DNA from: Patescibacteria group bacterium
GTDB lineage: Bacteria; Patescibacteriota; Minisyncoccia; UBA6257; UBA9933
DNA: 64,000 bases
Assembly: GCA_038065955.1 (NCBI GenBank)
Contig: JBBTPY010000006.1
Location: 7,626 to 71,625 of the forward strand
Direction of reading: 5' to 3'
In this document: positions 1-64,000 of the stretch, in pieces
How positions within the stretch are numbered: position 1 is the first letter of the stretch
Layout: each line of letters begins with the position of its first letter
Position numbers and translations under genes: made by a program
The notes under the pieces: model-generated
The model's input: only the letters and a program-made list of their open reading frames with translations
What the model was told of the DNA's origin: nothing
Databases searched by the model: none

Positions 1-1
1 G

Positions 2-229
2 GCAAAACAAGAGTTAAAATTATCAGCGGAAATAGGAATGCCGGAAATTCAAAATTTGGAGTTTTATAACGCCGAATTCGGCGGGCAGGTTGAAAGTTCC
101 GATTTCAGCGCAGTCGCAGGATTGCTTTTATGGGGGAGCGACGAGCATTCGGGCGAAAAAAATTGGACGATTTCAAAACAAGGATTAAAAGGATTAGTTT
201 TTAAAATGCTTAAATATTTTAAGCCGTAA
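2..229 (+). CDS. C-terminal fragment of a cell-division protein, probably FtsA (5' end lies outside the window)
   Basis: Reading frame is open from the window edge to stop at 229. Tail 'SDFSAVAGLLLWGSDEH' resembles the conserved FtsA C-terminus. Sits immediately upstream of ftsZ as in the usual ftsA-ftsZ arrangement. Confidence 0.45.
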   Translation, partial: AKQELKLSAEIGMPEIQNLEFYNAEFGGQVESSDFSAVAGLLLWGSDEHSGEKNWTISKQGLKGLVFKMLKYFKP

Positions 230-248
230 ATGGTTTGGGTTAACAACT

Positions 249-1403
249 ATGGCGCAAAAAAAACGATTTAATAAATTAAAAAAACGTTCTTCGCCAAAGC
301 GTTCTTTGCCGTATTCTTTGGCTAAAATTAAAGTGGTTGGCATTGGCGGCGCCGGCGGCAACGCCGTTTCTCGGATGTTTGGAGTTTTTTCCCGGGGCGT
401 CGATTTAATCGCGATAAATACCGATATTCAAGATTTGGAATATTGCCAGGCGAAAAAGAAAATTTATATCGGCAAGAATGTTACCCGGGGTCTTGGAGCT
501 GGAATGAATCCTGATTTGGGGCGTCAGGCGGCCGAGGAAAGCCAAGCCGATATCGCGGAAGCGCTGGAGGGGGCGGATATGGTATTTCTTACCGCCGGAT
601 TCGGCGGCGGCACCGGTACCGGTGTTTTGCCGGTGGTGGCGGAAATTGCCAAAGATTTAGGGATTTTAACCGTGGCGATAGCGACCAAGCCGTTCGCTTT
701 TGAAGGTTATGAAAGGCAGAGGATTGCCGAAGAAGGCATAATAAAAACTAAAGATAAAGTTGACACTTTAATTATTGTGCCCAATGACCGGATTTTTTCC
801 GTTATTAATAAAAATACCACTTTAACAAAGGCTTTCGAAGCCGTTGATGAAGTGCTGAAAAATTCAGTGGCCGGCATTGCCGAACTGATAGCGGCGCCCG
901 GAATTATTAATATTGATTTTGCCGACGTTAAAACGATTATTCAGGATGCCGGTTCGGCGATTATCGGCATCGGTTCTTCTTTCGGCGCCGAGCGAGCGAT
1001 TAACGCCGTCAATATGGCTATTCATTCTCCGCTTCTGGAAATTTCCATAGAAGGGGCGAGAAAAGTGCTTTTTTCAGTTTCCGGCCATCGCGATTTAAAA
1101 ATGAGCGAAATTAACGATATTGCCCGAATGATTTCCGAAGCCGCGGACCATTCGGCAAAAATTATTTTTGGAGCTTATTATGATAAAAAACTTAGAAAAG
1201 GCGAATTAAAAGTGACCTTAATGGCGACCGGTTTTAACGGTTTATTAAATAAGGAAACGGCGCTTTTGCCGAATTTATTTTCCGCGGTGGCGGAAAAAAC
1301 GGTTTCTAAAACTGTTAATGATAAAAATAAAAAAGAAAAAGAAGAAAAAAACGACGATAATGCATGGGATATTCCGACATTTTTAAGAAAGAAAAGAAAA
1401 TAA
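249..1403 (+). CDS. ftsZ: Cell division GTPase FtsZ
   Basis: Tubulin signature 'GGGTGTG' in '[41 protein letters not shown]'; N-terminal '[13 protein letters not shown]'; basic C-terminal tail. Confidence 0.95.
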
Positions 1404-3692
1404 ATGGCCGAAATTAAAACATTTCAAAATAATAAATCGGTTTTGAACGATTATTTCAAAACAGTCAAAAAACGCGACGGACGGTTGGCGTTTTTTGACA
1501 AATCTTTTATTACTCGCGCCATTATGAAAGCGCTCGCGGCGACCGGCGAAGGCGGCGAAGAAGACGCTATTCGTATTTCCGACCAAACACTCATCGTTTT
1601 AAAGAAAAAATATCCTCAAGATTATATTTTAGAGATTGAAGAAATTCAGGATATTGTAGAAGAATCTTTAATTTTATTGGATTACGCCAAAACCGTTAAA
1701 GCCTATATTCTTTATCGGCAGAAAAGAGCCGAAGTTCGGACCGAGCGCAAAGAAGTTCCGGAAAAAATTAAAAAATTAGCCGAGGAAAGCAAGAAATATT
1801 TTCGGAATTCTCTGGGCGAATTCATTTATTATCGCACTTATTCCCGCTGGATTGAAGATGAAAATCGGCGTGAAACTTGGATTGAAACGGTTGCTCGATA
1901 TATTGATTTTATGAAAGAGAATCTTGATGATAAATTGACGGATGCCGAATATCAAGAAATAAAAGAAGCGATTTTGAATCAAAAAGTGATGCCCTCAATG
2001 CGTTTGTTATGGGGCGCCGGCAAGGCGGCGAGAAAAAACAATGTTTGCGCCTATAATTGTTCATATATCGCTCCGGCAAAAATCAAAGATTTCGCCGAAA
2101 TTATGTTTCTTTTAATGAACGGCGCCGGCGTCGGATTTTCCGTCGAGCACCAGACGACTCAATTATTTCCCCAGATTAAAAAACAAACAGGAAAGTTATT
2201 GCCGGTTTATGTGATTGAAGACAGTAAGGAGGGATGGGGAGACGCTTTGACCGCGGGATTAACCGTTTGGTTTGAAGGGGAAGACATCAATTTTGATTTT
2301 TCAAAAATTAGGCCGGTGGGAAGTCATTTGAAAACAATGGGCGGTAAAGCTTCCGGTCCCGAGCCGTTGAAAAATCTTTTGGAATTTTCTCGCCGGAAAA
2401 TTTTGGCGCGCCAGGGAAGGCGTCTTCGGCCGATTGACGTTCACGATATTATTTGTAAAATCGGCGAAGTGGTGGTGATGGGCGGCGTCAGGAGAAGCGC
2501 TTTGATTTCTTTGTCCGATTTGGACGACGAAGCGATGAGAGCGGCAAAAATGGGGCAGTTTTATTTGACGGAACCTCAGCGAAGTTTGGCTAATAATTCC
2601 GTCGCTTATGATGAAAAACCGACGGCCGACCAGTTTTTGGAAGAATGGCTGGCTCTCATTAAAAGCAACGCCGGCGAGCGGGGAATTTTTAATAGGGGAG
2701 GATTAAAAATTCAAGTGCCGGAACGGCGCTGGAAAATTTTAGAAAAAGACGCGGCCACGGTTGGCGCCAATCCTTGCGGCGAAATTTATTTAAAATCAAA
2801 AGAATTTTGCAATTTAACGGAAGTCGTTGCCAGGGCGGAAGATACCGAAGAAATCCTTTTGGAAAAAATTCGTCTTGCCGTTATTTTGGGCACTTATCAG
2901 TCGACATTTACCGATTTCCGCTATCTTTCCGAAGAATGGAAGAAAAATTGCGAAGAAGAACGGCTTTTAGGAGTTTCAATCACCGGACAATGGGATTGTC
3001 AGACATTGAGAAATGCGGAAGCTTTTTATAAATTAAAAGAAAAAGCCGTTGAGATTAACAGAATTTACGCTAAAAGATTTAATATTAATCCTTCGGCCGC
3101 CATTACTTGCGTGAAGCCGTCGGGAACGGTATCTCAGTTAGTGGACGCTTCTTCTGGTATGCATCCGCGGCACAGCCGTTATTATATCAGACGCGTAAGA
3201 ATCGCGGCGACAGACAATTTATTTCAAATGCTTAAAGAACAGCGGGTTTCTTATTATCCCGAAGTCGGCCAAAGCATGGATTCGGCTTCAACTTATGTTC
3301 TGGAATTTCCGGTCAAGGCTCCGGCCGGTTCAATTTTTAGAAACGATATGAGCGCTATTGAACAGCTGGAATATTGGAAGTTGGTGAAAAATAATTATAC
3401 GGAGCATAATCCTTCAGTAACGATTTCGGTCGGCAAGGACGAATGGGTTAAAGTCGGAAATTGGGTTTACGAGAATTGGGATATTGTCGGAGGGTTGTCT
3501 TTTTTGCCGCGCGAAGACGAAGACCATGTTTATAAGCTCGCTCCTTATGAGGAAATAAGTGAAGAAAAATACAATGAAATGGTAACGGCTTTTCCGGAAA
3601 TCGATTTTTCCCAAATCATCGCTTATGAATGGGAAGATGAAACTCAGGGCGCCAAAGAACTGGCTTGCGTTTCGGGAGTTTGTGAAATTTAA
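1404..3692 (+). CDS. nrdJ: Class II (adenosylcobalamin-type) ribonucleotide reductase with N-terminal ATP-cone
   Basis: N-terminal ATP-cone-like segment ('KRDGRLAFFDKSFITRAIMKA'). Active-site thiyl-radical motif 'NPCGEI' is the class II form (class I has 'NxCxE'). Length 762 aa fits monomeric NrdJ/RTPR. Confidence 0.7.
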   Translation: MAEIKTFQNNKSVLNDYFKTVKKRDGRLAFFDKSFITRAIMKALAATGEGGEEDAIRISDQTLIVLKKKYPQDYILEIEEIQDIVEESLILLDYAKTVKAYILYRQKRAEVRTERKEVPEKIKKLAEESKKYFRNSLGEFIYYRTYSRWIEDENRRETWIETVARYIDFMKENLDDKLTDAEYQEIKEAILNQKVMPSMRLLWGAGKAARKNNVCAYNCSYIAPAKIKDFAEIMFLLMNGAGVGFSVEHQTTQLFPQIKKQTGKLLPVYVIEDSKEGWGDALTAGLTVWFEGEDINFDFSKIRPVGSHLKTMGGKASGPEPLKNLLEFSRRKILARQGRRLRPIDVHDIICKIGEVVVMGGVRRSALISLSDLDDEAMRAAKMGQFYLTEPQRSLANNSVAYDEKPTADQFLEEWLALIKSNAGERGIFNRGGLKIQVPERRWKILEKDAATVGANPCGEIYLKSKEFCNLTEVVARAEDTEEILLEKIRLAVILGTYQSTFTDFRYLSEEWKKNCEEERLLGVSITGQWDCQTLRNAEAFYKLKEKAVEINRIYAKRFNINPSAAITCVKPSGTVSQLVDASSGMHPRHSRYYIRRVRIAATDNLFQMLKEQRVSYYPEVGQSMDSASTYVLEFPVKAPAGSIFRNDMSAIEQLEYWKLVKNNYTEHNPSVTISVGKDEWVKVGNWVYENWDIVGGLSFLPREDEDHVYKLAPYEEISEEKYNEMVTAFPEIDFSQIIAYEWEDETQGAKELACVSGVCEI

Positions 3693-3700
3693 AAGTTTAT

Positions 3701-5413
3701 ATGCTTCAAATTCCTTCTCAAAAATTAAAAGATCTTTTAATAAGCGAGGGGTTGGTTGTTTCTTCTGATTTTGAAGCTTTATCGGAAGAAGCTCGGCGGT
3801 TGGGGCAAAATCTTGGCGAACTTTTAATTTCGCGCGGCATTGTTACATTGGATTATTTATATGGAGTCATCGCTAAATATTTTGGAGTTGAAAGAGTCGA
3901 TTTTATCAATCGGAAAATAAATGAAGAAGTTTTCGGCCGTCTTTCGGAGAATTTAGCCAGGCAAAAAAGAGTAATTATTTTTGACAAAGATTCAACGGGC
4001 GTTGTTTGCGCGGCCATGGAAGACCCGAGCGACCTTAACACGATTGAATTTCTGCAGAAACATTTAGGGGTAAGGATTAAACCGTTTTTGGCCGCTCCCG
4101 AAGACCTAAATAAAGGTTTTTCGTTTTATGGCCGTCATTTCGCCGAAGATTTTAAAAAAATTATTGAAGAAAACATCGCGGCTTCATTGCGCCAAAAAAT
4201 ATCGCAAACCGTTGAAGAAGCGGCGGCCGCGGTTCCCATCATCGCCATTATTGACGGATTTTTTTCTTATGCCGCTTCACTGAGGGCTTCGGATATTCAT
4301 ATAGAAATTTTTGAAGACGGAATTCTCGTCAGATTCAGGATAGACGGCATTTTGCATGAAATTATGAGAATTCCCAAAGAAGTGCATCCGGCTATCATCG
4401 CTCGGTTGAAAATATTGGCCGGTTTGAAAATTGACGAACATCAAAAGCCGCAGGACGGCCGTTTTCGTTATAAAATCGGTTCCGATTTGATTGATGTTCG
4501 GGTTTCAATAATTCCGACTTTTTACGGTGAAAAAATCGAAACGCGGCTTTTGCCGTCAACGCAAAAACCATTGTCTTTAAAAGATTTAGGGATAATGGAA
4601 AATAGCGAGCTTATTATCAGGGAAAACATTAAAAAATCTTATGGAATGATTTTAATTACCGGTCCGACCGGTTCGGGTAAAACCACTACGCTTTATTCAT
4701 TGCTTAATATTTTAAACAAACCGGAAGTAAATATTGTCACCGTTGAAGATCCGATTGAATATGATATGAAATATATCAATCAGGTTCAGATTAATCCTTT
4801 AGCCGGGATTACTTTTTCCGCCGGTCTCCGTTCTATTTTGCGCCAGGACCCTAATATTATTATGGTAGGCGAAATTCGCGATAATGAGACGGCGGAAATT
4901 TCGGTGCACGCGGCTTTAACCGGCCATCTCGTGATTTCAACTCTTCATACTAATGACGCGCCCACGGCAGTGCCTCGATTAATCGATATGAAAATCGCTC
5001 CTTTTTTGGCGGCCGCGGTTTTAAATATGATAATGGCTCAGCGGTTAGTAAGAAAAATTTGTCTCAATTGTATTGAGTCTTTTTCGCCGTCTTCCGATTT
5101 AATAGAATCAATAAAAAGACAATTAAAAGATTTGCATTTAATCGCCGATTTTAAGGCGCCTAAGATTTTATATAAGGGCAGGGGTTGTTCGAGTTGTAAT
5201 CATACCGGTTATAGCGGACGAATCGGCATTTATGAAATATTAAATATTGACGATGATATAAGAAAAGAAATTATTAATTCCGAGTTTTCTCTTAATAATT
5301 TGATTAAATTAGCCAAACAAAGAGGGATGATTACGATGTTTGAGGACGGCTTAAAAAAATCCGAATTAGGGATGACGACTATAGAGGAAGTATTAAGAGT
5401 TATTAGAGAATAA
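3701..5413 (+). CDS. pilB: Type IV pilus assembly ATPase PilB/GspE family
   Basis: Walker A 'ITGPTGSGKTTTLYS'; GspE N-domain; tetracysteine motif 'CLNC...CSSCNHTGYSGRIGIYE' typical of PilB/GspE. Confidence 0.9.
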   Translation: MLQIPSQKLKDLLISEGLVVSSDFEALSEEARRLGQNLGELLISRGIVTLDYLYGVIAKYFGVERVDFINRKINEEVFGRLSENLARQKRVIIFDKDSTGVVCAAMEDPSDLNTIEFLQKHLGVRIKPFLAAPEDLNKGFSFYGRHFAEDFKKIIEENIAASLRQKISQTVEEAAAAVPIIAIIDGFFSYAASLRASDIHIEIFEDGILVRFRIDGILHEIMRIPKEVHPAIIARLKILAGLKIDEHQKPQDGRFRYKIGSDLIDVRVSIIPTFYGEKIETRLLPSTQKPLSLKDLGIMENSELIIRENIKKSYGMILITGPTGSGKTTTLYSLLNILNKPEVNIVTVEDPIEYDMKYINQVQINPLAGITFSAGLRSILRQDPNIIMVGEIRDNETAEISVHAALTGHLVISTLHTNDAPTAVPRLIDMKIAPFLAAAVLNMIMAQRLVRKICLNCIESFSPSSDLIESIKRQLKDLHLIADFKAPKILYKGRGCSSCNHTGYSGRIGIYEILNIDDDIRKEIINSEFSLNNLIKLAKQRGMITMFEDGLKKSELGMTTIEEVLRVIRE

Positions 5414-5417
5414 ATTT

Positions 5418-6629
5418 ATGCGTTTTCACTATTTAGCTTCAAAACTTGATAACGCGGCGGTTGAAGGGGAGATAGAGGGAGAGAGTTTAACTGATGTTTT
5501 AAAATATCTGGCAAGAGAAGGATTAAGACCCGTTTCGATTAAGTCGCTTAAAGAGATTAAAAAAATTGGCCGATTTAATATTTTCGGTAAAGGAATTACC
5601 GTAACCGATAAGGTTTTTTTGACGAAATATTTGTCGTTAATGATCAGGACGGGAACCGATTTATTCAAGGCCATTGATATTTTAATCGGTGATTTTGATA
5701 AAGCGGACGTCAAGGCCCTGCTTATGGAAATTCGTTATGGATTAGAAAAGGGCCAGCCGTTTTATTCTGTTTTCGCCAAATACCCGAAATTTTTTTCTCC
5801 GGTTTTCATTAATTTGATTAAGGCCGGCGAGGCCTCGGGAAACTTGGAACAAGTTCTTACGCGATTAAGCATTTCCCTGCAGAAAGAGGCCGACCTTCGT
5901 CATAAAATCAAAGCCGCCCTCACTTATCCGATTATTTTATTAATTGCTTCTTCGGCTATTCTTTTTATATTGGTCGGTTTTGCTTTGCCGAAAATCGCCG
6001 ATGTTTTTAGTTCTACCGGTTTTGAGCCGCCTCTTTTTTCAAAAATCGTTTTTTTAGTCGGTATTTTTATCGGTAATCATTTTTTAATTATTTTTGGCGG
6101 ATTGCTGATTTTAATTTTTTCTTTATGGTATTTTCTTGCCAGGACTATAATCGGCCGGCAATTTTTTTACCAATTAATCATTAAAGTTCCGGCAGTCGGA
6201 GATGTTTTAAAAAAAATCGCTCTTCAGCGTTTTGCCGGAACTTTTTCGGCTTTGCTGTCGGCCGGAATGCCTATTTTGGATTCTTTGGAAATTACGGCCG
6301 ATACGGTCGGCTTCGGAGAATTAAGAAGAAGTTTATTAAGGATTTCCAAGGAAGGAATTGCCAAAGGGTTGACAATCGGCGACGCTTTTCGCCGCGAGCC
6401 GGTTTTTCCGCGGACGGTAACCAATTTGGTGGCGGTTTCCGAGAAAGCCGGTCATTTGGAAAAAATTTTGGAAACATTGTCGGAATTTTACGAATCGGAA
6501 ATTGAATCTTCGATTAAATCGCTGTTTTCTTTTTTGGAACCGGTTATGCTTTTGATAATCGGCGCAATTATCGCGGTAATCGCTTTATCAACGATTATAC
6601 CGATTTATCAGCTGATGGGGGAGTTTTAA
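5418..6629 (+). CDS. pilC: Type IV pilus / type II secretion platform protein PilC/GspF family
   Basis: Two GspF-type repeats, polytopic membrane protein ~400 aa, directly downstream of pilB. Confidence 0.85.
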   Translation: MRFHYLASKLDNAAVEGEIEGESLTDVLKYLAREGLRPVSIKSLKEIKKIGRFNIFGKGITVTDKVFLTKYLSLMIRTGTDLFKAIDILIGDFDKADVKALLMEIRYGLEKGQPFYSVFAKYPKFFSPVFINLIKAGEASGNLEQVLTRLSISLQKEADLRHKIKAALTYPIILLIASSAILFILVGFALPKIADVFSSTGFEPPLFSKIVFLVGIFIGNHFLIIFGGLLILIFSLWYFLARTIIGRQFFYQLIIKVPAVGDVLKKIALQRFAGTFSALLSAGMPILDSLEITADTVGFGELRRSLLRISKEGIAKGLTIGDAFRREPVFPRTVTNLVAVSEKAGHLEKILETLSEFYESEIESSIKSLFSFLEPVMLLIIGAIIAVIALSTIIPIYQLMGEF

Positions 6630-6631
6630 TA

Positions 6632-7093
6632 ATGAAAGCATTTACCTTAATTGAACTTTTAATAGTAGTTGCCATTATGGCGATTTTAGCCGCCGTCGGT
6701 TCAGTTAATCTTTTTAATTTTCGCGCTCAAAATAATTTGAATTTAACGGTCAATGAAATTATTTCTCTTTTAAGAAATGCCCAAAATCGTTCAATTACTC
6801 AGGAAAACGGCAGTAATTGGGGCGTTCATCTTGAAAATCCGTCAAATCAAGACGATTTTTACGCTTTATTTCAAGGCGCCGTTTATTCTTCGGGCAATAC
6901 GGTTTTAAGAGCAAATTTGCGGCCGACGGTCCAATTTAACGACCCGTCAAGCGGCGCGAGCAAGGACATTATTTTTAATTCAATCAGCGGTTTGCCGTTC
7001 GCTTCTACGACTGTTATAATATCTTTAAAAAGCGATTCTTCTAAAATAAAAACTATCACCGTCAATGCTAATGGCAGAATACAACAATATTAA
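6632..7093 (+). CDS. Type IV (pseudo)pilin with class III prepilin leader
   Basis: N-terminus 'MKAFTLIELLIVVAIMAILAAV' is the prepilin cleavage/N-methylation motif with a hydrophobic helix. Confidence 0.75.
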   Translation: MKAFTLIELLIVVAIMAILAAVGSVNLFNFRAQNNLNLTVNEIISLLRNAQNRSITQENGSNWGVHLENPSNQDDFYALFQGAVYSSGNTVLRANLRPTVQFNDPSSGASKDIIFNSISGLPFASTTVIISLKSDSSKIKTITVNANGRIQQY

Positions 7094-7709
7094 AGGCCAA
7101 TCGCTTGTGGAAATAATAATTGCTATGGCCATCGGGACGATTTTAATCGGCGCTTCGGTTGGTTCCATTGTTTTGCTTTTAAAATATAATTTAAACACGA
7201 AAACGGTTCAAATTGCGTCTTCTTTGAATAGGCAAATGATGGACGATATCCGCTCAATATCAGAATCCGATTGGCTTAATATTTACAATAAAAATAAAGG
7301 AGTAAGTAATCAATATTACATTTCCAGTTCCACGCGGCAGATTGTTTCCGGCGCGGAATCTTTAATTATTGAAGGAAGGCAGTTCAGCCGTTATTTTTAT
7401 ATTGAAAACGTTTCCCGCGACGCCGGCAATAATATTGAAGTTATTTATAATTCGGTTAATGATGACCCTTCTACCCAAAAAATTGCGGTAATTGTTCAAT
7501 GGGGCGGCGGAGGGAATATTAAAGAAGTTCAGTATTTAACCCGTTTTCGCAATGCGGTTTTTGTCCAGACCGATTGGTCGGGCGGATTTAACCAAGAGAT
7601 ATTTGCCACTACAAGCGCCGGAACGATTATTAATGGCAAATTCGCCACTTCATCGTCCAATATTGATTTTTCTTCAACACCCGGGTCAATTAGATTAATT
7701 TTGCCGTAA
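7065..7709 (+). CDS. Minor pseudopilin-like protein
   Basis: 'KGQSLVEIIIAMAIGTILIGA' is a prepilin-like N-terminal motif. Overlaps the preceding pilin gene by 29 nt; the true start may be M7071. Confidence 0.5.
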   Translation: MLMAEYNNIKGQSLVEIIIAMAIGTILIGASVGSIVLLLKYNLNTKTVQIASSLNRQMMDDIRSISESDWLNIYNKNKGVSNQYYISSSTRQIVSGAESLIIEGRQFSRYFYIENVSRDAGNNIEVIYNSVNDDPSTQKIAVIVQWGGGGNIKEVQYLTRFRNAVFVQTDWSGGFNQEIFATTSAGTIINGKFATSSSNIDFSSTPGSIRLILP

Positions 7710-7717
7710 GAAAATAT

Positions 7718-8554
7718 ATGATTAAGCTTAAAAAATTAAAAATTTTAATCGTCACTTTTTGTTTTTTATTTTTAATTTCAAATTTTATTTATGCGGCCGT
7801 TATTGATCCGATCGATCGCTGGGCTTGGAATGACATAATCGGCTGGATTGATTTTGGTTATCCGGCCGGTAATGTTAATGTTTATAGCAATCGTTTAGAA
7901 GGATATGCAAGTTCGTCGGTTGGTTTTATCGCTTTGAATTGTAATTCCACGCCTAATGGCAATATTTGCGGCGCGAGCGATTTTAAAGTTTCAAATGACG
8001 GCGCCGGCAATCTTTCGGGCTGGGCTTATAATGACAATATCGGCTGGATAAGTTTTGCTTCCACTACGCCGGTTGTTTATTCAGTTTCCATTGATTCGGG
8101 CGGCGATTTTCACGGCTGGGCTTGGAACGATATTATCGGCTGGATCAGTTTTAATTCTGCGGAAGGAGGAGGGAGCGTTAATTATAAAGTGAAAACTCTT
8201 TGGTCGGCGCAGGCGGCGACCGGCACTTTAACTTCCAGCGTTTTTGACGCTCAAGTTGCCGGCGGCGTGGCTATTAACACGATTATGTGGCAGGGGAGCA
8301 GAAACGGCGGAGCGGTGAAATTTCAGATCGCTTCTTCAAATAATTCCGCCGGTCCCTGGACTTACTACGGTCCCAATAACACGTCGCTTGACAACGACGT
8401 TTATTCTCCAACAGATTCAAATGCGCCTATTGAAATAAATCCGATTCAGCATAATAATAAAAGATATGTTCGTTATAAAGCGATTTTAGAATCCAATTTG
8501 GCGCAGACTCAAAGTCCGACAGTTAATGATATAATAATAAATTGGAGCCCGTAA
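7718..8554 (+). CDS. Secreted protein with Trp-rich internal repeats (possible pilus-associated or adhesin protein)
   Basis: Signal peptide, then four copies of a 'WAWNDIIGWI(D/S)F' module. Embedded in the pilus gene cluster. Confidence 0.4.
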   Translation: MIKLKKLKILIVTFCFLFLISNFIYAAVIDPIDRWAWNDIIGWIDFGYPAGNVNVYSNRLEGYASSSVGFIALNCNSTPNGNICGASDFKVSNDGAGNLSGWAYNDNIGWISFASTTPVVYSVSIDSGGDFHGWAWNDIIGWISFNSAEGGGSVNYKVKTLWSAQAATGTLTSSVFDAQVAGGVAINTIMWQGSRNGGAVKFQIASSNNSAGPWTYYGPNNTSLDNDVYSPTDSNAPIEINPIQHNNKRYVRYKAILESNLAQTQSPTVNDIIINWSP

Positions 8555-8563
8555 TTATTTAAT

Positions 8564-8971
8564 ATGTCAAAATTAAACAAAATTTTATTATTTTTTGTCT
8601 TTATATTATTAATGGCCCTGGGAGTCGTTTTATATTGGCAGAAAATCGGTTTTGAAAAACCTTATTACGCGGTTTATTTAAATACCGGCGACCTTTATTT
8701 CGGCAGATTAAATTATTTTTCAAATTCGTCCTTAAGCGATGTTTATTATATCCAAAGAAATCCGGAAGACCGGCAGAATCCTTTAAGTATTTCAAAATTT
8801 GAGAATTCTTTTTGGAAACCGGAAGGGAAGATTTATATCAACGATGATATGATTGTCTGGAAAGTCAGGTTAAAAAAAGACAGCGAGCTGTTGAATTATA
8901 TTAAAAATCCGCAGGCATTTCAGCAATTTCAACCCCAGCAACAGTCTCAATCAACTTCATCTCGGCAATGA
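8564..8971 (+). CDS. Small membrane-anchored protein, unknown function
   Basis: N-terminal transmembrane helix; Q-rich C-terminus; no recognisable catalytic motif. Confidence 0.3.
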   Translation: MSKLNKILLFFVFILLMALGVVLYWQKIGFEKPYYAVYLNTGDLYFGRLNYFSNSSLSDVYYIQRNPEDRQNPLSISKFENSFWKPEGKIYINDDMIVWKVRLKKDSELLNYIKNPQAFQQFQPQQQSQSTSSRQ

Positions 8972-9402
8972 AATTATTAGATATTTTACGCAATTTATTT
9001 GATTTAAGAGGCATCGTGGCTTTGCCGACAATTCTTATAATAGGCGGGATAATAGTTGAAATCGGGTTAGCCGGCATTTTAGTCGCCTATTTGGTTTCTC
9101 AGAGCGGATTCGGCGTTAAAATGTCTGCCGAGGCCATGGCGGCGGCGCAAGCCGGAGTAAACGATGCTATAATGAAAGTGGTTAGAGATAAAAATTTTTT
9201 CACCGGCGCTTCAACGACATTGGCTGTCGGCGACCGTTCGGCTGAAGTGTCGGTCATAAGAGACAATCCTTCAATCGGCAAAAGCGCGGTTTTTTCCATA
9301 GGTACAGCTTTTAATAAAAAGAGAAAATTAAAGGCGCTCTTGAATGTTAATAGTATTACCGGAGAAGTTAAAATAGAATCCATAGAAGAAATGCCGTTAT
9401 AA
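8968..9402 (+). CDS. PilX-like minor pilin/pseudopilin
   Basis: N-terminal TM segment followed by 'MSAEAMAAAQAGVNDAIMKV', resembling the PilX N-terminal 'AEAG' region. Start overlaps the upstream stop (translational coupling). Confidence 0.4.
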   Translation: MKLLDILRNLFDLRGIVALPTILIIGGIIVEIGLAGILVAYLVSQSGFGVKMSAEAMAAAQAGVNDAIMKVVRDKNFFTGASTTLAVGDRSAEVSVIRDNPSIGKSAVFSIGTAFNKKRKLKALLNVNSITGEVKIESIEEMPL

Positions 9403-9415
9403 ATAAATAGATAAT

Positions 9416-10909
9416 ATGAATTTTAAACGAATATTAAATATTTTAAATCCGCCGCTTCAAATCGGCGGTTTAGAAATTACGGATTTTGAATTAAGGTTCG
9501 TCGGTTTTAAAGGCGGCGCGCCTTTTTCAATTTCTTTAAAACTTGAGCCCGGGATTATTAAAGAAGGAGAAATTAAAAATACTGAAGCCTTTTTGAATAT
9601 TCTTTCTAAATTGCGTTTGGAAATAACTGGCGGCCGAAAGAAAAAAGTTTTCGCGGTCGTAATTATCCCGGACAATAATGTCTATGTTCAATCGTTTTAT
9701 TTGCCCGATGTTTCGGGCGAACGCCTTGAAGAAGCGGCCGAATTAAATTTACAGATGATTTCGCCGATAGAATATGGCGGCGCTTATTCCGATTGGCAGT
9801 TGGCGAACGGCGGCGAAAACGGCCGGTTGGAAGCGTTGGGAGTTTTTGCGCATAAAAAATTTATTGATGAAATAAATAAATTTTTAAAGCAAGCAGATTT
9901 TATGCCGGCGGCGATTGAATTTTCCGGCCTTTCTTTGGTTCGGTTGGCCGAGAATTCCGGCGCGGGCATTGACGTTTCAAAGCCTTATCTTTTGCTTCAT
10001 GTCGGCGGCAATGGTTTGAGTTTTAATCTTGTTAAAAATGGCAATCTTTATTTTAACCATTTTGTTTCCTGGCAGTCGGTTTATGAAGACAAGCGGGAAG
10101 TGCCCTTTGAGTCTTTTAAAAAATTAATTATTGAGGAAGTGAGGCGGATTTTGAATTTTTACGCCGCTCATTGGGACGGCCAGCTTGAAAACGCCGTTTT
10201 GGCGGCTCCCGGTTTGGTTGACGACATCGTTAAAGTCATTTCTGAAAATTTTGCTTTTAAAATTCAACCGCTTTCGCTTAAAAATTTTACGGATGTTTCG
10301 GCGGCTTGGTTTCCGGCTTTGGGAGCGGCATTTCGCGGTTTAATTCCGCGATCGCAGGATAATTTTATCGGCCTAAGGAAAGACGAGATTGAAAAAGAAT
10401 TTTACTTTGAAAAAGTAATCAGATTTATAAAAATATGGCGCAATGTCGTTTTAATGGCGTTTGCGGCGATGATTTTAATTTTCGGCGCCGCCGATTTGTT
10501 TTTAAAAAACACACTTAATTCTTTAAGCGCCCAAGCGGACGGTTTCAAAAATCGCGATGAAGTCAAATTGGTTGAATTGGAAAAATTTCAGAACCAAACC
10601 GGAGAAATCAATAAAAAAATAGATTTGGCGGTAAAATCTTATGGTGAGCGGCTGAGATGGTCTTTATTTTTGGAAAAAATTCGAGATTTGGCCGGCGCGG
10701 ATATTGTTATAGAAAAGATATTTATTCAATCGCCGGAGATGCCGGTTATTGTGAATGGGCTGGCGCCAGCCGAAAACGCCGCTTTGGATTTTAAAAAAAG
10801 GCTTATTGAAAGCGGATATTTCAATAATGTTGACCTTCCTGTTGATAAAATTATTCAAGCCGCCGGCGGCGTTAATTTTACGATCAATTTTATTCTTAAA
10901 AGTTTATAA
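9416..10909 (+). CDS. PilM-like actin-fold protein fused to a PilN-like membrane segment (type IV pilus alignment complex)
   Basis: ~350-aa cytoplasmic domain, then a TM helix ('VVLMAFAAMILIFGAADLFL'), then a ~120-aa C-terminal domain. Location in the pilus cluster supports the call. Confidence 0.45.
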   Translation: MNFKRILNILNPPLQIGGLEITDFELRFVGFKGGAPFSISLKLEPGIIKEGEIKNTEAFLNILSKLRLEITGGRKKKVFAVVIIPDNNVYVQSFYLPDVSGERLEEAAELNLQMISPIEYGGAYSDWQLANGGENGRLEALGVFAHKKFIDEINKFLKQADFMPAAIEFSGLSLVRLAENSGAGIDVSKPYLLLHVGGNGLSFNLVKNGNLYFNHFVSWQSVYEDKREVPFESFKKLIIEEVRRILNFYAAHWDGQLENAVLAAPGLVDDIVKVISENFAFKIQPLSLKNFTDVSAAWFPALGAAFRGLIPRSQDNFIGLRKDEIEKEFYFEKVIRFIKIWRNVVLMAFAAMILIFGAADLFLKNTLNSLSAQADGFKNRDEVKLVELEKFQNQTGEINKKIDLAVKSYGERLRWSLFLEKIRDLAGADIVIEKIFIQSPEMPVIVNGLAPAENAALDFKKRLIESGYFNNVDLPVDKIIQAAGGVNFTINFILKSL

Positions 10910-13477
<2,568 letters not shown>

Positions 13478-13484
13478 ATTTTTT

Positions 13485-14408
13485 ATGAAGAATGCGAAAA
13501 TTATTATGTTGTTTATTGTTTTCGTCGGGGTGGTTATTTATCTTGCGTTTAATTGGCAGATTTTGATTAAAAAAATTCAAACCCAGCTTGAATTTCGGCC
13601 GCTTTTCAGATTGCCGGTTAAAACAGAATTTGTAAAGACAAAAGGCGAAGCCGCGCCAATGGCAACATCGGTCGCGGCAATCGCGACTTCCGCGTCGGAA
13701 ATTCCGGATTATTTAATTCCTCTCGGATTTAAACGCGAAGAACTCAGTTCTTATTTTCAAAAAATAAGAATTTCTTCGGTTTCGCCGAGTTCATGGAGCA
13801 GTTATCCGGCCAGTCTCAGGCTTTATTCATATATTCAAAAAGGGGAATCAATTAACATTACGGGCTGGAAAATTAAAAGCAATCAACGCTCATTTGAAAT
13901 TTTTAAAAGCATTGATATTTATCGGTTGGAAGGTCCGTTTGACGAAACCGATATTATTTTACCGCAAAACGGCTCTTTGACGATTTACGGCGCCAAAAAT
14001 CCGTTCAATAAAAATCTCCGGCTTAACAAATGTTCCGGTTATTTGAATAATCTTTACGATTTTAATCCGGATTTGCCGCGTAATTGTCCTTTAATTTCGC
14101 GGGAAAGTTATAAAAATCTTTCAGGAGAGTGCCAATCATATATTATGTCTTTAGGCAGTTGCGAAATTCCGTCGGCCGATAATTATAATTCTTTCCCGGG
14201 CACCGACCAAGGCAACACTTGCCGGGCTTATTTAAACACTATCAGTTATGGCAATTGCTTTAATAAATACCGCAACGACGGAGATTTTCTTTTAAATGAA
14301 TGGTGGTTGTGGATTGATAAAAACACTTTTGATATTTTTGATTTGCGGCATGATGCTGTCAGGCTTTTTGACAAAGAAGGGAAATTAGTTGACCAGTACG
14401 TTTACTAA
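13485..14408 (+). CDS. Membrane-anchored Cys-rich extracytoplasmic protein, unknown function
   Basis: N-terminal TM helix. C-terminal half has 9 Cys in spaced pairs ('CSGY', 'CPLIS', 'GECQSY', 'GSCEIP', 'NTCRAY', 'GNCFNKY'). Confidence 0.35.
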   Translation: MKNAKIIMLFIVFVGVVIYLAFNWQILIKKIQTQLEFRPLFRLPVKTEFVKTKGEAAPMATSVAAIATSASEIPDYLIPLGFKREELSSYFQKIRISSVSPSSWSSYPASLRLYSYIQKGESINITGWKIKSNQRSFEIFKSIDIYRLEGPFDETDIILPQNGSLTIYGAKNPFNKNLRLNKCSGYLNNLYDFNPDLPRNCPLISRESYKNLSGECQSYIMSLGSCEIPSADNYNSFPGTDQGNTCRAYLNTISYGNCFNKYRNDGDFLLNEWWLWIDKNTFDIFDLRHDAVRLFDKEGKLVDQYVY

Positions 14409-15083
14409 GCCTCTTTTTACGATATTTATCGGGATTGCCAAACCGATGTTTTCGGCTTCCAAAAGCGCCACGGTGTTGATGCCGATAATTTCGCCTTTTA
14501 AATTAATTAACGGCCCGCCGGAGTTTCCCGGGTTGATGGCGGCGTCGGTTTGAATTAAATGGCGAATTTTATGGGCGGAAGAATTGATTTCGGTTTCAGC
14601 GGAAATGGTTCGGCCGAGTCCCGAGATAATGCCTTCGGAAACGGTGTTTTTAAAGCCATAGGCGTTGCCGAGAGCCAAAACGGTTTCGCCGAGCCGGATT
14701 TTATCGGAATCGCCGAGTTTGAGCGTCGGAAAATTTTTGTGTTTATTGGCGATTTGAAGAACGGCGATATCGTTATTTTTTTCCCAGCCGATAATTTTAG
14801 TTTTGTATTTTTTATTGTCGTTCGTGATAATTGCGTAATCGGCGCCGGGGTCGGCGATAATGTGTTTGCTGGTTAAAATAACGCCCGATTTGTCGATAAA
14901 AAATCCCGAGCCGCCGCCGATTTCAATATCGCCGTTGCGGTCGGCGATTTTTTTAAGTTTTTTCTTGTCTTTCGGACTGGTCATTTTTTTTGGAATTTTG
15001 GAAATATTTTCTGAAACCGTGATTGAAACTACGGCCGGCATTACCTTTTTAATTATTTTCGGTATTAAATTATTGTCGTTCAT
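14385..15083 (-). CDS. Trypsin-like serine protease (S1C/HtrA-like catalytic domain, no PDZ)
   Basis: 'GNSGGPLINLKGEIIGINT' oxyanion/Ser motif; His and Asp regions ('TSKHII', 'DIAVLQI') in the expected order. Confidence 0.8.
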   Translation of the reverse strand: MNDNNLIPKIIKKVMPAVVSITVSENISKIPKKMTSPKDKKKLKKIADRNGDIEIGGGSGFFIDKSGVILTSKHIIADPGADYAIITNDNKKYKTKIIGWEKNNDIAVLQIANKHKNFPTLKLGDSDKIRLGETVLALGNAYGFKNTVSEGIISGLGRTISAETEINSSAHKIRHLIQTDAAINPGNSGGPLINLKGEIIGINTVALLEAENIGLAIPINIVKRGLVNVLVN

Positions 15084-15134
15084 TTATTAGTTATTAATGC
15101 GGTGCCTTTCGCCCAAAATCCTAATTTTGAAAAT

Positions 15135-15224
15135 TGGCGGAGGGTAGAGGATTTGAACCTCTGAGGGGATTTCTCCCCAAGCGCATTTCGAGTGCGCCGC
15201 ACTAGACCACTATGCGAACCCTCC
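15135..15224 (-). tRNA. tRNA-Ser (anticodon CGA) with long variable arm; CCA encoded
   Basis: Minus-strand reverse complement folds as cloverleaf. Acceptor GGAGGGT/ACCCTCC; anticodon stem GCGCA/TGCGC with loop CUCGAAA; long variable arm; T-arm GGTTCAAAT. Confidence 0.8.
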
Positions 15225-15232
15225 ATGCCCTA

Positions 15233-15303
15233 TGCCCTCGCGAGGAATCGAACCTCGATTTTAGGTTTAGGAAACCCACGTCCTATCCGTTGAACGACAA
15301 GGG
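15233..15303 (-). tRNA. tRNA-Arg (anticodon CCT); CCA not encoded
   Basis: Reverse complement GCCCTTG...CGAGGGCA; anticodon stem TGGGT/ACCTA with loop TTCCTAA; T-arm GGTTCGATTCC. Confidence 0.75.
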
Positions 15304-15384
15304 CGGTTTGATTTAGTTTATCTTTTTTATTTGAAAGTTGCAATTAAATTAAATTTTAAGTAATATTTTCAATATATTTTAAGC

Positions 15385-15455
15385 GGGCCTATAGTAAAAT
15401 GGTATTACATCTCCATGGCATGGAGAAGGTAGGAGTTCGATTCTCCTTAGGTCCA
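15385..15455 (+). tRNA. tRNA-Ala (anticodon GGC) with G3:U70; CCA not encoded
   Basis: Acceptor GGGCCTA/TAGGTCC with G3-U70 wobble (Ala identity element); D stem GTAA/TTAC; anticodon stem TCTCC/GGAGA with loop ATGGCAT; T-arm AGGAGTTCGATTCTCCT. Confidence 0.75.
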
Positions 15456-15650
15456 CTGTATGATACTTCGAGCCGGAGAATTGCTGATTAAGCTCGAAGA
15501 TTACTGACAATTTTGCGGTTCCAAATCCTTTATTTCGCGTGTACGGAATTCCCTCAGATTTATATTGATTTTCCATTTTCATATTTATTCTCATTTTTCG
15601 GCTACTTTTGCATACAATCGGATATAGCCGTTATATACGATTTTGGGCTG

Positions 15651-15677
15651 TTGACTTGTTCCACAATCTACTATAAT
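15651..15677 (+). promoter_or_regulatory. Candidate sigma70-type promoter (TTGACT, 15-nt spacer, TATAAT) upstream of the first island gene
   Basis: TTGACT at 15651-15656 and TATAAT at 15672-15677, ~50 nt upstream of the ATG at 15729. Confidence 0.3.
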
Positions 15678-15728
15678 CTAATATAGTTAAAGTATAAGAT
15701 AATTTACTTGTAGTGAGTTTATCGAACT

Positions 15729-16118
15729 ATGGCAAAAATCCATATCAAAAAGTTTTTACCCGACGGCGCTATTAACCCGGAGTATTTAGAGGAGTTGAAG
15801 CGTCGGACACTTATTCAAAGCACGGCTTCATCTTTGCGGCTTTCTGGCATTAAGATTACCGAGAAAGAAGTTGAACTAATTGTTAATCGCCCGGCGTCCA
15901 ATTCTGTTTTCCATAAAAACATAGAAAAGATTTTATCGCCAAAACAGCTGGCGGTTTTGAAGTATCTGCAAAGCGTGGAAGAAGCCGCTCCCGGCGAAAT
16001 TGCTAAAAAAGCAAAAGTTGCCAGACCCACAGTCAATCAAGCGTTAGACAAGCTTTTGCGCCTCAAAAAAGTCGAACGGATCGGCCTTGGAAGAAGTACG
16101 AGATATAGGAAATTATGA
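15729..16118 (+). CDS. Small winged-helix DNA-binding protein; N-terminal motif shared with ORF 27172
   Basis: C-terminal wHTH ('IAKKAKVARPTVNQALDKLLRLKKVERIG'). N-terminal 'RRTLIQSTASSLRLSGIKITEKEVELIV' is paralogous to 'RKTLIESTGASVRLSGLKITNEEVEKII' at 27172. Confidence 0.45.
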   Translation: MAKIHIKKFLPDGAINPEYLEELKRRTLIQSTASSLRLSGIKITEKEVELIVNRPASNSVFHKNIEKILSPKQLAVLKYLQSVEEAAPGEIAKKAKVARPTVNQALDKLLRLKKVERIGLGRSTRYRKL

Positions 16119-16220
16119 AAATAAAGGATTTACCAAAATCGGATAGGCCGCGGGAGAAGCTCGAGAAATATGGACCCGAGCGGCTTTCGAATTCATGGCT
16201 TTTGATGATAAATTAAAACT

Positions 16221-18113
16221 ATGAATAATAACGGCGTACATCGCAAAAAGGATTCGGCGCGGATTGTGTGGGATTCAAAGCCACATCGCGCGCCGAATCC
16301 GAAAGATATTGAATTTCAAACAGCCGAGGTGGTGATTCCGAACCCAGAAACCGCCGGGCAGTTGCCGATGTCTTTTCAGGATAGACTGCTGGGAGAGGAA
16401 GAACTAGACAAGCAAAAAATGAACCGCCTCATTTGGGGCGACAATCTGCTCGCGATGCAGGCGCTTTTGAATCAGGGGTACGAGGGCAAAATCAATCTCA
16501 TCTACATTGATCCGCCGTTTGATTCTAAAGCGGACTATTCGCATAAAATAAAGCTCGGCGAAACCGAATTTACCAAAGAGCCGAGCGTGATTGAGCGGCT
16601 TGCCTACAAAGACACTTGGGCCGGCGGCACGGATTCTTATCTTGATATGCTTTACCCACGCCTGCAACTAATGAAGCGGCTCCTGTCAGACAACGGATCG
16701 ATTTATGTGCATATTGGTGGTCATGTTAATGCTTACGTTAGACTATTGTTAGACGAAGTATTTGGCACAGACAACCTGATTAACGAGATCACGTGGTTTT
16801 ATAAAAATAAACTACAATCAAAACTATCTCAATTTTTCCCGAAAGATACCGAAAGTGTATTCGTTTTTGCAAAAAAATATGGCGATCATCAATTTCATCA
16901 TCAATATATTAAATTAGATGAGCCACGCAAACAAAATAAGATAAAATGGGATCCAGTCCACAAGAAGACTGTTACCGTAAAGGACGAAGCGGGCAATGTA
17001 GTTTATTATCAATCTGATCAAAAATTGATTGGCCAAATGTGGGAAATACCACGCGTCAATTCTATGGCAAAAGAAGACACGGGATATGATACACAAAAAC
17101 CACATGAGCTCATGGAAAGAATAATTAAAGCCGGTTCATCCGAGGGAGATTTAGTGGCAGATTTCTTTTGTGGGTCTGGTACCACACTTGCTCTTGCAGA
17201 AAAACTCAACCGCCGATGGATCGGGTGCGAATTGGGAAAAGTCGGCATACAAGTCACGCGGGGGCGGATGGTGGAGATGAAAAGCAAACCATTTCTGATT
17301 GAAAATATCGGCAATTATCAGCGCGAGATGATTTATCTGGGTGGCGCACGGATTTACGAGATGCAGAGAATTATTTTGAAACTCTACGGCGCGGAGCCGA
17401 TGGACGGGCGTAAAGATTTAGGCGTGAGAAAAACGGAGGATGGAACGCTGGAACTGGTCTATTGCGGCTATCCCGATAGGGCAGTTGCGGCGCATAAGGT
17501 GGAAGATTTGGCGAAGGAAGCGCAAATGCTTGATGGCACGGGCTACAAGAGACTCGTGATTCTGGCGTGGGATTATGAATACAATTATGACGAGCTTTTA
17601 CAAACGCGGATAAAAGCCGCGGGCAAGGATATAAAAACGGAAATTGTCAGCCGTCAGATTCCGCCGGACATTTACGAATACTTAAAACAAACAAAATCAG
17701 AAGAAGATATTGAGCGGTTTTCGGACAAAGTGAAGTTTTTAGAAAAACCGTATTTGAAGCTAAAAAAACCGAAAGTGAAAGACAATTCGGTTACTATCGG
17801 CATTGAAAAGTATGTGCTATATGATTTCCCGCTTGGAAGTGGCAAAAAAGCGGGCGAAGACCACCAACAACTGATGCGACTTGTCAAAGACAATTTCGCC
17901 ATTTTGATTGACTACTGGGCAGTGGATTGGGACTACGACGAATTGACCTTCAAAAGCCATTGGCAGGATTTGCGCGGGAATGGCCGAAAAGCAAAAGTAG
18001 TAGCAACAGAGAAAGAACATTCGTATGAAAAATCCGGGAAGCACACAATTGCCGTGCGCGTGGTGGACATTTTTGGCAACGATGCCACGGCTACGATTGA
18101 TATAAAGACATAA
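16221..18113 (+). CDS. mod: Beta-class N6-adenine/N4-cytosine DNA methyltransferase, Type III Mod-like
   Basis: Motif IV 'IYIDPPF' lies N-terminal to motif I 'DFFCGSGTTLALAEKL' (beta-class order). Middle region is variable (TRD-like). Immediately upstream of a Res-like helicase-nuclease. Confidence 0.8.
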   Translation: MNNNGVHRKKDSARIVWDSKPHRAPNPKDIEFQTAEVVIPNPETAGQLPMSFQDRLLGEEELDKQKMNRLIWGDNLLAMQALLNQGYEGKINLIYIDPPFDSKADYSHKIKLGETEFTKEPSVIERLAYKDTWAGGTDSYLDMLYPRLQLMKRLLSDNGSIYVHIGGHVNAYVRLLLDEVFGTDNLINEITWFYKNKLQSKLSQFFPKDTESVFVFAKKYGDHQFHHQYIKLDEPRKQNKIKWDPVHKKTVTVKDEAGNVVYYQSDQKLIGQMWEIPRVNSMAKEDTGYDTQKPHELMERIIKAGSSEGDLVADFFCGSGTTLALAEKLNRRWIGCELGKVGIQVTRGRMVEMKSKPFLIENIGNYQREMIYLGGARIYEMQRIILKLYGAEPMDGRKDLGVRKTEDGTLELVYCGYPDRAVAAHKVEDLAKEAQMLDGTGYKRLVILAWDYEYNYDELLQTRIKAAGKDIKTEIVSRQIPPDIYEYLKQTKSEEDIERFSDKVKFLEKPYLKLKKPKVKDNSVTIGIEKYVLYDFPLGSGKKAGEDHQQLMRLVKDNFAILIDYWAVDWDYDELTFKSHWQDLRGNGRKAKVVATEKEHSYEKSGKHTIAVRVVDIFGNDATATIDIKT

Positions 18114-18117
18114 TCCT

Positions 18118-20961
18118 ATGACAAAGAAAATCCACAATAATTTACTCAATGAATTACCGCTTGCCGCGATACTTGCACCGGAAGTAAAGGCGTGGGCGGA
18201 TCAGGGCTGGCAAGGCGTAACGCAGACGACCTACGAACTTTTGGCGTATTGGTTTAATCGTGGGGAAGAAGACGGCGATGGATTTCATAAATGTCAGCGC
18301 CGTGCGGTGGAGACGATTATTTACTGCCATGAAGTTTTGGGTATTGAAACACTCAAACAGGCATTTGAAAGATTTGCTCCCGAAGCGTTGGCGGCAAGCG
18401 CGGCTCTTTCGGAAGAAGTGCAGAATTTACCTTTTGCGAAATATTGTCTCAAAATGGCAACCGGTACCGGCAAGACATGGGTTTTGGCCGCACTTTTAGT
18501 ATGGCAATATTTCAACGCCCTGAACGGCGAGCGGCCGGGAAAATATTCCTCACATTTTTTGCTCGTTGCGCCTGGACATGAGGTATTGAATCGTTTGCTG
18601 GATATGTTTTTAGGAAAGCATAACCCGAAAACCGGCAATCGCGACAAATCAAAATCGGATTTTGAGCGACCGCTTTTTATACCAGAGGGCGAGCGGTTTC
18701 GCAATCGTTTTAATCTGCAAGTTTTGGAACCGGCGGACATCCGACCAAATCTTACGCCGCCGGACGAGCCGTTTGTGTATATCACTAACTGGCAGCAGTT
18801 TCGTTTGAACGAATCCAGCAACTTATGGGATCAACTAACTGGCGCTGATGTGGAGGAACAGCCGCGCGGCGAAATCATTGCCGATTTTCTTTCCGAGTAT
18901 TCAGATTTAATTATTTTCAATGACGAGGCGCACCATGTCCATGGCGCTAAAACCGCTAAAGGCGAGGAGTTGGTGTGGCGGAAATTCTTAACCGCTCTGT
19001 ATAACCGAATGGCGGAAAAGCGCGGCGATGAGAAAGGCGTATTTTTACAAATTGATTTTTCCGCTACGCCATTTTATGGCAGCGCGGAGAAAAAAGAGTA
19101 CTTCCCCCATATCGTCTATGATTTTGATTTAGTGGAAGCGATGCGGGCGATGCTCGTGAAGCAGATATTTTTGGAAGAACGGCAGGGAATGATGGGCGAG
19201 AAAATGGATGACCTTGATGTGCGCGCCGAACGAGCCGAAGCCGACGACGAACACCGGCGCGGGCAAGTTATCGGTGTTTCCGTGAGCCAGAAACTGCTTT
19301 TAGACATCGGCAGAAAAAAGATGGAGCAGATCGCCGTGGAATTTCGCGAAAAAGGACTGGATAAAAAACCGGTGCTTTTCGTGCTTGCGGAAAATACCGA
19401 GGTGGCTGATTTGGTTGCCGAGCATTTGGCAAATTTGACCGACGAGCGTGGCAGAAACTATCGCAATCAAGTTCTTGTAATTCACTCTGATAAAAAAGGC
19501 GAAATGAGCGACAAGGATTGGGAAAAGTATCGCCAGCAGTTGGAAACGCTAGATGAGCCAGAGGAAATAAACCAGATTCGCGTCGTGGTAAGCGTCTTGA
19601 TGTTGCGCGAGGGTTTTGACACTCAAAATGTGGCGGTGGTAGTGGTTTTGCGGAGCGCGAAAGCTGATCTCCTTTTGGAACAGATTGTCGGGCGCGGCGT
19701 ACGACTGATGTTCCCGGAATACAAATACCCAGAACTTGCGGACTTGAAGCGAGAGGCGCGGGAAGATGTGATGCGAAAGCGCGCGCCGAAAAACTCTTTG
19801 GACTTTTTGTTTGTTGTTGAACACCCAAAATTTCGAGGTTTCTATGAAGAATTACAGAAACAGGGATATGCGATTGGTATTGGCGATTCGTCGAGCACGG
19901 AAACAACCGGCGATTTGATTTTGTCGGAAGCCACACCCGAAAGAATTAAAAAATACGATCTCTCTTGGCCGATACAGGTATATGAACAGTCGCCGAAGTT
20001 TGATTTTTCCGCCATAGGCATTTCGGGGTTACCGAAGTATTCCATTCCGTTTGAGATGCTCAAAAAACAACTTTCCCAAATCTCCATCACAGAAACACAC
20101 GCCGAGACGGGTGGAAAAATAAAAACATGGAAACTGGACAATCAGTATTTTGATTACGCCCATTTCTTGCGCCAAGCAACAATCGCGGTGGCTTCCGAGC
20201 GCGGCACGAACACACTCACTAGCAAGATGGCAGATATTACCGGAATTATTGACGAGTATGTAAGTAATTATTTATTCGGCGGCGAGATTGACTTTCAGAA
20301 GGCCGAAAATTATACGGTCCTCAATTACGCACCGCTTTTTGATTTTGTTGTCGGGAGCGTCAAGCGAGTATTGTTGGATGGCTTGGGTAAAATTCAATAC
20401 GAAGTGAAAGCGGGAAAAGTTGGCAGGTTGAGCGATATAAAAAAGATTTATGTGCGGCAATCGCTATCTGTGCCGGTGGAGCGGTGTATTTATCCGCTCG
20501 CCGGATATTCGCGGCGAGGTGAAGGATTTGAGAAAAAGTTTATGGAGGAAACTTTGGATAAATCCACCGAGGTGGAAGCGTTTGGAAAAATTCAACAGAG
20601 AAAACACCTGCTCAACATTTCCTATCGGGACAAAGACGGAATCAAGCGCGACTATTTCCCCGACTTCGTTATCAAGATAAAAGACAAAATGTATATCGTG
20701 GAAACGAAAGCCGAGGACGAAATACAGAAGGCGGAAGGCAACGAAAAGAATTTGATCGTTTTGAAGGCGCGCGCGGCCGTGAGTTGGTGCAAAACAGCAA
20801 GTCAAATATCGCTCCCGAACCAGCCGCAGGAATGGGAGTATTTTATGTTATCTGAAAAGACATTCAATGAAAACCGGCAATTGGGCTTTGATGCGCTGGC
20901 CGACTTGGGTAGATTGGATTTGGAGCGGCTTTTGACGAGTGAAGCGGGGAAGCTGTTTTGA
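18118..20961 (+). CDS. res: Type III restriction enzyme Res subunit (SF2 helicase plus PD-(D/E)xK nuclease)
   Basis: Walker A 'MATGTGKTWV'; DEAH box 'IIFNDEAHHV'; downstream helicase motifs; C-terminal 'DFVIKIKDKMYIVETKAEDE' nuclease core. Confidence 0.8.
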   Translation: MTKKIHNNLLNELPLAAILAPEVKAWADQGWQGVTQTTYELLAYWFNRGEEDGDGFHKCQRRAVETIIYCHEVLGIETLKQAFERFAPEALAASAALSEEVQNLPFAKYCLKMATGTGKTWVLAALLVWQYFNALNGERPGKYSSHFLLVAPGHEVLNRLLDMFLGKHNPKTGNRDKSKSDFERPLFIPEGERFRNRFNLQVLEPADIRPNLTPPDEPFVYITNWQQFRLNESSNLWDQLTGADVEEQPRGEIIADFLSEYSDLIIFNDEAHHVHGAKTAKGEELVWRKFLTALYNRMAEKRGDEKGVFLQIDFSATPFYGSAEKKEYFPHIVYDFDLVEAMRAMLVKQIFLEERQGMMGEKMDDLDVRAERAEADDEHRRGQVIGVSVSQKLLLDIGRKKMEQIAVEFREKGLDKKPVLFVLAENTEVADLVAEHLANLTDERGRNYRNQVLVIHSDKKGEMSDKDWEKYRQQLETLDEPEEINQIRVVVSVLMLREGFDTQNVAVVVVLRSAKADLLLEQIVGRGVRLMFPEYKYPELADLKREAREDVMRKRAPKNSLDFLFVVEHPKFRGFYEELQKQGYAIGIGDSSSTETTGDLILSEATPERIKKYDLSWPIQVYEQSPKFDFSAIGISGLPKYSIPFEMLKKQLSQISITETHAETGGKIKTWKLDNQYFDYAHFLRQATIAVASERGTNTLTSKMADITGIIDEYVSNYLFGGEIDFQKAENYTVLNYAPLFDFVVGSVKRVLLDGLGKIQYEVKAGKVGRLSDIKKIYVRQSLSVPVERCIYPLAGYSRRGEGFEKKFMEETLDKSTEVEAFGKIQQRKHLLNISYRDKDGIKRDYFPDFVIKIKDKMYIVETKAEDEIQKAEGNEKNLIVLKARAAVSWCKTASQISLPNQPQEWEYFMLSEKTFNENRQLGFDALADLGRLDLERLLTSEAGKLF

Positions 20962-20965
20962 ATTT

Positions 20966-21085
20966 ATGATAGAAAAACAAACAAAAGTCCGCGACTACGA
21001 AAAACAAATTGACCAGCTCGTCTATAAACTCTACGGCCTCACCCCGGAGGAGATTAAAATTGTTGAGAATAATAATAAAAAATGA
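20966..21085 (+). CDS. 39-aa ORF ending in a 'LYGLTxEEIKIVE'-type motif (remnant of an RM-methylase C-terminal tail, or a small coupled peptide)
   Basis: ATG 5 nt after the res stop. Its stop overlaps the next ATG (ATGA). Sequence 'MIEKQTKVRDYEKQIDQLVYKLYGLTPEEIKIVENNNKK'. Confidence 0.3.
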   Translation: MIEKQTKVRDYEKQIDQLVYKLYGLTPEEIKIVENNNKK

Positions 21086-21801
21086 CCACCGAGGATTACA
21101 ATTTATATAAATTACTTATCGAAGCGATAATAGCAATCGTCTCTCTTTTAGTTGGTGGAGTAATGGGTATTTATGTAGAAAATAGGTGGAAAATAGTGAA
21201 AAAAGTTAAAAGCCGCATAAATCAGAAAGGTTATGTAAATCAAGCAGTCGAAGTTATTGATAGTCCGCATTCTTCTCCTCAAAATGCTGGTGGCGATGCA
21301 CTTAGACAAGAAGGCGCGGGGGTTCTTGCATCCATTAAAGATAGCCCAGGTGCCTCAATAAACTTTGCGAATAATGAACCCAGGGTCGGGAGCCCCGATG
21401 AAGCTCTTGGGACAAGTTCTTTGCCCACGGAAAGTGAGCGTATTTCTTTGAGTTCGAATCAGGCGCATATTTATCAGAAAGTTCAAGAAATTCTCCAAAA
21501 ACTGAATAAAAACACTACTTTTGCAGCCAGATACCAAAATGCAATCCGTCATTTGAACAGTAATAATGCACAGGTCTGTGCTTCTGAATATCACAGCGCC
21601 TTTCTCGATGTCGTTCCAATTATTTTAGAGCGTTCCACATATGGCAGTTCTGCTCCTACAAAAGATAATTTGGACGCTCTGAACAAATCTTTTGAACAAA
21701 TCCGAGTATTTATGAACACCTCTTCTCACGACGATGCAACGCTGGGAAATACTCTAAAAAGCTTTGAGGATGCCATTCTAATTTTACTTGGTTATCTATG
21801 A
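21082..21801 (+). CDS. Membrane-anchored hypothetical protein (239 aa) in the RM-linked operon
   Basis: N-terminal TM helix, Pro/Ser-rich linker, alpha-helical C-terminal domain. Start and stop codons overlap the flanking genes. Confidence 0.4.
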   Translation: MTTEDYNLYKLLIEAIIAIVSLLVGGVMGIYVENRWKIVKKVKSRINQKGYVNQAVEVIDSPHSSPQNAGGDALRQEGAGVLASIKDSPGASINFANNEPRVGSPDEALGTSSLPTESERISLSSNQAHIYQKVQEILQKLNKNTTFAARYQNAIRHLNSNNAQVCASEYHSAFLDVVPIILERSTYGSSAPTKDNLDALNKSFEQIRVFMNTSSHDDATLGNTLKSFEDAILILLGYL

Positions 21802-24800
21802 ATCAAATCGGATTACACAAAAAAATAGACGAGTTGCTGACAAGGGGGCCTGCTGAAGCAAAGCGTGAGGATATCTCTGCTTTGGCTTCAGCTAATCAGG
21901 ACGCACATCAATACTTTTTCACCAAGGCGGATGAGCGTTGGCTTGATTGGCTTTGGGAAAACGGATTTTTGAATGTCGTCAAGCAAAAAGCAGAAGATCC
22001 GACACGCTATGGCTATAGGACGCCGGAGATTAATTATCTTGTGAAAGTTTCCGAGAGAGAGCCAACCAAGGTGGTTGATATTATGCTTGAGGTGCCAATT
22101 TCTGCCGAGAATTTTAACCCCGAAGTAGTGGATAGATTCTTACGCATCTGCAGCGGCCTGCCGGCACCAGAGCTCAAGCGGGTAGTAAAGAAGATCCGTG
22201 ATGAAAGATGGGTTTCGCTTATGGGAGCTTTCAATGATTGGGGTTTTGAGTATGAAAAAATGCTTAAAACATTAACAGAGGCCAGCGACTTTAATAGCGT
22301 TCTTGCTATTGCCGAGGCAATACTTTCCGTGAGAACAAAGGAAGAGGCGGAAAAAACTTCACGCGGATTTTTATCTGATAACCCCTTCTACTTTAAAGAG
22401 CTAAGTTATACAAAAGTATTTGAGTACCTGCTTAAGATAGATGAGAAAAATATAGAGAAAGCGCTTACTCTAATGACCAACGCAATGAAGCAGGTAGTGC
22501 TCTTCGGGGAAAAAGATCATAAAGACGAGGTGTTTAAAGTTTATGATAGTTACTTTTTATTGGATGTAGATTTTTTTGAGCTTGAACTTACCGAGAAAGA
22601 CAGGCTTTCACACGGGGACGATGTTAAAAATCTCGCAGCCGTTATTAAGCATTATGCAGAACAAACCATAGGACAACAGTGCAACAACGAAGAGTTGATC
22701 ACAAAATTATATGATAAGTATTTTGAGCCATTGCCAGATAGCCGTTCTATGTGGCGTCTGCGATTGTTTGTGTTGAGCTTGTGTCCCGAAGCGTTTAAGA
22801 AAAAGCTCAAAAAAGCGTTCTTCCGATTGTTTGAGGTCGAGCGTTATTATAACGAGTTGATTTCTGGCACAGAATATCTAAAAGCATTACGCGTCGGATT
22901 TCCTGTTTTATCTGATACTGATAAGCGTGATTATGTAAAACGGGTCATAGAGTATTTTACAAAAAAAGACCGAGAAAAGGAGAACGAAAAAGAAAATTGG
23001 CACATAGGGTACGGCTCGAGGATTCTTTCAGTAATAGCCGATCAGCTTACTGAAGAAGAAAAACAAGTAGCTGAAAAAGCTAAATTTACCATCCGTTCTA
23101 ATTACGAACCAGAGCCGTCTATAAAAATGGGTGGATTTGCCGGCAGTATAAGGCCGAGAGGTCCGACTACCCAAGAAGCATTTGGGAAACTTCCGATAGA
23201 TGATATTGCACAAAAATTAAGAACTGAATGGAAACCAGAGAAGTTAAGAGAAGAAAACACAAATGAAGATTTTCACAACCCATTAAATGCCGAGGGTGCC
23301 GGCGAATTGTTGCGTATAGATATTTCTAAACGACTGCAAGATTATGTAAACAATGCCAACCTCTTCTTTGAACGGGGTGTATTGGATCAGCATTATACTT
23401 ATTCTTTTCTGCGAGGCATACAGGAGATTCTTCGCGGCAATAAAGCTGATTCTGGCAATATAAATTGGGATAACTTATTAGCTCTCTGTATCACAATAAA
23501 GGAATCTGGTGAGTCCAATCCTTTCGATAATGAAAGGCGCGAACGAGATAGTTTTGATGCGTGGCTTTCTGGCTGGACAGGCGTTCATTCTGCCATGACG
23601 GATGTTGTCCAAGAACTATTAAGTGAAGAAAGAAGTGTTAAAATCGATTTTCCTAAACATCGCGACAAATTTTTAGTGATTATGAGTTATCTACTCGCTT
23701 ATCCCGATCCGATTCCAGCTGATGAAGAGCCGAAAACGGCGACAATGACCACGACTTCTCCCGGCGCGCAAGAACAGATGGTGAGCGATCCGTATTCAAT
23801 GGCAATCAATACAGTGCGTGGCCGAGCATTTCAGGCTTTTGCGCTATTTATGTATCAAGACGGAAAGAAGTTTCCTAAGGAAGAAAAAGTAAAAATTTCT
23901 CCCGATGTAAAAGAGTTGTATGAGGCAGTTCTAAAAAAAGAGCAGACCCGTGCCCTTATGTTTATGTTCGGGCACTATCTGCCATCGTTCTATTTCCGAG
24001 ACAATGAATGGATACAAGGGCTATTCTCGCAGATTTTCCCCGTAGAGTCAGAAAAGAAAAACCTTTATACGGCATCTTGGGAGGGTTATGTCTCAGCCAA
24101 TCTTTATGAGGAGATATTCTTTAATCCAGAAATTCAAAAACTCTATGAACGAGGCCTCGCATTAACAGATGCGGATTATCCAAAGCAAAAGCATTTCAAA
24201 GAGCCGGATGAAGGTGTTGCTGTTCACATTGCGCTCGCTTTTATGCATTTCTCAAAATTTGGCTTTGAGCACGATCTATTCAAAACATTCTGGAGTACGC
24301 CAAATACAGAAAATCATAAAGAGTTCATTTCGTTTATTGGTCGTCATTCTATCTCACGAGAATCGGCTGCGGAATGGATAAAATATAACAAGGTTGATAT
24401 AGAGAAGCTTAAGAAATTCTGGGATTGGGCACTTGAAAACTGCAGCGCCGATGCGCTAATAGGTTTTGGTTTTTGGATCAATACAGAACGCAGTGCGCTG
24501 GATACAAAATGGCTCGCCCGGCATGCGCGCCAAACGCTCGAAAAGACAAAAGGATATGTCGAGTGGGAATATGGATTGATGCGCTCGCTCATGGCATTTG
24601 CTAAAGAAGCGCCGGAAGATACGCTTGCGATTTTGCGTGCTCATATTTTTGAAGAGGTGGCAAAACATGAGCCGGTTAGAACTTGGCTTCACATGGATAC
24701 CGAGGTTTATGACGCTTTCCGAGAACTCTATAAAAATGAGACGACCAAAGAAGGTGTTCGCACACTTATCAACGATCTCTTGCCATACCGCAACGGTATG

Positions 24801-24839
24801 TTTTGGGGGTTGAAGACGATATTAGACGAAACCAAATAA
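21798..24839 (+). CDS. Large (1013 aa) hypothetical alpha-helical protein, RM-associated, no recognisable catalytic motif
   Basis: Uninterrupted ORF translationally coupled to the upstream gene. No Walker, HD, DEAD or nuclease motifs found by eye. Composition and GC match the res/mod genes. Confidence 0.45.
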   Translation: MNQIGLHKKIDELLTRGPAEAKREDISALASANQDAHQYFFTKADERWLDWLWENGFLNVVKQKAEDPTRYGYRTPEINYLVKVSEREPTKVVDIMLEVPISAENFNPEVVDRFLRICSGLPAPELKRVVKKIRDERWVSLMGAFNDWGFEYEKMLKTLTEASDFNSVLAIAEAILSVRTKEEAEKTSRGFLSDNPFYFKELSYTKVFEYLLKIDEKNIEKALTLMTNAMKQVVLFGEKDHKDEVFKVYDSYFLLDVDFFELELTEKDRLSHGDDVKNLAAVIKHYAEQTIGQQCNNEELITKLYDKYFEPLPDSRSMWRLRLFVLSLCPEAFKKKLKKAFFRLFEVERYYNELISGTEYLKALRVGFPVLSDTDKRDYVKRVIEYFTKKDREKENEKENWHIGYGSRILSVIADQLTEEEKQVAEKAKFTIRSNYEPEPSIKMGGFAGSIRPRGPTTQEAFGKLPIDDIAQKLRTEWKPEKLREENTNEDFHNPLNAEGAGELLRIDISKRLQDYVNNANLFFERGVLDQHYTYSFLRGIQEILRGNKADSGNINWDNLLALCITIKESGESNPFDNERRERDSFDAWLSGWTGVHSAMTDVVQELLSEERSVKIDFPKHRDKFLVIMSYLLAYPDPIPADEEPKTATMTTTSPGAQEQMVSDPYSMAINTVRGRAFQAFALFMYQDGKKFPKEEKVKISPDVKELYEAVLKKEQTRALMFMFGHYLPSFYFRDNEWIQGLFSQIFPVESEKKNLYTASWEGYVSANLYEEIFFNPEIQKLYERGLALTDADYPKQKHFKEPDEGVAVHIALAFMHFSKFGFEHDLFKTFWSTPNTENHKEFISFIGRHSISRESAAEWIKYNKVDIEKLKKFWDWALENCSADALIGFGFWINTERSALDTKWLARHARQTLEKTKGYVEWEYGLMRSLMAFAKEAPEDTLAILRAHIFEEVAKHEPVRTWLHMDTEVYDAFRELYKNETTKEGVRTLINDLLPYRNGMFWGLKTILDETK

Positions 24840-24843
24840 TTTT

Positions 24844-25161
24844 ATGGACGAAGAAAAAGAGCGGCAAAAAGAAATAAGAGAAAAATTAGAAAGCGAGGGG
24901 CTTGACCCGGACGAATTTGACGAGGAAGAGCGCGAAGAACTCGCCACAGACGAATCACTGCAGAATGTTGTAGCGAACAATGTCCGACAAAGCTCCGAGC
25001 TTGAATTTAAAGGGGTTTTCAACGGCAAGGTTGACGATCAATTTGAAATTGACCGCAAATTGTGGGAACAGCTTACGAATAATCCCGAATTAAATAAGTA
25101 TATTGAGAAAAAAATGTTTAAGTATGTAGCCGATAAGATTTTAGCATTGCGAGAGGAGTAA
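24844..25161 (+). CDS. Small acidic hypothetical protein (105 aa), last gene of the RM-linked operon
   Basis: Starts 4 nt after the previous stop. N-terminal half is very acidic (E/D-rich). Confidence 0.35.
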   Translation: MDEEKERQKEIREKLESEGLDPDEFDEEEREELATDESLQNVVANNVRQSSELEFKGVFNGKVDDQFEIDRKLWEQLTNNPELNKYIEKKMFKYVADKILALREE

Positions 25162-25635
25162 ATTTTAAGACCCGCCTTTTAGTGACGGGCCTAAGGGTGG
25201 AATCGGGAGATGTATCACGAGCAATCTTTGACTTTACCTCTCCAGAGCCGATTAATCTGTTTTTTTGTGTGTAAGAATGCCTGATATACTGCGTATGGGG
25301 GGAGGACGCCATTCTTGAGGTGAGTTGCCCGATTGGTACCGAACCATTCTTCCGACCTTATTTGTGCTTGGTGTGGCCGTGGCCGGGCTTAGGAACGCGT
25401 TCGACAACATGGGTACGGGGATTGTTTCGCGCTTTCTGGACGGTAGTTAACCTGCCGGTATTTGCGCTGCGGCCACGAAGAGTAGTTTTATGAGCCATTT
25501 TAATTTTCCATCTTAATTTTTAATAAATCGACCTTTTATACTTCCATTTTTAAACCTATTTTACTTGTTGTCAAGGAGTTTTACTTATCCACTTGACAAG
25601 GTTTCTTTACAGGAGTAATATGGTAGTATAAATAC

Positions 25636-26418
25636 ATGGCTACAAACCTATACAAAAAAATAAAGGAGTTGCGTGAGCAAAACAAATTTTCTCAAGAGTA
25701 TCTGGCGGAACAACTCAAGGTCTCCCGTCCTACTTATATGCAGGTTGAAAAGGGCGAGCGAGACATTACCGTACCGGAGGCAAGAAAGCTTGCTCTGGTT
25801 TTTGGCGTGAGTTTAGAAGATTTTCTCGGCGAAGAAGTTTCAGCGCTTCCCGATGTGGTTTTAAAGAAAGAAAAAGCCAAAGAGAAAGAAAGCGATATCC
25901 GCATTATTATGCCTCGAGCGGATGTAAAAAAGTTCAAAGAAGTGCTTCTCTATGTTTTAAGCAAGATTGGAGCAAAACCGAACATTGGAGAGACCGCCCT
26001 CTACAAACTTTTGTATTTTATTGACTTTGATTTCTATGAGAAGTTTGAAGAACAGCTTACCGGGGCGCGATACATAAAAAATCATTACGGCCCCACGCCG
26101 GTTGAATTCAAGAAGATCGTTGAAGGGATGGAGAAAAAAGGAGAGGTTGAGCGCGTTAAATCGAGTTACTTTCAGTACGACCAAAAAAAATATCTGCCGC
26201 GCAGAGAACCCGATCTAAAGAATCTCTCGGCGCAGGAAATTAAACACATTGACGAAGTTCTCGCCCGATTATCAGATAAGAACGCCAACGAGCTGTCCGC
26301 CTATTCGCATAGCGATGTGCCATGGAGAGTACACAAAGCTGGAGAGACGATCAGCTACGAAAGCGTATTTTACCGAGACGAGGATCACTCTGTAAGAAAT
26401 TACGACGATGAACTTTAG
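25636..26418 (+). CDS. HTH-XRE plus Panacea (DUF4065/SocA-like) domain antitoxin
   Basis: N-terminal XRE helix-turn-helix ('SQEYLAEQLKVSRPTYMQVEKGER'). C-terminal 'TALYKLLYFIDFDFYEKFEEQLTGARYIKNHYGPTP' matches the Panacea core. Confidence 0.6.
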   Translation: MATNLYKKIKELREQNKFSQEYLAEQLKVSRPTYMQVEKGERDITVPEARKLALVFGVSLEDFLGEEVSALPDVVLKKEKAKEKESDIRIIMPRADVKKFKEVLLYVLSKIGAKPNIGETALYKLLYFIDFDFYEKFEEQLTGARYIKNHYGPTPVEFKKIVEGMEKKGEVERVKSSYFQYDQKKYLPRREPDLKNLSAQEIKHIDEVLARLSDKNANELSAYSHSDVPWRVHKAGETISYESVFYRDEDHSVRNYDDEL

Positions 26419-26752
26419 TGAAACCAATGAATTTTCAAAAGATTTCAAGCGACTCTCAAAAAAATATAGATCCCTGCCGGATGATTTGCTTGAATTCAAA
26501 AAGATCATATCAGAAATTCCTCTCGGTAGTGGGAAGCACTTTGTAGTGCTTCACGAAAACGAGGAGGTGAAAATTCTAAAGGCGCGCCTATTCTGTAAAT
26601 ATCTCAGGGGCGCGTCTTTGCGTATTATCTACGCATATCGTGAGACTACGGCAACGATTGATTTCATCGAGATTTATTATAAGGGTGAGCAGGCAAACGA
26701 AACTAAGGGCCTGATTAATGACTTTCTGCGCGAGTTAAATAAAAATGGATAA
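26408..26752 (+). CDS. RelE/ParE-superfamily type II toxin
   Basis: Overlaps the antitoxin stop (ATGA). '...LRIIYAYRETTATIDFIEIYYKGEQ' resembles the RelE/HigB/ParE C-terminal region. Confidence 0.55.
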   Translation: MNFSETNEFSKDFKRLSKKYRSLPDDLLEFKKIISEIPLGSGKHFVVLHENEEVKILKARLFCKYLRGASLRIIYAYRETTATIDFIEIYYKGEQANETKGLINDFLRELNKNG

Positions 26753-26978
26753 ACTTACAAAAATCAAATGTTTCGGATGCGGAATATTTATTGCCACCGC
26801 TATAGGCGTCGAATCACTGCCTATTATCTGCCCAAAATGTCATCATGTTTCTGCGCCGCATCTCCCGGAGCAAAATTACACCGTGCAATATCGCCAGATA
26901 TCCACCTTCGCAATTTCTGGAATTTCCGATACGGCGACAGCGAGCATTTTGCCGCAGTTTGACGCAGACACCTCATAA
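26745..26978 (+). CDS. Small zinc-ribbon protein (CxxC...CxxC)
   Basis: 'CFGCG...CPKCHH' pairs; 77 aa. May be non-coding. Confidence 0.25.
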   Translation: MDKLTKIKCFGCGIFIATAIGVESLPIICPKCHHVSAPHLPEQNYTVQYRQISTFAISGISDTATASILPQFDADTS

Positions 26979-27171
26979 CCGGTTTATAAATTTAGCTTAA
27001 TGGATAAACGCATATACCCGGGCCTTTTAGAAGCATTTATAAGCAATGGCAAAATAGCTTTAGAATATGCGGCTGGAAAGGCAAAATCTGGCTAAGGTTT
27101 GTTATAGGCAATTCATGGCAATGGTGGTCGCGATGCAGTGGTAATCTTATACAATCTCATATAGTTGATAT

Positions 27172-27531
27172 ATGAGATTGGCCACAAGCGGAAACAAGCG
27201 TTATACCAACAATATGGCAAAAAGGACTACAAAAAAACTCCATTCCGATGATAGGTTCAATACTGATTTTTGGAGAGAGCAGAGGAGGAAGACATTGATT
27301 GAGAGCACAGGAGCGTCCGTGCGGCTTTCTGGTTTAAAAATTACCAACGAGGAGGTGGAAAAAATTATTGATTCTGACAAGAGTAAAAAACTGTACCAAT
27401 GCTCGGAGTGCGGCTTCCACTATGCCGAGATGGAATGGGCAGAGAAATGCGAGGCGTGGTGCCGGAAACATAAGAGTTGCAATATCGAGATCACCGCTCA
27501 TGCCGAGGAAAACAAGAAGCCGGGTAAGTAA
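27172..27531 (+). CDS. Hypothetical protein with N-terminal motif paralogous to ORF 15729 and a C-terminal zinc-ribbon
   Basis: 'TLIESTGASVRLSGLKITNEEVEKII' shared with 15729; C-terminal 'CSECGFHYAEMEWAEKCEAWCRKHKSC'. Confidence 0.4.
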   Translation: MRLATSGNKRYTNNMAKRTTKKLHSDDRFNTDFWREQRRKTLIESTGASVRLSGLKITNEEVEKIIDSDKSKKLYQCSECGFHYAEMEWAEKCEAWCRKHKSCNIEITAHAEENKKPGK

Positions 27532-27588
27532 TCCCAGCTTCTCAATCAAGTTGATAGCATTCGGCTAAATTGATATTATATAAGTACC

Positions 27589-29112
27589 ATGAAAACTATA
27601 AAATCTATTTTTATTTCGATCCTATTTATTCCTGTTTTGGCTTTTGCCCATGAGCCGGCGGCATTGCCAAATGCAGGGCTTACTCCCGAAAGCGCTTTTT
27701 ACTTTGTTGATAAACTCGGCGAAGCATTGCGCGAATTCTTCACTTTTAACCCGGAGGCAAAAGCCCATCTTCAGATTGATTTTGCCGCCGAGCGAATCGC
27801 TGAGATAAAAATTATCTTAGAGACCAAGGGCGTGAATGCCAAGGGGTTAGAGGTGGCTCAATCCCGGCTTCAGGCAAACATTGCCAAGGCCGCTGGTATT
27901 ATTGAAGGCGAAAAATCCAAAGGGAAAGACGTAAGCGAGCTCGCAAAAAGCATTAGCGATGATTTTGATGCAAACAAAGAAGCCCTCAAGCAAGCTTTCA
28001 AAGATCAAGAACGCGCTCTTGAGGCAAAAGAAGACGAGCTTAAAGCAAAAATCCGCGAGGCAAGACGGGCCGGCGATACCGCTCAAGTTGAGGCGTTGGT
28101 AAAAGAACTCGGTGAAATTAAGGCTCAAAAAGAACTCTTGGAGCTCAAAGAAGAAGAGCAGGAAGATGCCTTAGAACAAGAAGAAGAAAAGATTGAAAGG
28201 GAGATGGATAAAAAGGAAGACGCGGAAAAGGCCATAAAAGAAGTTGAAGAGGAAAAGCAGGAATTGTTAGGTATAGTGGTTATGGATGGGAGTGGAGGTG
28301 ACGACATGACAGGGATAGTGGTCATGGACGGGAGCGGAAGCGATGACCTGTCGCAAATTTTTACTAAATTTGACCGACTACTTGCCCAAGCGAAAGAACT
28401 CTTTGCCAAAGAGAATTATGTCGGGGCAAAGCAATTAGCCAAGCAGGCAGAAAAAATCCTTGACGAGGTAGAAGACGCCATTGAAGATTTAGAAGAAGCG
28501 AAAGAAGAGGAAGATGAGTTGAAAGAAGAACAAGAAGAACAAACGAAGGAGGGGGCTGAAAAAGAAGCCGAGCGTTTAGAAAATGGGCAAAGACAAAAAG
28601 AAGCCGAAAAACAGCAAGAAGAAGCCGAGGAGCAAAGTAACGAAGCAGGTGGGGCACGGATTGTAAATCCTACGGAAAATCCATCAACCAGTAGTAATCC
28701 GCCAACGGCAAAAGACACCGGTGACTATACATTTACGATCACGGGCCGTGTGACGGATAATACATACGACCCTTCGGGAATGACGGACGGTGTTCTAGCG
28801 CCCGCTGGCGTTGTCATTCGCGCCATTGGTCCTAAAACAGTTACGACACAAACACGAACTGACGGTTCCTATACTCTCTCTTTCACGAACACGCCGCTCG
28901 GCACTTATGATGTGTGCATAACTCCTCCTTCTGGATATACGACGAATCCACTCTCCATTTCGAATTCAGAGTCAGGATGCGATAATGTGGTTGTACGATT
29001 ACGCAATGATACAACCCTTGATTTCTTTTATGGTGGTGGGCGCGCATCCCACGCGACCATTTATTTCGACTTACGGCGTACGGGGTCAGCCGAAAAGCCC
29101 ATCAACTGGTAG
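27589..29112 (+). CDS. Secreted E/K-rich coiled-coil protein with internal tandem repeat and C-terminal beta-rich (carboxypeptidase-regulatory/Ig-like) domain
   Basis: Signal peptide 'MKTIKSIFISILFIPVLAFA'; long charged helical region; duplicated 'GIVVMDGSG(G/S)DD' module; Thr/Gly-rich C-terminal ~150 aa. Confidence 0.45.
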   Translation: MKTIKSIFISILFIPVLAFAHEPAALPNAGLTPESAFYFVDKLGEALREFFTFNPEAKAHLQIDFAAERIAEIKIILETKGVNAKGLEVAQSRLQANIAKAAGIIEGEKSKGKDVSELAKSISDDFDANKEALKQAFKDQERALEAKEDELKAKIREARRAGDTAQVEALVKELGEIKAQKELLELKEEEQEDALEQEEEKIEREMDKKEDAEKAIKEVEEEKQELLGIVVMDGSGGDDMTGIVVMDGSGSDDLSQIFTKFDRLLAQAKELFAKENYVGAKQLAKQAEKILDEVEDAIEDLEEAKEEEDELKEEQEEQTKEGAEKEAERLENGQRQKEAEKQQEEAEEQSNEAGGARIVNPTENPSTSSNPPTAKDTGDYTFTITGRVTDNTYDPSGMTDGVLAPAGVVIRAIGPKTVTTQTRTDGSYTLSFTNTPLGTYDVCITPPSGYTTNPLSISNSESGCDNVVVRLRNDTTLDFFYGGGRASHATIYFDLRRTGSAEKPINW

Positions 29113-29488
29113 TAACTCACTATTGATGGTCATATTACTTATGATCACGGACCACGCTTATGATGTCACGGCAATGACACTGAGCGGTAGTTTTTCTTAT
29201 TGTCATTGCGAGAAAATTTGGTAAATAATATAAATTCAAAAAGAATTTGCCGCCTCAGCCGGAGGCTGATCTGCCTCGGGCGGAAAAGAAAAACTTGTCA
29301 TGCCTGAGGCAGATCCGCCTCTGGCGGAAAATCGTTCTTTCCGCTCCGGTTCAAGGGAGCAATCCCCGCCGTTTTATAACGTGGCCCATGCCCCTGACTC
29401 GTTGAAGTCGGCACTACACGAGATACAGCTCGCAGAACACATCTTCGAAAGGAGGAAACAGGTGAACGAAAGCCGCTTCAGCAGTAAG

Positions 29489-30034
29489 ATGGTCTTCGCT
29501 CTGACTGGCATGAGTGAGTGCGGAAAAAGTACTGTTGGTAAGTATCTCGACTCCAAGGGCATCGCGCGTCTCAAGATTGTGAAGCTTTTCGAAAGAGTCC
29601 GCGACAAGTGGTCTTCCGATGAAGAACTCTACGCGTTCGTGAGACGGCAGGAGGAACGCGACCCCCATGCTTTATGGGACGCGTTCGTCGACGAGCTGGC
29701 TACGGAGATGGATCGCCTCAGCACTAATGCCGCCTCAATCGAAAGTTTGTACGGCGGCGGACTGGGTCCATACCTCAAACAAAAGCTCGATCGACACTTC
29801 TGTGTCGTATTCCTGGACATGCCCTTAGAGATTCGTCTTGTTCGCCAGATGCAACGTGAAGGCCTTTCTGATATGGATAGTGCCCGAAAGCATCTTCTGC
29901 CACGAGATAAAATCAAGGAAAAGTCGGGAATCCCGGCGCTCAAGGAAATCGCGGGCGAAGTGGTTGACAATTCTGGGACGCTCAAGGAGCTCTACCAGAA
30001 AATAGATCAACTGGTTCAGAGATATTTCCCGTAA
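29489..30034 (+). CDS. P-loop nucleotide/nucleoside kinase (dephospho-CoA kinase-like)
   Basis: 'ALTGMSECGKSTVGKYL' Walker A near the N-terminus; C-terminal 'VVDNSGTLKELYQKI' resembles CoaE-type ends. Start taken at the internal Met; ORF track extends to 29300 through a hairpin-rich region. Confidence 0.5.
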   Translation: MVFALTGMSECGKSTVGKYLDSKGIARLKIVKLFERVRDKWSSDEELYAFVRRQEERDPHALWDAFVDELATEMDRLSTNAASIESLYGGGLGPYLKQKLDRHFCVVFLDMPLEIRLVRQMQREGLSDMDSARKHLLPRDKIKEKSGIPALKEIAGEVVDNSGTLKELYQKIDQLVQRYFP

Positions 30035-30103
30035 CCCAAGCGGCTCTTTCGAAAGATAGAGCCGCTTTTTCCAATCCACGCTAAAAACCGCTATAATACA
30101 ACT

Positions 30104-31495
30104 ATGAAATTTGACGAAAACGATCAAATTGAATATTTGCCAAACGGCATAAAACATGAATCTGCTGGAGGTTTTGTGTTTTTTGAAGATGACAAAACTC
30201 ACGAGTTGTTTGTAGCTTTATTACGTAAACCAGACGGACACTATCTCATCCCAAAAGGCCACGTCAGAAAAGGTGAAGAAACAAAGGATGCGGCTGTAAG
30301 AGAAGTTATGGAGGAACTTATTCTAAAAGAAAACCCTGAGATTATTTCTTTTCTCAAAATTGATAGTTACACATTTACTCTTGACGATAGCAATGTCACT
30401 CATCATAAAAATGTCCATGTCTACGTTTTTCGGCTTAATAAAAAAGCTGACATTAAGCCTCAAATTGACGAAGGATTTGAGGCTGCGGAATGGATTCCAT
30501 TTGAAAAAGCCGTTGAAAAAATTTCATTTGATAGAGAAAACCTCCTTAAAGCACGACAGTGTTTCTACTACAACAAACCAGTAAAAGCTTTTAAAGACCT
30601 AACAGATATAAAATCCCTGACTATCGCAATTTCCACCCACAACGGTGAATTTACGATATCAAAAACCCTTAAATCGTTAACTGAAAATCTACAAGAGATT
30701 GGAGATTTTTTAAAAAAGGAAGTATTAGTATGCGCAGATCATTGTACCGACAACACCATTTCGGTTGTAGATAATTTTATAAAAAGTAACAAGTTGGACG
30801 ATATACAATTTCATCTGATAAGCAACGACAATGCGAAAGGAAAATCAAACGCTCTGAATAAAATTTTTTCTGCTTCGTCCGGAGAGCTTTTTTGTGCGGT
30901 TGATGATGACGTTATTCTTAAAGAAAAAAGCTTAATTAATCTCATGAGAGCTTTGGTTGAAGAAGAAAGTTTGAGGTGTGTCTTTTCGGCGTGGAAAAGA
31001 TTACCATTTCAAAGCAAAAATCCTTGGAAACTATTTTGGCACTGGATTTTAGGAATTAAATTCGAGGTTAACGAAACAAGCGAAATAATGAGAGGAGCTA
31101 CTATGATGCTGAGAAGAGATAATTTTGTTTATTTGCCAGCAGTGCTTAACGAAGACCAATTCTTGCAATATATGTACTGGCCGCAAACAAAGGAGGTTAA
31201 AGACTCCGTGATTTACTTTAACTCTGTCAGCAGTATTTCTGATTATTATAGAAGATTTATCCGTATAATGGTCGGCTCTAAGCAACTGTCAAAATATCTT
31301 GCTAAGAATAGAATTGATGAATGTTCTAGAGCTCTTTTTCAAAAACTGGAATACCACAGAATCTTGCGCCTGCCTTGGAAGTTAAAGGGTCCTTTTCTGT
31401 TTTACAGATTTATTCGGTTTTGTATAAGTTTGTATGTTAACCTTAAGATTAAATTCATAGACGATTATGAATGGTTTCGATTCAAACAAAATTAA
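30104..31495 (+). CDS. Fusion protein: N-terminal NUDIX hydrolase plus C-terminal family-2 glycosyltransferase
   Basis: Nudix box 'GHVRKGEETKDAAVREVMEELIL'; GT2-A region 'VCADHCTDNT...CAVDDDVIL' with DxD. Confidence 0.55.
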   Translation: MKFDENDQIEYLPNGIKHESAGGFVFFEDDKTHELFVALLRKPDGHYLIPKGHVRKGEETKDAAVREVMEELILKENPEIISFLKIDSYTFTLDDSNVTHHKNVHVYVFRLNKKADIKPQIDEGFEAAEWIPFEKAVEKISFDRENLLKARQCFYYNKPVKAFKDLTDIKSLTIAISTHNGEFTISKTLKSLTENLQEIGDFLKKEVLVCADHCTDNTISVVDNFIKSNKLDDIQFHLISNDNAKGKSNALNKIFSASSGELFCAVDDDVILKEKSLINLMRALVEEESLRCVFSAWKRLPFQSKNPWKLFWHWILGIKFEVNETSEIMRGATMMLRRDNFVYLPAVLNEDQFLQYMYWPQTKEVKDSVIYFNSVSSISDYYRRFIRIMVGSKQLSKYLAKNRIDECSRALFQKLEYHRILRLPWKLKGPFLFYRFIRFCISLYVNLKIKFIDDYEWFRFKQN

Positions 31496-31862
31496 ATTGA
31501 GCATTAGTGACGCATTGCTTGATGCTCTTCAAGAAAATCTTGCGGCTATAATTCTAGCCGGTAGTTTTCCAGATTCATTCAAAGAAGGGTGGAGCGATGT
31601 TGATCTGTTGATTGTAGTCCATAAAATGGATCTTGATACAAAATTAAAATTAACCCATGTGATTGTAAAGCTGGAACATAACACAAAGACACACCACGGC
31701 ATAAATGTAATAACTGAAGAAGAATTTTTAACTCCAAAATCCCCAGAAACTTTACTTGAGGGTAAAACACTTCAGGCTCTTATTGACTTAAAAAAATATC
31801 CTGAAAGAGTTATTTACATTCACAAAACGATTAATCCCGAAAAGGTCTATTCTCCATGTTGA
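31467..31862 (+). CDS. Minimal nucleotidyltransferase (Pol-beta superfamily, MNT-like)
   Basis: 'AGSFPDSFKEGWSDVDLLIVV' fits the G[SG]...D.D nucleotidyltransferase motif. Confidence 0.55.
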   Translation: MNGFDSNKIKLSISDALLDALQENLAAIILAGSFPDSFKEGWSDVDLLIVVHKMDLDTKLKLTHVIVKLEHNTKTHHGINVITEEEFLTPKSPETLLEGKTLQALIDLKKYPERVIYIHKTINPEKVYSPC

Positions 31863-31959
31863 CCACATAAAAGCATGGGCAAATGGTGGGGAGACTATTT
31901 TAGAAAATTTACAAACGCTTTGTTCAAAGTGTAATATTGGTAAAAGCGATTTAGAATAA
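31858..31959 (+). pseudogene. Remnant of an HNH endonuclease (C-terminal half only)
   Basis: In frame +1 relative to the nucleotidyltransferase. Translates 'VDHIKAWANGGETILENLQTLCSKCNIGKSDLE*', the second half of an HNH motif (DH..., N..., CxxCN). Upstream CxxC and first His are absent. Confidence 0.5.
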
Positions 31960-31961
31960 TT

Positions 31962-32285
31962 ATGGAAACTAAAAATGTAAAATTCGTTGTTTTTGTTCCT
32001 CTCTCTCACGCTGATGCTGTGCGCCATGCTCTCGGCGAGGCCGGAGCGGGTAAAATCGGAAATTATGATTTCTGCTCGTTTTCTTCTCGTGGCACAGGTC
32101 GTTTTCGTGGAAATGAAAAAGCGAATCCTGTAATTGGTAAAGCGGGGAAATATGAAGCAGTCGAGGAAGAAAAAATTGAGGCGATTGTGCCGCGAGAAAT
32201 TTTGAAAGAGGTTATTGAAAAAGTAAAAAGCGTTCATCCATACGAGGAAGTCGCTTTTGATATTTATCCGTTGGAAACAATATGA
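31962..32285 (+). CDS. Small PII/CutA-like (ferredoxin-like fold) protein, function unknown
   Basis: 107 aa; 'GAGKIGNY', 'SRGTGRFRG' and C-terminal 'HPYEEVAFDIYPLE' resemble CutA/PII-like families. Weak assignment. Confidence 0.3.
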   Translation: METKNVKFVVFVPLSHADAVRHALGEAGAGKIGNYDFCSFSSRGTGRFRGNEKANPVIGKAGKYEAVEEEKIEAIVPREILKEVIEKVKSVHPYEEVAFDIYPLETI

Positions 32286-32911
32286 AAATTACAAAAAATA
32301 AAATTCAAGTACTATTAGTCCATGGTGGAATGACCTTCAAAAATGAGAAGGATTATTTACACTACTTAAAAACTAAAAAAGTAACGACAACGAAAAAAGT
32401 TTCTTGGACAGGAGGTTATTTAGAGAAAAGTTTAGGCAAAAGGTTTGAAATAATCTCGCCAAGAATGCCTTTGCAGGATTTTGCGAAGTACAGAGATTGG
32501 AAGATATTTTTTGAGAGATACTTATCACTTATCAAAAATAAATACATTTTGATTGGTTCGTCTTTAGGCGGAGTTTTCCTTGCAAAATATCTTTCCGAAA
32601 ATAAACTTCGCAAAAAGGCATTGTCGGTATATTTGGTTTGTCCACCTTTTGACAATACATTGCCAGGTGAAGATTTGGTCGGTGGCTTCACGCTCGGCAA
32701 TAATCTGTCGTTGATTGAGAAGAACTGCAAAAATCTCCATTTGTTATTTTCAAACGATGACGATGTTGTGCCCGCCGCTCATGCCGATAAATACAAGCGA
32801 AAATTGAAAAATGCCCATGTTGTGATTTACAAGAGCAAAGGCGGGCATTTCAACATCGCCAAATTTCCTGAAATAGTTAAGATGATTTTTGCAGATATTA
32901 AAAGAAACTAG
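32282..32911 (+). CDS. Alpha/beta-fold serine hydrolase (YdeN/RBBP9-like)
   Basis: 'VLLVHGG' N-terminal strand; nucleophile elbow 'IGSSLGG'; late 'GGHFN' His region. Confidence 0.5.
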   Translation: MKITKNKIQVLLVHGGMTFKNEKDYLHYLKTKKVTTTKKVSWTGGYLEKSLGKRFEIISPRMPLQDFAKYRDWKIFFERYLSLIKNKYILIGSSLGGVFLAKYLSENKLRKKALSVYLVCPPFDNTLPGEDLVGGFTLGNNLSLIEKNCKNLHLLFSNDDDVVPAAHADKYKRKLKNAHVVIYKSKGGHFNIAKFPEIVKMIFADIKRN

Positions 32912-33010
32912 CCGCCAATTTTTTCAAAAAAGAAAGCCGAAGCCCGTGCGGATTCCTCCCCAAACCCCTCCTCCGCGCGGGCGAGTCCGAATTCCGCACC
33001 CCGCCACCAT
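32909..33010. repeat. Partial copy (R orientation) of the GC-rich intergenic repeat family; begins at the stop codon of the upstream gene
   Basis: 'tagccgccaatttt...gcggattcctccccaaacccctcctccgcgcgggcg' aligns with 36676-36760. Confidence 0.6.
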
Positions 33011-33340
33011 TCCCCCAGAAAAATGAGGCGGGGTGCGGTCAGAGTTTCTTCTCGAAAAAAGTTCGAGCAAATGCTAAAATAACACCACATTAGACGATTT
33101 CTTTCGCCCTCGCCCCTCGCTTCGCTCGGGGCTCGGGCTTCGGCGGGCAGAAAATAAAGGTAATTCCACGGCTTTTTGAAGTCAACAAAAAGCCGTTGGT
33201 CAAAAATTCGGCGGTTCGAGCCGATTTTTTTGAGAAAATTTTTCATCTCTGAAAAATTATCCTCCAAAGCGAAATTTTTGGCTTGGTTGGCTTCAATTAT
33301 CCAGTTCCGGACGAGTTCGAGCCAATGATTGCCTTTTCGC

Positions 33341-34591
33341 TCAAAATCGCTTTTTTTCCTCAATATCTTTTTTCCCCGACATCAGATCGTTTTTCTTTGG
33401 CTGAAACTCCGGCAGTTCTAAATCGCCTTCAAGGTAAGCGTCCATCAGGCGATTTATTTTTGTCTTAATTTTTTCTAATTCTGTTTTAAGATTTTGAGCG
33501 AAAAGGTCAGATGAGTGGCGGGATTCTTTATTCTCATTTTCCAGTTTTGTCAAAAACTTTTCCCGCCACTCATCGGGCAAAGAAACTTTTTGACAAAGAT
33601 TTTTCACTTGTTCAGTTAAAACTTCTTCCCGCAAAAAGCGATTTTCAGTACACGAAATAGTTTTGCTCTTGTGGGTGCAACGATAATAAATAAATTTCAA
33701 ACCACTTTTCTTGATGTGTCGCTCGGCGGTTATGGCATATCCACATACCCCACAAGTAGCAAAACCTAAAAACTGAAAATTCTTTGGTCCTCGCTTTTTG
33801 CGGGGCTTCCCATTCTGAACAAGTGCATTTTGAATTTGGTCAAAAAGTTTCTTTGCAATCATTGGCTTATGCGAACCTTGATGCACCTCGCCACGATATT
33901 GAAAGTGTCCGTAGTAAAAAGGATTTTTCAAAATATGTTCAATACTGGCGAGGTGCAAAGGTTTACCTGTTTTGCCAACCAAGCCAAGAGAAAACATTTT
34001 GCGTTGAATAGCCGTGAGTGTGTATTGCCCCGAAGCAAAAGCCCCTAACGCTTCTTTTACTTTGCCAAAAGTTTTTCTATCCGGCTCAATCGTCCGCAAA
34101 CGAGGTTCGTTGAAATATCCTAAAGGGGCTTTTGCGGAAAGTTCACCACGGCGTATTTTTTGGCGAATACCACGCAAAATGTTTTCTCTTAAATTGTCGG
34201 TGTAATACTTTGCTTGTCCGAAGGCGACACTCAACATAAATTTTCCTTGCGGTGTCGCCTCGAACCAGAAAGTAGGGAATTTTAGCGCAACAATCTTTTG
34301 CGTATCCACCAAATAAATTACTCTGCCACCGTCTATGCTATTTCTCGCTAAACGGTCTGGATTCCACGCTAAAATTCCCTGTGCAGTGCCTTTTTCAATT
34401 TCGCCAAGCATTTCGTTGAAAACTACTCTACCCGGCTCTTTGGCGGTCTTGCTCTCGTAAAATTCTTTTTCAACGAAAAGATTATTTTGCTTGGCGAATT
34501 CCCGAAGCTCCGTCAATTGTGCCTCAATACTTAAAACTTGGCGTTCTTCGTCTTCACTTGATTTTCTACAATAGATAAAATATTTGATCAT
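33341..34591 (-). CDS. Large serine recombinase (resolvase/invertase catalytic domain, recombinase domain, zinc ribbon)
   Basis: N-terminal 'YCRKSSEDEERQVLSIEAQ' contains the catalytic Ser. C-terminal 'CGVCGYAITAERHIKKSGLKFIYYRCTHK' is the zinc ribbon of large serine recombinases. Confidence 0.85.
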   Translation of the reverse strand: MIKYFIYCRKSSEDEERQVLSIEAQLTELREFAKQNNLFVEKEFYESKTAKEPGRVVFNEMLGEIEKGTAQGILAWNPDRLARNSIDGGRVIYLVDTQKIVALKFPTFWFEATPQGKFMLSVAFGQAKYYTDNLRENILRGIRQKIRRGELSAKAPLGYFNEPRLRTIEPDRKTFGKVKEALGAFASGQYTLTAIQRKMFSLGLVGKTGKPLHLASIEHILKNPFYYGHFQYRGEVHQGSHKPMIAKKLFDQIQNALVQNGKPRKKRGPKNFQFLGFATCGVCGYAITAERHIKKSGLKFIYYRCTHKSKTISCTENRFLREEVLTEQVKNLCQKVSLPDEWREKFLTKLENENKESRHSSDLFAQNLKTELEKIKTKINRLMDAYLEGDLELPEFQPKKNDLMSGKKDIEEKKRF

Positions 34592-34799
34592 AGCTTCGGG
34601 AATTAAATTGATAAAGGCATTGCACTTACACCGACAATTTCTAAAAATCTCTCCTCATCGGCTCTTGCGCCTTTGGCGCAATCCAAACTTTGTTTGGGAA
34701 CCGCCGACTTTCGGCGGGAATTCTTTTGGCGGAATTCAAAACCCCCTGGAATTTCTTGGCGGAAACCAATGCCGAGGGGCGAAGCCCCGAGGCAACTTC

Positions 34800-35020
34800 T
34801 TCGGCAAATCAAATTTGGTGGTGTTTGTTTAAAAAAGTCAGAACCCATTTTGCAGAAAATCCCAACGAATGAAACGGAAACAATGCGGACTCGGCAGGGC
34901 AAACTATTTTTCTGGGGTTTTGGATTTGCCCTGCCTCGGCTGATTTCCCGCCCGCAGGAGGGGTCTGGGGAGGAATGCGGGCGGGTTTCGGACTGGGGGT
35001 TTTCGGAAATTCGGCGGCTA
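34800..35020. repeat. Left copy (L orientation) of a ~200-bp inverted repeat flanking the XRE-NDT-HD cassette
   Basis: Reverse complement of 34837-35020 aligns nearly base-for-base with 36676-36870. Contains a perfect 10-bp hairpin stem cccgcccgca/tgcgggcggg. Confidence 0.8.
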
Positions 35021-35101
35021 TAAAATAATTGAATAATTCTCTCATATTTGTTATTATAATACTGTCAGTTAAAACAAGCAACAGTATTATGTTATCAATA
35101 T

Positions 35102-35305
35102 ATGGAAACTAATTTATTAGGACAGAAAATAAAGAAGCTACGGACAAAACTTGGTCTTTCTCAAGACGATTTTGCTCGCAAGGCGGATGTTCCCTACACA
35201 ACGCTTACAAAGGTCGAAACAGGCGTTATAAAAAAACCTTCGGTTTTTATGGTGAGCAAAATCGCTAAAGCGCTTGATGTTAATATTGAAGAATTAATAA
35301 AATAA
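35102..35305 (+). CDS. XRE-family helix-turn-helix transcriptional regulator
   Basis: 'LGLSQDDFARKADVPYTTLTKVETG' HTH_3 pattern; 67 aa. Confidence 0.6.
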   Translation: METNLLGQKIKKLRTKLGLSQDDFARKADVPYTTLTKVETGVIKKPSVFMVSKIAKALDVNIEELIK

Positions 35306-35310
35306 ATATT

Positions 35311-35697
35311 ATGAAAACAGTAGTACTTTGCGGCAGTCGCCGTTTCAAACCGGAAATGAGAGAATTTGGCAAAAAGCTAAAAGAGCTTGGTGTCGTTGTG
35401 TTTGAACCTTATTTACATTCCGGTCAAGACGAATGGGCGAAACTGTCGGACGACTATAAAAAATTTGTTGCTCTCGGACTAACCCATGATCATTTTTACA
35501 AAATACAAATAGCTGATGTGGTTTTTATTTTTAATAAAGACGGTTACACTGGGAATAGTACGACTTTGGAAATCGGTTATGCGGTAGCGACAGGAAAACC
35601 AATTTATGCGTTAACAAGTGACGAAGAATTATGCCGCCATGTTTTATTTAGAGAGATAATTTCTTCACCCAAAGAACTTGTTAAAAAATTGAAATAA
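35311..35697 (+). CDS. Nucleoside 2-deoxyribosyltransferase-like (Rcl/DNPH1-type Rossmann) protein
   Basis: 'VVLCGSRRF' N-terminal strand and 'GYTGNSTTLEIGYAVATGKPIYAL' match the NDT-like 'G.S.GT..E.G.A.A.GKP' signature. Confidence 0.45.
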   Translation: MKTVVLCGSRRFKPEMREFGKKLKELGVVVFEPYLHSGQDEWAKLSDDYKKFVALGLTHDHFYKIQIADVVFIFNKDGYTGNSTTLEIGYAVATGKPIYALTSDEELCRHVLFREIISSPKELVKKLK

Positions 35698-35700
35698 ATT

Positions 35701-36678
35701 ATGAAATACACAGATAGAGTATATGGAAATTTTGAAATTACAGAACCAGTAATTTTGGAATTGATAAATTCCTCAACTTTTCAAAGATTAAAGGAAATAG
35801 ATCAAGCTGGATATTTCGAACCACATTTCCCAGGCACTGCACATTCGCGTTTTGAACATTCAATCGGTGACTATTTACTTTTGAAAATGTATGAGGCACC
35901 AATTGAAGAACAAATTGCTGGTCTTATTCATGATGTTTCTCACTCGGCATTTTCTCATTGTATAGATTATGTCTTAGATGCTGGCTCTGAAAAAGAACAT
36001 AATCATCAAGATAATGTTTTTGATGATTATGTTAGAAAATCAGAAATACCAGAAATTCTTAAAAAATATAATCTCGATTTGGATTATATCCTTGACGATA
36101 AAAATTTTCCTCTTAAAGAAAACGATTTGCCAGATTTATGTTCAGATAGAATAGATTATTCATTAAGAACAGCTACTGTTTTTAAGGAAATAGAAAACGG
36201 AAAATTTTTTATTTATAATCTCACAGCAAAAGACGGAAGGTGGATTTTTAAAGATTTTGAAAGTGCAAAAAAATATGCAGACTTATTTTTGAAACTCAAC
36301 ACTAACTATTATGCGGGATTACCTTCCGCTGTTATGTTCCGAACGGTTGGAGATTATTTGCGATATGCACTTTCAAAAGAATATATTTCTGAAACCGATT
36401 TATACACAACTGATAAAATTGTTCTTTCAAAAATAGAATTTCATATCACCGACGACTCAAAATTGAAATTGCTTTTTGAAAGAATGAATAATAAAATCGG
36501 TTTCAGAAATGACCCAGTTAATTATGACGGAAAAGTATTTTGTAAATCACGAGTGGTTGATCCTCTTTGTTGGCATAATGGGGAAATAAAAAGAGTTTCA
36601 GAAATAGAGCCGAGTTGGTCTGATATAATTACGCGGGAATCAAAACCAAAAGAATATTTTTTAAAATTTGATAGATAG
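35701..36678 (+). CDS. HD-superfamily metal-dependent phosphohydrolase
   Basis: 'HSRFEHSIGDYLL' (His) and 'LIHDVSHSAFSH' (HD) motifs. Confidence 0.7.
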   Translation: MKYTDRVYGNFEITEPVILELINSSTFQRLKEIDQAGYFEPHFPGTAHSRFEHSIGDYLLLKMYEAPIEEQIAGLIHDVSHSAFSHCIDYVLDAGSEKEHNHQDNVFDDYVRKSEIPEILKKYNLDLDYILDDKNFPLKENDLPDLCSDRIDYSLRTATVFKEIENGKFFIYNLTAKDGRWIFKDFESAKKYADLFLKLNTNYYAGLPSAVMFRTVGDYLRYALSKEYISETDLYTTDKIVLSKIEFHITDDSKLKLLFERMNNKIGFRNDPVNYDGKVFCKSRVVDPLCWHNGEIKRVSEIEPSWSDIITRESKPKEYFLKFDR

Positions 36679-36995
36679 CCGCCGAATTTCCGAAAACCCC
36701 CAGTCCGAAACCCGCCCGCATTCCTCCCCAGACCCCTCCTGCGGGCGGGAAATCAGCCGAGGCAGGGCGAATCCATATCCCCAGTCAAATGTTTCGCCCT
36801 GCCGAGTCCGCATTAGTTTTCAGGGTTCTCCGCAAAATGGGTTCTAACTTTTTCCAACAAACACCAAAATCAAGCCCCTTGATTTTGGGATATTCTAAAC
36901 TTTGCGCGAAATCATTTTGAGGGAAACTAGCCCGCCTCCGCTTCGCTCCGGCGGAACGCTCGGGCATTTCGGCGAAAAATTTTTGCGACTGACAA
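36676..36995. repeat. Right copy (R orientation) of the inverted repeat; starts at the HD-gene stop codon and extends ~320 bp
   Basis: 'tagccgccgaatttccgaaaacccccagtccgaaacccgcccgcattcctccccagacccctcctgcgggcggg...' is the reverse complement of 34837-35020. Its distal part (36900-36995) is mirrored at 39042-39130. Confidence 0.8.
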
Positions 36996-37069
36996 AATAG
37001 GTATTACTTCTATCTTATCATAATATCTAAACTTTGGATATTGATTTCTTGGATATATCTTGTTAATAT

Positions 37070-37291
37070 ATGGTTAAGTCAATCCAAACAAAGGAATATG
37101 CCTATTTTATTGAGCGGTTACGGAAGGCTCGACTAAGGGCTGGTCTGACACAGGCGCAGGTCGCGAAAAAGATAGGTCGCCCCCAATCGCATATATCAAA
37201 TGTTGAATCTGGACAGCAAATGGTTGATGTAGTCGAGCTTCAACGATTTGCAAAGATATACGGAAAAGATATTAACTTTTTCCTAAAATGA
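37070..37291 (+). CDS. XRE-family HTH regulator
   Basis: 'AGLTQAQVAKKIGRPQSHISNVESGQ' HTH_3 pattern; 73 aa. Confidence 0.6.
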   Translation: MVKSIQTKEYAYFIERLRKARLRAGLTQAQVAKKIGRPQSHISNVESGQQMVDVVELQRFAKIYGKDINFFLK

Positions 37292-37620
37292 AATCTGCCA
37301 AACTTATTTCAGTTTTACTTTCCTTTGTGATTATTGTTAGTGTATTCGGTGTTTTTGCTGCTCCCAACACAACAGAGGCGTTTGTCCAAAAATATGAATA
37401 TTCAGAATATGATCCGCCTGGTGTTTTCTCTGGAGTTTGGCATGGACTTCTTGCGCCATACTCGCTTGTTGCCCGTTGGTTTATGGACGACGGAGCGATG
37501 TACGCAGTACCGAATACTGGTTGGTTTTATGACGCAGGATTTTTGATTGGTATAGTCGGCTCGATTCCTATTGGTTGGGCTGCTGCTATAATTTCCACAA
37601 TTGGACATATCTTGTCTTAA
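37288..37620 (+). CDS. Small membrane protein, unknown
   Basis: N-terminal TM or signal segment plus C-terminal hydrophobic segment; start overlaps the upstream stop. Confidence 0.3.
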   Translation: MKSAKLISVLLSFVIIVSVFGVFAAPNTTEAFVQKYEYSEYDPPGVFSGVWHGLLAPYSLVARWFMDDGAMYAVPNTGWFYDAGFLIGIVGSIPIGWAAAIISTIGHILS

Positions 37621-37632
37621 TTTCTAAAACTT

Positions 37633-38115
37633 ATGAAAATTAAACTTATAATTGGAATTCTCGTCGTGCTGGTTTTAATCTTTGGTTGGATAGCTTTTTC
37701 TCCAGCTACTCAAGAATCGTCAGTCAAGAAAGCACATTTTGCTACAAAATTATCAGCATCAGGAAGTATCACCTGTACTTATCCTCAAATACTGCATGCC
37801 AGCTATCAATCCGGAGAAATAACGCATGAATTACCGAAGCCGGAGACAAACCCTATCATAATGACTTTTAGCGATATTGATTCTGAAGTTGCAAAAGTTA
37901 AGTTCATTGATGCAACGCAATCCATTTCAGAAGTTCCACTCGTGAAAGTTATTGATACAGTAGAAAAGTTGATGTTCCTCGAAGGAAACGGTGAGCCCTA
38001 TATAACTGTTCATACAATTTATAAGGAAGATGGCGTTGCAACCTATGAAAAATCAATGTCGCTATTAGGTATCCCAGTAGGTACGGTGGGAATGGGTAGT
38101 TGTGTCGATTATTGA
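37633..38115 (+). CDS. Secreted hypothetical protein
   Basis: Signal-peptide-like N-terminus 'MKIKLIIGILVVLVLIFGWIAFS'; no recognisable motif. Confidence 0.3.
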   Translation: MKIKLIIGILVVLVLIFGWIAFSPATQESSVKKAHFATKLSASGSITCTYPQILHASYQSGEITHELPKPETNPIIMTFSDIDSEVAKVKFIDATQSISEVPLVKVIDTVEKLMFLEGNGEPYITVHTIYKEDGVATYEKSMSLLGIPVGTVGMGSCVDY

Positions 38116-38180
38116 AGGATAAACCCACTACGTAGCTTTAACTTGTTCTTCATCGTCATATTTAGTATTATATAAGTGAT

Positions 38181-38672
38181 ATGTCCTTACACCGAAAAAA
38201 GTACCAAAATGCTGTTTTGTACTTATGCCGGAAGCTAAAAGGCGAGGTACGCGGCAAGAAAAAATTAGCGAAATTGCTTTATTTCGCGGATTTTGATTTG
38301 TACGAAAAAAGTCAGAAATCAATAACTGGCGATGTTTACTGTGCGCTCCCAATGGGGCCGGTTCCGGCAGCTTTGGAAGAAATCACAGCTGAAATGACAA
38401 AAAAGAAAATGCTTGGCGTTGAGCACATCGAAGAACGAGAGGGATACAATCCTACTGAAGTATATAAGTGTCTCATCGAACCCGATCTTTCTGTTTTTGA
38501 TGACGAAGAAAAGAAAATGCTCGATCGGATTGTTGTCAAATATGGTCATCTCAATGGCAAACAATTAGAAGAATTATCTCACGCCGAAGCACCATACATC
38601 GGTACGGAGTTACGAAAAGAAATTCCATACGAACTGGCTTTTTATCGTGGTACAGATTTTAGTGAAATATGA
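38181..38672 (+). CDS. Panacea (DUF4065) domain antitoxin-like protein
   Basis: 'LAKLLYFADFDLYEKSQKSITGDVYCALPMGPVPAAL' matches the Panacea core and is paralogous to the 25636 C-terminal domain. Confidence 0.55.
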   Translation: MSLHRKKYQNAVLYLCRKLKGEVRGKKKLAKLLYFADFDLYEKSQKSITGDVYCALPMGPVPAALEEITAEMTKKKMLGVEHIEEREGYNPTEVYKCLIEPDLSVFDDEEKKMLDRIVVKYGHLNGKQLEELSHAEAPYIGTELRKEIPYELAFYRGTDFSEI

Positions 38673-39040
38673 TTCAGTTTCTGTACCACGACGGCATTCA
38701 GAAAGAAATCGCCGCCCTTGATGAGCGGCGATTTCGTACTATACGCAGTGGTCTGTCTGCATTTGAGAGACTGTGTGAGGTGCAATTTAATCCGACAAAT
38801 CCGCGACAAATCATTGCGCCGGCTAAAATACACCGCATTACGCAGAATGATATTTGGACACTCTGGAAAACTGAACTCGTTGTACCTAATTCGGGTTTAC
38901 GCCCAAATCAATGGCCGCGAATGTGGTTTGTGGTGAAGGGCGCAATTATTGCTTTTTTGTGCATATCCTCTCATGTTGATAATTACAACGATGAGGATAT
39001 GAATCGTTTAGCTTTGTCGCGGGTGTCGGATTTCTTCTGA
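38669..39040 (+). CDS. Putative toxin partner of the Panacea protein (family unrecognised)
   Basis: Start overlaps the Panacea stop (ATGA coupling); 123 aa; C-terminal hydrophobic stretch. Confidence 0.3.
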   Translation: MIQFLYHDGIQKEIAALDERRFRTIRSGLSAFERLCEVQFNPTNPRQIIAPAKIHRITQNDIWTLWKTELVVPNSGLRPNQWPRMWFVVKGAIIAFLCISSHVDNYNDEDMNRLALSRVSDFF

Positions 39041-39041
39041 A

Positions 39042-39130
39042 ATGTCGCAAAAATTTTTCACCGAAATGCCCGAGCGTTCTGCTAGAGCGAAGTGGAGGCG
39101 GTTTAGTTCCTTTTTTGAATTTTTTAGGAG
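39042..39130. repeat. Partial L-orientation copy of the intergenic repeat family
   Basis: 'gtcgcaaaaatttttcaccgaaatgcccgagcgttctgctagagcgaagtggaggcgg' is ~90% identical to the reverse complement of 36921-36990. Confidence 0.7.
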
Positions 39131-39292
39131 GCGCGCAAAAGAAAATTGTAAGGGAAAATTTCTGCGAGGTTGTCGCCTGAGCGAAGCGGGAGCGTACGAT
39201 TTAGTCTCGCTTCACCACGCGCTCCGCGCGCGGCACATCAGTCGGGGTTCTACTGGAAGTAAGTCCGAATTTTTTGGTATAATGATTACCAT

Positions 39293-39997
39293 ATGAATTT
39301 GCCAAATCATGTCGTTGTAATTCCCGATGGTAATAGGCGGTGGGCGAGAAAAAAGGGGTCGCTTTATTTTTTTGGCCATCGCGAAGGCGCGAAAACGACG
39401 GAAAAAATTTTAAAAGCCGCTTTAGAGATGAAAATTTATCATCTCACTTTTTGGGGCAGCAGTTTGGATAATATTATCAAGAGACCCAAAAAAGAGGTTG
39501 AATTTTTATTTGATATTTTTGAAAAGAATTTTAAAAAATTGGTTAAAAATAAAGATATTCATAAAAATGGCGTTAAAGTGAACGCGCTTGGCAGATGGAG
39601 AGAGTTATTTCCGGAACGCGTTAAAAAAGCCATTGAAGAGGCGATTGAAAAAACAAAAAATTATAAAAATTACCATCTGACGTTTTTAATGGCTTATAGC
39701 GGTATTGATGAGATGACAAACGCAATCCAAGAGATTGCTAAAATCAGAAATCAGAAATCAGAAATCAAAATCGACGGAGATTTAATTAAAGAAAATCTTT
39801 GGACAAAAGATTTGCCGCCTGTTGATTTGGTTATTCGCACCGGCGGCGAACCGCATTGGTCGGCGGGAATGATGATGTGGGACGTGGCCGACGCCCAATT
39901 ATATTTTACCGAAACGCTTTATCCCGATTTTTCCGTGGAGGAATTCAAAAAAGCCGTTGAAAAATATCAAGAAACGGAAAGAAGATTAGGCAAATAA
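39293..39997 (+). CDS. uppS: Undecaprenyl diphosphate synthase
   Basis: 'HVVVIPDGNRRWARKKG' and 'IRTGGEPHWSAGMMMWDVADAQLYFT' cis-prenyltransferase motifs. Confidence 0.9.
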   Translation: MNLPNHVVVIPDGNRRWARKKGSLYFFGHREGAKTTEKILKAALEMKIYHLTFWGSSLDNIIKRPKKEVEFLFDIFEKNFKKLVKNKDIHKNGVKVNALGRWRELFPERVKKAIEEAIEKTKNYKNYHLTFLMAYSGIDEMTNAIQEIAKIRNQKSEIKIDGDLIKENLWTKDLPPVDLVIRTGGEPHWSAGMMMWDVADAQLYFTETLYPDFSVEEFKKAVEKYQETERRLGK

Positions 39998-40759
39998 ATT
40001 TTTAATTTTAGCGTATCGCCATCGTCCGTATTGGTCGCGTTCAAATTCGCATAATTGATATTTTTCTTTTTGAACTAATTTTTTAACGGCGTTTTTTTGA
40101 AGAGAATCAAATTCCAGCCAAATTTCGCCGTTTGATTTCAGACGATTTTTCGTTTGCTTAAGAAATTTTTTTATGTAAAATAATCCGTCTTTTTTGCCGA
40201 AAATCGCCGATAAAGGTTCATATTTTAAAACAGAAACGGAGATTATCTTTTTATTTTTAAGCGGCACATAAGGCGGATTGGCTAAAATAAAATTATATTT
40301 TTTATTAATTCCAATATTCTCAAAAATATTGGAATGAATTATTTGATAACGAGACGAGGCAATTTTGTTTAATTTCAGGTTTATTTTTATTTGTTTGATA
40401 AATTCCGGATTTTTTTCAATAAAATTAACATTGGTATTTTTGAGATTTTTCAAAATCGCAATACCGATGCATCCGGAACCGGCGAAAGCGTCAAGGATTT
40501 TCAGCCGACTGCCACGAGTTTTCGCAAAAGCGATAAATTTTTCCGTCCAATATTCGGTTTCCGGTCTGGGAATAAAAGGTTTTTGCGAAAGGTCAATTTG
40601 GCAATTCAAAAACGGTTTCCAGCCGATGATATAATCAAGCGGTTCGCCGGCTTTGAGCCGTTTCAAGTCATTTAAAAATTCAGGATGCCATTTGCCGGCG
40701 TATTTATCTTTGATTAAAAATTTGATTTTTTCGCTAATTTTTTTAATGTTATTTTTCAT
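39986..40759 (-). CDS. prmC: Release-factor glutamine N5-methyltransferase PrmC/HemK
   Basis: 'FILANPPYVP' NPPY motif; SAM-binding 'ILDAFAGSGCIGIAI'. Confidence 0.8.
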   Translation of the reverse strand: MKNNIKKISEKIKFLIKDKYAGKWHPEFLNDLKRLKAGEPLDYIIGWKPFLNCQIDLSQKPFIPRPETEYWTEKFIAFAKTRGSRLKILDAFAGSGCIGIAILKNLKNTNVNFIEKNPEFIKQIKINLKLNKIASSRYQIIHSNIFENIGINKKYNFILANPPYVPLKNKKIISVSVLKYEPLSAIFGKKDGLFYIKKFLKQTKNRLKSNGEIWLEFDSLQKNAVKKLVQKEKYQLCEFERDQYGRWRYAKIKNLFA

Positions 40760-40782
40760 AGATAATTGTTATTATATTTGAA

Positions 40783-41820
40783 ATGCGAATTTTAGCCATT
40801 GAAACATCTTGCGATGAAACGGCCTTGGCGATAGTTGAGGCGAAAGGAGGGTTAAAAAACCCGCGTTTTAAAATTTTGAAAAATTTAGTTGCCTCGCAAA
40901 TTAAAATTCATCGTCCTTTCGGCGGCGTGGTGCCGAATTTGGCTAAACGCGAGCATCTTAAAAATTTGCCGATTTTGTATAAAAAACTAGTGGCTAGTGG
41001 CAATACCCTAAACCCTGATTTAATCGCCGTCACGGTCGGTCCCGGATTAGAGCCGGCTTTGTGGACGGGCATAAATTTCGCGCGCGAAATTTATTCCGAC
41101 TTACGACAAACGACTAACAACAAACAACTTAAACTAATCGGCGTAAGTCATTTGGAAGGCCATCTTTATTCCAATATTCTTGAGAATATAAGAATGAAAA
41201 ATATTTTTCCGTCGATTCCGCTTATTGTTAGCGGCGGTCATACTATTTTGCTTTTAATGAAAGATTTAACTCATTATAAAAAACTCGGCGAAACAAGAGA
41301 CGACGCGGTTGGCGAAGCTTTTGATAAAGTGGCGCGGCTTTTAAATCTTTCTTATCCCGGCGGTCCGGAGATAGAAAAACTCGCGAAAAAAGGGAATCAT
41401 GAAGAGATTAATTTTCCCCGACCAATGATCAATCAAAAAAATTATGATTTCAGTTTTTCCGGGTTAAAAACAGCGGTTTTATATTATTTAAAGAATAGCG
41501 AAAATTTATCGGTAAAAAAAGAGGATGTGGCTGCCAGTTTCCAGCGAGCCGCTTTTGATGTTTTAATTTCAAAAACTTTGCGCGCCGTAAAAGAATTTTC
41601 CGCCAAATCAATAATGATTTCCGGCGGAGTGGCAACAAACAATTCTTTAAGGAATTGTTTAAAATCAAAAATTAAATCTCAAAAATCAAAAATTAAATTA
41701 TTTTTTCCAGAAAAAAAATTTTGCGCAGATAACGCGGTAATGATTGCCGTAGCCGGTTATATTAATTATTTACAAAAAAAGAACAGGCGATTATCGGCGC
41801 GGGGAAATCTTCGGTTGTGA
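40783..41820 (+). CDS. tsaD: tRNA N6-adenosine threonylcarbamoyltransferase TsaD (Kae1/Gcp family)
   Basis: 'MRILAIETSCDETALAIVE' N-terminus; 'GVSHLEGHLYS' His motif; 'ISGGVATN' C-terminal region. Confidence 0.9.
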   Translation: MRILAIETSCDETALAIVEAKGGLKNPRFKILKNLVASQIKIHRPFGGVVPNLAKREHLKNLPILYKKLVASGNTLNPDLIAVTVGPGLEPALWTGINFAREIYSDLRQTTNNKQLKLIGVSHLEGHLYSNILENIRMKNIFPSIPLIVSGGHTILLLMKDLTHYKKLGETRDDAVGEAFDKVARLLNLSYPGGPEIEKLAKKGNHEEINFPRPMINQKNYDFSFSGLKTAVLYYLKNSENLSVKKEDVAASFQRAAFDVLISKTLRAVKEFSAKSIMISGGVATNNSLRNCLKSKIKSQKSKIKLFFPEKKFCADNAVMIAVAGYINYLQKKNRRLSARGNLRL

Positions 41821-41864
41821 AAAAGTTTGTCAAATTCTTATTATTTTTGGTATGATTATTTTTA

Positions 41865-42938
41865 ATGAGTGTAATAAATCTTCGACGGTTTGATTGGCCG
41901 TTGAATTTCTCCGTCTTATTTTTATTGTCGGTCGGGCTTTTGAGCTTGTTGAGCGCCAATCAATCTTTATTTTATAAACAATTTCTTTTTTTGGTTATCG
42001 GATTGATTTTTATTTTTACAATAATCAGATTTGATTGGCGGCCGTTTATTAATCACAAAGGAATTATTCTGGCAATTTATTTTTCAGTCGTTTTACTTCT
42101 TGTCGCCACTTATTTTTTCGCGCCGGTCATCAGGGGAGTAAGGGGCTGGCTGCCGCTTGGTCCGTTTCAGGTTCAAACGTCGGAATTTGCGAAAATCGCT
42201 TTGATTATTATTTTGGCCGGATTTTTCAGTCGAAAACATATCGGCATTGCCAGAATTTCCAACTTACTGGCCTCTTTTATTTATTTCGCGATTCCGGGAT
42301 TTTTAATCATTCTTCAGCCGGACCTCGGTTCAGCTTTAATTCTTTTTTTCATTTGGTTCGGTTTTCTTTTAGTTTCCGGAATTTATTGGCGGCATTTGGC
42401 GGTTTTTTCGCTGATTTTTTTAATCGCGGGAGCGGTAATGTGGACAAGTTTTTTAAAAGATTATCAAAAAGAAAGAATTCTCGGTCTTTTTTCTCCAGAG
42501 CGCGATCCGTTGGGGGTTAATTACAGCGTTATTCAGGCGAAAATTGCCATCGGTTCCGCCGGTTTTTTCGGCAAGGGATTCGGACAGGGAACGCAAACGC
42601 AGCTGGGTTTTTTGCCGGAAGCCCAGACGGATTTTATTTTTTCCGCCATTATTGAAGAGTTCGGTTTGATAGCCGGATTTTTGGCGATAGCGGCTTTTAC
42701 TGTTTTGATTTTCAGAATTATTAAAATTGGTTTTGGTTCGGATAATAATTTCAGTCGGTTTTTTTGCCTCGGAACGTCTATTCTTTTTTGCGCGCAATTT
42801 GTTTTAAATGTCGGTTCAAATCTCGGTTTGACGCCGGTAATAGGCGTAACTTTTCCATTTTTAAGTTACGGCGGGTCGTCTTTATTGACCAATTTAATTC
42901 TCGTTGGTATTATTCAATCTATCGCGCTCAAACGCTGA
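41865..42938 (+). CDS. ftsW: SEDS-family peptidoglycan glycosyltransferase FtsW/RodA
   Basis: Ten-TM profile; 'LPEAQTDFIFS' and 'PFLSYGGSS' conserved SEDS motifs. Confidence 0.8.
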   Translation: MSVINLRRFDWPLNFSVLFLLSVGLLSLLSANQSLFYKQFLFLVIGLIFIFTIIRFDWRPFINHKGIILAIYFSVVLLLVATYFFAPVIRGVRGWLPLGPFQVQTSEFAKIALIIILAGFFSRKHIGIARISNLLASFIYFAIPGFLIILQPDLGSALILFFIWFGFLLVSGIYWRHLAVFSLIFLIAGAVMWTSFLKDYQKERILGLFSPERDPLGVNYSVIQAKIAIGSAGFFGKGFGQGTQTQLGFLPEAQTDFIFSAIIEEFGLIAGFLAIAAFTVLIFRIIKIGFGSDNNFSRFFCLGTSILFCAQFVLNVGSNLGLTPVIGVTFPFLSYGGSSLLTNLILVGIIQSIALKR

Positions 42939-42940
42939 AT

Positions 42941-43924
42941 ATGAAAATTATTTTATCAAAGCCGATAATTATTGGTTTATCGGCAACGGTTTTTTTAACG
43001 ATTTTTTTTCTTGGGAATTTTCGATTAAGCGCGGAAATTAACGGAACGCCGGCGTTCATCGATATTCCTTCGGGAACCGGTCTTAATGAAATAACCGAGA
43101 GGATTTATTCGACAAAACTTATTCGTTCCAAGGCGATTTTTAAAATTTACGCCATTTTAAGCGGCAAGGCGCATCTTTTAAAAAGCGGCAGTTATGAAAT
43201 TCAGCCGCCGGTTTCCATAACAGAACTTTTAAAAATTTTAACCGAAGGGCCGAAGGAAATCGCGGTTGTTATTTCTCCGGGGATGACCGTAAAAGAAATT
43301 GACACTCGGCTGACCGAGGCGAAAATCATAAAAAGCGGCGAGTTGATAAATTTTAAAAATGGTTTTTTGGAAGGATATTTAATGCCCGACACTTATTATT
43401 TTTATCGTAATTCCGATATTGATTTCGTCGTTAAAAAAATTTTGGACAATTTCAAAAATAAAATAGTCGAAATCGCCGGCGACCAAATCGGCGATTTGCG
43501 TTTTTTGGAGAAAAACGATAAACTAAAAAAAATATTGATAATCGCCTCTATGTTGGAAAAAGAAATTCCCGATGACGGAGAACGCGAAATAGCGGCCGGC
43601 ATATTAGAGAAACGGCTTAAAAATAAAATGCCCCTTCAGATTGACGCGACGATTATTTATTTGAAGTGCGGCGGCAGATTTTTAAATTGCGCTCCGCTTC
43701 AAAAAAGCGATTATAAAATTGATTCCCCGTACAATACTTATATTTATCAAGGATTGCCGCCCGCGCCAATAAGTAATCCTTCCTTAAGAGCGATTTTGGC
43801 GGCGATAAGGGGAAAAGATTCATCTTATTGGTATTATCTTTCCGACCCTAAAACAAAAAAGACGATTTTCAGTAAAACATTCGAAGAGCATAATAAAAAC
43901 AGAAAAAAATATTTAAACAGTTGA
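42941..43924 (+). CDS. mltG: Endolytic murein transglycosylase MltG (YceG-like)
   Basis: N-terminal TM; 'YNTYIYQGLPPAPISNPS' signature. ATG at 42941 chosen over the ORF-track upstream extension, which overlaps ftsW. Confidence 0.8.
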   Translation: MKIILSKPIIIGLSATVFLTIFFLGNFRLSAEINGTPAFIDIPSGTGLNEITERIYSTKLIRSKAIFKIYAILSGKAHLLKSGSYEIQPPVSITELLKILTEGPKEIAVVISPGMTVKEIDTRLTEAKIIKSGELINFKNGFLEGYLMPDTYYFYRNSDIDFVVKKILDNFKNKIVEIAGDQIGDLRFLEKNDKLKKILIIASMLEKEIPDDGEREIAAGILEKRLKNKMPLQIDATIIYLKCGGRFLNCAPLQKSDYKIDSPYNTYIYQGLPPAPISNPSLRAILAAIRGKDSSYWYYLSDPKTKKTIFSKTFEEHNKNRKKYLNS

Positions 43925-44055
43925 CAAATATAAATTAAACGGATAAAATGAAAAATTGTTAAGTAAGTATTTATTTCTGAAATAATATCTCAGGGAAAGA
44001 AAGAGGTTATTTTTTAGTGTTTTTTATTTTTTTTAAATTCTTTTTTTAAATAAAA

Positions 44056-47000
44056 TTGTCTAAATTGCCTGTTAAAATTTTTTCTTCTCATCCGGGCGCT
44101 TTTATTGAGCAGCCGTTTTTGGCGGAAATTCAAAATTTGTCTTGGGAGTGGTTTGTCAAAAAAGGATTGAAGGAAATTTTTGACGAAATTTCTCCAATAA
44201 AAGATTCAGCCGGCGAATTTGAGCTTTATTTTTCGGATCATTATTTTGACGAGCCGAAATACGATGAAGAAACCGCTTGGTCAAAGAGTTTAACCTATGA
44301 CGCGCCACTTAGAGTAAAGGCAAAATTAATCAATCTCCGCAGTAAAGAAACAAAAGAGCAGGAAATTTATCTTGGCGATTTTCCGATTATTACTTCCCGA
44401 GGCACTTTCATTATTAACGGCGTTGAGCGCGTGGTTATTTCGCAGCTTATTCGTTCGGCCGGCATTTATTTTACCTCTGAAGCGTATCGGGGGCGCAATC
44501 TTTTCGGCGCCAAAGTTATTCCCGACCGCGGTAGTTGGCTGGAATTTTCAACAGACCCCGACGGTTTTATCGGCGTTAAAATAGACCGGCACCGTAAAGC
44601 CGCGGCCACGGACCTTTTAAAAATTTTCGCGAATATTTTTAAACGCCGCGATTTAGAAACAAACGAAGCGATTTTAGATTTATTTAAAAATATTGATATC
44701 AATGCTGTTCATTTTATTGAAGCGACTTTGAAAAAAAGTGAAACCAAAAGTTCAATGGAGTCGTATATTGAAATTTATAAACGTTTGAGACCGGGCGATT
44801 TAGCCACTCCGGAAAACGCCAAAAATTTAATTGACGCGATGTTTGTAAGAAACGATCGTTACGGCCTTTCCGCCGCGGGCAGACATAAGATTAACGGCCG
44901 GTTAGAAATTTCTCGGGAGAAAAACAGTCCGCTTCTCGATTTAGACGACATTATTTTAATTATTAAAGAAATTATCAGACTTAATAACGATCCGGCAGCT
45001 ATTTCGGACGATGTTGACCATTTGGGTAATCGTCGCGTAAAGGCCGTCGGCGATTTGCTTCAGAGCCGGTTGCGAATCGGAATGGCGAGAGTTCGCCGGA
45101 CCGTTATTGACAGAATGTCCACTTTGGAAACTGCCGTTCTTACGCCCGTTCAGTTAATCAGCGCTCGGCCGTTGCAGGCGGTTGTTCGGGATTTTTTTAC
45201 CGCGTCGCAGTTGTCTCAATTTATGGACCAGGATAATCCTTTGGCAGAACTGGAACATAAACGGTGTCTTTCTTCTATGGGACCGGGCGGATTAACGCGG
45301 GAGCATGCCGGTTTTGAGGTGCGCGATGTTCATATTTCGCATTATGGCCGAGTTTGTCCGATTGAAACTCCGGAAGGGGCCAATATCGGCTTGATTAATC
45401 GTTTAGCCAATTACGCTCGGGTTAATGAATTAGGATTTTTGGAAACGCCTTACGTTAAAATTAAAAACGGGAAGGCGACTGATGAGATTATTTGGTTTGA
45501 AGCCAAAGATGAAGAAAAATATAAAATCGCCCATGGCGGAGTCAATCTTGATAAAAGCGGAAAAATTATTGATGAGAAAGTGGAAATTCGTTTTCTCGGC
45601 AAGCCGGGAACGTGTTCAAGTAAAGAAGTGGATTTAATGGATGTTTCGCCTCAGCAAATTTTAGGCGTGGCGGCTTCCATGATTCCATTTATAGAACATG
45701 ATGACGCCAATAGGGCTTTAATGGGTTCCAATATGCAGCGTCAAGCCGTGCCTTCAATTGTCGCTCAGGCGCCTTTGGTTTCCACGGGTATAGAAGAAAG
45801 AGCGGCCAAAGATTCCGGACGGTTGATAATCGCTGATTTTGACGGAACAGTGGCGGAGGCGGATGCTAAAAAAATCGTAATAGAAGATAAAAATAAAAAG
45901 AAAAAAATTTATTCTCTTAATAAATTCAAAAGATCAAACGATTATACCTGCGTTTCCCAGCGGCCATTGGTAAATAAAGGAGAAAATGTTAAAAAAGGCG
46001 ATGTTTTAGCCGATACGTCTTCAACCGAAAACGGCATTTTGGCGCTGGGGCAGAATTTATTGGTGGCTTTTATTTCTTGGGAAGGCGCGAATTTTGAAGA
46101 CGCGATTATTCTTTCGGAAAGGGCGGTAAGGGACGATTTTTTCACTTCCATCCGCATTGAAGATTTTTATTGCGATGTTCGCGAAACGAAATTGGGGCCG
46201 GAAATGACGACGCAGGATATTCCCAATATAAGCGAAGAAAAATTGAAAAATCTTGACGAAGAAGGGATTATCAGAATCGGAGCCGAAATTGCGGCAGGCG
46301 ATATTTTGGTCGGCAAAATTTCTCCAAAAGGAGAAACGGATTTTACTTCCGAAGAAAAATTGCTTCGGGCGATTTTCGGGGAAAAAGCAAAAGATATTAA
46401 AGACACTTCATTGGTTATGCCGCACGGAAAATCGGGCCGGGTGGTTGGCGTAAAAATTTTTTCGCGCGACCATGGCGACAAGTTAGAGCCCGGCATAATT
46501 AAAAGAATTCAAATTGAAATCGCCCAGTTGAGAAAAGTGATGGCCGGCGACAAATTAGCCGGCCGTCACGGCAATAAAGGCGTTATTTCTCAAATCAGGG
46601 CAGCGGAAGACATGCCTTATCTGGAAGACGGCACGCCGGTTGATATTATTTTAAATCCTTTGGGCGTTGCTTCAAGAATGAATCTTGGTCAAATTTTGGA
46701 AACTCATTTGGGTTTGGCCGCAAAGCGTCTCGGTTATCGGGCTGTTTCTCCTATTTTTTCCGGCGCCTCGGAAGAGGATATTAAAAATGAACTTAAAAAA
46801 GCGGGTTTTAACGAAAGCGGTAAACTCAAACTTTATGACGGCAGAACCGGCGAACCGTTCCCGGGGTATACTACGGTGGGTTATATTTATATGTTGAAAC
46901 TCAACCATTTGGTTGAAGATAAAATCCATATGAGGTCAATCGGTCCTTATTCGCTGATTACCCAACAGCCATTGGGTGGAAAAGCGCAATTCGGCGGACA

Positions 47001-47241
47001 GCGTTTTGGAGAAATGGAAGTCTGGGCTTTGGAAGGATATGGCGCGGCTTATACGCTTCAGGAAATGTTGACTATTAAATCGGATGATGTTTTAGGGAGA
47101 GCGGCCGCTTTTGAATCTATTATCAAACAGGAAAAAATTAAAAGTCCCAATATTCCTTCGGCGTTTAATGTTTTAGTAAGCGAAATTAAAGCGCTGGGAA
47201 TGGACATTGAAACAATACAACATGATAATTTAAAAAATTAA
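44056..47241 (+). CDS. rpoB: DNA-directed RNA polymerase beta subunit
   Basis: 'GRHGNKGV' and 'NMQRQAVP' regions; 'SRMNLGQILE'; 'GGQRFGEMEVWALE' catalytic region. Confidence 0.95.
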   Translation: MSKLPVKIFSSHPGAFIEQPFLAEIQNLSWEWFVKKGLKEIFDEISPIKDSAGEFELYFSDHYFDEPKYDEETAWSKSLTYDAPLRVKAKLINLRSKETKEQEIYLGDFPIITSRGTFIINGVERVVISQLIRSAGIYFTSEAYRGRNLFGAKVIPDRGSWLEFSTDPDGFIGVKIDRHRKAAATDLLKIFANIFKRRDLETNEAILDLFKNIDINAVHFIEATLKKSETKSSMESYIEIYKRLRPGDLATPENAKNLIDAMFVRNDRYGLSAAGRHKINGRLEISREKNSPLLDLDDIILIIKEIIRLNNDPAAISDDVDHLGNRRVKAVGDLLQSRLRIGMARVRRTVIDRMSTLETAVLTPVQLISARPLQAVVRDFFTASQLSQFMDQDNPLAELEHKRCLSSMGPGGLTREHAGFEVRDVHISHYGRVCPIETPEGANIGLINRLANYARVNELGFLETPYVKIKNGKATDEIIWFEAKDEEKYKIAHGGVNLDKSGKIIDEKVEIRFLGKPGTCSSKEVDLMDVSPQQILGVAASMIPFIEHDDANRALMGSNMQRQAVPSIVAQAPLVSTGIEERAAKDSGRLIIADFDGTVAEADAKKIVIEDKNKKKKIYSLNKFKRSNDYTCVSQRPLVNKGENVKKGDVLADTSSTENGILALGQNLLVAFISWEGANFEDAIILSERAVRDDFFTSIRIEDFYCDVRETKLGPEMTTQDIPNISEEKLKNLDEEGIIRIGAEIAAGDILVGKISPKGETDFTSEEKLLRAIFGEKAKDIKDTSLVMPHGKSGRVVGVKIFSRDHGDKLEPGIIKRIQIEIAQLRKVMAGDKLAGRHGNKGVISQIRAAEDMPYLEDGTPVDIILNPLGVASRMNLGQILETHLGLAAKRLGYRAVSPIFSGASEEDIKNELKKAGFNESGKLKLYDGRTGEPFPGYTTVGYIYMLKLNHLVEDKIHMRSIGPYSLITQQPLGGKAQFGGQRFGEMEVWALEGYGAAYTLQEMLTIKSDDVLGRAAAFESIIKQEKIKSPNIPSAFNVLVSEIKALGMDIETIQHDNLKN

Positions 47242-47245
47242 ATTT

Positions 47246-50200
47246 ATGGACTTCAACGCTATAAAAATTCAAATCGCCTCGCCGGAAAAAATTCTTTCTT
47301 GGTCGCGCGGCGAAGTTTTAAAACCGGAAACGATTAATTATCGGACGCAAAGGCCGGAAAAGGACGGTCTTTTTTCCGAGCGGATTTTCGGGCCGACCAA
47401 GGATTTTGAATGCTACTGCGGAAAATATAAAAAAATCCGTTATAAGGGCGTTGTTTGCGACCGTTGCGGTGTGGAAGTGACTCGTTCTTCGGTTCGCCGC
47501 GAGCGAATGGGGCATATTAAATTGGCTTCGCCGGTAACTCATATTTGGTTTTTAAGAAGCGTTCCTTCAAGAATCGGCGTTTTTATTGACGCGCCAATTC
47601 AAAAATTAACAAGAGTCGTTTATTATGCCGCTTACATCATTACCGCGGTCAACGAAGAAAATAGAAATAAATATCTTCAAGAAATTAAAAAGGAATTAAA
47701 ATCAAAAAAACAATCAATAGAAAAAGAGCGGTTAAAAGAACTTGACGAAGCCGCAAGCGCGGCCGAAAGCGCTCTTGAATCTTTGGCCGTCGGTCGCGTA
47801 ATCAATGAAACGGAATATCATAATTTAACTAAGCGTTTTAGCGGAGCTTTTGAGGCTCAAAACGGCGCCGAGGCGATTTATAATATTTTAAAGAGCGTTG
47901 ATTTGAAAAAAGAAACGGCAAAAATAGAAAAAGAACTGGAAGGCGTTAAAGATGCCGGCCGGCATAAAAAATTGCTTTTTAAGCTGAAAATTTGCCGTTC
48001 TTTTATTAAAAATGATTTAAGGCCAGAATGGATGGTTTTGGCGGTTTTGCCGATTTTGCCGCCGGAACTCCGGCCGATGGTAGCCTTAGAGGGCGGCCGT
48101 TACGCCACTTCCGACCTTAACGATTTATACCGGCGCGTAATCAACCGCAATAATAGGCTGAAAAAATTGATGGAAATCAAAGCTCCTGAAGTAATAATTA
48201 TTAATGAAAAAAGAATGTTGCAGGAGGCGGTGGACGCTTTAATTGATAATTCCGCCCGTTTAGGTTCTCAACAACAGCTTTCAAGCCGCCGCCGACCGTT
48301 GAAATCACTGGCAGATATTTTAAAAGGAAAACAAGGAAGATTCCGCCAAAATTTACTCGGCAAGCGGGTTGATTATTCCGGCCGTTCGGTGATTGTGGTC
48401 GGGCCTGAATTAAATCTCGACGAATGCGGTTTGCCGAAAAAGATGGCTCTGGAACTTTTTAAGCCGTTTATTATTTCAAAAATTATTGAAAGAAACATGG
48501 CTTACAATATCAGAAACGCTAATCGGCTGATTGAGGCGGCCGGAAGCGAGATTTGGGCGATTTTAGAAGAAGTCATTAAAGATAAGAAAGTTTTGCTTAA
48601 CCGCGCGCCGACGCTTCATCGCTTAGGCATTCAGGCTTTTAAACCGGTGTTGGTTGAAGGTTTGGCAATCAGAATCCCGCCAATGGTTTGTTCGGCTTTT
48701 AATGCCGATTTTGACGGCGACCAGATGGCGGTTTATTTGCCGCTTTCTTCCGAAGCTCAAAAAGAAGCGGAGGAATTAATGTTGGCTTCAAATAATATCG
48801 TAAAACCGGCGACCGGCGATCCTATCGCCCAGCCGACCCAAGACATTATTTTAGGATGTTATTCTCTTACGCGGTTGATTCGCGAAGACGATCAGGAAAA
48901 AGTTAAAGCGTTTTCAACCTATGAAGAGGCGATTATGGCCAACAACTTAGGTTATTTGAAATTTAATGAACCGATTAAAATGTTTTTAGACAAAGCATCG
49001 ATTGAAACAAGCGTTGGCCGATTGATTTTTAACAAGGTTTTCCCTGCGGATTTCGGTTTTGTCAATAAAACTATGAATAAAAAAGAATTAGGCAAATTGC
49101 TTTCCGAAATGATAGACAAATACGGTATCAAGAATATTTCTAAGACATTGGATAAAATAAAATCTCTCGGGTTTAAATATTCAACTATTTCCGGCGTAAG
49201 CTGGGGGATGGATGATTTGACGATACCCAAAGATAAAAAGAAAATTATCGCCGCGGCCGAACAGGAAGAAAATCTGATAAAACAGCAATATGAAGAAGGC
49301 CTTTTAACCGATTTTGAACGCCATGCCAGGGTGATCGGCATTTGGGATAAAACGAAAGAAGCCATTGCTAAATTAGTGCCTCAAGCCATTAACCCCATCG
49401 GCTCGGTTTATTCAATAATTGATTCCGGAAGCAGGGGTTCATGGAAACAGCCGGTGCAGATGATGGGGATGAAAGGTTTGGTCGCCAATCCTCAAGGCGA
49501 AACAATTGAATTGCCGATTAAATCGTCTTATAAAGAGGGATTAAGCGTTTTGGAATTTTTCATTAACACTCATGGCGCCAGAAAAGGATTGACGGACACC
49601 GCTTTGAAAACCGCTCAAGCCGGATATTTAACCCGCCGTTTAGTTGACGTCGCTCAAGATTTGATTATCAGAGAAGAAGATTGCGGCGCGACAGAGGGAA
49701 TTGAAATTAATCGTTTGGAAGGAGAGGAATACGGTTATTCTTTCGCTCAGCGGATATTTTCAAAAACGGCTCTTGATGACATTAAAGACGGTAATAAAAT
49801 TTTGGTTTCCGCCGGAAAAATTATCGATCGCAAGGCGGTTGAAGCGATTGAACGAGCGAAAATTGAAAAAATTTCAGCGCGTTCGCCTTTAACTTGTAAG
49901 ACTCTTTACGGTATTTGTTCAAAATGTTACGGCCTTGATTTAGGGAGATTGGAGCCGGTTAAATTGGGCGAGGCGGTCGGTGTTATCGCCGCTCAATCAA
50001 TCGGCGAGCCGGGAACGCAATTGACGCTAAGAACTTTTCATACCGGCGGCGTGGCGGGTCTTGATATCACTCACGGCCTTCAAAGGGTGCAGGAATTGCT
50101 CGAAGTCCGCATTCCTAAAGGTAAAGCTTTTATGGCGGAAGCCGACGGCGTTATTGAAGACATTGAAGAACGAAAAGGAATGAAAATCATTAAATTAAAA

Positions 50201-50794
50201 ATTGCCAAAACGGCTAAAAGCGGCAAGGGTGAAAAGTTAAAAATCGTTGAGTATGCTATTCCCCGAACCGCCGCGATTTTCGTCAAACTAAAAGACCGCG
50301 TTTCAAAAGGCGACCAGCTCTGCGAAGGCAGTCTCGACCTTCACGAACTTTTTGAATTCAAAAACAAAGAAGCGGTTGAGCATTATGTTATTAATGAAAT
50401 TCAGAAAATTTATATTTCAGAGGGCAGCGGAATAAGCGATAAGCATTTGGAAATTATTTTAAGGCAGATGTTTTCCCGGGTGATGATTAAGGATTCGGGC
50501 GATACGCATTTTGTCGCCGGCGAAACGATTGAAAAATCTAAATTTTTGGAAACTAATCGGCAGATGAAGGCGAAGAAAAAAAATCCGGCCAAAGCAAAAC
50601 AATTGTTAATGGGTATTACTAAGGCGTCTCTTTCCACGGAAAGCTTCCTTTCTTCGGCCAGTTTTCAGGAAACGGCCAGAGTTTTAGTGATGGCTGCCAG
50701 CGAAAGTAAAGTGGATAAACTTCGCGGTTTGAAAGAAAATGTGATTATTGGCCGATTAATTCCGGCCGGCACCGGATATAAAAAAGTTGACTAA
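47246..50794 (+). CDS. rpoC: DNA-directed RNA polymerase beta' subunit
   Basis: N-terminal zinc-binding Cys cluster; 'NADFDGDQMAV' catalytic Asp triad; trigger loop and bridge helix regions. Confidence 0.95.
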   Translation: MDFNAIKIQIASPEKILSWSRGEVLKPETINYRTQRPEKDGLFSERIFGPTKDFECYCGKYKKIRYKGVVCDRCGVEVTRSSVRRERMGHIKLASPVTHIWFLRSVPSRIGVFIDAPIQKLTRVVYYAAYIITAVNEENRNKYLQEIKKELKSKKQSIEKERLKELDEAASAAESALESLAVGRVINETEYHNLTKRFSGAFEAQNGAEAIYNILKSVDLKKETAKIEKELEGVKDAGRHKKLLFKLKICRSFIKNDLRPEWMVLAVLPILPPELRPMVALEGGRYATSDLNDLYRRVINRNNRLKKLMEIKAPEVIIINEKRMLQEAVDALIDNSARLGSQQQLSSRRRPLKSLADILKGKQGRFRQNLLGKRVDYSGRSVIVVGPELNLDECGLPKKMALELFKPFIISKIIERNMAYNIRNANRLIEAAGSEIWAILEEVIKDKKVLLNRAPTLHRLGIQAFKPVLVEGLAIRIPPMVCSAFNADFDGDQMAVYLPLSSEAQKEAEELMLASNNIVKPATGDPIAQPTQDIILGCYSLTRLIREDDQEKVKAFSTYEEAIMANNLGYLKFNEPIKMFLDKASIETSVGRLIFNKVFPADFGFVNKTMNKKELGKLLSEMIDKYGIKNISKTLDKIKSLGFKYSTISGVSWGMDDLTIPKDKKKIIAAAEQEENLIKQQYEEGLLTDFERHARVIGIWDKTKEAIAKLVPQAINPIGSVYSIIDSGSRGSWKQPVQMMGMKGLVANPQGETIELPIKSSYKEGLSVLEFFINTHGARKGLTDTALKTAQAGYLTRRLVDVAQDLIIREEDCGATEGIEINRLEGEEYGYSFAQRIFSKTALDDIKDGNKILVSAGKIIDRKAVEAIERAKIEKISARSPLTCKTLYGICSKCYGLDLGRLEPVKLGEAVGVIAAQSIGEPGTQLTLRTFHTGGVAGLDITHGLQRVQELLEVRIPKGKAFMAEADGVIEDIEERKGMKIIKLKIAKTAKSGKGEKLKIVEYAIPRTAAIFVKLKDRVSKGDQLCEGSLDLHELFEFKNKEAVEHYVINEIQKIYISEGSGISDKHLEIILRQMFSRVMIKDSGDTHFVAGETIEKSKFLETNRQMKAKKKNPAKAKQLLMGITKASLSTESFLSSASFQETARVLVMAASESKVDKLRGLKENVIIGRLIPAGTGYKKVD

Positions 50795-50826
50795 ATTTTA
50801 TAAAAACACTAAACTCTAAAATACTA

Positions 50827-51252
50827 ATGGATAAAGAACAAAAAAATTACGAAATCAGTTTTTTAGCGAAAGGGGATAAGGATAATGGAGAGATAATTGA
50901 AGCGTTAAAAAAACATCAAGCTTTAATTACCGGCGAAGACAATGTTTTAAGGGTTAAACTGGCTTATCCGATTAAGAAAGAAGAATCCGCTTTTTTCGGT
51001 TGTTTTCGTTTTTCCGCAGCGCCGAATATAATTAAAAAAGTCAGCGATGAATTGAATTTTAATCAAAAGATTTTAAGATTTTTAATTATTACTCCGCCGA
51101 TTGCCAAATTAGCGGCCGTTTCGGCGCCGAGAATGAGAAGACCGGCTTTATTTAAAGAAGCGGAGAAAAAAATCGAAATTAAAAAGGCGGAACCTCAGCA
51201 GATTTTAACAAATGAAGAATTGGAGAAAAAATTGGAGGAAATATTGAAATAA
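50827..51252 (+). CDS. rpsF: Ribosomal protein S6 with extended C-terminal tail
   Basis: 'YEISFL' start of the S6 fold, ~95-aa core; position at the head of the rpsF-ssb-rpsR operon. Confidence 0.65.
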   Translation: MDKEQKNYEISFLAKGDKDNGEIIEALKKHQALITGEDNVLRVKLAYPIKKEESAFFGCFRFSAAPNIIKKVSDELNFNQKILRFLIITPPIAKLAAVSAPRMRRPALFKEAEKKIEIKKAEPQQILTNEELEKKLEEILK

Positions 51253-51253
51253 T

Positions 51254-51697
51254 ATGAATTTAAATAAAGTTTTTATAATCGGTAATTTAACGAGAGATCC
51301 GGAATTGCGGATGTTGCCTTCCGGGGCGCCGGTTGTTTCTTTTGGAGTGGCGACTAATCGGATTTGGAAAAATCAGCAAGGTCAGAAACAAGAAGAGGTT
51401 CAATTTCATAATGTGGTGGTGTTTGGCAGGCAGGCGGAAATTGCCAATCAATATCTTTCCAAGGGCAGAATGGTTTTTATTGAGGGCCGGATTCAGACAA
51501 GAGATTGGGAAGGAAAAGACGGCGTAAAAAGGAGTCGGACGGAAATAATCGCCGAAAGAGTCCAATTTGGTCCGCGTCCCGGAGGTTTTAACCAAAAAGA
51601 GGAAGGGGCGCCGAAAGAACAGCCGTCTTTTAAAAATGAACTTCCGGAAATCAATATTGAAGAAGAAGAAATAAAAACGGAAGATTTACCGTTCTAA
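51254..51697 (+). CDS. ssb: Single-stranded DNA-binding protein
   Basis: OB-fold 'VFIIGNLTRDPELR'; acidic tail ending 'EDLPF'. Confidence 0.85.
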   Translation: MNLNKVFIIGNLTRDPELRMLPSGAPVVSFGVATNRIWKNQQGQKQEEVQFHNVVVFGRQAEIANQYLSKGRMVFIEGRIQTRDWEGKDGVKRSRTEIIAERVQFGPRPGGFNQKEEGAPKEQPSFKNELPEINIEEEEIKTEDLPF

Positions 51698-51703
51698 AAA
51701 ATT

Positions 51704-51901
51704 ATGCAGTGTTTCTTTTGCTCGCAAAATTTAAAAATGATTGATTATAAAGAGCCGATTTTTTTAAAGCGGTTTATTTCAGCGCAGGCAAAAATTATTG
51801 ACCCGAAACACACGGGAGTCTGCGCCAAGCATCAACGAATGCTGGCTCAGGCCGTTAAAAGAGCGAGATTTATTGGACTTTTGCCATTCGTCGGTAAATA
51901 A
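51704..51901 (+). CDS. rpsR: Ribosomal protein S18
   Basis: 'IDYKEPIFLKRFISAQAKIIDPKHTGVCAKHQRMLAQAVKRARFIGLLPF' matches the S18 core. Confidence 0.8.
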   Translation: MQCFFCSQNLKMIDYKEPIFLKRFISAQAKIIDPKHTGVCAKHQRMLAQAVKRARFIGLLPFVGK

Positions 51902-52431
51902 TGGACCTTTATTTTTTTAAACTTATTAATAGTTTAGCCGGCCGCTTATGGCCGATTGATTGGTTCGCGGTTTTTTTTGCCGATTATTTCGGATACTTTT
52001 TGATTTTAATCGTTTTAATTTTATTTTTAAGGGAAAAAAATTGGAGAAAACGGATTTATTTTTTTTCTTTAGCCTTTATTTCATTGATTTTATCGCGGGG
52101 GATTATTACGGAAATAATCAGATTTTTTTATGAACGGCAGAGACCGTTTTTGTTTTTAGGATTTCAACCGCTATTAGACTATGTTCAAAACGGCTCTTTC
52201 CCTTCGGGACACGCGGCGTTTTTTTTCGCTTTGGCTTTAACGGTTTTTTATTTTAATAAATTATGGGGATGGCGTTTTTTGGCGATGGCAACAGTTATTT
52301 CTCTGGCTAGGATTTTTGTCGGCGTTCACTGGCCGTCCGATGTTTTAGCCGGCGCTTTCATCGGATTGGGGAGCGTTTTTCTGATAAGGCAAATTTTGCC
52401 GGCGTTGGAAAAATTGCCGTCGGAAAAATAA
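51901..52431 (+). CDS. PAP2-family membrane phosphatase (undecaprenyl-diphosphatase-like)
   Basis: 'SFPSGHAAFFFALA' (PSGH) and 'GVHWPSDVLAGAFIG' (SRxxxxxHxxxD-type) motifs. Confidence 0.7.
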   Translation: MDLYFFKLINSLAGRLWPIDWFAVFFADYFGYFLILIVLILFLREKNWRKRIYFFSLAFISLILSRGIITEIIRFFYERQRPFLFLGFQPLLDYVQNGSFPSGHAAFFFALALTVFYFNKLWGWRFLAMATVISLARIFVGVHWPSDVLAGAFIGLGSVFLIRQILPALEKLPSEK

Positions 52432-52461
52432 TAGCCCCAACAACTTGGTTGGGGCATGAGT

Positions 52462-52809
52462 TTAAGAGGCATGGGCAAGTTCTTTTAATTTGTGTTTTTC
52501 AAGGTGGTCGCAAAATGTTTGGATATCATTTTCCGTTTCAGTGGCGCTGATATTGTGCGTTTTTAATTCGTTCAACAAGTTGTGTAGTCTGGATTTATAT
52601 ATTTTACATAAATCGCAATTGCTGTAAAAATCTCCACAATTTGATATTATTCGATAGAGAAGGAATGCGCAAGCTTGTTTTGGGGTCAGATTTTTTTGCT
52701 GCACCTTTACTAAAATACTTCCGATACTTAAGGAAATTTTCATATTACACCTCCTTTGTGAATATTCTATTTGAATTATAGAGTATGCGAATAAATTTGT
52801 AAAATTCAA
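52462..52809 (-). CDS. Cys-containing hypothetical protein (possible small regulator)
   Basis: Probable true start at the internal Met ('MKISLSIGSIL...', ~52743). 'CGDFYSNCDLC' cluster; no recognised family. Confidence 0.25.
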   Translation of the reverse strand: MNFTNLFAYSIIQIEYSQRRCNMKISLSIGSILVKVQQKNLTPKQACAFLLYRIISNCGDFYSNCDLCKIYKSRLHNLLNELKTHNISATETENDIQTFCDHLEKHKLKELAHAS

Positions 52810-52865
52810 TTTATTATATTATATTTAATTTAAAGGTCGGAATATTTTTAGAAGCAATATATAAG

Positions 52866-53051
52866 ATGAGTTTTAATCAAAGTCAAGGTCCTCGCCAAAT
52901 GTTTGAAGGCGATTGGAAATGCTCTAAATGCGGAGCTCAAATTAAACAGCTTCCTTTTGAGCCGGATCCGGCCCGTATCGATAAGATTTTATGCCGAGAT
53001 TGCCATAGAGAACGAGCCCAGTCTTTCCGTCGCTCTTCGTTTGACAGATAA
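52866..53051 (+). CDS. Small zinc-ribbon protein
   Basis: 'CSKCG...(17)...CRDCH'; 61 aa; basic C-terminus. Confidence 0.3.
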   Translation: MSFNQSQGPRQMFEGDWKCSKCGAQIKQLPFEPDPARIDKILCRDCHRERAQSFRRSSFDR

Positions 53052-53104
53052 GAAAAGACAAACAAAAACAACCCCTCAATATTGAGGGGTTGTTTTTGTT
53101 TGTG

Positions 53105-53185
53105 TGCCCGGGGTGGGAGTCGAACCCACATGCCTTGCGGCACACGATTTTAAGTCGTGCGTGTAAACCATTCCACCACCCGGGC
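53105..53185 (-). tRNA. tRNA-Leu (anticodon TAA), long variable arm
   Basis: Reverse complement GCCCGGG...CCCGGGCA; anticodon stem CACGA/TCGTG with loop CUUAAAA; variable arm TGCCGCAAGGCATGT; T-arm GGGTTCGACTCCC. Confidence 0.8.
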
Positions 53186-53216
53186 ATATTTATAACTAAT
53201 AATTAACTACTAACAG

Positions 53217-53288
53217 AGGCCTGGGGGAGAATTGAACTCCCGTATAAGAGTTTTGCAGACTCTTGCCTTACCACTTGGCTACCAGGCC
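53217..53288 (-). tRNA. tRNA-Cys (anticodon GCA), U73 discriminator
   Basis: Reverse complement GGCCTGG...CCAGGCCT; anticodon stem AGAGT/ACTCT with loop CUGCAAA; T-arm GGGAGTTCAATTCTCCC. Confidence 0.75.
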
Positions 53289-53333
53289 CGTTCCCGTATT
53301 ATATTTCGTGAATAGTTAAAAATCAAACAAGTA

Positions 53334-54872
53334 TTATTTCCAAATCAAGCGGTCTCCTTCGGAGATAATCGTATCGGATTCAATAAAAAGGCCACATTCT
53401 TCATTTGCCGAAATCTGGCTGATTTCGCGCTTATGCTGTCTTAAACTGACGACTTTTCCAAATCCCGCTTTTTCATTATTTTTTATAATTTCAAATCGGG
53501 AATTATTTTTGATGACGCCGGAGAGCGCGCGGCCGCCGACAAGCTGTTCTTTATTTTTCCGGCTGAAAATTTTTAAGACTTCAAATTCGCCAAGCGGCTT
53601 CGGTTTTTCCAATAACTTAACTTCATTTTCCACGGCTTCTATCAATTCGTATATGATATTTGAGATAATGATTTTAATTTCCTGAATTTTAGCCAAATTT
53701 TCGGCGATTTTATTGACTTTAGTTCCAAATCCGATAATGAGCGCTTTGCCGGCAATAGCCGTTTTAATGTCACCGTCGGTTATTTCTCCGATTGATTCGT
53801 TTAAGATGTTTATTTTTACGCCTTCATGTTTAATGTTTTTAATAATTTCCGATAAAGTTTCAAGCGAGCCGGAAGTATCGGCTTTGATAACGAGATTTAA
53901 TATTATTTTCGAATTTTCACGAACTAGTTTAACGGCAGAATTGGAAATTTGCGTGATTGGCGACAGATTCGCGTCAATTTGCGAACCAGTGAAAAATTCT
54001 TCTCCGATTTGAGGTAAAGTTTCAAATCCTAAAATTATTGCCGGGCTTGATGGCGAAAGTTCATCAATAGTTTTGCCTAAAAAATTCGTTAAATTTTTAA
54101 TTTTTCCGACGGCGCTTGCCGTGAAGATTTTTTCGCCGGTTTTCAAAATGCCGTTTTCAATAATAACGCTGGCGACAATTCCGCGATTAGGGTTGATTTT
54201 GGTTTCAATAATAATGCCGCTGGCCGGGACATTGGAATCGTAAGTTAAATTTTCTAATTCCGCGGCAAGCAAAATTAAGTCCAAAAGTTCGTTAATGCCT
54301 TGGCCGGTTTTAGCGGAAATCGCCTGCCAGGAAATATTGCCGCCAAATCCTTCAAGTAAGATGCCGTTTGCCGTTAAATCCTGTTTTGTTTTTTCAATAT
54401 CGGCGCTCGGTTTGTCTATTTTATTAATGGCGACAATAAACGGCGTTTTGGCCGCATTGAGAATTTCAATTGATTCTTTAGTTTGCGGTTTGACGCCATC
54501 GTCAGCCGCTACGACTAAAATTGCCAAATCGGACACTTTGGCGCCTCGGGCGCGCATTTTTGAAAAGGCCTCGTGGCCGGGCGTGTCTATGAAAGTGATT
54601 TTCCTGCCTCCGGCAGGCGCGGAACTACGCGGACTTAACGCAGACCCACGCGGAAATTCTGCGTTGTTCTGCGTCTGTTCTGCGTCTATCCGCGATTCAT
54701 GCGAAGCATGAATAATCTCGTAGGCGCCAATGGATTGGGTAATGCCGCCGGCTTCTTTGGCCACAACGCCGGTTTTGCGGATATAATCCAAAAGACTGGT
54801 TTTTCCGTGGTCAACATGTCCCATTATAACAACAATCGGAGGGCGCGGTAATAAAGTTTGAGTTTTTTTCAT
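53334..54872 (-). CDS. infB: Translation initiation factor IF-2 (short form) with a repeat-derived in-frame insertion in the G domain
   Basis: 'GHVDHGKTSLLDYIRKT' (G1), 'DTPGHEAF' (G3), 'NKIDK' (G4). ~30 extra residues lie between 'GAYEI' and 'KITFIDTPGH'. Confidence 0.9.
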   Translation of the reverse strand: MKKTQTLLPRPPIVVIMGHVDHGKTSLLDYIRKTGVVAKEAGGITQSIGAYEIIHASHESRIDAEQTQNNAEFPRGSALSPRSSAPAGGRKITFIDTPGHEAFSKMRARGAKVSDLAILVVAADDGVKPQTKESIEILNAAKTPFIVAINKIDKPSADIEKTKQDLTANGILLEGFGGNISWQAISAKTGQGINELLDLILLAAELENLTYDSNVPASGIIIETKINPNRGIVASVIIENGILKTGEKIFTASAVGKIKNLTNFLGKTIDELSPSSPAIILGFETLPQIGEEFFTGSQIDANLSPITQISNSAVKLVRENSKIILNLVIKADTSGSLETLSEIIKNIKHEGVKINILNESIGEITDGDIKTAIAGKALIIGFGTKVNKIAENLAKIQEIKIIISNIIYELIEAVENEVKLLEKPKPLGEFEVLKIFSRKNKEQLVGGRALSGVIKNNSRFEIIKNNEKAGFGKVVSLRQHKREISQISANEECGLFIESDTIISEGDRLIWK

Positions 54873-54958
54873 AGCCTTGTAAAATTAACATAGAAAATCA
54901 GGTAAAACAAGATTTTATCTTGATTATTAATTCATAATTCATTATTCTTATATTTTAT

Positions 54959-55048
54959 GGAGGCGTGGCTGAGCGGTTTAAAGCAGCATCCTGCTAAGAT
55001 GTTGAGGGAGCAATCCTTCCGAAGGTTCGAATCCTTCCGCCTCCGCCA
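54959..55048 (+). tRNA. tRNA-Ser (anticodon GCT), long variable arm; CCA encoded
   Basis: Acceptor GGAGGCG/CGCCTCC plus G-CCA; anticodon stem GCATC/GATGT with loop CUGCUAA; variable arm TGAGGGAGCAATCCTTCCG; T-arm AAGGTTCGAATCCTT. Confidence 0.8.
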
Positions 55049-55050
55049 AA

Positions 55051-56055
55051 TTGGAAATGTACGAACTTTATTTTAATATTCTTTTAATTGCAGTCGGGAT
55101 TTTTGCGCTTATTAAATCCGGCGCTTATGTCGTTAAGGCGTTAATTAATATCGCTCATTTTTTAAAAATATCCGAATTCACGCTTTCTTTTATTTTGATG
55201 GCGGCCGCCACTTCGCTCCCGGAATTAGGCATCGGATTGAACGCCGCTTTCAATAATACGCCACTTATTTCTTTGGGGAATATTTTAGGAGCCAACATTT
55301 TGGTTTTAAGTTTGATTTTAGGAGCGATGATTTTAATTGAAGGCAATTTGACGCTGAAAAAACATTCGCCGGCCCATTCCAGTTGGTTTAATTTTTTTCT
55401 GGCAATTTCGCCGGTTATATTATTGATTGACGGCGATCTTTCGCGGTTTGACGGCTTGATTTTAATCGCGCTTTTTGTTTTAAATTTAGGCAGACTTTTG
55501 AAATTTCGGGAGATTTTTAATCATCATCGTGTCAAGCATTTCTTGAATGGAGATGAACATCGGCTGGCTGATTTAAATACAAGTTTTTTTTTAAAAAATT
55601 TATTTATTTTTATTCTGGCAATCGGCGTTTTGCTGTTATCGTCTTATTTAATAGTTAAAGGAGTGGAAATATTTTCTTTGAAATTGGGAATACCGGAAAT
55701 ACTGATAGGAATTTTTATTGTCGCTTTGAGCACGACTTTGCCGGAATTGTCGTTCGGTATCAAGGCGATTTTAAGCCGGCGCAATGAGATGTCTTTGGGC
55801 AATCTTTTAGGGACGGTCGTTTTTAATTCAACGCTGATTCTGGGAATTGTTTCCTTAATCAGTCCGATAAGAATAGAGAATGGCGTTTCTTTTTGGGTTA
55901 GCGCCGGAGTTATGATTTTGATAATTTTTTTGGCAAATTTATTTTTGAAAACTCGCGATTCGCTCAATCGTCTGGAAGGATTATTATTGATTTTGATTTA
56001 TTTTGTTTTCGCGATTATATCTTATGTTTTGGCGTTACCCAAAATCCCAGTCTGA
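55051..56055 (+). CDS. CaCA-family Na+/Ca2+ (cation/Ca2+) exchanger, YrbG-like
   Basis: Two alpha-repeat signatures: 'MAAATSLPELGIGLNAAF' and 'ALSTTLPELSFGIKAIL'. Confidence 0.75.
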   Translation: MEMYELYFNILLIAVGIFALIKSGAYVVKALINIAHFLKISEFTLSFILMAAATSLPELGIGLNAAFNNTPLISLGNILGANILVLSLILGAMILIEGNLTLKKHSPAHSSWFNFFLAISPVILLIDGDLSRFDGLILIALFVLNLGRLLKFREIFNHHRVKHFLNGDEHRLADLNTSFFLKNLFIFILAIGVLLLSSYLIVKGVEIFSLKLGIPEILIGIFIVALSTTLPELSFGIKAILSRRNEMSLGNLLGTVVFNSTLILGIVSLISPIRIENGVSFWVSAGVMILIIFLANLFLKTRDSLNRLEGLLLILIYFVFAIISYVLALPKIPV

Positions 56056-57580
56056 ATTTTCCCGAAAGCGCAAGCCGCGTTTGCGCTTCAAGAGCCGGCA
56101 GGGCGCCGAAGATAATCATCGTCAACATAAGCAGAGGCCATTGGAAAATCATTAAAAGATATTTGTGTTTGCCGTAATTTTTAGGAAGCGGCGGCAAAAT
56201 TACCATCGTTAAATAAGCGGAAGTAACGATGCCGACCATTGAAAAAGTCATCAGCCATCTTGTGATTTGAGGGAGATTATACGCCAAAAGAGTTTGCTTG
56301 AATGCTTCTCCTCCCAGAACCAGCGGCATCCAGCCGAGAAAAAAAATAATTAAAGCGTTTGTTGACCAGGACCAGACGCCTTCAATATAGACGAAGCTGT
56401 AGCGGATTTTTTTATAAAGCGGAATCTTTTTGTTTTTTAAAAAGCCGAATAGAAAATAAGGGATATTTTCAGCGCCCCAAGCCCAGCGTCTTTGCTGTTT
56501 ATATAAATTTTTCATCGTTTGCCAAAAAGTTGGCGCCGCGTTGGCGTCCATTTTTATGGGATAATAAATGGGGATAACGCCGTAATTTCCGTTGTGCCGA
56601 AGCAGACATTGCCAGAAAATTCGCGAGTCTTCGCTGACCATATTTTTCTGCCATAAATCAACGTTGACCAGCGCCTGAAACGGCATTGAATGGGAAGAAA
56701 AAGTGGTAAGCCGTTCGGCTCTTTCTTGTTGAATTGTATGCCAAAAAGTGGCGGAAAACGCGACTACGCGAGCGAGCGCCGGCGCCTGCCAAATGTTATT
56801 AACGTAAAATGGCACCGGCTGATAACTGAAATTCTGGGGATTGGGCGTGTTTAAATAAATATAAGTCAATCGGCTGAAATAATCGGGGAAAATAACGGTG
56901 TCAATGTCAAAAGCCGAGACGATGATTTTATCATAAGGAATTTTCAATGCGTCAATGATTTTTTCTCTGGTTTCTTTTCCGGCGAACGCGATATTTGATC
57001 CTTTGCCGGGAATTTCATCGAGTAAGTCTTTTGGATGGATGGTGATTAAGAATTTGAAAAATTGAGAACCGAATTCTTTTTTAATTTTTTGAGTAATTTC
57101 TAAAATTGATTCGCCGGCGCGCTCTTCGGCCGCCAAAACGACAATTATTTTATCTTTCGGATAATTAACCGGAATTAAACTTTTTACCGATGCGCGGATA
57201 GTTTCTTCGGATTCGTTGTAAAAAGGCAAAATAATTAAATGATAAATATCTCGCCAATTTTTGTTTATAGTTTGCAGTTTGTAATTAGCAGTTAATTTTT
57301 CCAGCCAATTTATTTTTAAATTTTCTTTAATTTTTTTAAATGCCGAGCGCAGGTGCAGAGAAAGATAAATTGTTTTTAATAGCCAATAAACATCAAAGGC
57401 GATAATAAAAAAAGCCGTAAAAACCGGAGCGAAATAAGATAAAGCGAAAATCCCTAAAAGTGTTGACCAAGCCAATGTTCCTGGCAAAATTTCCAAAAAT
57501 CTGTATATTATCCGTTCTTTGGGGATAATTAAGTCTTGCGACGAGCCGATTTTGGTGTAATAATATTCTTTAGGAAGCAT
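56015..57580 (-). CDS. Membrane-embedded processive family-2 glycosyltransferase (cellulose/chitin-synthase-like)
   Basis: 'QQRRWAWG' QxxRW motif; upstream D/DxD regions ('VVLAAEERAGE', 'SAFDIDT'); multiple TM helices at both ends. Confidence 0.6.
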   Translation of the reverse strand: MLPKEYYYTKIGSSQDLIIPKERIIYRFLEILPGTLAWSTLLGIFALSYFAPVFTAFFIIAFDVYWLLKTIYLSLHLRSAFKKIKENLKINWLEKLTANYKLQTINKNWRDIYHLIILPFYNESEETIRASVKSLIPVNYPKDKIIVVLAAEERAGESILEITQKIKKEFGSQFFKFLITIHPKDLLDEIPGKGSNIAFAGKETREKIIDALKIPYDKIIVSAFDIDTVIFPDYFSRLTYIYLNTPNPQNFSYQPVPFYVNNIWQAPALARVVAFSATFWHTIQQERAERLTTFSSHSMPFQALVNVDLWQKNMVSEDSRIFWQCLLRHNGNYGVIPIYYPIKMDANAAPTFWQTMKNLYKQQRRWAWGAENIPYFLFGFLKNKKIPLYKKIRYSFVYIEGVWSWSTNALIIFFLGWMPLVLGGEAFKQTLLAYNLPQITRWLMTFSMVGIVTSAYLTMVILPPLPKNYGKHKYLLMIFQWPLLMLTMIIFGALPALEAQTRLALSGKFRLGFWVTPKHKI

Positions 57581-57621
57581 TTTTACAGTTTATCATATTA
57601 TTATAATTTTTAATTTTTAGC

Positions 57622-59907
57622 ATGAATCAAGTTTTAGAAGCTTCGAATAACGAAAGTAGCGGTTCAAAATGGCGCTGGCTGTTTATTATTTTTGCCGTCT
57701 CGCTGTTTTTGATTTTTATCAGCGGCATTTTTTGGATTTTTACTAAAAGCACGGCTTCGCCGATTGGACTCGGCTGGTTTTTATTCAGTTTTGCCGCCGG
57801 ATTATCAATGATTGTGCTTCCATGCACTTTGCCCTTGGCTTTTGTAATTGTGCCTTTATCAATGGGTAAGGGTTATGTAAAAGGATTAGCGGTGGCGTTG
57901 GCGTTCGGCTTGGGCGTTGCCATCACTCTTTCCACTTACGGCATTTTTGCCGCTTTGCTCGGCAAAGTTTTTATTGCTTATGCCGGCGGCGGAGGCGAGA
58001 TTATTAAAAATATTTTTTATGCCATTGCCGGAGTTTTTGCGATGCTGTTCGCTTTGTCCGAATTAAAATTGATTAATTTTCGCATCCCCAGTTATATGGG
58101 CGCGGCCCCGGGTTTTATTCAAAGGCGCAGCGATATTGCCAAGGCCTTAATGCTCGGACTTTTTTTGGGAAATATCGGTATTGGCTGTCCGCACCCGGCA
58201 ACGCCGATAATTTTAGGGCAGATTGGAATTATCGGAGATGTTTTTTACGGCTGGCTTTTATTTTTAACGCACGCGATCGGAAGAATCATCCCGCTGTTGT
58301 TATTGGCAATTTTGGGAATTTTGGGAATTAACGCCACTAAAGCGCTGATGGCGCGCAAAGAATCAATCGCCAGAGCCACTGCTTGGGGAATGGTTTTTGT
58401 CGGAGCTTTTTTGTTTACGCTCGGATTTTTCGGCCATGATTGGTGGGTATTTTCCGGAATGCACACGTTGCTGGAAGAAATCACGCAAGAGGAGCGCTTG
58501 CTCGGTATTTTGAAAGGCAGATTGGAAAGCGCGGTTACTCATGTTCACGGCATTCCAACTGGTACCGGATTTTTCGGCTTGCCTTTATGGCTGGGTAATT
58601 GGGTTTTTGTGCTGTTGATGGCAATACCATTGTGGGGTTCTTGGTTTCTTCAGCGCAGAAAATTAAGCGTTTTAACAGAGCCGGAACAAAGCATTTTAAA
58701 AAAAGAATTAAGATTGAAAAAATTTAAATTCGCGGTTTTAACGATTATTTTCGCCTTAACTTTTATTTATATTTTGCCGCAAAGATTTTTATCTCAGCAA
58801 TTGGCGCATCAGGCGGAAGAAGTTGGATATGACTATACGGCAGGCGCGCATCTTCCGGCGAAAACAGTTGATATTTCTGAAATTGGCAAGAGAGCTGATG
58901 ACTTGCCGGCGCCGATTGTCCGCCGGGAAAATGAAAAAGTGATAGTGGAATTGGAAACGCGGGAAATTGTCGCTGAAATCGCGCCCGGAATCACTTATGA
59001 ATATTGGACTTATAATGGCACTGTACCCGGACCCTTTATCAGAGTTAAAGAAGGGGACACGGTGGAGGTCCGGCTTACTCACGCATTGCACAGTCATGCG
59101 GCAAATGCCGAACATTCTTTTAATATCAGCGCTTTTCCGGTTAAAAGCGTAAACGCTGGCGTTGGACATAACGATGAGCATGATTCAATGGCGAATTCAG
59201 ATCACGAAAAAGCCGGTCATGCCAAGCATTCCATTGACCTTCACGCCGTGGAAGGCCCGGGAGGCGGAGCGGTTTTAACGCAGGTTGAAAGCGGGCAAAC
59301 AGCTACTTTTCAATTTAAAGCCACGCGGCCGGGAATCTATGTGTATCATTGCGCCAGCCCTCATATTCCCACTCATGTTGCCAATGGAATGTACGGGTTA
59401 ATTTTGGTTGAGCCGAAAAACGGCTTGGCAAAAGTTGCTCAAGAATTTTATGTGATGCAGGGAGAGTTTTACACGAAAGGCGAGGTTGGCGAAAAAGGCC
59501 ATCAGGAATTCAGTTTGGAAAAATTGAAAAAAGAAGCGCCGGAATATTTTGCGTTTAACGGCCGCGTCGGTTCTTTAACAGGTAGCCGCGCCTTAAAAGC
59601 CAAAGTCGGCGAAACAATCCGCCTTTATTTCGGAGTCGGGTCGCATATCGCTTCAAATTTTCATATTATCGGAGGAATTTTAGATAAACTTTATCCGGAG
59701 GGAGACATTATATCTTTGCCGCATCGCAATGTTCAGACAACAATTGTGCCGCCGGGAGGCGCGGCAATGGCGGAATTCAAATTGGAAGTTCCCGGCAAAT
59801 ATTTATTGGTTGATCACAGCTTGTCGCGCGCCATTGACAAAGGAGCGATTGGAGAGATTATCGTAAGCGGAGAAGAAAATCCGGAAATTTTTAAAAAAGT
59901 AAAATAA
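57622..59907 (+). CDS. Fusion of a CcdA/DsbD-like polytopic thiol-disulfide membrane domain to a NirK-type (copper nitrite reductase-like) cupredoxin domain
   Basis: N-terminal 'LPCTLPLAF' and 'GIGCPHPATP' Cys motifs in TM helices. C-terminal type-1 Cu site 'YVYHCASPHIPTHVANGMYGLILVEP'. His-rich loop 'HNDEHDSMANSDHEKAGHAKH'. Confidence 0.55.
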   Translation: MNQVLEASNNESSGSKWRWLFIIFAVSLFLIFISGIFWIFTKSTASPIGLGWFLFSFAAGLSMIVLPCTLPLAFVIVPLSMGKGYVKGLAVALAFGLGVAITLSTYGIFAALLGKVFIAYAGGGGEIIKNIFYAIAGVFAMLFALSELKLINFRIPSYMGAAPGFIQRRSDIAKALMLGLFLGNIGIGCPHPATPIILGQIGIIGDVFYGWLLFLTHAIGRIIPLLLLAILGILGINATKALMARKESIARATAWGMVFVGAFLFTLGFFGHDWWVFSGMHTLLEEITQEERLLGILKGRLESAVTHVHGIPTGTGFFGLPLWLGNWVFVLLMAIPLWGSWFLQRRKLSVLTEPEQSILKKELRLKKFKFAVLTIIFALTFIYILPQRFLSQQLAHQAEEVGYDYTAGAHLPAKTVDISEIGKRADDLPAPIVRRENEKVIVELETREIVAEIAPGITYEYWTYNGTVPGPFIRVKEGDTVEVRLTHALHSHAANAEHSFNISAFPVKSVNAGVGHNDEHDSMANSDHEKAGHAKHSIDLHAVEGPGGGAVLTQVESGQTATFQFKATRPGIYVYHCASPHIPTHVANGMYGLILVEPKNGLAKVAQEFYVMQGEFYTKGEVGEKGHQEFSLEKLKKEAPEYFAFNGRVGSLTGSRALKAKVGETIRLYFGVGSHIASNFHIIGGILDKLYPEGDIISLPHRNVQTTIVPPGGAAMAEFKLEVPGKYLLVDHSLSRAIDKGAIGEIIVSGEENPEIFKKVK

Positions 59908-59908
59908 A

Positions 59909-60175
59909 ATGAAAAAGATTATTTTGGAAATTTTGTCGTCGCCGGGGTGCGTTCATTGCGCTGAATTTAAAAAATATTGGGAAAGCGTTAAGGCTCAATT
60001 TCCCGACGTGGAAATGGCTGAAATTGATTTAACCAGCGATAAAGGTCAGGAAATGGTTCAGAAATATATGATTATGGCTTCTCCGGGTGTTATAATAAAT
60101 GGAGAGCTTTTTTCAACCGGCGGAGTCAATAAAGAAAAATTTGAAATGAAATTAAAGGAATTATCCGTGTCTTAA
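59909..60175 (+). CDS. Small thioredoxin-fold protein (SPGCxxC type)
   Basis: 'SSPGCVHCAEFKKYW' CxxC active site; 88 aa. Confidence 0.65.
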   Translation: MKKIILEILSSPGCVHCAEFKKYWESVKAQFPDVEMAEIDLTSDKGQEMVQKYMIMASPGVIINGELFSTGGVNKEKFEMKLKELSVS

Positions 60176-60201
60176 AAGGTCGCGATAAGTATCAAAATTA
60201 T

Positions 60202-60681
60202 ATGAAAATATTTTCAATATCGTTTTTAGCAGTTTTATTTTTATTAAGCGGTTTTGCGTCCGTGGTTTTTGCTCATGGCGGCGAAGTGGACGGCCATAGC
60301 CCTACAACGATGAAAATGGACGAGATGATGTCCGCGATGATGGGAGAGAATAAAGCGGTTAATTGCGCGGGAATGGATTCAGCTGAATTGATTGAAAAAG
60401 GCGAGGATTTAATGTCAAAAATGATGGGCAATGATGAAGAAAAACACGAACTTATGGAAGAAGAAATGGAAAAAATCGGCGGTATGGAATTTCACGATAT
60501 GATGCATACAATGATAGGGCGAATGGCCAGCGGATGCCTTACCGATGAACAACAAAAAGCAGTAATATCTAAATTAACTGCAGTCGCGCCCCAAAAAACC
60601 AACCAAGCATTGCCGCTTGTAACAGGCATTGTTATGGGATTGATTGTCGGATTGGTCGGGATGTCGTTTTTTAGAAAATAA
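60202..60681 (+). CDS. Secreted Met/His-rich protein with C-terminal membrane anchor (Cu(I)-binding, CopM/PcoE-like)
   Basis: Signal peptide; repeated 'MMSAMMG', 'MSKMMGN', 'MEFHDMMHTM' Met-rich motifs; C-terminal TM 'LVTGIVMGLIVGLVGM'. Confidence 0.5.
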   Translation: MKIFSISFLAVLFLLSGFASVVFAHGGEVDGHSPTTMKMDEMMSAMMGENKAVNCAGMDSAELIEKGEDLMSKMMGNDEEKHELMEEEMEKIGGMEFHDMMHTMIGRMASGCLTDEQQKAVISKLTAVAPQKTNQALPLVTGIVMGLIVGLVGMSFFRK

Positions 60682-60682
60682 A

Positions 60683-61081
60683 ATGAATAAATTCGTCATT
60701 ATCGCTATTTTCGCCGCTATCTTAATCGGAGCCGGCATAACATACAGCGTTTATTTTCGCGCTCCGGAAATCGCTCCCATTAAACCAACCGGCAATATTG
60801 TAGAAATCAATATAACGGCGAATAAAAATAAATGGAATCCAACACTGATTACCGTCAAAGCCGGCGATACCATTAAAATAAATTTGATTAACGAAGACCT
60901 CTATGACCACGGATTTGCCATAGAGGCCTTTGGCATTAATAAGCGAATGTTCGCCAAGCAAAACACTTCGGTGGAATTTGTCGCTTCAAAAAAAGGCAAT
61001 TTTGTTTTTTATTGCTCTGTGCCGTGCGGCGAAGGACATTTTGAACAAACCGGCCACCTTATAGTAGTAAGTAGTGAGTAG
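60683..61081 (+). CDS. Membrane-anchored cupredoxin-like copper-binding protein
   Basis: 'YDHGFAIE...FYCSVPCGEGHFEQTGHL' H...C..C..H...M-like ligand spacing (CuA/cupredoxin type). Start taken at Met 60683 ('MNKFVIIAIF'). Confidence 0.5.
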   Translation: MNKFVIIAIFAAILIGAGITYSVYFRAPEIAPIKPTGNIVEINITANKNKWNPTLITVKAGDTIKINLINEDLYDHGFAIEAFGINKRMFAKQNTSVEFVASKKGNFVFYCSVPCGEGHFEQTGHLIVVSSE

Positions 61082-61101
61082 AAAGTAGTAAGTAGTAAAA
61101 C

Positions 61102-63516
61102 ATGCAAGAACGTAAAATTTTCAAAATTAGAGGAATGCATTGCGCCGCGTGCGCCAATTTAATCAACAAATTTTTGTTGAAGCAAAAAGGCGTGCTGGAA
61201 GCGAATGCCAATTTCGGCTCTGAATCTTTGAACGCGTTTTATGACAGTTCGGTTATCACGCCGGAGCAGATGAACGCCGTTTTGAAGAAGCTCGGTTATA
61301 GCCTTATCATAGCGGAGAAAGAAAGCGAAAGCGAAGAATTGGCGGAAATGGAAAGGCAAAAAGAAATTCAAAATCTCAAAAAAAGGACAATCATCAGTTT
61401 TATTTTTGCTTCGCCGATAATTCTTTACTATATGACAGTGCATATGTTTAATTTAAAACATATTCACGCTTTTTGCGTTTCTGGCGGCGGATTGATGACA
61501 GGATTGGTAAGCGGATGCCAAGGCGGATGGCTTTTGGATTTTAATTGGATATTTTTCGCGATGACTACGCCGATACAATTGGGAGTCGGCTGGGTGTTTT
61601 ACAGAAACGCCTGGACCGCCATGCGCGTCGGTTCGGCTTCAATGGATGTTTTGGTGGTTTTGGGAACAAGCGCGGCTTATTTGATTTCGGTTATCGGTTT
61701 TCTTTTTTCCGATTTGGCTTTTTTGCGCGAATGGAGCGGCTGGAGCGGTTTGGACCATCCTTTTTGGGAATCCTCGGCGGCCTTGGTTTCTTTTATTATT
61801 CTCGGTCGTTATTTTGAAGCGCGTTCCAGGGGTCGAGTAACATCGGCAATCCGCAAGCTAATGAATTTGGCGCCAAAAACCGCGATTGTTATTCGCGATG
61901 GCAAGGAGCTGGAAATTCCATCCAGCGAGCTGAAAATTGACGATATCTTTTTGGTAAAGCCCGGAGCCAATGTGCCGACGGACGGCATTATTGTTGAAGG
62001 CAAATCGTCAATTGACGAAAAAGTCGTTACCGGCGAATCAATGCCCGTTGGCAAAGACGCGGGCGATGAAGTAATAGGCGCGACCAATAACACTTACGGC
62101 CTTTTGAAATGCCGCGCCAAGAAAGTGGGCAAAGACACTTTGCTTTTTCAGATTATTAAAATGGTTCGCGAAGCTCAATCGTCAAAGGCCTCTATTCAGG
62201 ACGTGGCCGACAGAGTGTCGGAAAAATTCGTGCCCATTGTTATCGTGTTTGCTTTGCTGGTTTTTTCAATGTGGTATTTCATTCTCGGCTATCCGGCAAT
62301 TCCTTCAATGATTTTTATGGTGGCGGTTCTGGTTATTTCTTGCCCTTGCGCTTTGGGATTGGCAACGCCTACGGCTTTGATGGTTGGCACTGCTCGCGGC
62401 GCGCAATCCGGCATTTTAATAAAAGGCGGTAAAGCGCTCGAAGGCGCTTATAAGATTAATGCTGTGGCGTTTGACAAGACCGGCACGCTTACCAAGGGCG
62501 AGCCGGCGGTAACCGATGTGGTTGCTTTGGCCGCTCTGCCCAAAGAAGAAGTTTTGAAAATTGCCGCTATTGCCGAGCGCGGTTCCGAACATCCGCTTGC
62601 TCAAGCGATTATTAAAGCTTCAGCCGATGTTCCCGAGCCGAAAGAATTTTCCGCGCTTTCAGGCCGCGGCATTAAAGCGCAATATGAAGGCAAAACAATT
62701 TTAGTGGGCAATGAGCTTTTGATGGCGGAAAATAATTTGGATATTACTCCTTACGAAAAAGATTATGAAGATTTGCAGAATCAGGCGAAAACCGTCGTTT
62801 TCACCGCTTATAACGGAAAAATTATCGGCATTATCGCCTTGGCCGACACTTTGAAAGATTATGTCAAAGAAGCGATTACGGAACTTAAAAAAATGAAGAA
62901 AGAAATTATTATGATTACCGGCGACAATGAAAAAACCGCCAAAGCCATTGCTTCAAGTATTGGCATTGACAGTTATTTTGCCAAAGTTTTGCCGGAGAAA
63001 AAAGAGGAGTTAATAGCCAATCTGCAAAAGCAAGGTAAGGTGGTGGCAATGGTTGGCGATGGCATTAATGACGCGCCGGCTTTGGCAAAAGCCGATTTGG
63101 GAATCGCGGTCGGTTCCGGCACCGATGTGGCGATTGAAACCGGCGACATTATTTTAATTAAAGACGATATTCGCGACGTGGTTACTGCCATTGATTTGTC
63201 CAAAAAAACCATCCATAAAATTTGGCAGAATTTCTTCTGGGCTTTCATTTATAATATAATCGCCATTCCCGTTGCCGCCGGCGTTCATTTGTTTATAACG
63301 CAAACCGCCGGCGTTCCGGCGCCTTGGGTGGTAGAAGCGGCGGCTTTTCTTGGAGAAGCTAGCGGTAAGATATTCCTGAATCTTTCGCAGTCGTCGCTTA
63401 GGCCGGAAATCGCCGGTTTTGCCATGGCGTTTTCTTCGGTGTCGGTGGTAATGAATTCTCTTTTACTCAACCGCTACAAAGAGCCAAAGTTTGCCAGAGA
63501 GAATAAAAAACAATAA
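61102..63516 (+). CDS. copA: Copper-translocating P1B-type ATPase
   Basis: N-terminal HMA 'GMHCAACANLI'; 'CPC' in 'ISCPCALGLATP'; 'DKTGTLT'; 'GDGINDAPAL'. Confidence 0.9.
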   Translation: MQERKIFKIRGMHCAACANLINKFLLKQKGVLEANANFGSESLNAFYDSSVITPEQMNAVLKKLGYSLIIAEKESESEELAEMERQKEIQNLKKRTIISFIFASPIILYYMTVHMFNLKHIHAFCVSGGGLMTGLVSGCQGGWLLDFNWIFFAMTTPIQLGVGWVFYRNAWTAMRVGSASMDVLVVLGTSAAYLISVIGFLFSDLAFLREWSGWSGLDHPFWESSAALVSFIILGRYFEARSRGRVTSAIRKLMNLAPKTAIVIRDGKELEIPSSELKIDDIFLVKPGANVPTDGIIVEGKSSIDEKVVTGESMPVGKDAGDEVIGATNNTYGLLKCRAKKVGKDTLLFQIIKMVREAQSSKASIQDVADRVSEKFVPIVIVFALLVFSMWYFILGYPAIPSMIFMVAVLVISCPCALGLATPTALMVGTARGAQSGILIKGGKALEGAYKINAVAFDKTGTLTKGEPAVTDVVALAALPKEEVLKIAAIAERGSEHPLAQAIIKASADVPEPKEFSALSGRGIKAQYEGKTILVGNELLMAENNLDITPYEKDYEDLQNQAKTVVFTAYNGKIIGIIALADTLKDYVKEAITELKKMKKEIIMITGDNEKTAKAIASSIGIDSYFAKVLPEKKEELIANLQKQGKVVAMVGDGINDAPALAKADLGIAVGSGTDVAIETGDIILIKDDIRDVVTAIDLSKKTIHKIWQNFFWAFIYNIIAIPVAAGVHLFITQTAGVPAPWVVEAAAFLGEASGKIFLNLSQSSLRPEIAGFAMAFSSVSVVMNSLLLNRYKEPKFARENKKQ

Positions 63517-63525
63517 AATATACAT

Positions 63526-63741
63526 ATGACAAAAAAATTTTATAACATAGAAGGCATGCATTGCGGAGCTTGTAGCACCGGCATTGAAATGTTTTTGTCC
63601 AATACCGAAGGCGTGAAATCCGCGAAGGTTTCGTTTGAAGAAAAAAAAGCCGAAGTGGAGTATGACGAAAATAAAGTAAACGACGAAAAAGTGGTTAAAG
63701 CAGTTGAAGAAGCGGGGTTTAAAGCGCAGGCAATTTCTTGA
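63526..63741 (+). CDS. copZ: Copper chaperone CopZ (HMA domain)
   Basis: 'GMHCGACSTGIEMFL' MxCxxC motif; 71 aa. Confidence 0.8.
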   Translation: MTKKFYNIEGMHCGACSTGIEMFLSNTEGVKSAKVSFEEKKAEVEYDENKVNDEKVVKAVEEAGFKAQAIS

Positions 63742-63745
63742 AATT

Positions 63746-64000
63746 TATGGACTGGTATACTTTTCTCATTATTATTCACCTTATTGGAACAGTTTTAGGA
63801 GTGGGCGGCGCGACTTTCGCCGAGATTTTTTATTTTAAAGCGAAAAAAGACGGCGTCATTGAGCCCTTGGAAGTTGACTATCTGCGAACCGCTTATTTTG
63901 TTTTAAGAATTGGTCTTTTTATTTTAATAATATCGGGCTTTGGTTTTCTTTTATTCTATCGTTTAATCGGCGCGGGTGAAGTTCTTTTAAATCAAAAACT
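63746..64000 (+). CDS. Membrane protein, 5' part only (runs off window)
   Basis: ATG at 63746 followed by two hydrophobic helices. Linkage to the copper operon is by position only. Confidence 0.3.

Follow-up and report, generated by a model that had tools for sequence, protein, structure and literature searches.

In SCC/SCCmec elements, large serine recombinases (LSRs) encoded by the ccrAB pair direct site-specific insertion to the 3' end of rlmH, a single conserved housekeeping gene. Short inverted or terminal sequences bound these cassettes, which are reported to accumulate in tandem into composite islands with defence genes (PMC11470126). Tyrosine-integrase islands of the Islander/TIGER type occupy tRNA 3' ends, leave the tRNA intact, carry variable cargo and form hotspots among relatives. 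Here, we analysed a 64,000-nt stretch (the window) from a groundwater ultra-small (CPR) bacterium with a 23,836-bp block of defence and accessory genes (15457–39292). This block is likely a composite horizontally acquired island in a tRNA-Ala(GGC)/uppS hotspot, whose right part derives from a family of LSR-associated cassettes.

Location and Composition of the Island

The block fills exactly the gap between tRNA-Ala(GGC) (15385–15456, + strand), the 3' end of which is its left anchor, and the start codon of uppS (39293–39997, +; Prenyltransf, E 7e-60), with which, as synteny also shows, the core genes on the right begin. Together with tRNA-Ser(CGA) (15135–15224, −) and tRNA-Arg(CCT) (15233–15304, −), this tRNA forms a conserved trio of host genes (ARAGORN and Rfam). 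As reported in the initial annotation, core genes restart directly past the last repeat module, the tip of which (39291) abuts the uppS ATG. Independent Illumina contigs of 150 kb (118–416x coverage) spanned the whole block, which is therefore not an assembly chimera. The contigs from the window's population were all collinear, with no sign of circular junctions, empty-site reads or any other arrangement.

The initial annotation had proposed a tRNA-proximal genomic island assembled from several acquired pieces, and this proposal was supported by both synteny and a deviant, heterogeneous composition. In four relatives whose uppS was 69%–82% identical to that of the window, uppS adjoins the same tRNA trio with a gap of 2 nt (L116 and L010), 36 nt (L117) or 108 nt (L013), and the empty junction reads GGTCCACC-GG/GA-ATG(uppS). 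L116 (uppS 82% identical) also shares the genes downstream. A different 8.6-kb island occupies the site in L114, which shares the flanking genes and has a 90% identical RpoB; the L114/L115 site holds a recombinase remnant and end modules, and the L114 module abutting uppS is 95% identical, in inverted orientation, to window positions 36886–36965. The empty sites and the different island in L114 thus indicate an insertion hotspot rather than conserved synteny. The closest relative compared is 82% identical in uppS, so that the direction of the change is judged by parsimony.

The tetranucleotide signal (2-kb windows, leave-one-out core reference) had edges at ~15 and ~39 kb and was much sharper than that of GC content, with all 11 island windows (minimum 0.323) above all 19 core windows (maximum 0.302; Mann–Whitney p = 3.8e-6). 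The region at 16.2–30.0 kb was indeed more GC-rich than its flanks (44.2% vs. 39.9% and 40.4%), and GC varied from 35.6% to 51.6% among island segments around a core value of ~40% (restriction–modification [RM] genes, 46.0%; AAA_18 gene, 51.6%; 30.1–32.9 kb, 35.6%; cassette 1, 36.4%). The patchiness noted in the initial annotation held for GC. In tetranucleotides, island windows were closer to one another than to the core, a likeness that is awkward for many unrelated donors. The suggested duplicated tRNA 3' fragment marking an att site was not found (no match of ≥ 12 nt and no tRNA-fragment direct repeat). This absence is consistent with a recombinase of the serine and not the tyrosine type, as serine recombinase sites have only a few bases in common.

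Defence and Accessory Genes

The gene content was largely as initially described. The left 17.6 kb, all genes of which lie on the + strand, begins with a winged-HTH regulator (15729–16118; Pfam MarR_2/DIP2311-like) and a 33-codon RadC/UPF0758 N-terminal fragment (16119–16220; UPF0758_N, E 2.5e-9), a truncation scar. The RM system (16221–20961) is of Type III, with mod (16221–18113; PADLOC MTase_III, E 1e-91) and res (18118–20961; a ResIII helicase whose TnsA-like nuclease match, close to the C-terminus, is weak and below threshold); Mod is 73%–90% identical in other CPR lineages. A three-gene operon (21082–25161; 239, 1013 and 105 aa) is a candidate defence module, as its 1013-aa product matched the C-terminal region only of Dsr1 (PADLOC, E 1.6e-17, profile positions 737–1076 of 1227); otherwise, the operon had no matches in Pfam, NCBIfam or PHROG. 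Both annotated toxin–antitoxin pairs were recovered as Panacea-domain antitoxin genes with small downstream ORFs (25636–26752 and 38181–39040). The first comprises an HTH-Panacea antitoxin (25636–26418; SocA_Panacea E 8e-19, HTH_3 E 5e-15) and an overlapping gene for a putative 114-aa toxin (26408–26752). The annotated HNH fragment was not recovered; the scan yielded just a small zinc-ribbon ORF (26745–26978). The accessory stretch that follows (27172–32911), with GC from 51.6% down to 35.6%, carries a 119-aa ORF, a DUF5667 protein (27589–29112), the kinase of the initial annotation as an AAA_18 kinase-like gene (29300–30034), a NUDIX-GT2 fusion (30104–31495), the annotated nucleotidyltransferase, whose match is weak (31467–31862; E 0.0018), a 107-aa ORF and a Ser hydrolase (32282–32911). 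The DUF5667 protein and further ORFs correspond to the presumed secreted proteins of the initial annotation.

Recombinase and Cassettes

The right 6.2 kb (33.1–39.3 kb) belongs to an element family common in Parcubacteria/CPR, and its recombinase and repeats, the tRNA-Ala association of which the initial annotation had overlooked, tie the island to the tRNA. The recombinase is an LSR (32908–34591, −) with Resolvase, Recombinase and Zn_ribbon_recom domains, XisF/CcrB-like NCBIfam profiles and PDB matches to SPbeta/A118 integrases. It is split into a 416-aa ORF (33341–34591) and a 151-aa ORF (32908–33363), the latter being an in-frame C-terminal extension in relatives (single ORFs of 507–555 aa); the split recurred in 400x Illumina assemblies, indicating a real frameshift. 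Nucleotide conservation around it is confined to ~33100–34860. Its tRNA-side arm (33092–33215), which has no adjacent tRNA in the window, is of the L072/L075 subtype, whereas its upstream arm (34698–34826), ending in TGGTGG, is of the L024/L026 subtype; the two are ~56% identical, compared with > 90% in most relatives and 100% in many. Frameshifted, with arms of two subtypes and 17.6 kb from tRNA-Ala, this copy looks decayed, and the island is probably no longer self-mobile.

Repeat copy A (32926–33089, +) consists of two hairpins, a 46-nt end-like stretch and the tip CACCACA abutting the recombinase unit; positions 32997–33088 are 95.7% identical to locus L074, which shares this arrangement. 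On the other side, copy B (34816–35021, −; 45-nt end motif at 34816–34863 plus two hairpins) and the inverted copy C (36675–36866, +; tip ...AACAAACACCA) are the left and right end modules of cassette 1, which encodes an XRE HTH protein (35102–35305), a nucleoside 2-deoxyribosyltransferase-like (NDT-like) protein (35311–35697) and an HD-domain protein (35701–36678), all on the + strand. The HD gene is 89% identical in nucleotides, together with the start of the end module, and 92% in amino acids in Ryanbacteria and Zambryskibacteria contigs, whose core genes are 30%–41% identical in amino acids. Cassette 2 starts with a variant left module (36885–36989, −), which contains a 34-nt motif (CCGCCTCCGCTTCGCTCCGGCGGAACGCTCGGGC) identical in L014 and forms an inverted repeat with 39044–39108. 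Its + strand genes (37070–39040) encode an XRE HTH protein (37070–37291), a 110-aa membrane protein, a 160-aa protein, and the second Panacea antitoxin (38181–38672) with a putative 123-aa toxin downstream. Cassette 2, and with it the island, ends on the right (39044–39291, +) in the inverted 65-nt arm (39044–39108) and a terminal module (39189–39291) that carries TGGTATAAT, meets uppS with the tip ...GATTACCAT and is 73%–88% identical to recombinase-adjacent end modules at eight other loci. Cargo cassettes are bounded by inverted end modules with ...CCAC(CA) tips; in some modules, two hairpins form an element whose stems show compensatory changes.

At least 498 metagenomic relatives of the recombinase (ORF 33341–34591) were found; the best 80 were 73%–94% identical in amino acids, whereas host genes on their contigs were far more diverged (protease 48%, LeuRS 52%, uppS 32%). 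A tRNA lay within 600 nt of the recombinase in 41 of the 47 loci with downstream sequence, nearly always convergent and 256–267 nt away (35 tRNA-Ala with three anticodons and four tRNA-Val), with the junction GGTCCACCA / WANNNGATTWG. These tRNAs are host genes, given that the element-free trio occurs in relatives. Inverted arms, mostly 70–135 nt, flank the recombinase and overlap its 3' coding end. Many contigs end inside the arms, and known LSR att sites do not account for such long, near-perfect repeats. Nearly all loci have the 45-nt end motif immediately beyond the upstream arm, and 16 of the 29 sufficiently long loci had an inverted distal copy 2.1–8.4 kb away; the tip of this copy in L056 touches the start codon (ATG) of the core gene gpsA, like the window tip at uppS. 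The cargo is variable (type II RM, MjaI, Ltp, NDT + HD, toxin–antitoxin), with a divergent XRE HTH gene in 23 of 45 loci. End modules flank the recombinase on both sides, as in the window, at six further loci including L074, and in L011, a recombinase-less cassette with a 12-codon recombinase stub adjoins tRNA-Ala(TGC). This serine-recombinase cassette family at tRNA-Ala 3' ends is widespread and, apparently, has not been described previously.

Origin of the Island

The analysis establishes the insertion relative to other genomes, the foreign composition, the family architecture with its tRNA-Ala association, and the spread of the recombinase and cassette 1 across lineages; from these features, we infer the crossover site, what moves the cassettes and in which order the events took place. 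The family consists of an LSR unit with its own inverted arms, normally placed against the ...CCACCA end of tRNA-Ala, and one or more cargo cassettes, each with an XRE regulator first and inverted end modules. The LSR might recombine sites composed of a '...CCACCA' half (tRNA end or cassette tip) and its own arm, which would set the unit and cassettes at tRNA-Ala and could allow them to pile up in tandem, as SCC elements do at rlmH. A left segment of 17.6 kb (Type III RM, Dsr1-like operon, toxin–antitoxin pair and others), which now parts the recombinase from the tRNA, ends on the recombinase side in copy A and is thus probably a later addition at the tRNA-proximal junction, gained in one or several events.

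A less probable, though still plausible, origin is a generic defence-island hotspot, in which content is exchanged through homologous recombination between the conserved flanks or brought in by several unrelated elements; the recombinase and cassettes would then be passengers and not the builders of the island. Such a history would suit the left 17.6 kb, which has no family signature apart from copy A and no recognisable end module directly past tRNA-Ala (15457–15728), as well as the RadC scar, the spread in segment GC, the independently distributed Type III Mod and the small insertions within the trio in L011 (a LAGLIDADG-like ORF) and L013 (a membrane ORF). However, the island meets uppS with a family end module, its left segment terminates in another, the tRNA-proximal segment of L114 lies between inverted family-like modules, and the left edge is formed by precisely the tRNA that the family prefers as a target.

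Another reading of the inverted repeats, as invertible-DNA switches for Hin/shufflon-like phase variation and not as mobile-cassette ends, is unlikely. The recombinase does lie between near-perfect inverted repeats, like hin, as do the cassettes, and contigs often break within the arms, although assemblies are expected to break in this way wherever a repeat exceeds the k-mer length. Where a tRNA abuts the unit, it nearly always does so at the 3' end of the recombinase, the only 5'-side case seen being L027 (tRNA-Ala on both sides), contigs of the window's population are collinear, and the promoter-like sequence and regulator are located inside the cassette, so that inversion would not switch it.

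A degraded prophage or conjugative/mobilisable element, suggested by an LSR of the phage-integrase type (~26% identity to phage integrases), XRE regulators and toxin–antitoxin genes, is very improbable, as 2.9 million viral contigs yielded just two truncated matches to the recombinase family, compared with at least 498 from metagenomes, and the scanned island ORFs gave neither phage hits (capsid, terminase or tail) nor transfer hits (relaxase or type IV secretion) in Pfam, PHROGs and NCBIfam. Equally remote and already disfavoured is an ancestral block, for which only the parsimony-based polarity leaves room: it would require clean deletions in four relatives of differing depth, and it conflicts with the deviant signature of every island window and with the 83%–94% identity that the recombinase and cassette 1 keep between hosts with core genes 30%–55% identical.

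Comparison With Known Systems

The island shares with Islander/TIGER islands the position at a tRNA 3' end, the intact tRNA, the variable cargo and the hotspot behaviour, but its recombinase is of the serine family and no direct repeat of displaced tRNA sequence is present. XisF/SpoIVCA enzymes share the LSR domain set, and XisF gave the top NCBIfam hit (E 1.2e-28, sub-threshold), but their role is to remove one element from within a coding gene as cells differentiate, with neither a tRNA target nor a cassette array. Elements of the Tn4451/Tn5397 type are also small and carry cargo; a single LSR (TnpX/TndX) moves them, their inverted ends are imperfect and the crossover spans 2 bp (PMC5704250). 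They show low target specificity and no tRNA association. The window family resembles integrons in concept, namely a recombinase beside an array of promoter-proximal, individually bounded cassettes with structure-conserving, sequence-variable hairpins at their boundaries. However, the integron enzyme IntI belongs to the tyrosine recombinases and acts on attC in folded, single-stranded form, whereas the window family has a serine recombinase, and its cassettes have their own regulator and promoter region and end modules in inverted pairs; the likeness is an analogy, not membership. To our knowledge, the nested architecture of arms and end modules is also undescribed for elements of the Tn4451/Tn5397 type. 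SCC/SCCmec is similar in its LSR (NCBIfam CcrB, E 6e-25, far below the curated cut-off), site-specific placement and bounded cassettes, and in the apparent build-up of several cassettes in tandem into composite islands that carry defence genes. Unlike SCC, the window family resides in CPR hosts, targets tRNA-Ala with one recombinase gene, and combines long inverted arms over the 3' coding end of that gene with end modules of 45–200 nt containing the two-hairpin element.

Genomic context and composition of the block

The block at 15457–39292, between tRNA-Ala(GGC) (15385–15456, + strand) and uppS (39293–39997, + strand), is an object of an ordinary kind, namely a tRNA-adjacent defence island. 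Its source is a Liptonbacteria-like population of CPR/Parcubacteria from the Hainich groundwater metagenomes. Several independent assemblies contain contigs that are > 99% identical to the window and collinear with it, the entire block included. An assembly chimera is excluded because two Illumina contigs of 150 kb each (118–416× coverage) span the whole block. Two contigs of one low-coverage sample (ERZ1292636) break at the borders, one (L007) ending at 15456, the 3′ end of tRNA-Ala, and the other (L005) starting at 38958, 335 nt before uppS. Either a mixture of strains that differ at the borders of the island or simply the 5–6× coverage could account for these breaks, which were rejected as a sign of island-free strains given that such coverage is too weak.

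The block is 23,836 bp long, with coding almost wholly on the + strand. Its left flank carries type IV pilus genes, LeuRS, a lamin-tail-domain protein and a trypsin-like protease, and its right flank carries a methyltransferase, TsaD, FtsW, YceG and RpoB/C. From the left, the block opens with a winged-HTH gene and a RadC stub of 33 N-terminal codons, 3′ of which lies a Type III RM system. Next come an operon of three genes, whose 1013-aa product has a Dsr1 match confined to the C-terminal half of that protein, and a gene for an HTH-Panacea antitoxin paired with a small ORF. These are followed by genes for a DUF5667 protein, an AAA_18 protein, a fusion of NUDIX and GT2, a product with a weak nucleotidyltransferase match and a serine hydrolase, then by a large serine recombinase (LSR) on the − strand and by two cassettes. 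No phage structural or conjugation genes were found among the block genes, and the HNH fragment listed in the initial annotation was not recovered in the domain search. An exact-protein look-up of the DUF5667 protein returned nothing on record, tandem repeats were trivial short arrays only, and Rfam matches at the gathering threshold were confined to six tRNAs.

The compositional shift described for the block in the initial annotation was borne out. GC content was patchy, at 42.0% in the block versus 40.2% in the flanks, with segments ranging from 35.6% to 51.6% and a mean of 44.2% over 16.2–30.0 kb. Tetranucleotide composition was a far better discriminator and deviated in every island window: using 2-kb windows and a leave-one-out core reference, the distances of all 11 island windows (minimum 0.323) exceeded those of all 19 core windows (maximum 0.302; p = 3.8e-6), with the edges of the shift at ~15 and ~39 kb. 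The island windows, very different in GC, were 0.18–0.37 apart from each other versus 0.32–0.54 from the core, which hints at a common donor pool or a common constraint, such as restriction-site avoidance.

Occupancy of the tRNA-Ala/uppS site in relatives

The decisive test was the synteny comparison proposed in the initial annotation, in which the site proved empty or differently filled in relatives. In L116, the contig with the closest uppS (82%) and the same downstream methyltransferase and TsaD, uppS begins 2 nt past tRNA-Ala (GGTCCACC-GG-ATG). The spacing is also 2 nt in L010, 36 nt in L117 (with LeuRS and an LTD protein upstream) and 108 nt in L013, and the gap holds one 1.1-kb gene in L011. 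The contigs L114 and L115 share both flanks with the window (identities of 90% for RpoB, 79% for the protease and 78% for uppS) and carry another insert of 8.6 kb at the site, which encodes two methyltransferases and an R.Pab1 endonuclease along with the remnant of a recombinase. The tRNA-Ala/uppS gap is therefore a hotspot, and the content of the window is not conserved in the lineage. Presence in one lineage with absence or difference at the same site in relatives, a hallmark of genomic islands, was thus observed, as was a recombinase on board (LSR, 32908–34591), though frameshifted.

A duplicated tRNA 3′ fragment, which had been put forward as the mark of an att site, was not detected: the trio of tRNA-Ser(CGA), tRNA-Arg(CCT) and tRNA-Ala(GGC) (15135–15456) had no match of ≥ 12 nt elsewhere in the window. 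The recurring tRNA-end-like sequence was limited to tips of the ...CCAC(CA) type, that is, the outermost ends of the modules described below. The segment beside tRNA-Ala where an end module might lie (15457–15728) gave no HMM or BLAST match and shared only the 9-mer ATTTTGCGG, which was not significant. Small ORFs occur inside the tRNA trio of relatives (L011, 7973–8692, LAGLIDADG-like; L013, 1690–1950; L010, 300–600); therefore, the tRNA cluster is variable too.

A serine recombinase family at tRNA genes

The LSR gene (33341–34591) encodes, in order, Resolvase (PF00239, E 1.5e-19, residues 5–150), Recombinase (PF07508, E 1.6e-9, 180–257) and zinc-ribbon (PF13408, E 6.4e-8, 275–333) domains. 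Its product is distantly related to phage serine integrases (~26% identity) and to the SPbeta/A118 integrases in PDB. The putative catalytic serine lies in Y7-C-R9-K-S11-S12, which contains the R-x-S motif; its correspondence to R8/S10 of Bxb1, quoted in PMC12884075, was judged by eye. A metagenome scan yielded at least 498 relatives, the best 80 of which are 73–94% identical. Because host genes on the same contigs are merely 32–52% identical to those of the window, the recombinase moves horizontally; nucleotide-level conservation with the family loci is limited to ~33100–34860. A limited literature search found no description joining Parcubacteria with a serine recombinase.

The recombinase of the relatives is a single ORF of 507–555 aa. 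In the window, a 2-nt difference breaks the frame, and a 151-aa ORF (32908–33363) corresponds to the C-terminal extension. A long-read homopolymer error was rejected as the cause, since the Illumina contigs with 118–416× coverage show the identical 416 + 151 aa split. The site (33341–33365) reads ...GAG GAA AAA AAG CGA TTT TGA G; speculatively, a +1 slip at UUU_UGA (CGA UUU UGA G) would regain the conserved frame ..FERKGNHWLEL... The frameshifted gene could be a pseudogene or recoded. A further decayed family copy was observed in L011 (15057–15300), where a stub of the first 12 codons, MIKYFIYCRKSS, lies behind a hairpin and an end motif; it occupies the distal end of a 4.6-kb cassette adjoining tRNA-Ala(TGC).

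Across the family, inverted repeats (arms), mostly of 70–135 nt, flank the recombinase; they are > 90% identical in most loci and 100% identical in many. One arm lies ~107–230 nt upstream of the start, and the gene overlaps the other at its 3′ end. A tRNA occurs within 600 nt of the recombinase in 41 of the 47 loci with enough downstream sequence, nearly always convergent with it and 256–267 nt past residue 413. These 41 tRNAs are Ala(TGC) (14), Ala(GGC) (11), Ala(CGC) (10), Val(CAC) (4) and others (2). The junction between tRNA and recombinase unit reads ...GGTCCACCA followed directly by WANNNGATTWG. The abutting tRNAs are host genes, because the same trio occurs without the element; unoccupied tRNA-Ala genes end in GGTCCAC(C), with CCA not encoded. 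A conserved motif of 45 nt, which ends in ...AACAAACACCACCA, borders the upstream arm on its outer side, and among the 29 loci with ≥ 3 kb of upstream sequence, 16 have an inverted distal copy 2.1–8.4 kb away. The cargo between the motif copies varies (type II RM with MjaI, other methyltransferases, Ltp, TerB-like) and is usually opened by a divergent XRE gene (23/45 loci). At one locus (L056), the distal tip directly adjoins the ATG of gpsA, a core gene, and protease–tRNA-Arg(CCT)–tRNA-Ala(GGC) lie on the proximal side; this is the chromosomal neighbourhood of the window with canonical occupancy.

Two other explanations, one of the block and one of the arms, were considered and rejected. A prophage is contradicted by the lack of any virion structural or packaging match in Pfam or PHROG and by the near absence of the family from IMG/VR. 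A Hin/Gin-type inversion switch would require a flipped state, which was not seen; the contigs of the window population are collinear, bearing in mind that assemblies show majority states only. A tRNA lies at the 3′ end of the recombinase in nearly every informative locus, and on the 5′ side in L027 only.

Several further arrangements were found. In L014 (2428–4135), a recombinase of 48% identity has a perfect inverted repeat of 116 nt around it, the arm beginning within the last 7 nt of tRNA-Ala(TGC); therefore, the architecture extends to a more distant branch of the family. In L027 (222–1950), both arms of the recombinase unit abut tRNA-Ala genes. L033 contains two inverted recombinase copies, each beside tRNA-Ala/tRNA-Ile, which may be an assembly palindrome.

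End modules and cassettes in the window

In the window, the 3′ boundary of the recombinase unit is not a tRNA but a repeat end module, copy A (32926–33089), as is also the case in L030, L039, L074, L079, L092 and L097. Its arms are of different subtypes, with an identity of only ~56% between them. The intact tRNA-Ala(GGC) lies 17.6 kb from the recombinase in the canonical convergent orientation. Cassette 1 is bounded by copies B (34816–35021) and C (36675–36866) as inverted end modules and carries an XRE HTH, an NDT-like and an HD-domain gene. Cassette 2 (36885–39291) runs from a variant end module (36885–36989) to a terminal module (39189–39291) and encodes an XRE HTH protein, a membrane protein, a 160-aa protein, a Panacea antitoxin and a 123-aa ORF. 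The left module of cassette 2 matches, at 95% identity and in inverted orientation, the L114 module abutting uppS, and the tip of the terminal module touches the uppS ATG; this module is 73–88% identical to recombinase-side end modules in eight other loci.

Inverted end modules, putatively repeats recognised by the recombinase, occur in at least 16 loci, and a cassette array is seen in the window, L114 and L030. L114 shows the order of the window, from the tRNA through a cassette, a recombinase remnant and a second cassette to uppS, and its tRNA-proximal segment is enclosed by inverted modules. The simplest reading of the window is tandem accretion at the tRNA, in which the distal tip of an older recombinase-plus-cassette element reached uppS and 17.6 kb was inserted later at the tRNA-proximal junction, an order of events that we infer.

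Within 39267–39292, the terminal module contains TGGTATAAT, ending 12 nt before the uppS ATG and identical in the homologous module of L011 (15424–15470); this sequence may act as an outward-facing promoter for uppS once the element has inserted. A small perfect palindrome, AAATCAAGCCCCTTGATTT, lies between the element tips at 36867–36885. In L011, a 34-nt palindrome is found at both cassette ends (10797–10831 and 15471–15505) within a 39-nt direct repeat with CCAC. Such palindromes may represent unoccupied sites of the recombinase, scars of deletions or terminators.

Copies A, B and C, together with homologues in ten other loci, contain a two-hairpin element. Its loops are strongly conserved: ATTCCTCCCCAGACCCCTCCT is near-invariant, and the second loop has the common core CCCCAG. 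The stems vary between copies with complementarity kept, 98.4% of cells being paired versus 75% after shuffling and 34–52% when the partners were slid, and both-sided changes occur in 10 of 18 stem pairs. Rfam 15 gave no gathering-threshold match for the element and nothing relevant at E ≤ 1 in 32800–39300. Templated repair can homogenise DNA palindromes too; because of this, and because there are only 3–4 independent stem variants, an RNA role of the hairpins is not proven. The module is a candidate new structured element.

Defence genes and spread of the cassettes

The HD-domain protein of cassette 1 is 76–94% identical in > 100 protein clusters from Ryanbacteria, Zambryskibacteria, Pacebacteria, Blackburnbacteria and Uhrbacteria. 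At the nucleotide level, 35697–36735 (the HD gene and the first 57 nt of the end module) is 89% identical to contigs of Ryanbacteria and Zambryskibacteria, whose core genes share 30–41% amino acid identity with those of the window. The partner of the HD gene there is an Mrr-type nuclease (Mrr_cat), versus the NDT-like gene in the window (35311–36678), and in the Ryanbacteria contigs the Mrr and HD set lies between tRNA genes, flanked by a 39-nt inverted repeat. An XRE regulator is always ahead of the pair, in the window as in L121–L123 (4340–6449). The HD protein and its swappable NDT-like or Mrr partner possibly constitute a two-gene defence system; PADLOC returned no matches for the NDT-like/HD pair or the putative toxins.

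The Type III RM system consists of Mod and Res in one operon (MTase_III, E 1e-91; REase_III, E 1.7e-19; ResIII), with a weak Helicase_C match (E 0.001, below the cut-off), and its Mod protein is 73–90% identical in other CPR lineages. Directly upstream of mod, the 33-codon RadC/UPF0758 fragment (16119–16220; UPF0758_N, E 2.5e-9) is a truncation scar, which suggests that a radC gene was cut or replaced by the RM module. The 1013-aa protein (21798–24839) had no SIR2 match in Pfam and aligned with positions 737–1076 of the 1227 in the Dsr1 profile only. This is the C-terminal (sensor) region of Dsr1, and the 239-aa and 105-aa neighbours have no known family; the operon may be a Dsr-like system with another effector. 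The two putative antitoxins have Panacea domains (E 8e-19 and 1.6e-22), and the ORFs of 114 and 123 aa downstream of them matched no recognisable toxin family.

A possible exchange platform and its relation to known systems

It is conceivable, and at present rather doubtful, that the recombinase family represents an undescribed cassette-exchange platform of CPR bacteria, a counterpart of integrons and SCC elements that uses a serine recombinase at the ...CCACCA end of tRNA-Ala. Such a recombinase would recognise both tRNA ends and cassette tips mimicking them, and would insert, excise or reshuffle defence cassettes with their own regulation across CPR classes. The two-hairpin module, with its covarying stems and invariant CCCCAG loops, might then be a recombination or regulatory site, acting either as a DNA cruciform or as structured RNA.

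The mobile elements of CPR/Patescibacteria are poorly known. Up to 13% of small Patescibacteria genomes has been attributed to horizontal transfer, and islands have been reported in general terms, with no recombinase or tRNA mentioned (PMC12455944). The island supplies a concrete vehicle for such transfer, a serine recombinase that is highly conserved and present in hundreds of copies in public metagenomes. This recombinase is tied to tRNA-Ala genes and to small, self-regulated defence cassettes that pass between CPR classes at ~89% nucleotide identity. According to an earlier report, tRNA genes are not among the targets of serine integrases (PMC4383910). A natural serine-recombinase family targeting tRNA genes would widen the known target range. 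The tRNA 3′ end is a nearly universal sequence, and the family could therefore interest users of serine integrases as genome-engineering tools.

Among known systems, integrons are defined by the tyrosine recombinase IntI with attI/attC, whereas the sole recombinase of the block belongs to the serine family. Islands targeting tRNA genes resemble the family in their target but use tyrosine integrases. The closest working likeness is to SCC elements, as both combine a serine recombinase, a fixed housekeeping target and tandem cassettes.

Follow-up and report, generated by a model that had tools for sequence, protein, structure and literature searches.

A Type III restriction-modification operon followed by a separate two-gene module with a DSR1-related solenoid protein in a Patescibacteria genome

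An 8.9-kb block within a window of 64,000 nucleotides (the whole stretch of DNA that was analysed) consists of a Type III restriction-modification (RM) operon, then a separate modular two-gene unit, plus two recombination scars (Table 1). All six ORFs were found at exactly the coordinates of a preliminary description, and the tight spacing reported there was borne out at all five junctions. Gaps of 4 nt separate mod from res, res from the 39-aa ORF and the 1013-aa gene from the 105-aa ORF. ATGA overlaps link the 39-aa ORF, whose stop codon overlaps the next start, to the 239-aa gene, and the 239-aa gene to the 1013-aa gene. No convincing internal promoter or terminator was detected in the block above chance. 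The six genes had also been said to share a GC content above that of their flanks, but only mod and res are raised (0.444 and 0.471; 0.460 together, against a window mean of 0.409 ± 0.036). The stretch 20966-25161 lies at 0.412, level with the window mean, and the downstream flank at 0.450 exceeds the accessory genes; base composition thus divides the block in two.

Table 1. Features of the block and its left edge, with the basis of each assignment
Feature	Coordinates	Strand	Basis
RadC N-terminal fragment (34 codons, MKIKDLPKSDRPREKLEKYGPERLS...)	16116..16220	+	read from sequence
Six co-oriented ORFs	16221-25161	+	positions agree with the preliminary description
mod, Type III DNA methyltransferase, beta-class, 630 aa	16221..18113	+	Pfam, PADLOC, motifs
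res, Type III restriction helicase-nuclease, 947 aa	18118..20961	+	Pfam, PADLOC, NCBIfam, motifs
39-aa mini-ORF (...QIDQLVYKLYGLTPEEIKIVE)	20966..21085	+	PADLOC tail matches, DNA identity to relatives
Partner protein, 239 aa	21082..21801	+	hydropathy, adjacency, homology clustering
Large alpha-solenoid protein, 1013 aa	21798..24839	+	AF2 model, PADLOC Dsr1 profile
105-aa chimeric ORF	24844..25161	+	database homologues, closest relatives

The first two ORFs form an intact Type III RM pair, in agreement with their earlier identification as Mod and Res. Mod matches Pfam N6_N4_Mtase (5.9e-49) and, over its full length, the PADLOC MTase_III model (1e-91); its DPPF (motif IV, DPPY-type) at residue 97 precedes FCGSG (motif I, FxGxG) at residue 316. 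Res matches Pfam ResIII, Helicase_C and a TnsA-like endonuclease domain, together with PADLOC REase_III (1.7e-19), and carries the GTGKT, DEAH, SAT, QIVGRGVR and PDFV...ETK motifs of an SF2 helicase and a PD-(D/E)xK nuclease. The catalytic motifs are all present, and the two genes have the defining domains, motifs, order, shared strand and adjacency of canonical EcoP15I-like Mod/Res systems, from which they differ in nothing essential. Res is nearest to the NCBIfam BPTD_3080-family restriction endonuclease (3e-70), at a score under that family's cutoff. Immediately upstream, the DNA of the RadC fragment is 83.5% identical to the start of an intact 220-aa radC that precedes mod in a related locus (L028). 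The fragment is the left scar of an RM cassette replacement. The Type III operon probably arrived as a cassette of higher GC, truncating radC at its left and stopping at a Type IIG tail remnant at its right. A tRNA-derived direct repeat, sought as a test for integration at a tRNA, was not found.

That remnant is the 39-aa ORF, a recombination scar left from the C-terminal end of an Eco57I/Type IIG-type enzyme. Four Type IIG models in PADLOC match it over their last ~30 positions only (best 5e-08), and the nuclease, N6_Mtase/Eco57I and TaqI_C domains of these ~900-1200-aa enzymes are absent. The conserved DNA element (20974-21073) is part of an ORF whose DNA is 91% identical to the 3′ end of an intact Eco57I-type gene in L027 and 92% identical to an intergenic remnant in L028. 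An independent small-protein family was rejected on the strength of the PADLOC matches and this DNA identity. Across the family, the tail element ends ≤13 nt from the start of the downstream pair (the 239-aa and 1013-aa genes or their relatives) in 20 of 67 loci, and L001, L005, L009 and L016 have at this position an intact Type IIG enzyme that retains every domain. Codon differences in the core of the relic mini-ORF, examined as a sign of selection, are mostly synonymous, a pattern for which independent origin of the relics could account.

The 105-aa ORF at the other end of the block is a second recombination scar, a chimera of an acidic mini-ORF and an HsdR-like tail. Codons 1-34 correspond to a 37-aa acidic mini-ORF (MDEEKERQKEIREKLESEGLDPDEFDEDEQEELADLL*) encoded at the same position, 3′ of the large gene, in the closest relatives (L027, L028 and L089). 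Codons ~31-105 represent the C-terminal end of an HsdR-like gene, and the two parts meet at a shared EELA. Its database homologues correspond to the final stretches of longer proteins. One of them, P0281, shows 97% identity across residues 31-105, and another three carry the name 'type I restriction enzyme R subunit'; the 'HsdR' label is that of these source annotations. The match covers ~75 C-terminal residues, and the HSDR_N nuclease and SF2 helicase parts of a Type I HsdR (~1000 aa) are absent. BLASTP against the PF11867-type HsdR proteins of related loci was negative, so the tail derives from a different HsdR-like family. No homologue of the ORF lies 3′ of the pair in loci beyond the closest relatives. 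The 'acidic protein' of the preliminary description thus keeps its acidic N-terminus but not its standing as a conserved unknown component; a conserved third component or a DNA mimic was rejected because the ORF is a chimera that lacks a counterpart 3′ of the pair in other loci. Just beyond it, Rfam found no RNA element in 25162-25635, even at E ≤ 1.

These two remnants bear directly on the earlier proposal that Mod/Res and four unknown accessory proteins act jointly as a single compound defence system resembling BREX or DISARM. The resemblance lies in a methyltransferase and large uncharacterised proteins packed tightly into one operon, and the proposal is supported by the co-orientation of all ORFs, their 4-nt gaps or overlaps, the lack of a convincing internal promoter or terminator, and the usual proximity of pair homologues to RM genes. 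However, two of the four accessory ORFs are decayed fragments, leaving the 239-aa and 1013-aa genes as real components, and the 105-aa ORF is confined to the closest relatives. Unrelated RM systems replace this Mod/Res in loci where the large gene is still 82-84% DNA-identical, and GC sets mod and res apart from the rest of the block. A PADLOC scan of the six proteins yielded only RM models and Dsr1, with no PglZ, BrxC, PglX, DrmA, DrmB or DrmC/DrmD. The RM part is moreover a complete canonical Type III pair, unlike that of BREX or DISARM, and its accessory pair can be exchanged from one RM type to another. The comparative data therefore largely refute the six-component module, and we consider joint action of all six proteins highly improbable.

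The larger of the two genuine accessory genes encodes a protein that is helical, as had been described: its AF2 model is a confident all-alpha solenoid (pLDDT 88.8). Residues 458-850 match the C-terminal part of the PADLOC Dsr1 profile (PDLC04166, 1.6e-17; model positions 737-1076 of 1227), and the same profile is matched, again in its C-terminal part, by 26 of 47 relatives (best 1.1e-25). No Dsr1 match extends into the first ~450 residues. Phage detection in DSR1 and DSR2 is the task of the C-terminal domain, which then activates an N-terminal SIR2 domain (10.1101/2024.02.11.579819; PMC10973363). Pfam, NCBIfam and PADLOC found no SIR2 (NADase) domain in either the 239-aa or the 1013-aa protein, neither protein carries a catalytic signature, and no Pfam domain is recorded among the 120 homologues listed. 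Fold searches recovered no solved DSR1-like structure; the top matches are eukaryotic HEAT scaffolds. The solenoid is a candidate sensor or scaffold. Its resemblance to DSR2 and to the Avs (STAND) sensors is that of a generic repeat fold, as the module lacks NTPase, SIR2 and sequence similarity to them.

The 239-aa partner begins with a strongly hydrophobic helix (Kyte-Doolittle 2.45), consistent with the membrane anchor first proposed for it, followed by a ~100-residue disordered linker and a five-helix C-terminal domain, although the AF2 model is poor (pLDDT 47). Invariant residues of the C-terminal domain are H157, E169, Y170, H171, S215, H216 and D217. Of 44 unfused loci, 42 carry an ORF of 165-348 aa (mostly 175-240 aa) directly beside the large gene, and in 24 of 68 distinct loci the two are joined, with the partner as an N-terminal extension of the large protein. 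Both forms occur among relatives at ~80% identity (L003, 82%; DNA 81%). A single homology cluster takes in 59 of the 65 partners and fused N-extensions. The window's partner is a divergent subtype with nine database homologues, and its homology to the main partner family is unproven, since direct BLASTP against the fused N-extension was negative and hhalign against the main family or N-extension gave probabilities of 5.5% and then 18%. The sole family matched repeatedly among the 65 partner and N-domain sequences is Pfam pP_pnuc_1 (PF18165, 'predicted pPIWI-associating nuclease'), whose nuclease activity is itself only predicted. Its matches are weak in 18 of the 65 (best 1.6e-4) and all sub-cutoff, while one full-length fused protein, P0263, reaches the gathering score of 26.3 bits (26.6 bits); the window's own partner has no match. 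The partner is a candidate effector or adaptor of the module.

Together, partner and solenoid constitute a conserved, widespread and previously undescribed two-gene module, whose family comprises 1,467 clusters at 50% identity, all unnamed. It is cellular rather than phage-borne: a search of viral contigs gave 1 match in 2.9 million, and the phage collection searched gave none. Metagenomes were scanned with an alignment of 12 sequences. Distant plasmid relatives in Legionella and haloarchaea lack Pfam domains and are uninformative on effectors. 'Dallas' and LdgA are defences found only in Patescibacteria (PMC12366544), and their 2-kb average inserts make it unlikely that the module is the same as either.

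The module is associated directionally with RM systems of all types. A co-oriented RM system lies ≤3 genes upstream of the pair in 35 of 55 distinct loci, compared with 3 of 42 with RM downstream (Fisher p = 5e-9), in a sample drawn through two peptide patterns whose loci are not phylogenetically independent. Paired loci tell the same story, with RM upstream only in 22 and downstream only in none. The median gap from upstream RM to pair is 5.5 nt, with genes in the related loci predicted by a simple ORF caller. The 239-aa and 1013-aa genes therefore do travel with RM, as anticipated, and their homologues are not mostly found without RM neighbours. The association is not specific to Mod/Res, however: six RM classes occur upstream (Type I, ISP-like, II, IIG, split PLD-SNF2 plus MTase, and III), and in 14 of the 55 loci RM genes are absent from the neighbourhood, with at least two of those pairs lying amid housekeeping genes. 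RM type varies even among loci whose large protein is ~71-87% amino-acid identical to the window's, and RM type and partner type both vary where the large gene is 74-84% DNA-identical. Few recognised defences other than RM occur in the tiny genomes of Patescibacteria, and RM genes dominate their small defence repertoire. The adjacency could partly reflect this dominance.

A function that depends on the RM system is one alternative reading. A known case is PrrC, which lies within the EcoprrI Type I RM locus and provides RM-linked abortive infection. Systems of this kind have been reviewed (PMC12707154). By analogy, the pair might monitor the upstream restriction enzyme and fire when a phage anti-restriction factor disables it, or sense restriction products such as DNA ends. 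Its strictly downstream, co-oriented and tightly spaced position would fit such a guard, as would the Type IIG tail element that stays beside the pair even after loss of the enzyme, and the Mrr-type nuclease found 3′ of the pair in one subclade. Anti-restriction proteins, however, are usually class-specific, whereas the upstream RM genes belong to six possible classes without a common subunit. The loci without a nearby RM gene, some with pairs amid housekeeping genes, also argue against a guard, as does the lack of any fusion between the pair and an RM subunit among 270 family members. No co-evolution is seen, given that closely related large proteins stand behind different RM types. PrrC resembles the module in that neither is an RM gene, yet each shares the location and expression of an RM operon, plausibly to back it up. 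PrrC differs in sitting inside one Type I family, whereas the module is found at the 3′ end of RM operons, whatever their class, and also occurs without RM; the ABC-type ATPase N-domain and anticodon-nuclease C-domain of PrrC were absent from all block proteins in Pfam, NCBIfam and PADLOC searches. We regard a guard of this kind as quite unlikely. A broader version, in which the pair is a general 'RM companion', dependent on the RM system to which it is translationally coupled and perhaps sensing failed restriction or the DNA products of restriction in any RM class, is unlikely too, if a little less so; in it, the retained Type IIG tail mini-ORF would serve as a coupling device for plugging in behind any RM operon.

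Another reading dispenses with immunity altogether. The pair could be selfish or serve a housekeeping role, with a function unrelated to phage. As a cassette, for instance, it might rely on RM operons for its expression and recombine through the conserved Type IIG tail. Neither protein has a recognised catalytic domain, and some loci lie amid housekeeping genes. Partner genes have been swapped precisely from one gene boundary to the other, and next to the partner gene lies a conserved junction element, a pattern that suggests cassette-like mobility. Integrase or recombinase genes, however, lie near the pair in few loci (L018 and L021; two Resolvase matches), with no consistent link. Homology to the DSR1 sensor region, the patchy distribution and rapid context turnover typical of defence genes, and non-RM neighbours that are often of defence type (caspase-like protease, KAP NTPase, AAA_15, GmrSD and Mrr) all weigh against such an element. 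A non-immune role therefore seems decidedly unlikely.

We favour instead, as the probable explanation, a DSR1-like sensor-effector unit that likely acts by abortive infection and is co-expressed with RM but not specific to it. We infer the defence role and the division of labour between sensor and effector. The solenoid shares homology with the part of DSR1, at its C-terminus, that senses phage; it would respond to a cue of infection, probably a phage protein, and would then control a small N-terminal helical domain or partner that occupies the place of SIR2 in DSR1. The window's partner would be a membrane-anchored variant of this effector-slot protein, and the likely outcome would be abortive infection or growth arrest. 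Co-transcribed and translationally coupled with whichever RM operon lies upstream, here perhaps through the retained mini-ORF, the module would supply a second layer of defence behind restriction. Fused family members place a small N-terminal domain before the solenoid, the same N-effector, C-sensor layout as in DSR1. Unlike DSR1, a stand-alone single gene whose product depletes NAD+, the module consists of two genes or a SIR2-less fusion, usually appended to RM operons, and its N-terminal position is taken by a ~190-residue helical domain that is often a separate gene.

The locus also carries a caution, as tight gene spacing gave two recombination scars the look of system components. If the favoured explanation is correct, a DSR1-type sensor would be reusable with a non-sirtuin partner, often encoded by a separate gene. 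Effector swapping is known from Avs, pAgo and CBASS systems, and its logic would be extended here. The module's place strictly behind RM of every class, in the same orientation, would offer a testable case of layered immunity at the level of the operon. For Patescibacteria, the 1,467 clusters would amount to a large and entirely unannotated defence family.

The true unit of the accessory genes in the six-ORF block is the pair formed by the 239-aa partner and the 1013-aa alpha-solenoid large protein. All six ORFs that the preliminary description read as one BREX- or DISARM-like compound defence system lie where it placed them (16221-25161). The junctions also match its account, with 4-nt gaps at mod/res, res/39-aa and 1013-aa/105-aa and ATGA overlaps at 39-aa/239-aa and 239-aa/1013-aa. 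Mod has the full length of a Type III methyltransferase (Pfam N6_N4_Mtase, 5.9e-49; PADLOC MTase_III, 1e-91) and both the DPPF and FCGSG motifs. Res carries ResIII, Helicase_C and C-terminal PD-(D/E)xK-type domains, with GTGKT, DEAH, QIVGRGVR and PDFV...ETK motifs. The raised GC content claimed for the block holds for mod and res (0.460) but not for the other four ORFs (20966-25161, 0.412; whole window 0.409 +/- 0.036). Names of database homologues identify the source as a Patescibacteria MAG.

Two of the four accessory genes previously counted as unknown proteins, the 39-aa and 105-aa ORFs, are scars. The 39-aa ORF is a remnant rather than a component gene. Its product ends in QIDQLVYKLYGLTPEEIKIVE. 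PADLOC matches it solely at the very C-terminal end of four Type IIG models (best 5e-08), and intact Eco57I/TaqI_C enzymes encoded immediately before the pair in related loci terminate in this same peptide. The corresponding DNA is 91% identical to the 3′ end of an intact Eco57I-type gene in the related locus L027. A 50-65-nt Type IIG tail piece is kept before the pair even without any such gene: in L028 it follows a Type III res, in L003 and L018 it lacks a co-oriented neighbour, and in L020 housekeeping genes surround it. Across 67 distinct loci, the tail element ends no more than 13 nt from the pair start in 20, and only two matches lie farther away (L020 and L051). The relics mostly have an in-frame ATG near the KLYGLTPEEIKI core, in which changes are mostly synonymous. 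The retained mini-ORF may have a role in translational coupling; independent recent origins of the relics are an alternative cause of both the synonymous bias and the kept ATG. The 105-aa ORF is a chimera joined at a shared EELA. Codons 1-34 correspond to a 37-aa acidic mini-ORF found after the large gene in L027, L028 and L089, and codons ~31-105 to the C-terminal end of longer proteins (homologue P0281 is 97% identical; three further longer homologues are named type I R subunit). No 105-aa counterpart was found after the pair in other loci. L028 has two copies of the acidic mini-ORF at a distance of 3.5 kb, as though they delimited a cassette.

For the 1013-aa family, a word-indexed search gave 601 matches and an exhaustive one 1,467 clusters at 50% identity. 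Every member with a source name is labelled hypothetical, and no Pfam domain is recorded for members among the matches listed. The loci examined came from 17 genome and 80 metagenome entries among the matches listed, plus several looked-up contigs. A 165-348-aa ORF (mostly 175-240 aa) abuts or overlaps the large gene in 42 of 44 unfused distinct loci; in 24 of 68 distinct loci the large protein is instead extended at its N-terminus. One homology cluster, a Rosetta-stone link between partner and large protein, takes in 59 of 65 separate partners and fused extensions. In the main partner domain, the motif NPDW..Q.A.SLRE is conserved and one His nearly invariant; pP_pnuc_1 is the sole Pfam family that this domain repeatedly touches (18/65 sequences, all below the gathering score). 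The window's partner belongs to a divergent subtype with few members. Its N-terminal helix is hydrophobic, as in only 10 of 65 partners, and is followed by a disordered linker and a C-terminal helical domain with invariant His, Glu and Asp residues. Collinear motifs suggest kinship with the main family, without significance (hhalign probability 18%), and the structure model is unreliable. In two long family members, P0263 and P0144, the N-terminal partner domain is duplicated in tandem.

That the accessory genes travel with restriction-modification (RM) systems proved correct for the pair, but not as a link to this Mod/Res: what the pair accompanies is RM operons generally. After removal of duplicates at 95% identity, 35 of 55 loci with at least 3 kb upstream have co-oriented RM genes no more than three genes from the pair, six have only an opposite-strand methyltransferase and 14 have none. 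Downstream (n=42, at least 3 kb), three have co-oriented RM genes, all Mrr-type, and three an opposite-strand RM gene. With both flanks of at least 3 kb (n=39), RM stands upstream only in 22, downstream only in 0 and on both sides in two. The bias (Fisher p = 5e-9; paired p = 5e-7) refers to loci found via two peptide patterns, which are not phylogenetically independent. Genes were called by a simple longest-ORF procedure and RM labels came from Pfam results and local profile propagation. Among 96 downstream genes scanned independently with Pfam, only three N6_N4 methylases and three Mrr nucleases turned up. The median gap from upstream gene to pair is 5.5 nt.

The upstream systems in the 35 loci are a split PLD-SNF2 helicase with an Eco57I-type methyltransferase (9), Type III (6), Type II (6), Type IIG (5), Type I (5), Type ISP-like (3) and other (1). 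Loci with a large gene sharing 74-84% DNA identity with the window's each have a different upstream system; their partner gene is swapped too, and the breakpoints coincide exactly with the gene boundaries. In L027, L028 and L029 (82-84%), unrelated-looking variants replace the window's partner, and ~100 nt upstream are 91-92% conserved. The pair stands among housekeeping genes in two loci. A guard model, in which the pair would depend functionally on the RM system, is a less probable alternative, weakened because RM-class specificity is lacking, stand-alone loci exist and the pair shows no co-evolution with its RM neighbour. The module is essentially absent from the viral collections searched. 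In one subclade (L023, L025, L040, L079), a DpnII-type Type II system precedes the pair, and 4-6 nt after the large gene comes a Mrr_cat nuclease of ~230 aa whose N-terminus is hydrophobic. L016 and L017 overlap over ~14 kb with identical gene maps and match coordinates and were deposited as an Azambacteria and a Flavobacteriaceae MAG; one is probably mis-binned, and mis-binning may likewise make the Gammaproteobacteria labels of other loci unreliable.

On the left, the RM cassette truncates radC to 34 codons; on the right, it is bounded by the Type IIG tail. The fragment before mod, an intact radC upstream of mod in L028 and a RadC-Dcm methylase fusion in L104 show that RadC recurs 5′ of these RM operons. 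tRNA clusters are typical island insertion sites, and one immediately precedes the block; a search within 20 kb revealed no direct repeat derived from a tRNA. L027 lacks the HsdR-like tail and what follows it up to about 27170, a probable toxin-antitoxin module included; there, a homologue of the window's 119-aa protein comes directly after the acidic mini-ORF. The 129-aa and 119-aa ORFs on either side of the region are homologous over an N-terminal domain of ~60 residues (44% identity, E 1e-16). A decayed gene between block and module is suggested by three short ORFs in different frames of the minus strand; Rfam gave no match there even at E <= 1.

Features of the locus and of related loci (window positions unless a locus is named)
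Feature	Position	Strand	Remarks
tRNA cluster	15135-15456		Ser-CGA, Arg-CCT, Ala-GGC
129-aa ORF	15729-16118		winged helix
RadC N-terminal fragment	16116-16220		right before mod
Type IIG tail match	20974-21073
239-aa partner	21082-21801	+
Partner replacement	21073-21797		L027, L028, L029
1013-aa large protein	21798-24839	+
Stretch without long ORF	25162-25635		474 nt, GC 0.435
Strong promoter-like site	25574	-	divergent
Strong promoter-like site	25593	+	divergent
Overlapping gene pair, probable toxin-antitoxin module	25636-26752		260-aa XRE-HTH protein with SocA/DarG-like antitoxin region; 114-aa protein
119-aa ORF	27172-27531		zinc ribbon
507-aa protein	27589-29112		signal-peptide-like start, long acidic coiled-coil region, duplicated GIVVMDGSG.DD motif
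Intact radC	L028:1294-1956
RadC-Dcm fusion	L104:6547-8322
Acidic mini-ORF copies	L028:9587-9697, 13131-13241
Mrr_cat nuclease	L023:13019-13723, L025:13022-13714

The sole specific relationship found for the 1013-aa protein is a match to the C-terminal part of the PADLOC Dsr1 profile (1.6e-17), which 26 of 47 relatives also match (best 1.1e-25). The C-terminal domain of DSR1 and of DSR2 senses phage and switches on an N-terminal SIR2 (10.1101/2024.02.11.579819; PMC10973363). No SIR2 domain was found in the large protein; the N-terminal slot that holds SIR2 in DSR1 is taken here by the partner domain. Distant relatives (~23% identity) of the solenoid's C-terminal half, 789-1510-aa proteins with no Pfam domains, occur on Legionella conjugative plasmids (L108, with IS elements on the flanks) and haloarchaeal plasmids (L109, L110). 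We found no prior description of the pair in the searchable literature; the Patescibacteria-restricted 'Dallas' and LdgA defences lay outside the comparison. The pair is probably a DSR1-like sensor-effector module that would be expressed from, and translationally coupled to, whichever RM operon stands upstream, and would thereby form a second layer of defence behind restriction.

Follow-up and report, generated by a model that had tools for sequence, protein, structure and literature searches.

A putative two-gene, NTPase-less anti-phage sensor module with a Dsr1/Avs7-type solenoid in a patescibacterial defence island

What is the function of a very long gene, devoid of any readable enzymatic signature, that lies downstream of a type III restriction–modification (R-M) system? 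The question is raised by the window, i.e. the whole 64,000-nucleotide stretch of DNA that was analysed, which comes from one of the Patescibacteria/CPR, organisms whose genomes are tiny and in which, R-M apart, few of the known defence systems are usually said to occur. A preliminary description, made from the sequence alone, proposed this ORF as the best candidate for a new effector or sensor component linked to the neighbouring res and mod genes. The reading favoured here, which we regard as rather probable, is that positions 21082–24839 form a two-gene, NTPase-less anti-phage sensor/partner module in a defence island, with the long ORF encoding the sensor subunit.

The ORF itself stands as first described: it is uninterrupted, begins with ATG and occupies 21798..24839 (+), and ORF calling and translation give a protein of 1013 aa, in which both of the quoted Trp/Phe-rich strings, WLDWLWENGFLN (aa 48) and FWDWALENC (aa 874), are present and fall on family-conserved Trp positions (W48/W51/W53 and W875/W877, respectively). 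More than 600 homologues were found, many at E=0, and 2368 representative clusters were matched at E<=1e-3, so that the ORF is far beyond chance. Its supposed translational coupling to res was not borne out: its ATG overlaps the stop (ATGA) of a 239-aa ORF at 21082..21801 (+), and between this ORF and the end of res at 20961 there is a further ORF of 39 aa (MIEKQTKVRDYEKQIDQLVYKLYGLTPEEIKIVENNNKK; 20966..21085, +), the stop of which overlaps the ATG of the 239-aa gene. It is uncertain whether the 39-aa ORF belongs to the module. On the other side, an acidic 105-aa ORF (24844..25161, +) begins 4 nt past the sensor stop; it gave no tblastn match at ~90 related loci and no match in Pfam, NCBIfam or PADLOC, and is unlikely to be a conserved component of the module. 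The genes mod-res-orf39-orf239-orf1013-orf105 thus lie close together on one strand, neighbours being separated by 4 nt or overlapping by 4 nt, and no convincing terminator was found between them. Because of this tight packing on one strand, the module is possibly co-transcribed with the R-M genes of the window, and, given the shared array, some functional coupling with mod and res is possible there.

The AlphaFold2 model of the 1013-aa protein is all alpha-helical (mean pLDDT 87.8), in agreement with the helical protein first described, and the earlier remark that no enzymatic signature is readable also holds, as a motif search found no Walker A and there was no match in Pfam or NCBIfam, nor in PDB sequences by phmmer or profile search. 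Foldseek comparison with the PDB, proposed earlier as a check alongside structure prediction, added little to the helical model: among the matches listed (50 of 84 significant) there are only generic HEAT/ARM solenoids (karyopherin-, CAND1- and mTOR-like) with a TM-score of ~0.2, which, being so generic and low-scoring, are uninformative. In a divergent alignment, the invariant or near-invariant positions of the solenoid are mostly aromatic, Gly or Pro and, as judged from its sequence, the solenoid carries no catalytic constellation and neither an effector nor an NTPase of its own. The string R526-x5-H532 was considered as the R-x4-6-H motif that a HEPN RNase carries in a four-helix bundle, and rejected; it is the sole R-x5-H string in the protein, R526 occurs in 13 of 35 divergent members and the motif is also not conserved in Dsr1-like relatives.

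More specific evidence came from PADLOC, whose model of Dsr1 (PDLC04166) matches the protein at E=1.6e-17 over aa 458–850 (23169..24347, +), corresponding to profile positions 737–1076 of 1227, and also matches 16 of 35 diverse family members (best E=7e-21); the initial impression of no recognisable motif is therefore true of the general libraries, Pfam and NCBIfam, but not of this model. From the offsets between protein and profile (458 to 737 and 850 to 1076), the N-terminus of the solenoid would lie just past the expected position of SIR2. Remote homology searches, also advised at the outset, did recover Dsr1/Avs7-type sensors: tblastn with the window protein led to a Legionella plasmid protein and to haloarchaeal plasmid proteins, and in hhalign the family profile A2 aligned with the Legionella protein (L093) at 99.3% (E=4.9e-20, aa 358–1002, 553 columns) and with a STAND-like haloarchaeal protein (L095) at 98.6% (E=1.2e-15, from aa 78 onward, columns 90–905, 708 columns). 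Both are themselves matched by the PADLOC Dsr1 model (L093 at 8e-34, L095 at 2e-31), and the haloarchaeal L094 and L095 display weak, sub-threshold N-terminal signals of STAND-type NTPases (nSTAND1, NACHT, AAA_22). The region of profile-level homology to these Dsr1-type sensors spans aa ~78–1002 (22029..24803, +). At the level of sequence, these comparisons establish the 1013-aa protein as an alpha-solenoid of ~1000 residues, homologous to the sensor domain common to Dsr1 and Avs7. Of the two roles first offered, the homology over most of the length supports that of sensor but not that of effector, the variable element being located in the partner or N-domain.

The sensor shared by Dsr1 (defence-associated sirtuin 1) and Avs7 (antiviral STAND type 7) was characterised by Lee et al. 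(Nature 2026), who found that it detects the phage major capsid protein (MCP) and described a ‘bilobed, sharply bent’ architecture (PMC13581612). MCP is the trigger of both SeAvs7 and EcDsr1, and the Avs7–MCP interface buries 3,700 Å2 (PMC13581612, PMC12803255). Versions lacking STAND are known as well, in which the sensor is combined with NADase, nuclease, kinase, HEPN-like or TM effectors, split genes included (PMC13581612, PMC12803255). Since a 2026 paper (PMC13581612) had already reported this type of sensor and its pairing with many effectors in the absence of STAND NTPases, the expectation of a ‘new’ component was right only in part.

The conserved companion of the solenoid across the family is a small module N-terminal to it, 80 of 81 loci possessing either a fused N-terminal domain or an adjoining upstream gene. 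The domain is fused to the sensor at 20 loci, a separate upstream partner gene is present at 46 (gap about −4 to +40 nt), and at 14 an ORF bearing the domain termed ND runs ~20 codons into the sensor reading frame and then stops, presumably a variant split point or a frameshift. Partner types comprise the ND helical domain, a transmembrane (TM) class, CHAT (31.4 bits), FRG combined with ND (61 bits) and a weak Mrr-like match. ND, the partner in most relatives of the window sensor, is a novel helical domain of ~170 aa in which R75 and H144 are invariant, D65 and Q69 near-invariant, and S73, Y79 and H145 conserved at 95–98%. Its fold has no significant PDB match (best E=0.29) and a profile search for further protein architectures containing ND yielded 21 proteins, all of them short and stand-alone; because it lacks a PDB fold match and is found only with this sensor, ND may be a new enzymatic effector, and it is put forward as a candidate new effector fold. 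Assignment of ND to HEPN was rejected (R75 and H144 are ~70 residues apart, and a HEPN structure ranked 47th at E=3.3), as was assignment to HD or a known nuclease, with no significant fold match; comparison with Pfam pP_pnuc_1 gave only sub-threshold scores (best E=0.0017, 6 of 14 sequences), which are a hint at most. Comparison of loci further establishes that the partner has been exchanged between closely related sensors: those of the window (TM partner) and L001 (fused ND) are 82% identical, those of L017 (TM) and L018 (ND) 81%, and those of L036 (CHAT) and L034 (ND), both from one MAG, 86%.

In the window, the partner is the 239-aa protein, which belongs to the class with a TM helix, a low-complexity linker and a C-terminal helical domain. 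Nine homologues were retrieved by a word-based search, and partners of this class lie upstream of the sensor in L010, L017, L039, L046, L063, L069, L070 and L090. It has no match in Pfam, NCBIfam or PADLOC, and no homology to known effectors was detected in these libraries. A single TM helix is predicted at aa ~10–31 (KLLIEAIIAIVSLLVGGVMGIYV; 21109..21174, +), where the 19-residue Kyte–Doolittle maximum is 2.45 at aa 12, and an equivalent helix is found across the whole partner class; since a K/R-rich stretch follows it, the positive-inside rule suggests that the rest of the protein is cytoplasmic. The C-terminal helical domain, aa ~118–239 (21433..21798, +), is a conserved block in the class alignment and the presumed docking module for the sensor N-terminus. 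A weak collinear similarity between it and helices one and two of the fused N-domain is not significant (hhalign probability 6–7%), and homology of the window partner to ND is not supported (0.5–7%).

These features can be combined into a mechanism in which the ligand of the solenoid would be a conserved protein of phages, the HK97-fold MCP being the likeliest by homology to SeAvs7 and EcDsr1, the proteins from which this trigger is transferred sharing only ~20–24% identity. Binding would then alter the conformation or oligomeric state of the sensor, and the altered sensor would activate the partner docked at its N-terminus, which in the window is predicted to span the membrane once and to carry a helical domain in the cytoplasm. 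Because the partner is of this single-pass type, the most likely output would be membrane damage or growth arrest (abortive infection), brought about by clustering of TM helices, with one TM helix as a minimal effector. Activation by NTPase-driven tetramerisation cannot apply to the window module, as it has no NTPase domain or Walker A. The adjoining type III R-M system would be a defence-island neighbour and not a functional partner.

The alternative that survives best, although we consider it unlikely, is that the 239-aa protein could be a membrane anchor and not an effector, merely tethering the sensor, while the effector is encoded elsewhere or the sensor itself sequesters the phage protein. 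Such a role would suit a partner class in whose alignment no polar residue is invariant and for which enzymatic homology is lacking, a lone TM helix makes a poor pore candidate, and the large Avs7–MCP interface makes stoichiometric sequestration conceivable. However, sister loci hold effector-like domains at the equivalent position, namely CHAT protease, FRG and ND with its invariant Arg and His, and exchange of partners among sensors that are 81–86% identical is the pattern expected of effectors, which favours the sensor/effector-partner reading.

Could the pair instead be cargo of a phage or mobile element, acting for the benefit of that element in superinfection exclusion or anti-defence and not in host chromosomal defence? 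We think this improbable. Three IMG/VR contigs carry the sensor family, several loci have serine recombinases or integrases nearby and the window island adjoins a tRNA cluster, but no match to the family was found in 50,697 GenBank phage records, the IMG/VR contigs are flanked by methylases and a DinG-like helicase, with 0 of 10 scanned ORFs (eight from L090, two from L092) matching a phage structural protein family, and an att-like direct repeat of the flanking tRNA, sought as the island boundary, was not found in the window. Carriage on a mobile element would not, in any event, conflict with a role in defence.

A census of 149 nearest ORFs at about 42 loci bears on another idea, slightly less probable again, that the 1013-aa protein serves the adjoining type III R-M system as an accessory or regulatory subunit, for example recruiting or licensing its nuclease. 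The shared array with mod and res would be consistent with this, and no neighbours of the family are more common than R-M methylases and helicases (N6_Mtase 9, Eco57I 8, N6_N4_Mtase 5, ResIII 5, TaqI_C 4, MmeI_Mtase 4, GmrSD_N 2, Vsr 2), a co-occurrence that the preliminary description had suggested checking. Yet these genes belong to R-M systems of differing types, among them N6_Mtase (found in types I and IIG), Eco57I/MmeI-like, type III-like and GmrSD, many sensor loci have no R-M genes nearby, and some adjoin CBASS (L003) or housekeeping genes. Linkage to res and mod is not conserved, homologues of res being found beside only 3 of about 80 other loci (L072, L074 and L092) and mod-like genes beside about 10, in contrast to the small partner or fused N-domain, which is the sole invariant associate; the functional link to res and mod first proposed thus finds no support, the conserved partner being the small upstream gene. 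Least probable of all is a housekeeping HEAT/ARM-type scaffold of Patescibacteria, such as a transport or assembly adaptor without a role in defence, for which the karyopherin-, CAND1- and mTOR-like solenoids among the listed Foldseek matches, the want of Pfam or NCBIfam annotation and the loci among housekeeping genes might be cited, but against which stand the generic nature of those matches, the sporadic distribution (in 185,579 species genomes, 87 relatives were confirmed by a pattern-limited scan, and these are scattered among unrelated phyla), the multiple divergent paralogues in some genomes (L034/L036, L045/L085), the specific homology to Dsr1/Avs7-type sensors, the variable partners, and the recombinase and R-M neighbours.

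Returning to the two-gene sensor/partner module, the family is large and mostly found in Patescibacteria, and a wider reading may be offered, tentatively and with more doubt than belief: that this is an NTPase-independent pattern-recognition immune module representing the main Dsr1/Avs7-type sensor lineage of Patescibacteria/CPR, with two uncharacterised outputs, ND and a killing or arresting membrane partner, in rapid exchange. Under it, the single-pass partner may kill or arrest the cell once the sensor binds phage capsid protein, and changes of partner, as well as changes between split and fused forms, would take place on very short evolutionary timescales. If true, a widespread module of capsid-sensor type would extend structure-based recognition of phage proteins to a large uncultured branch of bacteria. 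One sensor (81–86% identity) that works with a novel helical domain in some loci and with a TM protein or CHAT in others, fused or split, also amounts to a natural experiment, and this variety of partners makes it a convenient system for studying activation of a Dsr1/Avs7-type sensor free of STAND NTPases. In annotation, the 1013-aa gene should be kept apart from the adjoining type III R-M system.

Among known systems, Dsr1, reportedly described by Garb et al. in 2022, shares with the window module a homologous helical sensor of ~900–1000 residues (from the PADLOC match in the window and in 16 of 35 members), a collinear layout with a variable module N-terminal to the sensor, the absence of a STAND NTPase and a location in defence islands. 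It differs in possessing a SIR2 NADase domain, of which there is no Pfam, NCBIfam or PADLOC signal in the window sensor or partner, and in being a single polypeptide, whereas in the window two genes overlap and relatives include both fused and split forms; the Dsr1 HMM is matched at profile positions 737–1076 only, the N-terminal part is a TM-helix protein in the window and ND in most relatives, and the hosts are mostly Patescibacteria. The analogy with DSR2 is one of logic: in DSR2 (SIR2-MID-CTD), an alpha-solenoid binds a phage structural protein, the tail tube protein, and activates an N-terminal effector without an NTPase, but it represents a different sensor family and trigger, and gave no sequence or fold match in PADLOC, PDB sequences or the 50 listed of 84 significant Foldseek matches.

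Avs7 has the layout effector–STAND NTPase–sensor, compared to SIR2–sensor in Dsr1, and structures of SeAvs7 are available (PDB 9N00/9N01/9YIX) (PMC13581612), none of which appeared for the 1013-aa protein among the listed Foldseek matches or in the profile search of the PDB. Its TPR-like sensor nonetheless falls in the same superfamily, as indicated by the hhalign alignment with L095, its N-terminal effector is variable and often exchanged, and recognition of MCP has been shown for it; what separates it from the window module is the central STAND NTPase, since the window protein has no Walker A or NTPase Pfam match and the module is split over two genes. The best-fitting class is that of the STAND-less proteins with an Avs7/Dsr1 sensor (Extended Data Fig. 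2, PMC13581612), in which the sensor is attached to an effector of HEPN-like RNase, nuclease, kinase, TM or unknown type, with some of the pairs split (PMC13581612), and which has in common with the family described here a variable N-terminal effector in a fused or adjacent gene, the arrangement present at all but one of the 81 family loci.

The open reading frame at 21798..24839 (+) lies exactly where the preliminary description had placed it, with an ATG start, and its 1013-aa product contains both of the Trp/Phe-rich strings reported there, at aa 48 and aa 874, and, as was also stated, no Walker A motif. Searches of this protein against Pfam and NCBIfam gave no match. The structure prediction and Foldseek comparison suggested as a check yielded a confident, purely alpha-helical AlphaFold2 model (80 homologues, mean pLDDT 87.8), a solenoid matched in the PDB only by generic HEAT/ARM solenoids (such as RanBP5, CAND1 and CRM1) with TM-scores of ~0.2. 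Within the PADLOC library there was a single match, to the Dsr1 model PDLC04166 (E=1.6e-17), which pairs aa 458-850 with profile positions 737-1076 of 1227; this model is matched by 16 of 35 diverse family members (best 7e-21), and the second Dsr1 model of PADLOC by two of the same 35. Distant relatives found by tblastn against plasmids are a 789-aa protein of Legionella pneumophila, which matches the Dsr1 model at 8e-34 over profile positions 469-1214, and two haloarchaeal proteins of 1493 aa and 1501 aa, which match it over the C-terminal two-thirds of their length (2e-18 and 2e-31) and, at aa ~180-340, show STAND-type NTPase signals (nSTAND1, NACHT, AAA_22) that are weak and sub-threshold. 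Profile-profile comparison of the family alignment with the archaeal relative L095 (98.6% probability, E=1.2e-15, 708 columns, from sequence aa 78 onward) and with the Legionella relative L093 (99.3%, E=4.9e-20, 553 columns, sequence aa 358-1002), taken together with the Dsr1 matches, indicates that almost the whole protein corresponds to a Dsr1/Avs7-type sensor. On these sequence comparisons we regard it as very probably a homologue of that sensor, which bears out the earlier guess that it might be a sensor component. From the offsets of the Dsr1 profile, residue 1 of the sensor falls at the end of the Dsr1 SIR2 domain. One of the haloarchaeal loci, on the Halocatena salina plasmid NZ_CP096023.1 (75951-82742), encodes the 1493-aa protein, which is STAND-like and has a Dsr1-type sensor, next to a divergently oriented 437-aa ‘HEPN domain-containing protein’ and transposases.

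The sensor gene had been described as translationally coupled to res; its ATG instead overlaps (ATGA) the stop codon of a 239-aa ORF at 21082..21801 (+), its partner gene. Between the end of res (20961) and this partner lies a single 39-aa ORF, orf39 (20966..21085, +), which begins 4 nt downstream of the stop codon of res and whose own stop overlaps the partner ATG. The genes mod (16221-18113), res (18118-20961), orf39, the partner, the sensor and a 105-aa ORF (24844-25161), the last of the array, are packed on a single strand (+) with 4-nt gaps or overlaps throughout, and no convincing terminator was found between the six. The res product is atypical, combining ResIII and Helicase_C with a C-terminal match to the N-terminal domain of TnsA-like endonucleases (aa 831-892), and its match to BPTD_3080, a restriction endonuclease family of NCBIfam, is only partial, scoring 237 bits where the cut-off is 800. 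The orf39 product, MIEKQTKVRDYEKQIDQLVYKLYGLTPEEIKIVENNNKK, has an ending (VYxLYGLTxEEIxIVE) resembling the tail with which many type IIG/Eco57I-like methylase-nucleases end, and orf39 could be the remnant of a gene or else a small ORF for coupling.

A partner of some kind, fused or encoded upstream, is present at 80 of the 81 loci where the 5' end of the sensor gene could be resolved. It is a fused N-terminal helical domain (ND) at 20 of these and a separate upstream gene, typically at a distance between a 4-nt overlap and 40 nt, at 46; at a further 14 an ND-bearing ORF enters the sensor reading frame for ~20 codons and then stops, either because the split point differs or through a frameshift. 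Most separate partners match the ND HMM. In the numbering of the family protein P0011, R75 and H144 of ND are invariant, S73, Y79 and H145 are conserved at 95-98% and D65, W66 and Q69 at ~90%; the predicted structure is a confident eight-helix bundle (pLDDT 81) with no significant match in the PDB (best E=0.29), and Pfam gave only sub-threshold pP_pnuc_1 matches. A profile search for ND in other architectures recovered only short stand-alone proteins. Two family proteins, P0151 (1313 aa) and P0268 (1293 aa), carry two NDs in tandem ahead of the sensor. Other partners include CHAT proteases at L036 (31.4 bits) and L024 (21.8 bits), a weakly Mrr-like protein at L019 and an FRG+ND protein in Caldilineaceae (61 bits). 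In the Caldilineaceae MAG loci L040, L042 and L045, the upstream FRG+ND ORF runs ~20 codons into the sensor frame, so that these are either split at a point unlike that of Patescibacteria or are frameshifted fusions. Transmembrane (TM) partners form two classes, and the 239-aa protein belongs to the larger, found at nine loci. It has one predicted N-terminal TM helix (aa ~10-31), a low-complexity linker and a ~120-aa helical domain, and the K/R-rich stretch that follows the helix predicts a cytoplasmic location for the rest of the protein. Comparison with ND by hhalign gave no significant similarity (probabilities 0.5-7%), collinear resemblance being limited to the first two helices.

Closely related sensors are found with different partners. 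The sensor described here, with its TM partner, is 82% identical to that of L001 (P0011), which has a fused ND, and the sensors of L017 (TM) and L018 (split ND) are 81% identical; conversely, the partner at L090 is far more like the 239-aa protein than the two sensors are like each other. Shuffling of modules in this way is what characterises an immune sensor whose outputs are interchangeable. Paralogous sensors with 86% identity, one with a split ND-type partner (L034) and one with a CHAT protease partner (L036), occur in the same Paceibacterota MAG, SMAG_U8138.

Family members fall into two length groups, ~1010 aa and ~1150-1210 aa, the longer having the additional N-terminal ND of ~150-200 aa. 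A word-indexed search with the sensor returned >600 matches, including an identical protein, MEK7657965.1, from a Patescibacteria MAG, and an exhaustive profile search returned 2368 representative clusters at E<=1e-3, 456 of them at E<=1e-30. Among GTDB species genomes, a pattern-limited scan yielded 87 confirmed relatives, mostly in Patescibacteria, with others in Caldilineaceae, Nitrospirales, Omnitrophota, Auribacterota and Fibrobacterota.

A dedicated partnership with the adjacent R-M genes was one reading of the locus, and co-occurrence with methyltransferase and helicase genes had been proposed as a check. R-M genes do dominate the 149 nearest ORFs of ~42 non-redundant loci, but they are of several kinds (N6_Mtase 9, Eco57I 8, N6_N4_Mtase 5, ResIII 5, TaqI_C 4, MmeI_Mtase 4, GmrSD_N 2, Vsr 2), and the claimed link to res fails, its homologues lying near only three other loci. 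The association is therefore one of co-location in shared defence islands. Integrases are also among the neighbours, and single loci have CBASS (CD-NTase and Cap15), MutH or serine recombinases nearby; at some, the neighbours are plain housekeeping genes. None of the related loci contains a homologue of the 105-aa downstream ORF. At L001, from Liptonbacteria, an AEP-TOTE/ResIII/Helicase_C gene (13585/13615-15774, +) overlaps the 3' end of the fused ND-sensor gene and is a possible additional component; none was seen at other loci with listed gene content.

The island in the window begins directly after a tRNA cluster at 15135-15456 (Ser-cga (-), Arg-cct (-) and Ala-ggc (+)), with the accessory array running from 15729 and GC content rising to 0.44-0.48 across mod and res; a search downstream of the cluster revealed no att-like direct repeat. 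Just outside the cluster, 14385-15083 (-) encodes a 232-aa trypsin-like serine peptidase with matches in PADLOC to the protease portion of the ‘RT-Protease_XI’ models and to PDC-M35A. The 105-aa ORF is followed by a locally GC-rich non-coding gap of ~470 nt (25162-25635), without a match in Rfam, containing divergent promoter-like sites at 25546-25621 (10/12 matches, the best within the scanned region). Beyond this, a 260-aa protein with HTH_3 and SocA/Panacea domains (25636-26418, +) overlaps a 114-aa ORF without known function (26408-26752, +), an arrangement suggestive of a toxin-antitoxin pair of the Panacea type; L039 and L055 each have a homologous pair shortly before their sensor module.

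The sensor and its partner are likely to form an anti-phage system; we count as established the homology to a sensor of demonstrated function, the lack of an enzymatic domain, the obligate, translationally coupled and often exchanged partner on the N-terminal side, and the defence-island contexts. [quoted passage not shown] By extension, the solenoid would bind a conserved structural protein of the phage, MCP being the most probable candidate, and the resulting change in its conformation or oligomeric state would activate the partner docked at its N-terminus; for the single-pass membrane partner here, the output would likely be membrane perturbation or growth arrest. MCP as the trigger and the TM partner as the effector are tentative assignments, to which we give slightly less than even chances, the 239-aa protein being either an effector or a mere anchor.

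Neither the type of sensor nor the modular principle is new; uncharacterised so far are the splitting into two genes with a TM partner, the ND specific to this family and the predominance of CPR bacteria among the family's hosts. The module uses the sensor type of Dsr1 but is not a Dsr1, because it lacks SIR2 and consists of two genes; nor is it an Avs7, which shares this sensor and whose tetramerisation is NTPase-driven, because it has no STAND NTPase. Lee et al. also outlined sensors without the STAND NTPase, joined to NADase, nuclease, kinase, HEPN-like, TM or unknown effectors, some as split genes (PMC12803255, PMC13581612), and it is this class that the module fits.
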